This document shows positions 1 to 32,000 of a stretch of DNA of 32,000 nucleotides, one piece after another; the first letter of the stretch is position 1; each line of letters opens with the position of its first letter. Location: positions 2,250,001 to 2,282,000 of the forward strand of contig NZ_AP012549.1 in the NCBI RefSeq assembly GCF_000829235.1, in the 5' to 3' direction. The DNA comes from a cyanobacterium endosymbiont of Epithemia turgida isolate EtSB Lake Yunoko. GTDB taxonomy: Bacteria; Cyanobacteriota; Cyanobacteriia; Cyanobacteriales; Microcystaceae. The position numbers were made by a program, and so were the translations under genes. Under the pieces are notes generated by a model, which had not been told where the DNA came from, made no database searches, and saw only the letters and a list, made by a program, of their open reading frames with translations.

Positions 1-200
1 TAATTTAGTGCTATTAGCTGTGCGAAGCCTTCGTTTTCCCAAGTATTGTGTTTTTGGTAGTCTTCGATACTTTTCCGTAAAAAAGGAACAAAATCCAAGA
101 TAAATTTTTCTTATCTATTAGATTTATTTTTCAAGTTTTAATTAATTTAAATTAACCTATATAATGTATTTTTAATCAATTCTACACCATTTTAGCTGGC

Positions 201-247
201 AATAATGTTAGCTACTGAAATAATTTTGTCCAGTAGCTAACATTATT
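201..247. repeat. Perfect hairpin, 17-bp arms (201-217 / 231-247), 13-nt loop
   Basis: AATAATGTTAGCTACTG ... CAGTAGCTAACATTATT read directly. The sequence occurs only here in the window. Confidence 0.9.
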
Positions 248-359
248 TGGCAAGATTAAATTACAATTCCCATAAATCAGCGCAATGATAACTTACTTAA
301 TAAAATATTTACGATAATATCTAATATTTTTTAAAAATTTTAACAACTAGTAAAATTAA

Positions 360-740
360 TTTTTGTGCATCATAGTAATGGAATATTCGCTCAAACAAGT
401 GGAGAATATTCTGAGGCGTTAGATAATTGTCATGGAGCTTCCAATTTAGAAACAGCTTTTAATGATTATGGCTACCTTTTCTGCAAAATTAGCATTATTT
501 ATGCTATAAATGGAAAGTGAACTAAAGCTCTATAATACTATAAAAAAATCTGTTAATCTGACTTTATCTATATCCTCAGCTTTGAATAATATTGCTATTA
601 TCTACTATTATCAATGAAAAAAAATAAAGAAGGATAAAACTTTATTTTATAAAGCGGCTGAATATCGTAAATAAGTGATCTATTTAGCTTCGAATAATCA
701 CACTGAAGCTTTAAATTGGTTTAAAATATCATAACGTTCA
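360..740 (+). pseudogene. Possible degraded TPR-repeat protein remnant
   Basis: One frame reads GEYSEALDNCHGASNLETAFNDYGYLF...INGK*TKAL*YYKKIC*SDFIYILSFE*YCYYLLLSMKKNKEG*NFIL. Its periodicity resembles TPR units (G-Y-EAL / KAL-YY-K), but it is interrupted by many stops. The call rests on pattern resemblance only. Confidence 0.3.
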
Positions 741-797
741 TTTCTGAACTTTGTGATATTTTACTTTTTGAGTATTCCCTATTTATGGAAAAAATAA

Positions 798-1094
798 ATG
801 ATTGATCGCCAACAAGTGCAAAAAATTGCTCATTTAGCAAGATTAGATATAACTCCCACAGAGGAAGAAGAATTTGCCCCTCAATTGAACCGTATTTTGG
901 AATATTTTGATCAGTTAAGTAAACTTGATACCGAAAATGTTCCTCCCACTACTAGGGCAATCGAATTAAGTAACATTACCCGCAGTGATAGTTCAACTGT
1001 TTGCAGTGACCGTGAATCCCTTTTAAAACAAGCTCCGGAACAAGAAGGAGAGTTCTTCCGAGTCCCTCAAATTTTGAAAAGTGACGAAGAATAA
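798..1094 (+). CDS. gatC: Asp/Glu-tRNA(Asn/Gln) amidotransferase subunit C
   Basis: 98-aa ORF with an ATG start. [26 protein letters not shown]...[12 protein letters not shown] is the canonical GatC pattern and length. Confidence 0.9.
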
Positions 1095-1140
1095 TTCTTA
1101 TAGAACTTTAAATTTTTAAATTACATGTTATGCTGATAGT

Positions 1141-1237
1141 TAGCTCGGACCCATGCGATTGCAACGCCCAAATCTTGTCAGGGCCGGAAGGTAGCAGCAA
1201 CACGGGATGCTTGCAATAGGCGTGGACTCCGAGCCCC
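1141..1237 (+). ncRNA. ffs: Signal recognition particle RNA (small/4.5S type)
   Basis: Carries the universal helix-8 motif GTCAGGGCCGGAAGGTAGCAGC (E. coli 4.5S: GUCAGGUCCGGAAGGAAGCAGC), preceded by GCAACGC. A closing stem pairs GCTCGGA (1143-1149) with TCCGAGC (1228-1234), and CCATGC pairs with GCGTGG. It forms a GC-rich island in an AT-rich spacer. Confidence 0.85.
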
Positions 1238-2073
1238 TGCTGCGTATGCGGTAACATATTTATTGTCTTCATCAGTAGCAAATTAGTGTCATGAAAATGA
1301 CTTAATTATAGTTGTGGAATATTGCTGTTGTTCAAGCATTAGTAAAAAATTAGCTTCATTTAATAAAATAAAATGTCTTAATATTTGCTCCGCCTCTTCG
1401 CAATAAAGTTAACAACGAGAGTCGTCAAATATTCTAATGTTAATTAGACTCCCCTTTGGGATCTTTTGGAAGTTCTTGGATATTTGATCTAGTCTATTGC
1501 GATGTCTATCTCAGAAAAACTATTACTTAACTTCAGCATAAGTCCTAGTTAAATCGCAATTTTGACTAGATGATTTTATCTAATATCCTTGCTTTTTCTT
1601 TTATATTTAATCTTCTTAATGTTAGGAAATGATATTACTACTATTGTGCTTACTTATGGAAAATTTTTAGGTTATAAGTTAACTTTATGTAGTTCTTAGT
1701 ATATTAGTTATGCTAGCTAAATTTTTAGGCAATTTATTATTCAGTAATTTCCTTTTTTAAATTACTGATTAATTCTAAGTTTACTTAAGATTACTTATTT
1801 AAGTTGTATAAGTTTATCTGAATAAAAATTATTTTTATAATCAGCGTATTTTGAGCTATTAAATAATTATTTAGATAGCTCAACTGTATTTAACCAGAAA
1901 CTAAACAGATTAATGATACTCTTAAATTAACTAGATTAGTGATACCTTTAGAAGGAGAGTATATTTGATGTGAAAATATAACCTAGTTTCCCTTTAGTTG
2001 AGTAATCATTCCTTCAACTGACAGTTTTTTCTCAGAAGTGATCATCTCTTTGATAAGATCTACGATCGACATT

Positions 2074-2082
2074 TGATATAAT
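2074..2082 (+). promoter_or_regulatory. Extended -10 motif TGATATAAT upstream of the ABC-2 operon
   Basis: Perfect TGnTATAAT ending 18 nt before the ATG at 2100. There is no good -35, and the implied leader is very short. This is motif evidence only. Confidence 0.3.
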
Positions 2083-2099
2083 TTTTTTATTTATTAACT

Positions 2100-3071
2100 A
2101 TGATTGAAGTTGAACGTCTGAGTAAAATTTATGGTTCCACAGCCGCCATCAAAGATGTGAACTTCTCTGTGAAAACAGGAGAAATACTTGGTTTTTTGGG
2201 TCCAAATGGTGCAGGAAAAACTACTACCATGAGGATTTTATCAGGATATATTCCCGCTACCAGTGGAACCGCTAAAATTAGTGGCTATGATGTCCATGAA
2301 CAGCCAATGGAAGTGAGACGGCGTATTGGCTATCTTCCTGAAAACCCTCCTTTATACCCTGATCTAACAGTGGAAGGTTTTTTAATGTTTGTGGCAAGAA
2401 TTAAAGGAATAGCAGTCGGAGACTGCCTTTCGCGAGTTAAATGGTCAACGGAACGCTGTCAACTCGAAGATAAACGTAAAGTACTTATTCGTAAACTTTC
2501 TAAAGGCTATAAACAAAGGGTAGGAATCGCTCAAGCGATTATTCACAGCCCTCCAGCTATTATTTTAGACGAGCCTACTGTCGGACTTGATCCAAAACAA
2601 ATTATTGAAGTTCGCCATCTAATCAAAAGTTTAGCCGGAGAACATACTATTATTCTGTCTACTCATATTCTACCTGAAGTTAGTATGACTTGTGACCGCG
2701 TAGCCATTATTAATAAAGGAAAAATAGTTGCCATTGATACCCCAAATAATTTAATGTCTCAATTAACCAAAAGTGGCGGATATGAACTAGAAGTGTCAGG
2801 AGATATTTATAGCATAAAATCTCTATTGGAAGAAATTCAAGGTATTTCTAATATTCTTATTAAAGACAAAGAAAACGCAAAAAATTGTCAATTAAATCAC
2901 TATTTAGTTCATTTAACAGCTGATTTAAATATAGAACCAGGACGAGATATTGCAGCCTTAATTATTAATCGAGGGTTAGCCTTATACGAAATGCGTCGTA
3001 CTCGTCCTACATTAGAGGATGTGTTCTTAAACTTGCTTACCGAAGAATCAGAAGTAGTAAATAACCAATAG
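2100..3071 (+). CDS. ABC-2 type transporter ATP-binding protein (GldA-like)
   Basis: 323 aa. Walker A GPNGAGKTT, signature LSKGYKQR, Walker B IILDEPTVGLD. First gene of a same-strand cluster with a 4-nt gap to the permease. Confidence 0.9.
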   Translation: MIEVERLSKIYGSTAAIKDVNFSVKTGEILGFLGPNGAGKTTTMRILSGYIPATSGTAKISGYDVHEQPMEVRRRIGYLPENPPLYPDLTVEGFLMFVARIKGIAVGDCLSRVKWSTERCQLEDKRKVLIRKLSKGYKQRVGIAQAIIHSPPAIILDEPTVGLDPKQIIEVRHLIKSLAGEHTIILSTHILPEVSMTCDRVAIINKGKIVAIDTPNNLMSQLTKSGGYELEVSGDIYSIKSLLEEIQGISNILIKDKENAKNCQLNHYLVHLTADLNIEPGRDIAALIINRGLALYEMRRTRPTLEDVFLNLLTEESEVVNNQ

Positions 3072-3075
3072 ATAT

Positions 3076-3861
3076 ATGATTTTAGCTAATTTAACTGCCA
3101 TTGTTCGTAAGGAATTTCAAAGTTATTTTTATACTCCTTTTGCCTATATTATTGCAGCATTTTTTTGGTTAATTTCAGGATTCTTTTTTAATTCAATTCT
3201 CGACCAATTGACCCAAGATATTAGCTTTCTCGAACAAAGCGGACAAATTTCTCGGTCTGTTGATGTTGCTAGTCAATTTTTGGAAGCCTTTTCAGGAGTC
3301 ATCATTTCTCTGTTCTTAGTACTTCTTCCCGCACTATCTATGGGATTGTATTCCGAAGAGCGTAAGCGAGGTACTTTAGAACTTTTAGCTACTTCTCCAG
3401 TGAATAATTGGGTGGTTGCTTTTGGTAAACTTTTAGGAGTTATTAGCCTTCTTATCGTATTGATGGTTCCTATCTGGATCTGGGAAATCATTGTCTTCAG
3501 TGCTGCTAATCCCCCAGTTAGTCTACAAATTATTTTACTAAATTACTTGTCTTTATTCCTTATTTCTACAGCTATTTTGTCGCTAGGAATGTTTGTTTCT
3601 TCTTTAACAGATAGTTCTATACTGGCCTATATTCTTACATTTATTTTAATTCTTTTTCTTTGGATTATAGATTTGGTAGCTAATAGTATAATTGAACCAT
3701 TAAGTAGTATTTTATCTCATCTTTCTCTTTTTGATAGTTACAGTAATCTCGTTAAAGGTGTTTTAGAACCCAGTAGTTTAGTTCTATTTGCAAGTTATAT
3801 TCTCATCGGTATTTTTCTAACAGCTCAATCCATAGAAATTTTAAGATTTCAACGAAGTTAG
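3076..3861 (+). CDS. ABC-2 type transporter permease (GldF-like)
   Basis: 261 aa, polytopic and hydrophobic, about 6 TM segments. Starts immediately after the ATPase. Confidence 0.8.
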   Translation: MILANLTAIVRKEFQSYFYTPFAYIIAAFFWLISGFFFNSILDQLTQDISFLEQSGQISRSVDVASQFLEAFSGVIISLFLVLLPALSMGLYSEERKRGTLELLATSPVNNWVVAFGKLLGVISLLIVLMVPIWIWEIIVFSAANPPVSLQIILLNYLSLFLISTAILSLGMFVSSLTDSSILAYILTFILILFLWIIDLVANSIIEPLSSILSHLSLFDSYSNLVKGVLEPSSLVLFASYILIGIFLTAQSIEILRFQRS

Positions 3862-3907
3862 AATTTGCTGTAATCTATATATTTTCAATCAAATAAAACC
3901 GAAAAAA

Positions 3908-5821
3908 ATGTTTAACTACCGTAAAGTCTTGAAATATTTGTTGATTCCAGGACTAGTTATGACTGTAGCAGGTTTAATAGCAGAATCGATGACTAAAAGT
4001 GGGTCAATTCTATATGTTAGTTTAATTGTCACTGGAAGTACTTTTATTATCATTTGGCTATCATATCTATTGATTGCTCGACGAAGTTTCTGGCAGAGAA
4101 GATCAAGTCAAGCAGGGACTAATGCTTTAATATCTACTCTGTCTTTAATAATTATTTTAGGAATAATTAACTTCTTAGCAGCTCGTTATTTAAACCCAAT
4201 TGATTTAACAGAAAATCAACTCTTTACTGTTTCTTTACAAACTCAAAAAATTTTACAAAATATTAATGAACCTGTCAAAGTATGGTTATTTGTAAAAGCT
4301 CCTGATCCTAGAGATAAAAATTTATTAGAAAATTACCGTCGCTATAATGAAAAGTTTAAATTTGAATTTATTGATCCTGACACTAACCTTGGATTAACTA
4401 AACGATTTGATGTTAATTCACTAGGAGATGTATACCTAGAATATAGAAATAAAAGACAGTTAGTACAAACCTTGCTCCAGTTTAATACTCAGGAACCTTT
4501 GTCTGAAATAAAATTAACTAATGCTATTGAAAAAATTCAGCGTAATTATATTCCTACAGTTTATTTTCTTCAGGGACATGGAGAATATTCTTTAGAAGAA
4601 TCTCACGAGGATAGTATTTTTATAGCTGTTAACAGTTTAAAAAATAAAGGACATAATATTAAACCTCTCAATTTAGTAATGTCTCCTAAGATTCCTGATG
4701 ATGCAGATGCAATAATTATTGCAGGTTCTCAACGCAAATTATTCGAACAAGAGGTTAAAGCATTAGAGACTTATTCAGATCAAGGAGGGAATCTTTTTTT
4801 ATTACTTAATCCTAATATTGAAACAGGGTTAGAACCTATCTTAGAGAAGTGGGGAGTCAAACTAGATAATCGTATTGTAGTAGATGGTTCAGGGCGAGGA
4901 AATTTAGTTGGTTTTGGTCCAGTAACTCCTTTGATTAATACCTATGGAAATCACCCCATTACGAAAGAGTTTAATAACGGAATTTCGTTTTATCCATTAG
5001 CACGTCCTATTGATACTATTAAAGTAGAAAACGTAGAAGCTACTTCTTTATTAATCGCTAGTGAACAAATGTGGGCTGAAAGTAATGTAGAATCTGAGAA
5101 GCTTACCTTTGATGAAACTCAAGACATCGCCGGTCCGTTTGATTTAGGAGTTGTTTTGATTCGTCAAATTGGTCCAGATAAAAAGCAGAAATCTCAATTA
5201 TCTCCTTCTTCTAGTCAACTAAATAAAGATTCTCTAATCCCTTCTCATGCAGAAAAATACATGGAGAAAAAACTACCTAAAAAAGGAGGAAAAGAAACTT
5301 CTTTTTCTTTTCCTAAAGAGACAGAAATTACATTCATACCTAATTCTTTCTCTATGATAACTCCATCAAAAAGGCGAGAACTCTCAATGTCTTCTATTTC
5401 TTCAAATAATGTAAAAATTAGATTAGTTCCTAGTATTATTGATGTCCAAGGTAGTGATTTGTATTCTTTTTTAGAAACAATAGAAACTAAAGAAAATAAT
5501 TCATTTTATGAAGAAAATCAGAAAAAAACAACACTTAAAAATCCTGATACAATTGAATCTCGTTTAGTCATAATTGGTAATTCAAGGTTCATTACTAATA
5601 GTTTATTTAATCAACAACTTAATGGTGATGTATTTTTGAATTCAGTTCAATGGTTAGTGAGTAAAAATGATCAACCCTTATCAATCCGTCCTAAAGAAGC
5701 GAAAAATCGTCGGATAAATTTAACTCCAGTACAAGCAAGATTATTGACTTTTCTAACATTAATATTTTTTCCGTTAGGAGGGTTTCTTGCCGGTTTTATG
5801 ACTTGGTTACGTAGACGGTGA
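3908..5821 (+). CDS. GldG-like ABC transporter auxiliary component
   Basis: 637 aa with N- and C-terminal TM anchors (C-terminus LTFLTLIFFPLGGFLAGFMTWLRRR). The large central domain contains the YFLQGHGE and IIAGS motifs typical of the GldG / ABC-type uncharacterised transport family. Its position after the GldA/F-like genes supports the call. Confidence 0.8.
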   Translation: MFNYRKVLKYLLIPGLVMTVAGLIAESMTKSGSILYVSLIVTGSTFIIIWLSYLLIARRSFWQRRSSQAGTNALISTLSLIIILGIINFLAARYLNPIDLTENQLFTVSLQTQKILQNINEPVKVWLFVKAPDPRDKNLLENYRRYNEKFKFEFIDPDTNLGLTKRFDVNSLGDVYLEYRNKRQLVQTLLQFNTQEPLSEIKLTNAIEKIQRNYIPTVYFLQGHGEYSLEESHEDSIFIAVNSLKNKGHNIKPLNLVMSPKIPDDADAIIIAGSQRKLFEQEVKALETYSDQGGNLFLLLNPNIETGLEPILEKWGVKLDNRIVVDGSGRGNLVGFGPVTPLINTYGNHPITKEFNNGISFYPLARPIDTIKVENVEATSLLIASEQMWAESNVESEKLTFDETQDIAGPFDLGVVLIRQIGPDKKQKSQLSPSSSQLNKDSLIPSHAEKYMEKKLPKKGGKETSFSFPKETEITFIPNSFSMITPSKRRELSMSSISSNNVKIRLVPSIIDVQGSDLYSFLETIETKENNSFYEENQKKTTLKNPDTIESRLVIIGNSRFITNSLFNQQLNGDVFLNSVQWLVSKNDQPLSIRPKEAKNRRINLTPVQARLLTFLTLIFFPLGGFLAGFMTWLRRR

Positions 5822-5875
5822 AAGATGGATAAAATATTTAACTCTAAATTAGAATCTAAATAGTTTAGAAAACTT

Positions 5876-6478
5876 ATGAAGTTACAGAAAAAAACTTGGA
5901 GTTTATTGATTGTTGCTGTCTTTTTATGCACTGCTGTATATACTTACGAAATTAAAGTTAAACAACAATCACAAATTAAATCAAACGATAACAAATTGTT
6001 CAATTTTACCGAAGAAGACATCAAAAATATCACCGTTCAAATTAAACAAGATACTTTAAAGTTCCAACGAACTGAAGATAATAAAGGGTATTGGAAAATG
6101 ACTGAACCTAAACAAGGAACTGCTAATGATGCAACTATTTCATTTTTAATTAATCTATTGGTCACTGGAGAAAGTGATCGCCGCTTTACAATTTCCACTA
6201 ATCAACAGAAAGATTATGGTATGAACAAACCATTAGCAACTATAGAAGTAATACTAAATAATGGGAATAAGCATCAGATAGTCTTAGGAAATTCAGATTT
6301 TAATGATAGCTTTTTATATGCTAAAGTAGATACTAATAACCAAGATACAGCAGAGCTAATTATTAGTTTAGTTTCTAAAAACTATCGATATGCAATTGAT
6401 AGAGAAATAGAGGAATGGTTGGAAATAAATGAATCATCAAACAGATCAGAAAATATTGATATAGACTTAAAGAAGTAG
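5876..6478 (+). CDS. DUF4340-like membrane-anchored protein, last gene of the ABC-2 module
   Basis: 200 aa with an N-terminal signal/anchor (KKTWSLLIVAVFLCTAVY). This genomic position is usually occupied by DUF4340 proteins next to gldG-like genes. I could not check similarity, and the ORF may be shorter than its homologues. Confidence 0.5.
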   Translation: MKLQKKTWSLLIVAVFLCTAVYTYEIKVKQQSQIKSNDNKLFNFTEEDIKNITVQIKQDTLKFQRTEDNKGYWKMTEPKQGTANDATISFLINLLVTGESDRRFTISTNQQKDYGMNKPLATIEVILNNGNKHQIVLGNSDFNDSFLYAKVDTNNQDTAELIISLVSKNYRYAIDREIEEWLEINESSNRSENIDIDLKK

Positions 6479-7116
6479 TCAATCTAAATTTAGACCTTAA
6501 GAAACTTAGAAGTTCACTTTCATGATGGACTAAAATAACTTTTTTTTAAAAAAAGAAAAAAACAGATAACGAGTGATTTTAGCTTAATTTAATTCAAAGT
6601 AAAATATAAATTATTTCTTTAGAAAACAGGCGATGTATTTTTAGTTTGAAATTAACTTTTTTATTGAGTAATTAAATATGGATGAAATTTTATATTTGCT
6701 TGATTATTTTTCTGAGTTTAACTTTTAAAAAGTTAACTTATTGACTCAAATCCTATTTAACAAAAATTGAATTTTACTATAAATTAATATCAACTACAAA
6801 ATTAATTAGATAATTTATCTACTATGTTATAAAAAAATATTGAGTCCATACTACGAAAAAAAGATGGTTCAATTAGTCCTCTTAATTCTCTCAAAATATT
6901 CATATTGGCAACTTAAACCGATATAAGCAATTATATAAAAAATAAAAATCTTATCCTGAAATTTGTTTGGCACAATTAGACGAACAAAAATTACATTTGT
7001 TCACAAAGTAGAATCGAATCCTTTACTGGCAATCTCTCTTTGTAAGATGGTTTGTTGGAGGTGAACTTAACCTTTCCTACAATTTCTTGATCGCCATTTA
7101 ACCACCTGGCGACACC

Positions 7117-7170
7117 ACAACACCATGCTAGCTTGTACCCCAATGGGGGTACAAGCTAGCATGGTGTTGT
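7117..7170. repeat. Perfect hairpin, 24-bp arms (7117-7140 / 7147-7170), 6-nt loop, inside the acs pseudogene
   Basis: ACAACACCATGCTAGCTTGTACCC caatgg GGGTACAAGCTAGCATGGTGTTGT. About 50% GC, with a unique sequence. Confidence 0.95.
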
Positions 7171-7700
7171 ATTCGAGGGATTTAGTACCGAAGTGTTAAG
7201 AAATCACCTGAAAGATATTCAAGTAAAAATAGTTGTTGCAACTTACGACAGATTTTGCAAAGATTGAGTAGTTTCTATCAAATCTCAATTTGATTTAGCC
7301 CTGGAACAGGGGACAAATTAAATTGAGAAAATAATCGTTGTTGAACACACAAAAAAACCGTCAATATGGACAATAAAAGGGATTATTGATGGTATGGTTT
7401 TTAAAAAGATATTTCTAGAGACTATCCTGCTGAAGTGATTGATAGTGAAAATAGTCTAATTTATCCTCTACACCAGTGGTAGTCCTAAAAAACCTAAGAG
7501 AGTTGTGCATATCACTACAGAAAGAGTATAGTCTTTACACTCACATAACTACAAAATGGATCTTTTATTTAAAGAATATGGATGTCCATTAGTGTACTGC
7601 GGATGTTGATTAGATCGTTGGGCATAGTTATGTTGTCTATAGTCGCTATTTAATGGCATGGCGCTACCAATCTAATATATGAATGGTTTCCCCGCACTTC

Positions 7701-7744
7701 TAACCCAGGTTGTTTCTACTCTATCCTAGAAACAACCTGGGTTA
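7701..7744. repeat. Perfect hairpin, 18-bp arms (7701-7718 / 7727-7744), 8-nt loop, inside the acs pseudogene
   Basis: TAACCCAGGTTGTTTCTA ctctatcc TAGAAACAACCTGGGTTA. The left arm encodes the Acs motif NPGCF. Confidence 0.95.
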
Positions 7745-9325
7745 ATATATTTTATACTACCTCAACTTCTTCTCCCACTTTAATAAAAACACGAGGAGCG
7801 GTTCTCAACTCACATAATCTGTCTTTCTTACACTTATTAGGAACCTTTGACTATACCATTCATTAACCCCGAGGCTTGGATGTGATCTCAGCGAGTCATT
7901 GGAAGTGCATAAGGTCCCATTTTTGATACATGGTGACGAACGGAAATAAAAATCGTAATGATTACGGTCTTACCCGGAGCTATATCCATCAAACCTAGAT
8001 CAGCAACTCTTCGTTATTGCAGCGGATATAGTAGATAGAGCAAGTGATACTGTTTATAATAACCTTGAAGTTTTAAGAAGACTTATTGGGGTCTTATTCC
8101 ATTTCTTGAGTAGACAGGAAGTGTGTTTATTTTACCGAAGATGATGCGCGTCAAGATAAAGATGGCTATTTTGAGATTATGGAACGAGTTGATGATGTCC
8201 TGAATATCTCAGCCCAGGTACACCGCTTAGGGTTAATGCAGTTAGAATCAGCGTTTGAGTCTAATAGTAAGCTGGCTAAAGCTTTGGTGGTGGGAGTTCC
8301 CCATGGTTTTAAATAAAGGGGAAAACATCTATACTTTTATCACCTTTGAAGATAACCGTAGTGCAAGTGATCAGTTAGCTAAAAAATTTAAATAACACAT
8401 CGTCGCAGATATATTAGTCTATATCTTTAGGTAAAGGTAATGCGTAAATCAATTAATACACTTATAAGAAATAGTATTATGTAGGGTATTCAAATAAAGT
8501 ACATTTAAATAAAATTGTTTTTATAAATAGAAAATACTATCTATTCTTAGTAGAGCTAATTTTAAACTATTGAATAAAGTTATTGGCAGTCATTTTGAAT
8601 AAAAAGATCAGGTTAATATTCCAGTATTGACTTTTAAATACAAGTAATTATAATATAGTAACACGAGTAAGATATGAATTTTATTTTTAAAAAAATAATA
8701 AAACTTTAAAATAATCATCGTTAAACAAAATATACTAATATGTCTACAAAAAATTGAGTCGTATAAAAAATATCAAATAAATATTAAATAATAACATTAA
8801 GAGTATAGTAAAAAGTGAATAAACAAGAAGTAAAAATAATGTTAAAGTATCTAAGCCAAAAAATAAGTATATAAAAATCTTAGCAATTGAAACGGTTAAC
8901 AATTTTATTAATCGTTTTTTTAAAACTTAGAGAGTAGACGTAGAAATTATAGAAACAAAAAATTTTTAATAAAAAATAAAATAGTTAAAAACTCAGAAAA
9001 ATCTATTCTGACTAAGATTAAAGAAGTTAATATAAGTTTTGATAAACTCTATAATAATGTTGTCGAGCAATTAATGCTATAAACTGAAGTAATAACAAAT
9101 AAATTTTATTTAATGAAAAAAGTTTAAGAGTGAAGTTTAAAAAATATTTAAATAAAGAACAAAAAGCTAAAAGTGCTGCTTACAATCTTGCCATAATTAC
9201 AATATTCTATTTTTATAGTAATAAAATTTTTGTCACGATAGAATACAATACGAATAAAAAAATTAGAAGTTATTAGCTATTAATTTTAGGCTATAAAAGT
9301 AAATCTTATTCTAATAAGTTATTAA

Positions 9326-9365
9326 AGAATATTAAAAATTAAGTAAATAATTTTTAATATTCTTA
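9326..9365. repeat. Perfect hairpin, 16-bp arms, 8-nt loop
   Basis: AAGAATATTAAAAATT aagtaaat AATTTTTAATATTCTT. It lies next to the A/T-skew switch of the ORF-free tract. Confidence 0.85.
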
Positions 9366-10240
9366 ACATTTGATGGGGGTTGATACAAGTAATTAGTCAA
9401 GCTCAAAAATACTAAATAAATAAACTATATTAGTTTAATAAATTTAAATAACATAGCTAGTTTTATATTACTTAAATTACTATTGTTTATAGTCACTACT
9501 TCGAGCAATACCTTGTCAAACTACCTTAGTTAAATTAAATTATTTATCGTCTATTTTTATCTATTTTATAAAATTTTATTTAAAATAATTTTTATTATAT
9601 TAGGTTTATTTATAAGTTTTAATTCAATAGAATATATATATCTTTTAGATACCTCTTTATCTTAAATTTTAACCAAATTATTTTTTTAAAATTATTCTCT
9701 TAAATAGATCATAACATAATTAAAACTTTTATTTAATAAATATATTTCTATTGTATTTAGTTGTTATTTATTTATTTTTTTTAAAATTATCGTATTATTT
9801 CAGAATCATTTTATTTCTTAAAGAATTTATATAAAAACCGTTCATCTAAACGTGTTTCACGGTTTAATTACCTAATTTAATTTTTTAAAACTTTTTATAC
9901 TTTTGTATTTAAACATAATATTTTTGCTCTTATTCTCGTTCTGGAGAAAATATTTGGAGTACTGGTCAACTATAATTCTCACTCTTCTAATTTTATCAGA
10001 TGAATTTTCAACAAGACTAGTGTCTAGTGATTACTTTTTTATTCTAAATTAATTTCAGTTTACTTACTTAATATCTAAAATTTATAAACTACTTAAAATA
10101 TATTTATACCATAATATTCATCCCATAATATAAAATATATTGTCCTAGTTTATCAGGGATAAACTCTACTAAACTTACTTGATTTAGAAGTAAGTTAATA
10201 GCTTGCTAAAAACTTATATATAAACCTTGACTACAACTTT

Positions 10241-10486
10241 TTAAGTATGTTTATTAACATTGTTTTTTGGGGATTTTATTCTACTGAATGAAAACCACCA
10301 AACCTCTGTCCCAATTAATACTACTCCCCCCAATGTTACTAATATTTTTAATGGCAAGGGTTGTTCTAGATAATAGAATTGACTATTAGTTTCTCCAGGT
10401 TTTATCTTAGCGTAAGAAATAGAAATATTTCCTAGTATCAAGCTAAGACTTATCATGGCAAAAAAAAATATTTTTATTTTGTTCAT
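10241..10486 (-). CDS. Small signal-peptide/TM protein downstream of the copper ATPase (possibly a truncated remnant)
   Basis: 81 aa with an ATG start. It has an N-terminal signal-like segment and one TM helix ending in the motif EVWWFSFSR. It is on the same strand as the ATPase, 178 nt downstream. No family could be assigned. Confidence 0.35.
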   Translation of the reverse strand: MNKIKIFFFAMISLSLILGNISISYAKIKPGETNSQFYYLEQPLPLKILVTLGGVVLIGTEVWWFSFSRIKSPKNNVNKHT

Positions 10487-10664
10487 CAGGAAACTGCTTG
10501 TTAACAGTAAATAAGTAGAAACCTACAATTTTAAATAAATTTAAGATGACTATTTTACTAACCACTGTTAAAAACATTAATTTTTAACAGTGCTCATATC
10601 ACTTTATCTAAATTCTAACCGCTAAGGTAAAAACAAAAAACTATAGTAATCTTAAGTTTATTAG

Positions 10665-12935
10665 TTATTTGGGATTAAAATTTCGTAATCTTAAAGCATT
10701 CGTCACCACAGAAAAAGAACTAAAAGCCATTGCTGTTCCTGCAATCATAGGATTCAATAGCAACCCGCAAAAAGGATATAAAATTCCGGCGGCGATAGGA
10801 ATACCAAGACTATTATAAATATATGCAAAAAAGAGATTCTCTTTAATGTTTCTTATAGTGGCATGACTCAATTGAATTGCCGTGACAATGCCCCGTAAAT
10901 CCCCAGAAACTAATGTTAAATCACTGGCAGCCATTGCTACATCTGTCCCCGTCCCGAGCGCTATTCCCACATCAGCTTGTGCTAAAGCAGGTGCATCATT
11001 AATCCCATCTCCAACCATTGCTACAATTTTTTTTTCTCGTTTACAGCTATTTCTTTCTTGTTGAATTTGTTCAATGATACTAGCTTTTTGATCAGGAAGT
11101 ACTTGGGAAAAAACTCTTTGAATACCTACTTCAGAAGCTATAGCTTCCGCAGTTTTTTGATTGTCTCCTGTTAACATTACCACTTCCAACCCCATTCTCT
11201 GCAAGGATTTAACGGCCTCTAATGAAGAAGGCTTAGTTGCGTCTGCAATACCAATTAAACCCTCAAGTTGTCCATCTACAGCTATTAGAGCAGTTGTTTT
11301 GGCTTCACTTTCCCATTGTTGACGGGTGGCATCTAAAAATTGAGTATTAATATTCAACATATCCATCCATCTCTGTGTACCAATTTGTACTAGTTTCCCT
11401 AAAACTTCCCCCTGAACTCCCATTCCGACAACAGATTCAAAATTTATAACTTCAGGTAACGGTATCTTGACTCGTTGAGATTTAGCGTAATTAACCACTG
11501 CTTCGGCTAAAGGATGTTCAGATTTTTTTTCCAGAGCAGCCCCAAGTTTTAAGAGTTCTAGTTCATTACTATTAGCCACACCATTAACAGCAATATAGTT
11601 AGTAACAATAGGTTTTCCTTGAGTGATAGTTCCTGTTTTATCAAGAACAACAGTGTTTAATCTATGAGCTAGTTCTAAGCTATTTCCCCCCTTAATTAAA
11701 ATACCATTTTCTGCTCCTTTTCCTGTTCCAACCATAATGGATGTAGGTGTTGCTAAACCCAGGGCACAGGGACAGGCAATAATTAAAACTCCCACTGTTG
11801 TAATCATAGCTAGGGTGACATTTCCCATTGTATTAAACCAAATTACAAATGTCGCAATGGCAACGGCAATCACTGCTGGGACAAACCATCTAGTTACTTG
11901 ATCAGCTAATTGTTGAATTTGAGCTTTACTTCCTTGAGCATCTTGGACCAACTTAACAATCTGTGCCAACATTGCATCTTTTCCTACTTTTGTCGCTTTA
12001 AGTTTAAAACTTCCTGTCTTATTAATGGTTGCTCCAATTACCTCATCTCCTGCTTTTTTCTTAACAGGGATAGGTTCTCCTGTTATCATTGATTCATCAA
12101 TGGCAGATCCTCCCTCAACCACTTCGCCATCGACAGGGATTTTCTCTCCAGGACGTACTAAAATAACATCGTTCACAACTACTTCTTGAATAGGAATATC
12201 TATTTCTTGTTCATGGCGAATTACTCTGGCTGTTTTGGCTTGTAATCCCATTAATTTCCCTATCGCCTCTGAGGTTTTCGCCTTAGCTCTATGTTCTAAC
12301 ATTTTTCCTAATAAAACTAAGGTAATAACTACAGAAACGGTTTCGTAATAAACTTCTGTAACAATACCATGAGATTCAAAAATCTGTGGGAATATAGTTG
12401 TAAATAAAGAGTATAGATAAGCGACTCCAGTACCTAAAGAAACTAGAGTATCCATATTAGCCGAGTGAAATTTAAAGGACTTCCAAGCTCCGGCAAAAAA
12501 GTCTTTACCTACCCAAAAAATAACCGGAGTTGTCAAGAAAAATTGCACCCAAAAATTAGGTAAAAAGGAAGGAATCCAATCTATTTCTAATCCTATCATC
12601 ATCGGAAGACTCCCGATAACTAATAAGATACTAATAATAGAACCGACAAACAATTTATATCTCAATTTTTGTTGTTGGGCTACTTTTCTTGTTTTTTCTA
12701 AGTCTTCTTCGTCCGTTCTTTCTAAAACAGGATAAGCATTATAACCCGCGTCTTTTACTGCTTGTTGAATAACTGATAAATTGGTCTTTGTCGGATCATA
12801 GGTTACAGTTGCTTGAGAGATAGCAAAATTAACGTTGCCTTGAGTGACTCCCTCCACTTCTTGAATGACTTTTTCAATCGCAGAAGCACAACCAGCACAA
12901 CTCATTCCTTGTAGTTTTAAATGATAAGTTTTCAT
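10665..12935 (-). CDS. Copper-translocating P1B-type ATPase (CtaA/PacS/CopA-like)
   Basis: N-terminal HMA domain with [13 protein letters not shown] motif [13 protein letters not shown], phosphorylation site DKTGTIT, SEHPLA, and hinge [11 protein letters not shown]. The track ORF begins at a TTG (12962). The first ATG (12935, [16 protein letters not shown]) is the more likely start. Confidence 0.9.
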
Positions 12936-12999
12936 TCGAATTATAGCTTTGAGATTTTTCAAAAAAGTATACTGTCTAATATTTGACGATTTACTTAAA

Positions 13000-13400
13000 A
13001 TTAAAGAAAAAATTTGAGTAAATTAGTCTAAGGATAGAGATGAGCTATCCAATTAGTTTGATATTGCTCTAATTCAGGTTTTAAAAAGATCATTTGCTTA
13101 ATGTTCATTTATAGGTTTTTTATTTTACTATCTAGCAAACTTTGTGCTAAATGACAAAGTGTTTTTTCGAACTTTATCCACTGAAAATTGGCTTGATCTT
13201 TTTGAGTGTAAAGCTAAGAAATTAGGCTTTTCTACAAATTTCATCTATTGACTCATCTCTAAAATCTAATAAAAATAGTTATTTTCATCTCTTTTTACGG
13301 GTTCAAGAAAGCTTAAGTCGCTGTAATAGCGTAAATTTTCTGTAGATAAACCTGTTTGTTGGGTCAATTCACTAATTTTGAGATATGATACTGTATTCAT
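13000..13400 (-). pseudogene. MerR-family transcriptional regulator pseudogene
   Basis: From the ATG at 13400 the sequence reads MNTVSYLKISELTQQTGLSTENLRYYSDLSFLEPVKRDENNYFY*. This is a typical MerR N-terminal HTH (xIGELAxxTGxSxxTLRYYExxGLLxP). The same frame continues ILEMSQ*MKFVEKPNFLALHSKRSSQFSV..., resembling the MerR dimerisation helix but with further stops. The 3-prime boundary is approximate. Confidence 0.65.
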
Positions 13401-13476
13401 AACGGTAGGTATAACGAATATTTTTCTACTAATTGGTGTAGATTTTTTAGTTAATTTAAAATTAATAAGCTAATAG

Positions 13477-15309
13477 TTATTTTTTGTTCTTCATTATTTG
13501 TAGCTTGTATAAAGCATTATATAATCCTCCTTTTTTTAATAATTCTTGATGATTTCCAGATTCCAGTAACTCACCTTGTTTAAATACAAAAATGCGATCT
13601 ACATTCCGAATAGTTGAAAGTCGATGAGCGATGATAACGGCGGTTTTCTGATTTAATAAATTGTCTAATGCATCTTGAATTAATACCTCTGTTTGTAAGT
13701 CCAAACTAGAAGTAGCTTCATCCAAAACCAAAATGCGAGGATTACGAATAGCTACTCTAGCAAATGCTAATAATTGTTTTTGTCCTTCAGACAAATTTGT
13801 TCCTCTTTCCCGAACTTTAGTTTTATAACCTTGAGGGAGTTCCTCAATAAATTGCTCAATATTAGTTATTCTAGCCGCTTTTTGTACCTGTTCAAAACAA
13901 TAATTTTCTCCTAAAGTAATGTTACGTATAACGTCTCCTGCAAAAAGAAAATTTTCTTGTAAGATGACACCAATATATCGCCGTAGTTCGGTTTTAGAAA
14001 TTTCTCGAATATCCACGCCATCAATAAGAATTCTTCCTTGAATAGGATCATAAAGACGACATAATAAACGAATAATAGAACTTTTTCCAGCTCCAGTAGG
14101 ACCTACAAATGCAACCTTTTCTCCTGCATGAATGGTAAAATCTAAATTCTTGAGAACATACTTATCTTTGTTATAACCAAACCAAACATTTTCAAAACAA
14201 ATTTTACCACTTATATTCTGCTGATAGAAACTTGATAAAGAGTATACTTTATCTTCAGGTTCAAGAATTTTAATCTTTTCATTCATTAACTCACTAATAC
14301 GTTCTATCGCTGTAAATCCAGCTTGAAACATGGTTAATTTATCAGCTAGTTGACGCAAAGGATTAAACAAGCGTTGTGCGTAAAGAATAAATGCAGATAA
14401 AGTACCAAAAGTAATTGCTTCATCGACAATAAAAACTCCTCCTAACCATAAAACTCCTGCGATTGCTACTAAACTAATCCATTCTAAGGTTGCAGAAACA
14501 GCCGAGTCATGGAAAATTGTTTCGTCAACTTTTTTGCGATATCGTTCATTGGTAGAACGAAATAATTCTGAATTAAAAAGTTCTCGGCGAAACAATTGAA
14601 CAACGTTAATTCCAGCTATATTTTCCTGTAATATAGAATTGAGTGTGGAAAGTTCTTCTCTTGCTTTGTAATTTGCTTTTCGATATTGACTTTGAAAATA
14701 GATAATTAATACAGTAACAGGAATCATCATTAAAACCAGCATTAATGCTAATTCTACTTGTACTGTAATCATGATGATGATCATTGCGAAAATATAAATA
14801 CCATCACTTAAAACGCTAATTGCACCGCTAGAAAATACATCTCCTAATATCTCAACATCACTGGTTAATCGTGTCACTAAACTTCCTACTGGAGTACGAT
14901 TAAAGAAGCTCATTCCTAATAAAGAAATATGAGTAAATAAATTTTTACGTATGTCTGCGATAATTATTTGACCTATTTTTTGAATAAAATATCCTTGAAA
15001 AGAAGTGCAACAAACACGGATAATAACTGTGATTAATAATAATATACTCAGCCATGTTATGCCTTGTTCTATAGAAAGATTTCTTAAAAACTTCCATGTA
15101 GACTCCTGACGTAAAAGAGAGATAGCCTGTCCAAGAATTAAAGGTTGTATCGCCCCAGCAGTAGCTGATGGTATAAGTAACCCCATCACCAGTGACAATA
15201 AATGGATATGGCGATGTAAATAAGGAACTAGTCTAAGGATAAGTTTTCTATTACTCTCATTGAGATAGTTCAAGTTTTTGTGTTGACGTATAGGTGAAAA
15301 AATAGCCAT
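13477..15309 (-). CDS. ABC exporter, fused permease/ATPase (MsbA/MdlB-like)
   Basis: Six-TM exporter domain followed by an NBD: Walker A GPTGAGKSS, signature LSEGQKQ, Walker B ILVLDEATSSLD. The track ORF starts at a TTG (15423) with a low-complexity 38-aa extension. The ATG at 15309 (MAIFSPIRQHK...) is more plausible. Confidence 0.85.
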   Translation of the reverse strand: MAIFSPIRQHKNLNYLNESNRKLILRLVPYLHRHIHLLSLVMGLLIPSATAGAIQPLILGQAISLLRQESTWKFLRNLSIEQGITWLSILLLITVIIRVCCTSFQGYFIQKIGQIIIADIRKNLFTHISLLGMSFFNRTPVGSLVTRLTSDVEILGDVFSSGAISVLSDGIYIFAMIIIMITVQVELALMLVLMMIPVTVLIIYFQSQYRKANYKAREELSTLNSILQENIAGINVVQLFRRELFNSELFRSTNERYRKKVDETIFHDSAVSATLEWISLVAIAGVLWLGGVFIVDEAITFGTLSAFILYAQRLFNPLRQLADKLTMFQAGFTAIERISELMNEKIKILEPEDKVYSLSSFYQQNISGKICFENVWFGYNKDKYVLKNLDFTIHAGEKVAFVGPTGAGKSSIIRLLCRLYDPIQGRILIDGVDIREISKTELRRYIGVILQENFLFAGDVIRNITLGENYCFEQVQKAARITNIEQFIEELPQGYKTKVRERGTNLSEGQKQLLAFARVAIRNPRILVLDEATSSLDLQTEVLIQDALDNLLNQKTAVIIAHRLSTIRNVDRIFVFKQGELLESGNHQELLKKGGLYNALYKLQIMKNKK

Positions 15310-15912
15310 AGAGTTAATAGTTAAGAGGTTATGATTAAGGTAAGTTAAATAAAATACCACATAGTTCCAGTTAGTATTTTTTTTCTCAAATAGGGGGTAT
15401 TCATAGAAAAATAGATATGTCAATTAGTAAAATAACATTTCATGAGTAATAAATCTACTAACTAATTAGTAATTACTGATTATTGATTTTAATAAAAGTA
15501 CATTTTTTTATATATTAACTTTTTTTTGTTTTAAATAATTGACTCTTTTCTACTAAATAAATTAAGTTTAATTCAGTTAATATAATTTATATCATAACAA
15601 TTTTGACAATATATTAAGTTGTATTATAAATCTCATAAAAAATAAGATGATCATCCAGAATAAACATAGAAAACCTACAAGATAACTCAAGATACATTAG
15701 ATGTTCTAGTTTGGAGAAACTCCATACACTAATATAGTTAACTTCCTAAGAATATAATTTATTTATAAATAAATATCCACTGCCATGGAGTAAGTAATAA
15801 ATTTTTAATAAAAACCATTGTTCCGTAAAGCTTAAGAGCAATTAATGATGTGCTAACAATAGCAAATATTTCTAAATATATTGAACGTAACCCTATTTTA
15901 TTTTTAAAATTT

Positions 15913-15969
15913 ATAATAGACAATATAATTGCTCTTGAAATTTTCAAGAGCAATTATATTGTCTATTAT
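15913..15969. repeat. Perfect palindrome, 28-bp arms (15913-15940 / 15942-15969)
   Basis: ATAATAGACAATATAATTGCTCTTGAAA t TTTCAAGAGCAATTATATTGTCTATTAT. It generates the two mirror-image spurious ORFs 15759..15953(-) and 15850..16038(+). Confidence 0.95.
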
Positions 15970-16200
15970 TTTTTATCTTTTGATAGTAAAAATGTGATTA
16001 ATATGCCAAAGCAGAGGATTATAGAGTCTCTAGAATAACTAAAAACCTGTGTATTTTTTTTAAAAAAAATATAAATAAATAAACTACAAACAAGCTTAAC
16101 TATTACAATTAGCACAATATTATTAATTGGAATTAAATGTAAGATAGTGAAAATAAAGGTATTACAATGTACAGGAAAAATTTATAGATAAGCTAGAATT

Positions 16201-16237
16201 AGTTGATTATCTTTTTTTAAAAAAAAGATAATCAACT
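16201..16237. repeat. Perfect palindrome, 18-bp arms, 1-nt spacer
   Basis: AGTTGATTATCTTTTTTT a AAAAAAAGATAATCAACT. Confidence 0.9.
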
Positions 16238-16299
16238 AAAATTTATTTTTATAAATTTAAATTATCCAACTAAAATGTAACTATTGACTACCACTAAAA

Positions 16300-16329
16300 C
16301 ATTGATAAAAAATGTATTTTTTATCAATG
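16300..16329. repeat. Perfect hairpin, 14-bp arms, 2-nt spacer
   Basis: CATTGATAAAAAAT gt ATTTTTTATCAATG. Confidence 0.85.
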
Positions 16330-16786
16330 TTAACCATTTTATCTTGCTTTACTGTAACCAAAGAATGTGTTTCACATCTGCCATAGATTTAATTTTTTAG
16401 TCAACTCTATATTATTAGTTATTCTATCAAAAAATAGAATCCTAGAGTAAAGTACAAAGTTAAAGCTTTTTACTTTGTACAAGATCACTAACTCTGGCAA
16501 ACACTATATTTGATCATGAAACTTTAGGGGAAGAACTTGATGAATTAAAGGACTATACACTTTAATTTTTATGGTACTTATTATTTCCTAGAGGGTATCA
16601 GTCATAATTTTTACTTTTCTTCACAATTTTTCTCAAAAAACACTCAACTTTTCTGAAGAATCAAGTACATGCCAATTAATTTTTTTAATTGGGACAAACA
16701 AAAATCAGGGTTAACCCTATAAGAGCAAGGATGACATCCTAACCACATCAAAAAATTAGTTTTGGGATCAGATAATCGCAACTATT

Positions 16787-16828
16787 ATAAAAGTATCGTT
16801 TGATAACTTTGTCAAACGATACTTTTAT
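16787..16828. repeat. Perfect hairpin, 17-bp arms, 8-nt loop
   Basis: ATAAAAGTATCGTTTGA taactttg TCAAACGATACTTTTAT. Confidence 0.9.
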
Positions 16829-17128
16829 GGCAATTAATAAAGATAAGTTAATTGCGGTTAAATTAACATATCTTTATTGATTGCCAACTCAAAGAGTTGT
16901 ATTCAAAATTATAAAAAATCGTGAAATCTGTCTAAAAATATTAAAATTTTTAGAAATTTTAAGTATTAAAAACCCTTTTAAAAATGAAATTGTTCTATTT
17001 TATGTTTTATTTAAAACTGTAGTTTACGTACATCCTAGAACAATTCAAGAGTGTGTTGCGTTATGCTAATACACCCTTGAATATCGATATTGTTATGTTA
17101 ACTTCTTCGAACAGACAATTAACTTTAT

Positions 17129-17545
17129 TTACTGACAGGTTTCACATAATCCCTGAACTGTAATTTCGTAACTGTCTATAGTTAAACCAGCACGAAGAGA
17201 ATTCAGATTAATTGATTGAAAAGCATCCCAGTTAATATCTTCTATTTTCTCACATTTCCGACAACGGAAATGATGATGAGGAGAAACATTCGCATCATAT
17301 CGAGAGACTCCCTCTTGTAACAAAACTTCTCGAATCAAATTGACTTCTCTTAGGGTCTGCAAGGCACTATAAACTGTCGCTTGAGAAGAAATAAAAATCT
17401 CTCTATTGAGATCCGTCAAAATCTGTTCGGCTGTAGGATGATCTCCACGCAATCGCAAATTAGCATAGACGGCAAAGCGTTGAGGTGTTATCCTCAACCC
17501 TTTTGACTTCAAGATTGTCACAATTTCACTTTTGTGAGCACTCAT
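17129..17545 (-). CDS. perR: Fur-family transcriptional repressor, PerR-like
   Basis: 138 aa. Winged-helix segment RITPQRFAVYANL...HPTAEQI, His cluster SPHHHFRCRKCEKI, and C-terminal CETCQ (CxxC pairs). It is divergently transcribed from a type-II peroxiredoxin, the arrangement known for Synechocystis PerR slr1738 and sll1621. Confidence 0.75.
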   Translation of the reverse strand: MSAHKSEIVTILKSKGLRITPQRFAVYANLRLRGDHPTAEQILTDLNREIFISSQATVYSALQTLREVNLIREVLLQEGVSRYDANVSPHHHFRCRKCEKIEDINWDAFQSINLNSLRAGLTIDSYEITVQGLCETCQ

Positions 17546-17573
17546 TTTTGTTTTTAGACTTTAATTTTCCCAG

Positions 17574-17601
17574 ATTTTAACGATTCCCATTGTAGCGTCA
17601 A
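17574..17601 (-). promoter_or_regulatory. Candidate perR promoter
   Basis: On the minus strand, TTGACG (17601-17596), a 16-nt spacer, then TAAAAT (17579-17574), about 30 nt upstream of the ATG at 17545. Confidence 0.35.
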
Positions 17602-17644
17602 CTCTATGTAGTAACTTTTCCTAGAATTTAGATTATTAAAACCC

Positions 17645-17673
17645 TTGACAAGTTCTTAAATGAGAACTATTCT
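17645..17673 (+). promoter_or_regulatory. Candidate prx promoter with an embedded palindromic operator
   Basis: TTGACA (17645-17650), a 17-nt spacer, then TATTCT (17668-17673). The spacer is the inverted repeat AGTTCT-taaatg-AGAACT (17651-17668). It lies about 65 nt upstream of the prx ATG. Confidence 0.45.
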
Positions 17674-17738
17674 TATGCAAAGTTACAGCAAAAACTGTAT
17701 ACAATCACACTACATAACAAAGTGAGGTAACAAAACAT

Positions 17739-18311
17739 ATGGCTGTCATTGAAAAAGTTCCCCATGCTGTCTTTAAGACTCGCATCCGTGATGAGTCTGT
17801 TAGTGGACCTAACCCTTACCGTTGGCAAGATCTGACCACCCAAGAAATTTTTGCTGGTAAAAAAGTCGTTGTTTTCTCTTTACCTGGGGCATTTACTCCC
17901 ACTTGTTCATCTAACCACTTACCTCGTTATGAAGAGTTATACAAAGAGTTCAAGGCACAAGGAGTAGATCAGATCATTTGTCTGTCTGTTAATGATGCTT
18001 TTGTTATGTTTCAATGGGGCAAGCAACAAGCTGCCACTAATGTATTTTTACTTCCCGACGGTAACGGAGAATTCACCCGTAAAATGGGAATGTTAGTTGA
18101 TAAGTCTAACCTCGGGTTCGGAATGCGTTCCTGGCGTTATTCCATGTTGGTTAACGACTGCAAGATTGAAAAAATCTTCATGGAACCTGAATTTTCCGAT
18201 AACTGTCCTACTGATCCCTTTGAAGTATCTGACGCTGACACTATGTTAGCTTATCTCAAAGGAACAAAATCCAAGGGTGTTTCTGAACCCCGTAAAGCAT
18301 TTGTCGGTTAA
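17739..18311 (+). CDS. Type II (Prx5-like) peroxiredoxin
   Basis: 190 aa. [12 protein letters not shown] contains the peroxidatic Cys motif PGAFTPTC. Near-collinear resemblance to cyanobacterial PrxII (sll1621-type): [11 protein letters not shown]...[32 protein letters not shown]. Confidence 0.9.
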
Positions 18312-18346
18312 TTAATAATCAAACTTAAAATTTGTACAAAATCTAG

Positions 18347-18385
18347 AAGTAGGGGCGAACAGTCATTCCCCCCTACTTTTTTTAA
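18347..18385 (+). terminator. Rho-independent terminator of prx
   Basis: Stem AAGTAGGGG (18347-18355) pairs with CCCCTACTT (18370-18378), followed by a T-run. It starts 36 nt after the stop codon. Confidence 0.65.
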
Positions 18386-18792
18386 AAATAAAAAACTGGA
18401 GTAGGCTTCTCAGTCGTCTCCAGCGCTGTCACGGAATTCAATTCTGTTCTATAGGTAGTTTAACTGCTTATTAATGGTACATCTTTGAAGTAGATGCTAA
18501 TTTGTTTTTTATAATCCTTAAAACCTTGATCTTTATTGGCTTTGAGTGCTTTAATCTACCTTTGTAGAGTGAGTGCTCACATCAGAAATACAAAGAAGTA
18601 GCTTTTATGGCTTGAATACCTTGACATGAGCCTTATTAACCCTGAGTGCATTAATAGTAGTCCGTACTTCTATAAATACTATACCCCTACAGTAAAAATA
18701 TTGGTTCCCTAGCCCAAAATAAATTTTTTTCTTGAATCTAATCCTTGTCGGAACTAAATTCTGATGTTTGAGTACAAAACTGATCAATCTAA

Positions 18793-18846
18793 TAAATGTT
18801 GTCGAGGTAAATGTTGTCGAGGTAAATGTTGTCGAGGTAAATGTTG
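18793..18846. repeat. 15-bp tandem repeat, about 3.6 copies (TAAATGTTGTCGAGG)
   Basis: Three exact head-to-tail copies plus a 9-nt partial copy, in a non-coding spacer about 190 nt downstream of the rqcH-like stop. Confidence 0.95.
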
Positions 18847-19038
18847 ATTAAAAAGTTAATTAAACAGAAACCCAGTGACCGTAATCACTGGTAGCTCAAA
18901 ATAGTCTTGTTATTGATCCTTTCAAAAATTTTGTTTGAATAATGGTTGCGTCTTTCCAAGACACCAACTTGACGAAACGGGAAAAGACTGTGACATCGAG
19001 CATCATTATTTCATTATTCGTAGTATTTATAGAAAAAA

Positions 19039-20787
19039 TTAATTTTTTGTCTCCCCCTGATTTTTCAGATAAGTTTGTGTCTTATGCGGTTGTCCCCACA
19101 GCAATTTTTCCCGCTTATAGATCACCATTCCTGGTTTAAATCCTTTAGGCTTATAAACATATTTAGGTTCGGTATAAACGATAGGGACATGCTTGCTAAA
19201 TCTAGCACGACTATAATAAGCAGCCCAATCTGCGGCACATTGTAAGTCCACTTCATTAGGTTTTTGCCCTGGTTCTAAGCGCAATAAAACGTGACTTCCG
19301 ACACTCTCTTGGGTGTGAAACCATAAATCGTAATCTCCTGCAGTACAAAAAGTTAAGCGATCATTTTGTCGGTTATTACGACCCACCCAGACTTCTAGCC
19401 CTGATGGGGTGATGTATTGACACGGTTGAGATTCGTCTAAATAACTAGAACTACTTTGAGTAGGAGATTTCAGGTAATTTTGTTGAATGAGTTCCTCTCG
19501 GATTTCCTGGATAGTTTGCAAATCTTGGGGAGAGTCATAGATATCTAATTGATTCAAACTTTCTTCAACCTGTTCTAAGTAGTCAATTTCTCCTTTTACC
19601 TTGGCTAATAAGGGTTCAACAATACTACAGGCTCGTTTTAATTTTTGGTGCTTTTTATAGAGATATTGGGCGTTTTGGACAGCATTTTTTTCAGGATTTA
19701 GATTGATTTCAACCTTTTCTTCCGTTTCAAAGGTTTTCAAACAAATAGACTTCATTCCTGGTTGCCATAAATGCAAATATGCCATCAATAAATCTCCTTG
19801 TTGGCGATATTGACCAGCTTCGATAGATTGTTGTAGTTTTTGAGTAAAGTTAGATGCTTTAACTCGCAGTTTTTTAAGAAGAGAACTGAGTTTTTGCAAC
19901 AGTTGATGACGTAGTTGTTGAAAAGTTTGATAATTAATTTGATCTCGATAGTATTGATTAATTAAAGTTTGTATCTCAGAGGCAGGTTTCACCATTCCCC
20001 ATCCTAAAACGGTATAACCCTCCTCTGTCCATCCAGGTTTAAAATCTGCTGTAACTAAAATAGTTAGCCAAGTTTGCCACAAATCAAATAATCGATTCCA
20101 GTCGGATAATCTTAGGGTATCCGTTGATTGTTTGGGGTCTAAATTAGCTGTTTGGATCATCAAATGAGCAACTGCTGGACTTAACCCGCAATAACTATTC
20201 AACATTTGCTTTTTTAATGCCTTAGGAAGGAGACTAATTCTTTCTTGCCAACGTTCATAAGGTTCCTCTAACTTAGGTAAAGTTCCTGTTAAAATAGGAG
20301 GAAATTCGTAGGGTTGTCCAGTTTTAACCGTACGCACACTGGATTGATTAGCAGTTACTTGATGCCCAACAGTGATAATCTGTTGTTTAGCGTCGGTGAG
20401 AATAATGTTGCTGTATTTACCCATAATTTCTAAAAACAAATGCCAGACAGGGGGCTCGCCAGGTCGTTTGGCAAATTGTAAATCAACAACTCTTTCCCAA
20501 GGGGCAATCATTTCTAAAGAAGTTAGGGTATATCCATTCAGTTGATGGCGTAATTGATCACTAAAAGTAAAGGTATCAGGAGTATTGGGGGGAAAATCAC
20601 CAATACATAGTCTAGCCGCCTGAGAATGCCAGGAAATAGTTAACCAACTACGTTTTTTAAGAGTTCGTAGGGCAAGGGAAATAGTGTGACGGTCATGTTG
20701 ATAAACTTGTTCAAGACGAGAGGGTATCCAAGAAATTTGGAGTTCTCGACAAATGGCGGTTAAAGTGGTGACATCAAAAGATTGCAT
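19039..20787 (-). CDS. NFACT-family RNA-binding protein (fibronectin-binding protein A N-terminal / RqcH homologue)
   Basis: 582 aa. N-terminal NFACT-N-like region, coiled-coil middle, and a C-terminal DUF814/NFACT-R signature VWVGRNNRQNDRLTF...DLWFHTQESVGSHVLL. Confidence 0.85.
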   Translation of the reverse strand: MQSFDVTTLTAICRELQISWIPSRLEQVYQHDRHTISLALRTLKKRSWLTISWHSQAARLCIGDFPPNTPDTFTFSDQLRHQLNGYTLTSLEMIAPWERVVDLQFAKRPGEPPVWHLFLEIMGKYSNIILTDAKQQIITVGHQVTANQSSVRTVKTGQPYEFPPILTGTLPKLEEPYERWQERISLLPKALKKQMLNSYCGLSPAVAHLMIQTANLDPKQSTDTLRLSDWNRLFDLWQTWLTILVTADFKPGWTEEGYTVLGWGMVKPASEIQTLINQYYRDQINYQTFQQLRHQLLQKLSSLLKKLRVKASNFTQKLQQSIEAGQYRQQGDLLMAYLHLWQPGMKSICLKTFETEEKVEINLNPEKNAVQNAQYLYKKHQKLKRACSIVEPLLAKVKGEIDYLEQVEESLNQLDIYDSPQDLQTIQEIREELIQQNYLKSPTQSSSSYLDESQPCQYITPSGLEVWVGRNNRQNDRLTFCTAGDYDLWFHTQESVGSHVLLRLEPGQKPNEVDLQCAADWAAYYSRARFSKHVPIVYTEPKYVYKPKGFKPGMVIYKREKLLWGQPHKTQTYLKNQGETKN

Positions 20788-21394
20788 AGTGTCTCAACAA
20801 TAAAAATCAATAATTTCTCAAGTTCTCATTGTCTCGAATTTTTAAATTTACCCCAACTACAACAGGACTAAAAATTACGTATTGACAAGATCAACTTAAA
20901 TATACAACCTATATTATAAAAATATAAAGTATTTATTAAGAATAATAGGCAGAAAACTGGTAGTAAGTGTTGTTAAACTCTTTATGTTTGCAACGTGAGT
21001 TTGACGAAGATTAATAGAGAGAAACGGAAGCAAAGATTTAAATCATATTGATTTACACACAATCTCGATGAATTATTAGCTTTTTTAAACTAGACTAATT
21101 GCCTGTACTTAATTTACCTAAAAAATCTTCTCTCAATTTGCGCGTCAAAAGTAAACTGGTCTTGCATCCGGATATTTCGGGAAAACTATTTTAATTTTGA
21201 TTGCTGATAGTTATTGTTTCAGATAATAATCAGCTCTGTTATATCTTAACAGTGGATTTTTCCTTTATCCCCAGAGGCCTTCTTGTACAAGCTTGAAATA
21301 TGGTGAAAGTACCTTGGTTTTGACAATAAATTAGCCAACAATTAATAGATAAATAAACTTAAATCACTATATAAAGCTATTATTTCCGATTAAA

Positions 21395-21468
21395 TCGGAG
21401 CGGCGGGATTTGAACCCACGACCCCCACTACCCCAAAGTGGTGCGCTACCAAGCTGCGCTACGCCCCG
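21395..21468 (-). tRNA. tRNA-Pro (anticodon GGG)
   Basis: The reverse complement folds as a 74-nt cloverleaf: CGGGGCG TA GCGC AGCTTGGTA GCGC A CCACT TTGGGGT AGTGG GGGTC GTGGG TTCAAAT CCCGC CGCTCCG A. CCA is not encoded. Confidence 0.9.
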
Positions 21469-21655
21469 CTATCTGCAGGCTATAATTGTAGACCATATTC
21501 CAATTACAATGCAACCTTTTACTAAAAAAAATTTTTTGTTCGCTGTGATCTTCCTTAAAGTTTTAGATCAAGATGCCTGCGATCACTTCCGATTTATCTT
21601 GTGACATAAGACGTAGAAGCAACCTCAGGCATCTATCAAAAAATAGTCAGACTTT

Positions 21656-22138
21656 CTAAAATAATCCTAGGGTTAAAGATTTATCAATGGGGAAAGTTGC
21701 CCCTGCACCCAACCACAGAGTAACAAAAATTGCAAAGAGAAACATAGTAGTTGCTACAGGACGACGGAAAGGATTCTGAAATTTGTTGACATTTTCAATA
21801 AAAGGAATCAACATTAAACCTAAAGGAATAGCCACTTGACAAGCAATTCCTAATAATTTGTTAGGAAGAATCCGTAAAATTTGGAAAGCAGGATAAAGAT
21901 ACCACTCCGGGAGAATTTCTAAAGGAGTGGCAAAAGGATCAGCCGGTTCACCGACCATAGTGGGGTCAAGAACCGCTAATGCCACTAATAATCCTATAGT
22001 CCCAAGAATCACCACAGGAAAAATATAAAGTAAGTCATTAGGCCAAGCTGGTTCACCGTAATAGTTGTGACCCATGCCCTGGACTAGTTTTGCCCTAAAG
22101 TTAGGATCGTTAAAATCTGGCTTTTTTTCAGTTGCCAT
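21656..22138 (-). CDS. petD: Cytochrome b6-f complex subunit IV
   Basis: 160 aa. [20 protein letters not shown]...[11 protein letters not shown] is the canonical PetD sequence. It lies downstream of petB. Confidence 0.95.
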
Positions 22139-22270
22139 TGGTATAGATTTCTCCTTATCAAAACTGAGAATCAGCAGGATGTGTTTCTAACATTAGTGAC
22201 CAGTCTTTAATCACTAAAGATTTATAGTTAATTAATTAAATTAACTGTTTACTGGCCACCCTTAAGTACT

Positions 22271-22939
22271 TTACAAAGGACCAGAAATCCCTTGTTTGCG
22301 GATCATTAAAAAATGCAGCAGCATGAAGACTGCGATTAGCCAGGGAAAAACAAAAGTATGTAAGCTGTAAAAACGCGTTAAGGTGGTCTGTCCTACACTT
22401 TGACCACCCCGAAGGAGTTCAACTAATTGATCTCCCACCACCGGAATAGCTGCAGGAACACCTGAAACTATTTTAACCGCCCAATAACCAACCTGATCCC
22501 AAGGAAGAGAGTAACCTGTTACACCGAAAGAAACGGTGATAACAGCTAAAACAACTCCAGTAATCCAAGTTAACTCACGAGGCTTTTTAAAACCACCAGT
22601 CAAGTAAACACGGAAAACATGAAGGATCATCATCAATACCATCATACTGGCAGACCAGCGATGGATTGAACGTATCAGCCAACCGAAGTTAACCTGATAC
22701 ATAATATATTTAACTGAAGAAAAGGCTTCAACAACCGTTGGTTTGTAATAAAACGTCATGGCAAATCCAGTAGCAAACTGGATTAAGAAACAAACTAAAG
22801 TAATTCCACCCAAACAGTAAAAAATGTTTACATGGGGAGGAACGTATTTAGTTGTGATGTCGTCAGAAATTGCCTGAATCTCAAGACGATCATCAAACCA
22901 CTTATAGATGGGAGAATCTGTAACTTGTTTGGAGAACAT
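22271..22939 (-). CDS. petB: Cytochrome b6
   Basis: 222 aa. [48 protein letters not shown]... is the canonical cyanobacterial PetB sequence and length. Confidence 0.95.
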
Positions 22940-22986
22940 TGAAGCTATAATTCGCTATCGTAATGAATGATCAAGGGTTGATTGGC

Positions 22987-23024
22987 TTGACTTCTTCAGT
23001 GAGATACCCCATAGAAGAAGTCAA
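22987..23024. repeat. Hairpin in the probable petB 5-prime leader, 11-bp arms, 16-nt loop
   Basis: TTGACTTCTTC ... GAAGAAGTCAA, located 48-85 nt upstream of the petB ATG. Confidence 0.6.
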
Positions 23025-23109
23025 TGTTAGCGACATGGAGAAAACAAAACACCTTATAAGAAAATCTAACACACTACTTTCCATTATGTTCACCGCGATC
23101 ATTATCTAA

Positions 23110-23144
23110 AAAGATAGATTTACATAGCACGTAAATCTATCTTT
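23110..23144. repeat. Perfect hairpin, 14-bp arms, 7-nt loop
   Basis: AAAGATAGATTTAC atagcac GTAAATCTATCTTT. Confidence 0.85.
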
Positions 23145-24138
23145 AACTAGTGTTTTAATGATTTTTTAAAAGCATTTACTATCCATTTCGGCTTATGCAA
23201 TAACAAAGTGGAGGTAGATTTTAAATTTTTCATCATATTATTTTGAACCAAATGAGATAATTTCCACTGGAAGAATATATACTCCGTCTAAATCTCTCAA
23301 TTTCCGTATTAGTAATGATGAGTCAATTTTTCCGAGTTAGATAAGGCTCAATCTAGCTATTTATTTTTGATTATATGGGAGTCGATAATCGTATAAATCA
23401 ACATCACCATAGTAATTAATCCCACTAGAGCAATCAACCCTAAAATATGTGTGATTTGAACCTACCCTCAAACTTGCTAAAATAAAAATCACTAAATTAT
23501 GCTATTTTACGGAGTAAATAGGGTAAAATGCAACAATTGAATAAGGTAACTATCAGTAAACACTCTCCTTCTTTCAACAAAACTATCAAGATTTCTTTCT
23601 CTAACGATGACTGCTCATCAGTGCTAAAAGCCGTTAGAATAATCATGATAAGAACAACTCAAATATCCTGAACGTTCAATATCCCTAAGGCAGGTTTTCC
23701 ATGTATGGAACTAATTTACCGTTTATTTATAAAATAATTAAACAATAAATGATAGGCTTTGAAAAAGTTAAGGTAATAGCTATATAAAATTTGTCCCATC
23801 TTTGCTATTGGTTCCACCTCACAAATTTCGTAAAAGCTAAATTTCAAACCAATAACAAACAATAATGAAGTAATTCTTAATTTAGCCAAGAATTCGATTT
23901 TTGCCTAAATAATAAACGCCATAATTCAAGGTTGACGTAAACAAAAAGCTAAAGCTGACCATAAATAAAATGTTTTGATTTTTTATTGTATATTCCTAAA
24001 TATTAATCTACTCTCTATTTTAAAATAGTCGCTGAAATAATAGAGAAAACCGGTAAGAAAAAATAATCCAATTGGGTGAGGTTTTTTGTTATCATACTTT
24101 TTATTTTGGTAGGAAGGATAAAACTTTAAATAAAAGGT

Positions 24139-24597
24139 ATGAATTTGTTTATGAGACGGAATATTTTTTTTACGCTGTCCATCGCTGTTGCCCTCATCTT
24201 CAAGAGTCCGGTATTAGCTGGAAATCCAGCTAATATCCAACGGTTGTTAACAACTAATGAATGTATGGGGTGTGACCTTTCCAATGAAGACTTAAAATTT
24301 GCTCATTTAATCGGAGCAGATTTAAGGGATGCTAATCTGTCAGGGTCAACCCTAATCGAAGCTAACCTAGAAGGAGCGGATATGACGGGGGCTAACCTCG
24401 AAGGATCTAACTTAACTGGGGCAATAGTTACTAATGCCAGTTTTAATGATTCGAATTTAGATAATGTGAACTTCACCCGAGCAATGATTTATGATGCTGA
24501 TGTGACAGATGCGTCCATGAATAACCTAAATTTAACTAACGCTAAAATCTTTGACACAGGTATTGGAATTGGTGGACAAGACCCCGCCTTTGATTAG
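24139..24597 (+). CDS. Secreted pentapeptide-repeat protein
   Basis: 152 aa. Signal peptide (FFTLSIAVALIFKSPVLAG) followed by tandem A(D/N)LxX pentapeptides: DLRDANLSGSTLIEANLEGADMTGANLEGSNLTGA... Confidence 0.8.
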   Translation: MNLFMRRNIFFTLSIAVALIFKSPVLAGNPANIQRLLTTNECMGCDLSNEDLKFAHLIGADLRDANLSGSTLIEANLEGADMTGANLEGSNLTGAIVTNASFNDSNLDNVNFTRAMIYDADVTDASMNNLNLTNAKIFDTGIGIGGQDPAFD

Positions 24598-24707
24598 AAA
24601 CGATAAGCTAGAGAAATTCAGCTGTAATAGTTGTTTATATCAAAGAAAAAACCAGTTTAAAATGTATACATTAGTATTCTGTGTTAGTGTTTTGTTTGTC
24701 TCGTATT

Positions 24708-24744
24708 ATCTTTTTAATCTAAACTACGTTTAGATTAAAAAGAT
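24708..24744. repeat. Perfect hairpin, 17-bp arms, 3-nt loop
   Basis: ATCTTTTTAATCTAAAC tac GTTTAGATTAAAAAGAT. It lies 110 nt downstream of the pentapeptide gene and has no trailing T-run. Confidence 0.9.
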
Positions 24745-25492
24745 GTTGTAAGTCCCAGGGTCGATATTGTGTGTGGACCCAAGTTGAGTCGAGCTAGCCT
24801 AATTGCCCCATAAAAAAATCAATTGCCCTATGCTAAATTTAAAGAACGTTGTCAAAAAACATTAAAACTAACAAATACAGTTTAATGCTGAAGAGATCGT
24901 TTACATTTACATTAAGGTCGCATTTAAGAATAGATAGACGTAGCAACTTCCATACTTAAAAGTCAATTATTAAGATTGTAACTAATACTGTCTCTATTGA
25001 CTCATAACTCTGAATTCAGAGCCTATTGTTTATCCATTAAACCGTTGTCCATTCCATATAGGCTGGACTAGATAAGTCATGAATATTGGTAAATGCGTTC
25101 CAAAATTGTCAGCTTTTCTTGTTTTTATGGTTCATGATCAACTATAAATTCCTTATTGTTGAATTCTGTTTATCGGAGTTTTCGTGTTATTAATATCTGA
25201 ATCGTTTTTATTCTTGCTCCGCCAACAACAAAATTAGGTTTGCGTTGGTCCCGCCGCAAAATTTTCATTATAGCTAGCCCAAACATAATACCGACTAGTG
25301 CAACTATAATTACTCCAAAAAAAAGAAATAATTACTCGAATATTAGTTCTTATTTCTTCTAGAATGAATTGTTAGTTGAGTTTATAGATTAGTTACCTAA
25401 CTTCATCTCAAAATTTCTTTGGATTTGATTCAATTAAACAAAGACAAAAGGGTAAATCAAGTTAATTAATAGGGTTTCTCTTTTTCATCAAT

Positions 25493-25578
25493 TTATTAAT
25501 TCTGAGGAGTTGCTTACTCCTTTGGTGGTTGAGGTTGGAGAGAGAAGGTTAGTTAACTACCATTAGCAGAATTAATAA
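25493..25578. other. Compact three-helix structured element (candidate small RNA or terminator complex)
   Basis: An outer 12-bp stem, TTATTAATTCTG (25493-25504) with CAGAATTAATAA (25567-25578), encloses two hairpins. The first is AGGAGT-tgctt-ACTCCT (25505-25521). The second is TGGTGGTT (25523-25530) with AACTACCA (25555-25562). The interior is richer in GC than the flanks. Confidence 0.35.
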
Positions 25579-25605
25579 TTAGAGGGTGGATAATTCTGTG
25601 CTTTC

Positions 25606-25797
25606 CTAAAAGATATACTTTTTAAAGTTTTTAACCAAAATATAAAAGATTAGAACTAACACTAAACCCAACACTGTTGATAAGGTTGCTCTACCAAAAG
25701 CTACATAGTATACAGGTTTAGCAATATTTTTTCCTAAATAACGGGCTTTTATGAAGCATATACCAATCCAAGTAATCAAAGCTATCTGGGTAAACAT
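25606..25797 (-). CDS. Hypothetical small membrane protein
   Basis: 63-aa ORF with an ATG start and two hydrophobic segments. No family recognised. It could be a gene fragment. Confidence 0.25.
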   Translation of the reverse strand: MFTQIALITWIGICFIKARYLGKNIAKPVYYVAFGRATLSTVLGLVLVLIFYILVKNFKKYIF

Positions 25798-25849
25798 AAT
25801 TTTTATTTAGTACTGGACAGATATCATTTCATAGTTTGAAAGAAGCCTT

Positions 25850-26053
25850 TTAAGCACACGCTACTCGCGACCAAATCATTCCCAACGCGCCTAAAAGAGG
25901 CAAAAGTAAGGTGAATAGGGTAATAGTGGAGTCAAAATAACTTTCATACTTAGTGACTAACATCAAGAATAGCGTCGTAACAGTAAAGTAAAAAACAATG
26001 GTAGCCACTCCTCCAGAGGTTTTATCCTTGACGTCAGTAATTTGTCCAGTCAT
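25850..26053 (-). CDS. Hypothetical small membrane protein
   Basis: 67 aa from the ATG at 26053 (the track ORF starts at a TTG, 26059), with two hydrophobic segments. No family recognised. Its start codon lies within a hairpin arm. Confidence 0.25.
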   Translation of the reverse strand: MTGQITDVKDKTSGGVATIVFYFTVTTLFLMLVTKYESYFDSTITLFTLLLPLLGALGMIWSRVACA

Positions 26054-26087
26054 AGCCAAAACAAAACTGTAGGGTTTTGGCTATGAC
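26049..26087. repeat. Perfect hairpin, 14-bp arms, 11-nt loop, overlapping an ORF start
   Basis: GTCATAGCCAAAAC aaaactgtagg GTTTTGGCTATGAC. Confidence 0.9.
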
Positions 26088-27097
26088 TGCTTCCATCGAT
26101 CGATTGAATAACCTGAGCAGAATTATACCCAAGAACAAAATTTAAAATTAATTTTATGACAGGATAAGTCTTGTATTGGTTAATAATTGGGGATAGGTAG
26201 TTAAAGTTGGGATGACCGTTCTATTTATTGAGTTGTTTTCTCATCACATGATTACAAAATGTCCAATGTCTTAAGGGTTTGTACGTGCATCGACTTAAGC
26301 TTTAGCCTCAACCCAATAGAGATAATCTTTATATACAAAATGATTGACAAAATTTGGCTAAATAAATATTTGAATAGTTCGTAAAATTTATTCAATAGCT
26401 ATATTCTGCTTCTTGATTTTTTTTCGATTAATCTATATGGTGATTAAGTGACTATCAATGGTAAAAATAGTGCAAATAACTCAAGTTTTTGGTTGTTTTT
26501 TATAGAAAAAAAGCGTTAAACTTCGAAGAAGCAACTTGGTTCATTACAGAAGGTAAGTTTGACCTCCCTAAAAGACTTTTTTCTGCAACAATACTTGAGC
26601 GGTATTTAGGTCTATCTTTTTCGTATTACTCGGTGTAAGAATCAATTAATCTCACTTGTTCAGTTCTGTTGATTTTCTGTCTAGGCACGATTATAAAATT
26701 ATTCTCTATGGTTTTGGCATTTGTACTAATCTAATTTAGAGAGAATTTATATCTACTTTTTCTTCGGAATTTCATTGTTTTTTATATACAAAATTTGTTT
26801 TTAACTCTTTTCCTTTTTAATCTCAAAAAGAGCTATGATAAATAATCTGATCTATTTTAATTTCACAATTTTAAAAATATCGGGTTATGAATATATTTGT
26901 CCTGCTGTTGTTATTGCTAAATTAGTGGGTTTTTATAAAGCTGCTTAATAGTTCATCAGAAATATTGGGCTCAGATCATGTCTGAGAATACCATTGCAAG
27001 CACTTACATTATTTGGATTGGGATAAAGTCTTGACCAATTAATAAATTACGTATTACTATCATTGGCTTAACTTTTTTACAAGACAAACAATTATAA

Positions 27098-27170
27098 CGG
27101 GTGTGACAGGACTCGAACCTGTAACCTACGACTTAGAAGGTCGGTGCTCTATCCATTGAGCTACACACCC
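27098..27170 (-). tRNA. tRNA-Arg (anticodon UCU)
   Basis: The reverse complement folds as a 73-nt cloverleaf: GGGTGTG TA GCTC AATGGATA GAGC A CCGAC CTTCTAA GTCGT AGGTT ACAGG TTCGAGT CCTGT CACACCC G. There is one C-U mismatch at the top of the anticodon stem. Confidence 0.9.
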
Positions 27171-27298
27171 ATGAAGTCCATTATGACCGCTTCATAATTG
27201 TATACCCTCTCTTACTGATAACGTCAACTCTAAAAGTCATTAATTTTAAAACTCTGAGTTTTATGATACAGTCTCCCACAAAATCCTTTAGTTTAGGA

Positions 27299-27976
27299 TT
27301 AAAAGTCAAATTCATTCAGCCTTTTCTGTAACATTTGAGGAAATTTGGCATAATATTTCTGATTGAGAGGAGATGGATGGGGTAAAGGAAGTAAAGTTAC
27401 TTGTCGTCGGTGTTGCATACCCAAAGTATCAGTCGCGCGGAGAGTTACAGGTAATTTATTTTCATAGCGATCGCTCCGCTGGAAAAATTCATTAACTTCC
27501 CCTTTATCTCCATAGGGAATAAACCACTTAAACGCCTCGGTTCCTAGGGTAATAATCTGATTTCCTTGCCAGTGAATAACTAATAATGTTTCTATAAAGG
27601 GACGGAAACGATTTTTAACTTCAGTCATATAAGCTTTATTGCCAGGGGGTTTATAGGGGACAGTATTAGTAAGGAGAACTCGAGCACAGACGCTTTGCAA
27701 CTCCTGTTGAGTTTTCGCTTGTTGATGATGCATCGCCGAGTAAAACCCTCTACGAACTAAGGTGCCTGCGGCACCAATTAAAGGTTCTCCCATGTGGACT
27801 TCATCTCGTCCAAGATCTCGTCCCAAAAAGCAGATCTTACTTTTGAGGTTTCCTGCATATAAAATAGGTTGAGTAGGATCTTTATTAGCCGCCTTATAAA
27901 CTGTTGTATCAATGGGAAACAGTTTTCGTTTAGCTTCTAGATGAATTTGAACGATCAAGGTTTCAATATCTGGCAT
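27299..27976 (-). CDS. Uracil-DNA glycosylase superfamily protein (family 4/5-like)
   Basis: 225 aa. Motif-A region FLGRDLGRDEVHMGEPLIGAAGTLV (compare family-4 fvGEaPGxxEdxxGxPFvGxAGxlL) and motif B LPHPSPLN. It contains the only perfect HIP1 site (GCGATCGC, 27467-27474) in the window. Confidence 0.75.
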   Translation of the reverse strand: MPDIETLIVQIHLEAKRKLFPIDTTVYKAANKDPTQPILYAGNLKSKICFLGRDLGRDEVHMGEPLIGAAGTLVRRGFYSAMHHQQAKTQQELQSVCARVLLTNTVPYKPPGNKAYMTEVKNRFRPFIETLLVIHWQGNQIITLGTEAFKWFIPYGDKGEVNEFFQRSDRYENKLPVTLRATDTLGMQHRRQVTLLPLPHPSPLNQKYYAKFPQMLQKRLNEFDF

Positions 27977-28519
27977 TAATTCACTTAATTTGTGGTGACA
28001 GCAATCAGTACCATAGCATTATTTGTGACCAGTAAACTCTGCTACTAAGAGTAGATAAATCTAAATAAATGTTAAAGAAGCAACTTATTTTGAGTTTTTA
28101 CATTTAAGTGACTACAGTATTTGAATATAACTATAATTAACATATCTTGGAACTATTGATATTTATCAAATAAATATCTGGTTTTACTGTCTTAACTAAG
28201 TTGTATTTATATTTAAATATTTTTTCAAAAATTTAATACTATTTTCTCTATATTCCTTAAGTCTAAATAAAGAAATATAAAAAAATAGAGATATAACTCT
28301 TTTTATTTCCATTAATTTAGTTGATCTATAACTAAACTATTTAGAACCACTGAATTATTATCACTAATATGTTAGTTTTTATAAAAAGTTTTTTGGTGTT
28401 TTAACCATAAAAAATATAAGTTACTGTCGTATCTATGATTTCTGTAAATTATATTATACCTATCTTATTTAAGATTTAATAACGGGACATGGTGAATGCT
28501 TTTGAATTTAAAATATCAT

Positions 28520-28580
28520 TCAGTATTCTCAGTTGAGTATTTTATACTGTCAGTATAAAATACTCAACTGAGAATACTGA
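28520..28580. repeat. Perfect palindrome, 30-bp arms, 1-nt spacer
   Basis: TCAGTATTCTCAGTTGAGTATTTTATACTG t CAGTATAAAATACTCAACTGAGAATACTGA. Confidence 0.95.
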
Positions 28581-28612
28581 GTATAGCACAATTAAGTTTA
28601 AATAGAAAACTT

Positions 28613-28646
28613 GCTAAATCTATTCTATTTATAGAATAGATTTAGC
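28613..28646. repeat. Perfect hairpin, 15-bp arms, 4-nt loop
   Basis: GCTAAATCTATTCTA ttta TAGAATAGATTTAGC. Confidence 0.9.
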
Positions 28647-28753
28647 TTTTGATAAGCTTCTAATCTATGATTAGATTCTGTTATGTGTTTAACTTTTATA
28701 TAATTAGGTTCAGAATATCTAAATTACGCCCAATATTTTTACAGATAATTTAA

Positions 28754-29431
28754 CTAGGAAATGGACTGAATTTGTCCTCCTTTTAATGTCAGAATATACT
28801 TGGCGAACTGCTTAACAAATTTCTTTTGATGGCTCACCATAATTATAGTAATTTGTTCTGTTTCATTTGAATTAATTAAAGTTTCTATTAATTGCTGAGC
28901 ACGATCACTATCTAAAGCTGAAGTGGGCTCATCTAACAATAAAAGTTTAGGTTTCATCATTAACCCCCGCATAATACTCACTAATTGTCGCTGTCCTAAA
29001 GATAATTGCAATTCATTTCGAGTTAACCAATCATCAGGGATAAAAAGTTGTGATTGCCATGTATAAATTGCCTGTTCAATCTCTAGTTTAGATAACTGTT
29101 GCAATAATAAAGGATAAGCAAGGGTTTCTTCTACAGTCATCCCTAATAATTTTGGCTCTTGGGGAACTAGAACAATTTGTTGACGTAGTTTAACAACAGA
29201 AAGATTGCAGAGAGGTTGAGAATCCCATTCAATTAACCCTGATGTTGGGTCTTGTAAACGGTTAATTAGCCGTAATAGAGTAGTTTTTCCAGCACCAGAA
29301 GGACCGACAATTGCTAAGCGATCACTCTGGTTCACCTGAAAAGAAATATTAGTTAATAACTTATTTTCTTCTCTAAAATCAGTAAAACTAACCTCGGATA
29401 ATTTTAATAATGGAGTTAATTCAGAGTTCAT
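28754..29431 (-). CDS. ABC transporter ATP-binding protein with no adjacent permease
   Basis: 225 aa. Walker A GPSGAGKTT, signature LSLGQRQ, Walker B LLLLDEPTSALD, H-loop VSHQ. Confidence 0.85.
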   Translation of the reverse strand: MNSELTPLLKLSEVSFTDFREENKLLTNISFQVNQSDRLAIVGPSGAGKTTLLRLINRLQDPTSGLIEWDSQPLCNLSVVKLRQQIVLVPQEPKLLGMTVEETLAYPLLLQQLSKLEIEQAIYTWQSQLFIPDDWLTRNELQLSLGQRQLVSIMRGLMMKPKLLLLDEPTSALDSDRAQQLIETLINSNETEQITIIMVSHQKKFVKQFAKYILTLKGGQIQSIS

Positions 29432-29471
29432 AACTTATTAAGTGTAGAAGTTATTTAATAGAGATAGTTAT

Positions 29472-30130
29472 TTATTTTTTTTTTCTATCTTGAAACATTT
29501 CAGAAGCACTTTCCATACAAGCTAATATTGCTGGGAAACTTGCCATAATATCTCGTTGTTCTCCTCCTAAATATAATCGAACAAAACTCCCAATAGCCGA
29601 AACCTGAAGAATATTAATTGAAGCGGTTTCTTCTGCTTCTTCTGCCTCATTAGCTACTAACGTCGCATAATCAGTTGGTTGAACTTCCAAAACATAAAGA
29701 GTTTGTCTGGCTAATAACATTTGTACCCGTCGGTTACGATTGACTAATTGTGCTTGATATAAATCAATGTTACGAATAATTCAACTAGAAACCACCTTGA
29801 ATTTTCAACAATTGTGTCTATTAACGCCTAAAGTATCTAAAATTGCTCCTTATACAGCTTTTACTTCTTCTTGATTAGTGGAATAAATTTCGATAAGTCC
29901 ATAAAGATGTTCGATAAATTACACTTTAGGACTAACTACAATAGATTTTAAAGCGAGATCCTTAACGCGGTTACTTTCAATTCCTGGAGAAATTTAAATC
30001 CACAGTGAAGTATCCCCAGGTAAAGCTAAAAAACCTAACTTTACCATACCAATCAATGTAGACGGCATATTGAAGTTGTAATCGGTCTAAATAAACATAG
30101 CTCTGTAATTCAACTCTCAAAGTGAGATTA
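29472..30130 (-). pseudogene. ccmP: Carboxysome shell protein CcmP (tandem-BMC) pseudogene. Only the C-terminal 82 codons remain open.
   Basis: A single minus-strand frame reads [141 protein letters not shown]...[24 protein letters not shown]. This is collinear with CcmP as I recall it (LPGDASVWIEISPGIEINR...ERLYGLMEVH...[41 protein letters not shown]...[24 protein letters not shown]). At least 6 in-frame stops and no obvious frameshift. Confidence 0.85.
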
Positions 30131-30730
30131 TCCTATGTTTTTCATTGATCTTTATAAAGACACCTTAAACAAATTCCCCTAAGACTAGTGAAATAAGGAG
30201 ATTACAGATTTTACATAATAAATTAGTTTGTTTTTCTAGGTTAAAGTAGTTGTAATTCTCTAAGTTAAATCATTATTTAATATTAATTATAGGCAAAATA
30301 CAAAATTTTCTTTATTTTTTATGTTAATCAACCAAGTATAACTCAAAAAAAAATACAAAATGTAGCGATCATATCAAAATAATGTTGCTATTTCAATTAT
30401 TGAAATAGGTTATTAATTTTATTAATATATCAGCATCAATATAAATATTTAAAAATATTAGTCACGTCTTTATTGAGATATATAGTGGTCTGTATAATGT
30501 CTAAGTTTATCAGATAACTTTATTAAATAATATATATTTTTTATAAAAATAAAGATGGTAGTTAATTATTAATAATTAATTTTTTTTATAAAAAAGACAT
30601 CATACTTCAGTGTCAGGTTGCTTAGAATACAACTAATAATTGATAAAATAATTCGTCTGAGTCTACCAACTAGAGTATTTTTTCAATTCTAATTTTTTTT
30701 TAATAAACTATAAAAATAGTATTTTATTAA

Positions 30731-30772
30731 TTTTTTATGATGATTAAATTTAAATTTAATCATCATAAAAAA
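30731..30772. repeat. Perfect palindrome, 20-bp arms, 2-nt spacer
   Basis: TTTTTTATGATGATTAAATT ta AATTTAATCATCATAAAAAA. Confidence 0.9.
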
Positions 30773-31145
30773 TAGCAATATTACCAATATTTTTCTCATA
30801 ACTACTATGTCAATTTTATCCCAATAACAAATAAAAATAGCATTTAAAGTGTAAACAGAAACCCCGTAATAAACTTAATTTTTTTGTTTTAATTAAAGAA
30901 TTATAGTTAACATAATAGCCATTAATATTATTTTACTTGTCTAAAACTTGGTCCTTATACCCCATCTATTTTATTAGAAAGTATTCAATTTAAATAAAAA
31001 ATTAATAATTGTAGTAATACTCATTTATCAAAAATAAATACCAATAGAAAAAACTGCTCACTATTATTATTTTAAGGGAATAAATTTCAGAATAGTCTTC
31101 AACTTAAAATAAAACTAAATTAAAGGAACTAAAACGGAAAATATT

Positions 31146-31187
31146 GCTCAAACTGCATTGAAACAAAAATCACTATGCAGTTTGAGC
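31146..31187. repeat. Perfect hairpin, 13-bp arms, 16-nt loop
   Basis: GCTCAAACTGCAT ... ATGCAGTTTGAGC. Confidence 0.85.
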
Positions 31188-31492
31188 TAAACTACTAATG
31201 ACTAAACAGTAGACCATCTTACACAGACTGGAATGTTTTCTATATGATGGATAAAACTTGATAGATAGCACAATCAATTCAACCTAGATAAATCAATCCC
31301 CCTATGAAAAACATATAACTCGAAGTATAAATCAAGACCTCTCAAAAAAAAGTGTGATAGATCTCCTTCATAGTCATATCATTAACCGAGGCAATATTTA
31401 CTATACAATAAGCACCAAAAACGACGATAACAGCAGTAATACTAACTCATTAACTGACTAAATCTTGATTAATTTTCCTGATTTATAAGTAT

Positions 31493-31732
31493 TTAGATCT
31501 TAGGATGGCTTCTTGCGTAATAATTCGATGCTACCACCTCAAGCACTTGCCCCGATTTAAATAAAGGAAAAATACAGTTAACTCGATTTTCCCAGACTCT
31601 ATGGGCAATTTCGTCATCAGGGCAACTAATGCGATACGTGTAATCAGAGATCACGGAAAAAAAACAGCCATAAGGGAGAACAAAAGACAGAAGCAACTCA
31701 AGAGTATTTTGATGTAACTGAGAATGGATCAT
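31493..31732 (-). CDS. Hypothetical protein
   Basis: 79-aa ORF with an ATG start and higher GC than its flanks. No family recognised. Confidence 0.3.
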   Translation of the reverse strand: MIHSQLHQNTLELLLSFVLPYGCFFSVISDYTYRISCPDDEIAHRVWENRVNCIFPLFKSGQVLEVVASNYYARSHPKI

Positions 31733-32000
31733 ATAACTTTATAGTTTATTTTCCTGTTTCTTCTAGACTGAGTATGAGCAATCAGTAGCCAGTCACTCCC
31801 AAAGCCATTATGCCAACTGCATTCTATGAGCCTAAAAATTTGATTTTTCCAACGACCAAGTTTTTAGAATTTTAGAAGTTTTGCCGAGTGAAAATTTTAG
31901 CTTTTGTTTGTTATAGCGTTGCCGCAGCTAGTCTGGAAGAGTTATTTTTTAGAACTCCTACTCAATTTTATCAGGTATGTCGTTCACTATTGTCTATCTT

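Follow-up and report, generated by a model that had tools for sequence, protein, structure and literature searches.

Perfect hairpins in non-coding and pseudogene DNA of the Epithemia turgida spheroid body are probably footprints of short-range template switching

The spheroid body of Epithemia turgida (EtSB) is an N2-fixing cyanobacterial endosymbiont, and all EtSB DNA examined here lies in one 32-kb stretch (hereafter the window). Its features include gatC, petB, a pentapeptide-repeat gene, an ABC ATPase gene, a pseudogene of acetyl-CoA synthetase (acs) and the remnant of an AcrB pseudogene. About 56% of the window is non-coding, and A+T makes up 68.4% overall rather than the roughly 80% given in the initial annotation, which had also counted 15 perfect inverted repeats with short spacers. 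An exhaustive scan of the whole window (arm ≥13 bp and spacer ≤20 nt) returned exactly the same 15, with arms of 13-30 bp (Table 1). The size classes had to be revised: 13 of the 15 have arms of at least 16 bp, where ten had been placed in this class and five among those of 13-15 bp, and the arms of 16298, 26047, and 28613, each 16 bp by scan, had been recorded too short. Several of the start coordinates had to be moved to a position 1-2 nt earlier.

Table 1 Perfect inverted repeats of the window and one adjoining near-perfect repeat, named by start position.
Feature	Coordinates	Strand	Structure	Context
hairpin 201	201..247	.	17-bp arms, 13-nt spacer, perfect	upstream of gatC
hairpin 7117	7117..7170	.	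25-bp arms, 4-nt spacer, perfect	within acs pseudogene
hairpin 7701	7701..7744	.	18-bp arms, 8-nt spacer, perfect	within acs pseudogene
hairpin 9325	9325..9364	.	17-bp arms, 6-nt spacer, perfect	A+T-rich non-coding DNA
near-palindrome 15913	15913..15969	.	28-bp arms, 1-nt spacer; right arm rewritten	
near-palindrome 16199	16199..16239	.	20-bp arms, 1-nt spacer	
hairpin 16298	16298..16331	.	16-bp arms, 2-nt spacer, perfect	at deletion junction
hairpin 16787	16787..16828	.	17-bp arms, 8-nt spacer, perfect; right arm +5 nt and substitutions	
inverted repeat 16828	16828..16886	.	near-perfect, 26-nt arms, 92% complementary	adjoins hairpin 16787
hairpin 23110	23110..23144	.	14-bp arms, 7-nt spacer, perfect; right arm rewritten	171 nt upstream of petB
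hairpin 24708	24708..24744	.	17-bp arms, 3-nt loop, conserved	111 nt downstream of pentapeptide-repeat gene
hairpin 26047	26047..26089	.	16-bp arms, 11-nt spacer, perfect	in AcrB pseudogene remnant
near-palindrome 28520	28520..28580	.	30-bp arms, 1-nt spacer	174 nt downstream of ABC ATPase gene
hairpin 28613	28613..28646	.	16-bp arms, 2-nt spacer, perfect	108 nt downstream of ABC ATPase gene
palindrome 30730	30730..30773	.	22-bp arms, no spacer, perfect; left arm rewritten	
hairpin 31146	31146..31187	.	13-bp arms, 16-nt spacer, perfect	

In 100 dinucleotide-preserving shuffles inside 500-bp blocks of the window, repeats with arms ≥13 bp appeared at a mean of 0.07 (maximum 1), against the 15 observed, and those with arms ≥16 bp at a mean of 0.01, in line with the initial view that the excess is not a chance product of A+T-rich composition. 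A sequencing or assembly artefact, for example chimeras from multiple-displacement amplification, was also considered, as the R. gibberula spheroid-body DNA was REPLI-g amplified and amplification chimeras are typically inverted. However, Logan contig L089 from a separate run (SRR29904087) matches window positions 21439-30759 at 100% identity, over a span of 9.3 kb that takes in 23110, 24708, 26047, 28520, and 28613, and it terminates inside palindrome 30730-30773. Orthologous versions, imperfect or perfect, are also present in independently sequenced genomes. The shuffle expectation and the identical independent assembly refute chance and artefact alike, and we give them next to no credence.

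None of the 15 hairpins lies inside an ORF of ≥100 aa; such ORFs make up 44% of the window (P = 0.56^15, about 2e-4), and the avoidance of intact coding sequence stated in the initial annotation holds across spheroid bodies, where 0 of 35 hairpins lie in ORFs of that size. The small ORF overlapping hairpin 26047 encodes an AcrB-family fragment and is thus a pseudogene remnant. Nor do the hairpins form a repeat family: when all arms were compared, they shared only A+T-rich chance matches of 7-9 nt, and no second copy of any arm was found elsewhere in the window, as expected from the earlier statement that they are not REP or MITE copies. Small palindromic mobile elements (REP, MITE or RPE-like), whose copies or remnants the hairpins might be, are common in cyanobacterial intergenic DNA, and the genomes of organelles and of Rickettsia are known to contain repeats that form hairpins (compare PMC3184786, PMC3733652). 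The EtSB hairpins resemble such elements as short palindromes in bacterial intergenic DNA, reduced genomes included, but those elements are multi-copy and transposed, whereas each EtSB hairpin is unique. Moreover, one arm is homologous to the ancestral sequence at the orthologous site, acs codons included, and the changes are length-preserving replacements, not insertions with target-site duplications. Given the unique arms and their local ancestral sequence, an origin from mobile elements is effectively refuted for the window, and we rate it as very improbable.

The hairpins were then compared with orthologous regions in four to six sister spheroid-body (SB) genomes; the comparison covers all hairpins except 201, and the polarised set also leaves out 16298. 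This alignment, which the initial annotation had proposed as a check, identified eight hairpins that are perfect only in EtSB (9325, 15913, 16199, 16787, 23110, 26047, 28520, and 30730), and since the relatives side with one another and not with the window, the imperfect form is the ancestral one and the changes are derived and lineage-specific. In five of the eight (15913, 16787, 23110, 26047, and 30730), one arm is conserved in two to four relatives and the other carries a clustered change; the rewritten arm is an exact reverse complement, produced by clustered multi-nucleotide replacement that often includes an indel of 1-5 nt. Length relative to the relatives is nearly preserved (57 versus 56 nt at 15913, +0 at 26047, -1 at 30730, +5 at 16787, and +3 at 28613), which indicates replacement and not insertion. 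Selecting hairpins by their perfection in the window makes the relatives more likely to look imperfect, and for part of the set this is countered by the agreement of outgroups and by an unbiased scan of mutation clusters between the window and its closest relative, L082. In that scan, copying of adjacent sequence as its reverse complement accounted exactly for 2 of 25 clusters, and the reverse-only or complement-only copies used as controls accounted for 0 of 25. The same pair of sequences shows loop inversions at 28086-28092 and 28167-28172, and about 3-4 hairpin-forming events alongside 513 point mismatches.

Hairpin 26047 is the clearest case and reads as a textbook template-switch footprint. 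Its left arm and spacer are identical in L082, with flanks 90% identical, its right arm carries 5 substitutions in a stretch of 7 nt that are private to the window, and the same ancestral state is read from L082, L087, and L088. At 15913, the left arm is conserved in EcSB and the R. gibba SB (4-7 differences), the right arm has been replaced (15-20 differences), and only 8-12 of 28 positions are paired in relatives. Having begun near random complementarity, this hairpin points beyond mere correction, and some events create hairpins de novo, in addition to turning quasi-palindromes into perfect ones. Three relatives have in common a 5-nt gap and ACTTTCAT at 16787, with 7-10 of 17 positions paired; the right arm of the adjoining inverted repeat 16828 has no counterpart in relatives, and this repeat, which neighbours a window-specific 38-nt deletion, probably goes back to template switching as well, in an event that was slightly older or imperfect. 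At 23110, GTCAAAAC-TCTTT is common to the SBs of R. gibba and R. gibberula (8 of 14 paired), and the whole hairpin is deleted in EcSB. All four relatives retain a recognisable outer part of the right arm of 30730 (ATCATCA..AAAA) and still depart from the window at 4-7 of the 22 positions of that arm; the left arm shows 7 differences from L082 at a flank divergence of 11%. At 28520, 9-15 of 30 positions are paired in relatives, and a 35-nt central deletion in L082 has left 10-bp arms. Pairing in relatives is 5-9 of 17 at 9325 and 4-6 of 20 at 16199, figures that rest on uncertain alignments of A+T-rich DNA diverged by 25-50%; the R. gibba SB carries a different palindrome at each of these orthologous sites, namely a hairpin with 15-bp arms (L004 15936) and a 24-bp perfect palindrome (L004 9166). 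Hairpin 16298 sits at the junction of a ~650-bp deletion found in the EtSB genome alone (BLAST break 16327-16333, matching L004 9091/8444), and 5 of 6 central positions of its right arm differ from ancestral TTTTGCCGCCATGTT.

A minority of the hairpins (24708, 7117, 7701, and 31146) are older and conserved, and among the older ones multi-base compensatory changes and a flipped loop were found. The initial annotation had described two hairpins as built from acs codons, and 7117 and 7701 do lie within the acs pseudogene. The former spans acs codons AMLAC...HSVVF and is imperfect in the R. gibberula SB (20 of 25 paired, with a 14-bp perfect core), the arms differing symmetrically (CCATGC/GCATGG in EtSB versus CTATGT/ACATAG in R. 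gibberula). The left arm of 7701 codes N-P-G-C-F, and 13 of 18 positions are paired in the R. gibberula SB, where the right arm has a 4-nt deletion. The R. gibba SB has lost the left arm of 7117 and all of hairpin 7701 by deletion. At 31146, one pair is compensated in L082 (C:G to A:T) and another is mismatched, and comparison with L085 and L088 shows that a deletion of 17 nt brought the left arm together. Hairpin 24708 is also present in the R. gibberula (16 of 17 paired) and R. yunnanensis (15 of 17) SBs, with three covarying pairs, one of them an adjacent double transversion (TC/GA to GA/TC), and its loop is TAC in EtSB and GTA in relatives, which are reverse complements. The covariation and loop flip at 24708 and the symmetric arms of 7117 are patterns that have been credited to template switching (PMC8794818). 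Hairpin 28613 is perfect in L082 too; in the Rhopalodia SBs its left arm is short by 3 nt, with 2 mismatches and 12 of 16 positions paired. Three sister genomes have kept a GC-richer hairpin downstream of fur, one pair of which is compensated in EcSB; in EtSB it has decayed.

Conservation of this kind would be expected of functional RNA or DNA elements under selection, either intrinsic terminators or plastid-like, transcript-stabilising 3' stem-loops in an organelle-like genome. Hairpin 24708 is conserved in three lineages downstream of a gene with its covarying pairs, 28613 and 28520 follow the ABC ATPase gene at distances of 108-174 nt, the former with a weak T-rich tail on the strand of that gene, and the fur-downstream hairpin has its compensated pair. 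Selection for RNA structure could explain why 24708, 28613, and the fur-downstream hairpin are retained, 28613 is a possible terminator, and some older conserved hairpins may double as terminators. Nevertheless, function is an improbable explanation of the hairpins at large. Most are confined to one lineage and hence not conserved, several lie within pseudogenes (7117 and 7701 in acs, 26047 in the AcrB remnant), sister genomes carry different hairpins at the same site, and the fur-downstream hairpin has decayed in EtSB itself. Their stems are A+T-rich (6-30% GC in 11 of 15) and far beyond the length that terminators require, and a T-rich tail is present in at most 3-4 of the 15, which upholds the earlier remark that most lack the T-run of a terminator. 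At 24708, the adjacent double transversion cannot go via G:U intermediates, so a copying mechanism fits better.

Perfect inverted repeats amount to 0.84 per non-ORF kb in EtSB, about 0.30 in sister spheroid bodies (taken over DNA largely syntenic with the window), and 0.19 in free-living cyanobacteria. The raw hairpin density owes much to the large non-coding share of the window, and the excess over free-living cyanobacteria is modest, only about four-fold per non-coding kb. Arm lengths are bimodal, with 12 of 33 window repeats (arms ≥9) reaching ≥16, against 22 of 348 in free-living loci. R. gibba, EcSB, the L082 organism, and uoEpiScrs1 also have private hairpins of their own, and palindromes have often been lost through deletion, as judged from the sisters. 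The high density and the bimodal spectrum would suit a lineage-specific rise in the rate of the same process, with a lost or weakened hairpin- or 3'-end-processing nuclease (SbcCD, RecJ, ExoVII, ExoI-like) as the mutator and relaxed selection on abundant junk DNA not the whole cause. The 3-4 events per 513 mismatches likewise look high beside the roughly 4000 template-switch events of whole ape genomes (PMC7954356), detection thresholds being different. On the other hand, a 2026 preprint describes spheroid-body replication and repair genes as largely intact, dnaA excepted, and the sample is small, a single 32-kb window. With totals of 0.32-0.33 per kb at the loci of R. gibba and uoEpiScrs1, EtSB may not stand out, and free-living non-coding DNA is under constraint and thus offers no neutral baseline. 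Taken jointly, a raised rate and an incomplete role of relaxed selection seem to us unlikely.

We consider it likely that the hairpins are footprints of short-range template-switch (quasipalindrome-associated) mutation that pile up in neutrally evolving non-coding and pseudogene DNA of EtSB. The alignments polarised against sister genomes support the initial reading of template-switch or fold-back synthesis, with products kept under relaxed selection. The nascent 3' end would come off during DNA synthesis, re-anneal close by, where the opposite or nascent strand is complementary in part, and be extended by a few to about 20 nt before returning to the original template; one arm would be overwritten in place by the exact reverse complement of the other. 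The outcomes would be new perfect stems, old stems extended or re-homogenised, multi-base 'compensatory' changes, and flipped loops. As for the enzymology, we infer a switch of template during replication as opposed to repair synthesis or intramolecular conversion; sequence alone cannot separate replication template switching, fold-back repair synthesis, and arm-to-arm gene conversion.

Quasipalindrome-associated template-switch mutation is reportedly the subject of the Ripley model and of work by Dutra and Lovett in 2006, a four-point model of short-range template-switch mutation is attributed to Loytynoja and Goldman in 2017, and hairpin-associated small inversions and stem-loops in plastid non-coding DNA are said to have been treated by Kelchner and Wendel in 1996. 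As in bacterial quasipalindrome correction (Lavi et al. 2018, PMC5941160), imperfect repeats in EtSB become perfect by copying arm from arm through clustered, multi-nucleotide changes. In E. coli non-coding DNA, an observed/expected ratio of about 150 for perfect inverted repeats with arms ≥13 was credited to template-switch correction (PMC5941160). In contrast to that system, EtSB arms extend much further (as far as 30 bp, with a spacer of 0-1 nt), several hairpins stem from near-random complementarity and not from good quasipalindromes, and the pseudogene-rich endosymbiont DNA shows fast lineage-specific turnover where Lavi et al. reported conservation. Four-point template switching (Walker et al. 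2021, PMC7954356; Monttinen & Loytynoja 2022, PMC8794818) shares with EtSB the in-place reverse-complement replacement, single-event de novo perfect stems, multi-base compensatory changes, loop inversions, and A/T-tract association, and the enrichment of ape events at poly(dA:dT) tracts (PMC7954356) fits A+T-rich EtSB DNA. Those studies dealt with ape genomes and rRNA/miRNA genes, unlike the neutral DNA of a bacterial endosymbiont, and EtSB footprints have a far higher apparent density. EtSB resembles plastids in that its genome is A+T-rich and organelle-like, its spacers contain stem-loops of unique sequence, and loops flip between close relatives (at 24708, 28086-28092, and 28167-28172), but plastid 3' inverted repeats are mostly conserved, functional RNA-processing signals, whereas most EtSB hairpins are lineage-specific and in pseudogenes.

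The mechanism and the excess in bacterial non-coding DNA have already been published (PMC5941160, PMC8794818), and only the setting is new. In EtSB, selection would purge such multi-nucleotide changes from coding DNA, so that hairpins would survive only in the unconstrained ~56% of the window. A role as terminator or RNA 3' stem-loop is also possible for a few conserved hairpins that follow genes, and later decay by point mutation or removal by deletion would result in rapid, lineage-specific turnover.

An exhaustive scan of the window for perfect inverted repeats (arm ≥13 bp, spacer ≤20 nt) returned exactly 15, at the positions listed in the initial annotation, and 13 of them, rather than the ten counted there, have arms of at least 16 bp. 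The longest arms measure 30, 28, 25 and 22 bp, with spacers of 0-4 nt. Chance and base composition were ruled out as their source by 100 dinucleotide-preserving shuffles within 500-bp blocks, which averaged 0.07 repeats per window, with never more than 1, and 0.01 for arms ≥16 bp. The original argument against chance therefore held, as did the order of magnitude of its expected count; the A+T content of about 80% that it assumed did not, as the G+C content is 31.6% (68.4% A+T measured). The absence of hairpins from intact coding sequence was likewise borne out: none of the 15 lies within an ORF of at least 100 aa, such ORFs spanning 44% of the window (P ~2e-4). The sole ORF overlapping a hairpin (26047; hairpins are named by their start in the window) is a small one at 25850-26053, an AcrB-family fragment. 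Across the spheroid-body loci, 1 of 42 hairpins was found in an intact CDS, a perfect hairpin with 13-bp arms within a seemingly intact ycjF (DUF697) of the uoEpiScrs1 endosymbiont (L090 11095-11124).

The hairpins had also been described as sharing no sequence. An all-against-all comparison of the arms agreed, with matches of only 7-9 nt that were A+T-rich and chance-like, and a copy search revealed no further copy of any arm in the window. A REP/MITE multi-copy family was thus rejected, as the arms share at most 9 nt and each is single copy within the window. Discrete insertion of such an element with target-site duplication was rejected as well, because the orthologous sites are filled by homologous sequence of similar length with one arm ancestral.

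The nearest genomes to the window are those of other spheroid-body (diazoplast) endosymbionts of Epithemia and Rhopalodia diatoms, and synteny with these sister genomes is kept across nearly the entire window. The free-living SU2, SU3 and Crocosphaera have only the ABC exporter gene in common with it and not the flanks of that gene, so they are of no use as outgroups for non-coding sites. Long intergenic stretches without an intact ORF separate the annotated genes, which are listed in the table.

Genes and RNAs annotated in the window (positions counted within the window)
Feature	Position	Type	Remark
gatC		protein gene	
ABC/GldG-type transporter cluster		protein genes	
Copper P-type ATPase		protein gene	
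ABC exporter		protein gene	
fur		protein gene	
Peroxiredoxin		protein gene	
NFACT protein		protein gene	
petB/petD		protein genes	
Pentapeptide-repeat protein		protein gene	
Uracil-DNA glycosylase		protein gene	
ABC ATPase	28754-29431	protein gene	
Bacterial small SRP RNA	1142-1238	RNA	directly 3' of gatC; Rfam RF00169, 60 bits
tRNA-Pro(GGG)	21395-21468	tRNA	
tRNA-Arg(TCT)	27097-27171	tRNA	

Two hairpins, 7117 and 7701, lie within an acetyl-CoA synthetase (acs) pseudogene, in accordance with the acs codons first recognised in them. Their translated flanks (...FLDRHL..., ...MLAC..., VVFEGFS... and FILYTSGS.KKPK) match solved Acs structures across AMLACARIGA...VIFGGFS. The pseudogene (window 6900-8700) lacks a large internal stretch between DRHL and AMLAC, a deletion also present in the R. 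gibba and R. gibberula spheroid bodies (SBs), implying that acs was inactivated before these lineages and that of the E. turgida endosymbiont (EtSB) split. No acs remnant was detectable in the EcSB genome for the stretch orthologous to window 6900-8700.

We then compared the density of hairpins per non-ORF kb, which was 0.84 in the window (15 in 17.9 kb), approximately 0.30 at the loci of other spheroid bodies (20 in 66 kb), and 0.19 across 77 loci of free-living cyanobacteria. The EtSB window is thus about three times as dense as sister genomes over largely syntenic DNA, and its excess over free-living loci is approximately 4-fold, or 8-fold for arms ≥16 bp. Arm lengths form a bimodal distribution in the window, whereas in free-living loci longer arms become steadily rarer. 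Among individual loci, seven hairpins each were counted in R. gibba SB (22 kb) and in uoEpiScrs1 (21 kb; one of these with 28-bp arms and a 1-nt spacer); of the free-living relatives, Rippkaea orientalis PCC 8801 has a single one in 21 kb, and SU2 and Crocosphaera have none. As the excess per kb is modest, much of the total count is owed to the 56% non-coding share of the window, and the pattern is less unusual than the raw count suggests. In Escherichia coli, an observed/expected ratio of approximately 150 was reported for arms ≥13 bp, and template-switch correction was proposed by the authors (PMC5941160). No mention of hairpins or palindromes was found in the searched literature on spheroid-body and related endosymbiont genomes, where this specific observation appears to be undescribed.

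An amplification or assembly artefact was ruled out by an independent contig. A contig that Logan assembled from another run (SRR29904087) matches window 21439-30759 (9321 bp) at 100% identity, a stretch that spans five hairpins (23110, 24708, 26047, 28520, and 28613). Independent Logan contigs of the same organism stop at window 30759, within the palindrome at 30730-30773, and at 21421-21439, within tRNA-Pro. The former stop is consistent with a palindrome breaking a de Bruijn assembly where a break is expected.

To reconstruct the origin of single hairpins, each was aligned with 200 bp per side to its orthologs in EcSB, the SBs of R. gibba, R. gibberula and R. yunnanensis, and two metagenomic relatives (L085 and the closest, L082, which has 90% nucleotide identity to the window over 7 kb); the comparison covers the hairpins with ortholog sequence, that is, not 201. 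Eight hairpins are perfect in the EtSB lineage only (9325, 15913, 16199, 16787, 23110, 26047, 28520, and 30730). At 15913, 16787, 23110, 26047 and 30730, one arm resembles that of the relatives, whereas closely spaced changes in the other have turned it into the exact reverse complement of the first. Together with 28520, these five show clustered multi-nucleotide changes confined to the lineage, with two to four relatives agreeing against the window; the pattern is also seen at 9325 and 16199, on weaker alignments. The net length change is small (approximately 0 to +5 nt at 15913, 16787, 23110, 26047, 28613, and 30730), which points to replacement in place and not to insertion with target-site duplication.

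The clearest case is 26047, whose left arm and 11-nt spacer are identical in L082 (0 differences), while its right arm differs by 5 substitutions in 7 nt from an ancestral sequence on which L082, R. yunnanensis SB and R. gibberula SB (L088) agree. A 4-nt tandem duplication (ATCG to ATCGATCG, window 26095-26098) lies 6 nt downstream and is absent in 3/3 relatives. For 15913 (57 versus 56 nt in length), there are 4-7 differences from the relatives in the left arm, against 15-20 in the right. Given that only 8-12 of 28 positions pair in the relatives, a block of approximately 15-20 nt was overwritten, not just corrected. The right arm of 16787 gained 5 nt plus substitutions, and one arm each was rewritten in 23110 and 30730. 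Adjoining 16787, a near-perfect inverted repeat (window 16828-16886, 26-nt arms, 92% complementary) shares position 16828 with it, so that this position belongs to both stem-loops; its right arm lacks a counterpart in the relatives, and 38 nt are deleted in the window at this place. Hairpin 28613 is perfect in the window and L082 only, the Rhopalodia endosymbionts having two mismatches and 3 nt missing in one arm, and 16298 sits at the junction of an EtSB-specific deletion of approximately 650 bp, as placed by BLAST (a short-word search being uninformative in A+T-rich DNA).

Four hairpins (7117, 7701, 24708, and 31146) are older. R. gibberula SB has a decayed form of 7117 with a 14-bp perfect core. 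The arms of the two genomes differ symmetrically (CCATGC/GCATGG in EtSB versus CTATGT/ACATAG) despite flanks that are approximately 20% diverged, implying re-homogenisation. Hairpin 24708 is kept in three lineages; three of its pairs covary, in part by an adjacent double transversion (TC/GA to GA/TC), and its loop reads TAC in one genome and the reverse complement, GTA, in another.

Selecting hairpins that are perfect in the window makes relatives look imperfect, and three controls were applied to this bias. First, agreement of two to four relatives with each other against the window marks the window state as derived. Second, the reciprocal comparison started from the perfect hairpins of R. 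gibba SB, EcSB, R. gibberula SB and L082; in the window, their counterparts are imperfect or different, or have been deleted. Two orthologous positions bear a perfect hairpin both in EtSB and in R. gibba SB, but not the same one (9325-9364 versus L004 15936-15972, and 16199-16239 versus L004 9166-9213, L004 being the R. gibba SB locus), a coincidence suggestive of local hotspots that a weak inverted repeat in the ancestor had seeded. Third, an unbiased scan with a simple exact-match test covered all 25 mutation clusters (≥4 differing columns) in the 7-kb alignment of the window and L082. A reverse-complement copy of neighbouring sequence exactly explained 2/25 clusters, and reverse-only or complement-only controls explained 0/25. 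The same scan detected two small loop inversions relative to L082, at window 28086-28092 and 28167-28172: TATTTTGAG is CAAAATTAG in L082, and a CAA loop stands against TTG within an inverted repeat with 9-bp arms (GATATTTAT/ATAAATATC). Furthermore, two of the five indels of at least 10 nt between the window and L082 fall exactly in long palindromes, which make up approximately 2% of the sequence. One is the deletion of the centre of 28520 in L082. The other is at window 25212, where L082 has a perfect hairpin with 26-bp arms (L082 7652-7708) and the window keeps one arm, the second having been lost in a deletion of 46 nt with a CTTG direct repeat at its ends; R. gibberula SB shows a quasi-palindrome at this site.

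Selection for terminators or RNA 3' stem-loops could explain at most a few of the hairpins. Candidates for such a role are 24708, 28613, perhaps 28520 and 31146, plus a further hairpin downstream of fur. Only 24708, 28520 and 28613 follow an intact gene, and structure is kept across relatives for 24708 and the fur-downstream hairpin, partly for 28613 and 31146, and not for the others. Lineage-specific hairpins inside pseudogenes are not explicable by this kind of selection. As a class, intrinsic terminators were rejected, since 11/15 arms have ≤30% G+C and, in keeping with the T-runs initially reported missing from most, a T-rich tail follows at most 3-4 of the 15. A terminator consensus scan flagged several hairpins, only through a tail rule that is lenient in A+T-rich DNA. 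Position and conservation together back a terminator role for at most 2-4. A role as RNA stabilisers, like the 3' inverted repeats of plastids that set and shield mature mRNA 3' ends, would meet the same objection for most hairpins, namely their location in pseudogenes. The fur-downstream hairpin itself (ATTCAAGGGTGTATTAG...CTAATACACCCTTGAAT; window 17060-17100, L003 7560-7600 in EcSB, L024 8801-8840 in R. gibberula SB) is GC-richer and directly 3' of the gene. It is perfect or near-perfect in EcSB, R. gibba SB and R. gibberula SB, with a compensated pair (C:G to A:T) in EcSB, and has decayed in EtSB, which likely is losing a real terminator.

The comparisons revealed in-place reverse-complement replacement, de novo perfect stems, multi-base compensatory changes and loop inversions, and the same four features are published signatures of short-range template switching or quasipalindrome-associated mutation (PMC8794818; PMC7954356; PMC5941160). 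The pattern of change, its polarity and its confinement to unconstrained DNA are direct observations. Going by that literature, the copying would take place at the replication fork; in sequence alone, repair synthesis or intramolecular conversion would look the same. Template-switch events in apes are enriched at poly(dA:dT) tracts (PMC7954356), which fits the A/T runs in several arms here. The template-switch signature proposed at the outset is thus supported by the polarised ortholog alignments, the reciprocal hairpins and the unbiased cluster scan. What emerges is a clearly resolved further example of a mutational process already known, and not a new kind of element or mechanism.

Long palindromes are deletion hotspots. 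Several hairpins adjoin lineage-specific deletions (16298, 16787, 23110, 7117/7701, EcSB 15135, and L082 7652). Along with the indels in palindromes and the roughly threefold EtSB density, these hint at a more far-reaching reading, which we consider unlikely: an elevated cycle of template switching and then deletion in spheroid-body genomes, EtSB especially, with the birth and collapse of palindromes as a main engine of pseudogene erosion and DNA loss. Under such a cycle, the rate of hairpin writing would be unusually high, perhaps because a nuclease surveying hairpins or 3' ends was lost or is limited by the host, and the resulting long palindromes would serve as deletion hotspots in an endosymbiont genome with few mobile elements. 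A mutator background, with the rate raised in this lineage, is a possible source of the hairpin density; against it, a 2026 preprint describes spheroid-body replication and repair genes as largely intact, except dnaA. The searched literature on spheroid-body and related endosymbiont genomes yielded no mention of sbcCD, recJ, xseA, recQ or mutS. A recent preprint describes spheroid-body genomes as shrinking yet structurally stable despite low coding density.

These loci provide a clean natural case of template-switch mutagenesis in a bacterium, as abundant neutral DNA and several closely related complete genomes allow single events to be polarised and dated. They also show that selection is not needed to produce long perfect stems, multi-base 'compensatory' changes and loop flips; covariation in endosymbiont or organelle genomes therefore calls for caution when it is read as a sign of functional RNA structure or of terminators. 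A link between the hairpins and the way spheroid-body genomes lose DNA is plausible, and the hairpins may offer a handle on that loss.

Follow-up and report, generated by a model that had tools for sequence, protein, structure and literature searches.

Introduction

Hairpin-associated small inversions of plastid genomes take place at short perfect inverted repeats in the AT-rich non-coding DNA of an endosymbiont-derived genome, and their loops flip between close relatives. Palindromes that stand in frame inside a gene are represented by the Rickettsia palindromic elements and by REP and MITE sequences. A different kind of event is described by the quasipalindrome model of template-switch mutation (Ripley, 1982), known from the thyA and lacZ hotspots of E. 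coli through the work of Rosche and Sinden, of Yoshiyama and Maki and of the Lovett laboratory, in which an imperfect inverted repeat is perfected in one step by clustered changes, sometimes with small indels, that are templated by the other arm, with microhomology at the switch point (PMC7202029). In bacteria, quasipalindromes corrected in this way rank among the classical hotspots of mutation (Ripley, 1982, and later work cited in PMC7202029). Homogenisation of the arms of short inverted repeats and inversion of their spacers are both seen in yeast and proteobacteria (Abraham and Hazkani-Covo, 2021, PMC8604942; PMC5941160). Both outcomes have been described in one event, as in REG2, and recurrence at the same site and parallel events are also on record (PMC8604942). 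Short-range template switches that create RNA hairpins and miRNAs follow a four-point model: the reverse complement of a neighbouring stretch takes the place of the original one, and perfect stems arise de novo (Loytynoja and Goldman; Walker, 2021, PMC7954356; Monttinen and Loytynoja, 2022-23, PMC8794818, PMC10710096).

Here we describe a perfect hairpin at 7701-7744 of a 32,000-nt stretch of DNA (the window) from the cyanobacterial endosymbiont of the diatom Epithemia turgida, where it lies in a pseudogene of acs (acetate-CoA ligase). With a probability of about 0.85, we take it to have arisen neutrally when replication switched template at a quasipalindrome already present in acs, a gene that was by then dispensable or became so by this very change. 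The mechanism is already known, and the hairpin is an unusually well-documented further example of it: it makes a clean case, followed through several genomes, of a coding sequence turned into a perfect stem-loop by one or two mutational steps with no DNA added, and sister genomes supply both an intermediate (R. gibberula endosymbiont) and a state of decay (E. adnata endosymbiont).

A perfect hairpin in the acs pseudogene

The acs pseudogene occupies about 6856-8413 (~1.6 kb, + strand), where tblastn with intact Acs proteins (P0001 and P0018) detects fragments in three frames. It carries many stop codons and frameshifts, together with an internal deletion of ~62 codons adjoining 7130 that is common to three lineages, and it is ~25% diverged from the copy in the R. 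gibberula endosymbiont. At free-living Crocosphaera loci that are syntenic for the upstream genes, no acs is found at that place. The supplement of PMC12903740 gives acs among the core genes absent from all Rhopalodiacean endosymbionts.

The left arm of the hairpin (7701-7718, + strand; TAACCCAGGTTGTTTCTA) is native acs coding sequence, read as (TC)T AAC CCA GGT TGT TTC TA, that is, S-N-P-G-C-F and the first two bases of a former Trp codon. It is followed by a loop of 8 nt (7719-7726, + strand; CTCTATCC) and by the right arm (7727-7744, + strand; TAGAAACAACCTGGGTTA), which lies on the codons for (I)-E-K-Y-G-V-N. The arms are complementary at 18/18 positions, in agreement with an earlier reading made from the letters of the DNA and its open reading frames (the sequence-only reading). 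As single-stranded DNA, 7701-7744 folds with -18 kcal/mol (z = -10.4), a stability equalled by 0 of 200 shuffles, and second-order Markov simulations of the window (n = 100) produced no perfect hairpin with arms of at least 16 nt, against 13 observed. Because of these shuffles and simulations, the hairpin is not a product of chance, and they likewise exclude a chance pile-up of independent point substitutions. An artefact of assembly or amplification, in the form of a chimeric inverted junction, deserves hardly any credence either. Whole-genome amplification can yield inverted chimeras; however, the same hairpin recurs in the E. adnata endosymbiont, whose genome was assembled independently from another sequencing run, and an intermediate form is present in the genome of the R. 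gibberula endosymbiont. Its occurrence in independent assemblies excludes an artefact.

A search of the 32-kb window that allowed up to 3 mismatches detected no copy of the arm besides the two arms themselves; the sister loci were also searched. No RNA family was assigned by an Rfam scan to any hairpin of the window. A metagenome scan with the hairpin core gave 0 matches, and a scan with a pseudogene-specific 23-mer gave 14, of which 9 amounted to a 28-nt local match only and 5 had no match reportable beyond the pattern itself.

Rewriting of native codons in place

The pseudogene was compared by a codon-level alignment with three intact cyanobacterial acs genes of metagenomic or MAG origin, and ancestral third codon positions were reconstructed; the search for Acs homologues gave partial proteins, none of them named Crocosphaera or Rippkaea. 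The intact genes read AAC CCN GGN TGT TTY TGG GAY GTN ATC GAA AAA TAY GGN GTN AAT, and the window reads AAC CCA GGT TGT TTC TAC TCT ATC CTA GAA ACA ACC TGG GTT AAT. From Asn (AAC) to Asn (AAT) there are thus 15 codons in the window and in 3/3 intact genes, and no net insertion of DNA has therefore taken place. In 10/10 cyanobacterial Acs proteins, which share the pattern N[PL]GCF-WD[VI]IEK[YH][GR]-V[NT][IV]FYTAP, 8 residues separate the two conserved blocks. The frame from 6502 translates as ...YEWFPRTSNPGCF-YSILETTW-VNIFYTTSTSS and so runs on past the right arm. In all these respects, namely the equal length, the 8-codon spacing of Acs and the continuation of the frame in VNIFYT, the sequence-only reading was borne out.

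The differences from the intact genes are distributed unevenly over the hairpin. The left arm, which is the native NPGCF block as had been proposed, has only 3-5 of them, confined to third codon positions and to the change TGG->TA. In the right arm 6-9 of the 18 positions differ, piled up in one block: all of its non-native bases fall within 7733-7738 (+ strand), the minimal rewritten block, where CAACCT stands in place of native AATAYG and each such base complements the left-arm AGGTTG. The block is flanked by bases that matched the left arm from the outset: on the outer side GGGTTA (Gly-Val-Asn codons) natively complements TAACCC, and on the inner side TAGAAA natively complements TTTCT. The changes thus form a tight multinucleotide cluster, and the donor arm and the flanks are ancestral by comparison with the R. 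gibberula endosymbiont and the intact genes. The sequence-only reading had held that ~18 nt of native codons were overwritten by the reverse complement of their neighbours. Its source, the left arm, is correct, but only ~6 nt (7733-7738) needed rewriting. Its expectation of a block change in the right arm holds. In the loop, 6-7 of the 8 positions also differ from the intact genes. The G->A change in the left arm (TGG->TA.) is not accounted for by a single conversion of the right arm.

An imperfect palindrome was already present in the ancestral sequence, a point which the sequence-only reading had left to be checked. In the hairpin register, the intact genes pair at 7, 8 and 10 of the 18 positions, figures that are approximate as an estimate of the ancestral complementarity, since these genes are distant; one of them (L016) folds in exactly this register with -7.4 kcal/mol. 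The outer TAAC/GTTA and the inner TTTC/GAAA are encoded by conserved residues. The unconverted state is present in the outgroups, which here are the three intact acs genes, and for other hairpins of the window an unconverted arm is retained in one to three sister genomes.

Insertion of a small palindromic mobile element (MITE, REP or RPE-like) into acs would also place a hairpin within a gene, and palindromic elements that insert in frame into genes occur in Rickettsia. Nevertheless, this origin is extremely improbable, as the earlier reading had also judged: the site holds no more bases than intact acs, the left arm is the gene's own coding sequence and neither arm is foreign to it, the arm is unique in the window and the 16 perfect hairpins there are all unrelated. 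Moreover, transposases were not found in these endosymbiont genomes (preprint, bioRxiv 10.64898/2026.03.19.712447).

Sister genomes and apparent inversion of the loop

The sister loci come from the spheroid bodies, or diazoplasts, which are the cyanobacterial endosymbionts of diatoms of the genera Epithemia and Rhopalodia. They were reached via the upstream GldG-like gene (3908-5821) and, by a second route, via the DUF4340 gene. The GldG-like protein of the window is 88% identical to that of the E. clementina endosymbiont, 86% to that of R. gibba, 84% to that of R. gibberula and 70% to that of uoEpiScrs1, with 51-63% for free-living Crocosphaera, and the locus of the E. adnata endosymbiont, found via the DUF4340 gene, has 97.2% DNA identity to the window over 581-15930. 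Downstream of the DUF4340 gene, a syntenic acs remnant persists in the endosymbionts of R. gibba, R. gibberula and E. adnata. It has been almost wholly deleted in the endosymbionts of E. clementina, R. musculus, uoEpiScrs1 and R. sterrenbergii and in one metagenomic relative, and the R. gibba endosymbiont has lost ~165-180 nt that take in the site of the 7701 hairpin.

At this site the R. gibberula endosymbiont reads AAC CCT GGT TGT TTC TAG GAT GTA GTA GAA ACA ACC, followed by a 4-nt deletion. It represents an intermediate, with perfect arms of 11 nt (GGTTGTTTCTA/TAGAAACAACC) around a loop in native orientation (GGATGTAG, Trp-Asp-Val codons), and it has in common with the window the converted ACAACC core (GAA ACA ACC). 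Its identity to the window is 17/18 in the left arm and 13/18 in the right arm but only 2/8 in the loop. To the reverse complement of the R. gibberula loop, the window loop is identical at 6/8 positions (P for at least 6/8 is ~0.008), as against 2/8 in the forward direction, and the spacer is therefore read as inverted, i.e., as the reverse complement of the native Trp-Asp-Val codons, with mismatches remaining at 2/8 positions. The E. adnata endosymbiont agrees with the window in its 18-nt arms and in the apparently inverted loop, apart from a C->T change in the left arm that came later and leaves one mismatch. The sequence-only reading made no mention of a loop inversion. That reading had proposed intramolecular template switching; templated rewriting is upheld by the comparison, but an inverted loop suggests that the switch was to the sister template (inter-strand) and not an intramolecular fold-back alone, or else that a second event took place (PMC8604942).

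From the ACAACC core in the R. gibberula endosymbiont and the full arms with inverted loop in that of E. adnata, the event at 7701 appears to be old and the site to have been struck repeatedly. Four steps make up the most parsimonious history, in which the loop inversion is a later, separate event. The acs gene would already have been dying, as the shared ~62-codon deletion suggests; the right arm would then have been homogenised before the R. gibberula and window lineages split, and the spacer inverted before the split of the window and E. adnata lineages; finally, the remaining lineages would have undergone independent decay or deletion, as in the loss of the site from R. gibba. Alternatively, a single event could have copied both the left arm and the loop, in which case the ACAACC of R. 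gibberula could be a parallel hit at the same hotspot.

Other hairpins of the window

The window contains 16 perfect hairpins (arms of at least 12 nt, loops of up to 20 nt), all of unrelated sequence, where 0.26-0.35 are expected; 13 of the 16 have arms of at least 16 nt, for which the expectation is 0. Open frames of at least 120 aa, which make up 45% of the window, contain none of the 16 (P about 6e-5). Comparisons with sister genomes cover the hairpins up to 17.8 kb, and 7 hairpins lie beyond. For 18-32 kb, sister loci were sought via the uracil-DNA glycosylase gene, with one close match only (92%, on a 1.3-kb contig) and all others at 78% or less.

A second hairpin of the acs pseudogene, at 7117-7170 (+ strand), has perfect 25-nt arms around the loop AATG, covers the MLACAR...HSVV codons and folds with -32 kcal/mol (z = -13). 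It has 5 nt more than intact acs in the window, and its version in the R. gibberula endosymbiont has 14-nt arms and 3 nt more. The right arm in its converted form (ACAAGCTA.CAT, complementary to the M-L-A-C codons) also occurs in R. gibberula and survives as a remnant in R. gibba; in the E. adnata endosymbiont the arms are 23 nt and lack CC. Judged from these states, the hairpin has been lengthened since then in the window lineage. One of its pairs is compensatory, being C-G in the window and T-A in R. gibberula.

Elsewhere in the window, one arm has likewise been overwritten by the complement of the other. The hairpin at 201-247 (perfect 17-nt arms) arose in the window lineage via overwriting of its left arm: the right arm is kept at 15-17/17 positions in three sisters, in which the non-complementary TCACTGATAT (in one of them TTGCTCATAT) stands where the window has GTTAGCT. 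In the hairpin at 10563, the right arm (the donor) is conserved with the sisters and the other is overwritten. The palindrome at 15913-15969, which has perfect 28-nt arms, shares a conserved left arm with the E. clementina endosymbiont, and its right arm is overwritten; in the E. adnata endosymbiont the whole 67-nt element has been precisely excised. The palindrome at 16199-16239 (perfect 20-nt arms) has an ancestral right arm and a left arm that is missing from two sister genomes, in a stretch where the surrounding alignment is messy. Two adjacent hairpins at 16787-16886 (the second at 16828-16886), one with perfect 17-nt arms and the other with 26-nt arms matching at 92%, have right arms that are overwritten relative to the sisters. 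Donor polarity is accordingly mixed, with the left arm as donor at 7701, 15913 and 16787 and the right arm at 201 and 10563.

Loop inversion and compensatory changes are found as well. In the hairpin at 9325-9364 (perfect 17-nt arms), the loop AGTAAA is the exact reverse complement (6/6) of the loop TTTACT of the E. adnata endosymbiont, in genomes 2.2% apart, and the R. gibba endosymbiont has at the orthologous site a hairpin of its own with unrelated sequence. The hairpin at 16298-16331 (perfect 16-nt arms) differs from that of the E. adnata endosymbiont by two compensatory paired changes, with AACATTG../..CAATGTT in the window and AATTTTG../..CAAAATT in E. adnata. When the window is compared with the E. 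adnata endosymbiont over ~16 kb, 351 substitutions are accompanied by at least 5 complex hairpin events.

The acs hairpins might instead have been kept by selection, as a de novo intrinsic terminator against read-through from the DUF4340 gene, as a protein-binding site or as an RNA element. Both acs hairpins are terminator-like on the + strand in a consensus scan, and there are 5 such sites in 6500-9000 as against 0.8 expected; in addition, the arms at 7701 are still perfect despite the ~25% divergence of the pseudogene from the R. gibberula copy. However, the terminator-like call arises because the native N-I-F-Y codons supply the T-rich tail. An intrinsic terminator is also poorly matched by a stem in which 7/18 pairs are G-C and by a site that lies ~1.2 kb downstream of the nearest intact gene, inside a pseudogene. 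Conservation is not that of a selected element: the site is deleted in R. gibba, almost the whole pseudogene is gone from the E. clementina, R. musculus and uoEpiScrs1 endosymbionts and from L033, and the mismatch in the E. adnata endosymbiont is uncompensated. There is no Rfam family at the site, and hairpins of unrelated sequence occur throughout the non-coding DNA and not at gene ends alone. Retention by selection is hence quite improbable, and the hairpin is better regarded as a neutral product.

Proposed mechanism

The codons for S-N-P-G-C-F and E-K-Y-G-V-N are partly complementary, with TAACC/GGTTA on the outside and TTTC/GAAA on the inside. A nascent strand that copies one arm could use this microhomology to anneal with the complementary part of the other arm, copy that arm and then switch back. 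The mismatched centre of the right arm, AATAYG, would thereby become CAACCT, the exact complement of the left arm, with the length unchanged. An inter-strand switch that runs through the spacer would also flip the 8-nt loop, either in the same event or, more parsimoniously, in a later one. The same process presumably recurs across the non-coding and pseudogene DNA of these endosymbiont genomes, where it would create, extend and re-homogenise perfect hairpins and flip their loops. The palindromes would later be deleted, and purifying selection would keep hairpins out of working genes.

A templated origin by another route has also to be weighed. An extruded hairpin or cruciform might be subject to mismatch or excision repair (intrastrand gene conversion), or recombination between the arms might flip the loop. 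Loop flip-flop through recombination between perfect arms is in fact the classical alternative, and at 7701 changes have possibly occurred on both arms (the left-arm G->A and the right-arm block), as repair would allow. The endosymbionts also retain mutS, mutL, recA and ruvABC (supplement of PMC12903740). On the other hand, mismatch repair of an internal bubble of 6 nt is not expected to copy the whole block one way, and other hairpins have templated indels of 3-15 nt and arm extension from a homology of 5-6 nt, to which copying by a polymerase is better suited. A repair or recombination route is therefore unlikely. We infer from the comparisons of sequence that the enzymatic route was replication template switching rather than another templated repair or recombination, and the order of events given above is to be taken in the same sense.

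Extent and possible causes

Perfect hairpins number 5.0 per 10 kb in the window, 1.1-4.1 at eight other endosymbiont loci (two of them near-identical) and 0-1.8 in free-living relatives. Much of this raw difference arises because 43% of the endosymbiont loci lies outside long open frames, as against 11% in free-living relatives. Per kb of non-ORF DNA, arms of at least 12 nt occur at 0.70 in endosymbiont loci and 0.41 in free-living ones, and arms of at least 14 nt at 0.54 and 0.12, respectively, both from small counts. A raw hairpin excess of ~10-fold over free-living relatives thus shrinks to 1.7-fold and 4.6-fold on these two measures, and a strong enrichment specific to endosymbionts is not claimed. 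Bacterial genomes in general are known to be enriched in perfect short inverted repeats (PMC5941160). In the papers on endosymbiont genomes that were text-searched, there is no mention of hairpins, palindromes or inverted repeats.

It is possible, though doubtful, that spheroid-body (diazoplast) genomes have an unusually high rate of short-range template switching, and that the birth, extension, loop-flipping and excision of palindromes are a major mode of neutral change and DNA loss in early organelle-like reduction. RecQ is a structure-resolving helicase, and RNase HII has a role in Okazaki-fragment processing. In the supplement of PMC12903740, recQ, rnhB (RNase HII) and phrB are given as missing from six of the six Rhopalodiacean endosymbionts analysed and from UCYN-A, and recJ is retained in the same genomes together with mutS, mutL, recA and ruvABC. 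Template switching increases in yeast without Rad27 (PMC8604942). As a speculation, loss of RecQ and RNase HII could be a cause that favours template switching.

For annotators of reduced genomes, hairpins of this kind run the risk of being misread as mobile elements or terminators. If the differences clustered in them are each counted as a separate substitution, divergence is inflated and alignments are misled. These young nitrogen-fixing endosymbionts have no transposases, and about half of their DNA is non-coding. Should template switching and deletion stimulated by palindromes be frequent in them, they would provide a concrete mechanism for the scrambling and subsequent loss of pseudogenes as a genome shrinks towards organelle size. 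Beyond this one hairpin, what merits attention is how intense the process seems to be in young endosymbiont genomes and how it is linked to deletion.

Comparison with known systems

The Rickettsia palindromic elements, REP sequences and MITEs are multi-copy insertions that add DNA, whereas the 7701 hairpin is single-copy, adds none and consists of the gene's own codons. Plastid small inversions are usually reported as phylogenetic noise, and the birth of their stems from coding sequence is not usually traced. The template switches that follow the four-point model come from eukaryotic genomes and concern functional RNAs, whereas no function is indicated for the 7701 hairpin. The events in yeast are rare multinucleotide changes and lie inside working genes, with arms of up to 16 bp and spacers of a few bp (PMC8604942); in the endosymbionts, by contrast, the arms are as long as 25-30 bp and the events are found in neutral DNA only. 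Among the described classes, the hairpin belongs with quasipalindrome mutation and, within it, with the cases that preserve length. The known cases of that class are laboratory reporters (PMC7202029), whereas the hairpin at 7701 is a fixed evolutionary event in an endosymbiont pseudogene, traced through several sister genomes.

Hairpins and deletions in the acs pseudogene

The decayed acetate-CoA ligase gene (acs) carries a second perfect hairpin at 7117–7170, which has 25-nt arms and an AATG loop and is larger than the first one (7701–7744). It directly adjoins the junction of an internal deletion of about 62 codons. A shorter form of this second hairpin is present in the endosymbiont of R. 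gibberula, while only a remnant is left in that of R. gibba (locus L001), where the left arm and the loop are gone. Deletions in the sister genomes start or finish at or near the acs hairpins (L001 13240–13300 and 13780–13800; L033 6367): the R. gibba endosymbiont has also lost about 165–180 nt across the first hairpin, and window 7042–12861 is absent from the metagenomic relative (L033, at 6367).

Between the acs remnant and an 81-aa gene lies a stretch of about 1.7 kb (8500–10240) without a long ORF, with a very low G+C content (19–27%) and alignable to the sister genomes at just 68–72%. It presumably represents more decayed genes.

Palindrome excision in a hairpin cluster

Five hairpins are found within about 1 kb of gene-free DNA at 15913–16886, four with perfect arms of 28, 20, 16 and 17 nt and one with 26-nt arms at 92%. 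The cluster is flanked on one side by a 648-aa ORF, annotated as an ABC transporter in a sister locus, and on the other by a FUR-like gene. Identity with the endosymbiont of E. adnata (locus L032) falls from 97% to 83% across it. A segment of 67 nt that holds the palindrome with 28-nt arms (15903–15969) is precisely missing there (L032 about 20050), and the gap is flanked by short, similar T-rich runs (TATTTTAT and CTATTATTTTTT). This absence looks like a palindrome-stimulated deletion, and the loss suggests a path from the birth of a hairpin to the loss of DNA.

Other hairpins and genes

The endosymbionts of E. clementina and R. gibberula have in common a hairpin immediately downstream of the FUR-like gene (L010 20890–20930 and L003 21114–21153, corresponding to about 17040–17120 of the window), with one compensatory pair, A–T to C–G. 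It is probably a real terminator, unlike the lineage-specific hairpins. The hairpin at 722–763 is 89% complementary, and its counterpart in the R. gibba endosymbiont (L001 6408–6445) is perfect with 17-nt arms; the two represent either a common hairpin at differing stages of decay or a re-homogenised one.

The longest palindromes of the window lie in AT-rich non-coding DNA, at 28520–28580 (30-nt arms, 1-nt loop), 28613–28646 (16-nt arms) and 30730–30773 (44 nt, loopless). Rfam matches at gathering score identify signal recognition particle RNA (1142–1238, forward strand) and two tRNA genes on the reverse strand (21395–21468 and 27098–27170). An intact family-4 uracil-DNA glycosylase gene (27299–27976, reverse strand) encodes a protein with 70–78% identity to the enzymes of free-living Chroococcales; another ORF, at 28754–29431, has the same length (225 aa).

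Repair-gene losses

None of the Rhopalodiacean endosymbionts analysed has recQ, rnhB or phrB, and neither does UCYN-A, but all of them retain the other members of a 27-gene repair set (PMC12903740 supplement). The lack of these three genes is a candidate cause of frequent template switching, the mechanism proposed for the hairpins.
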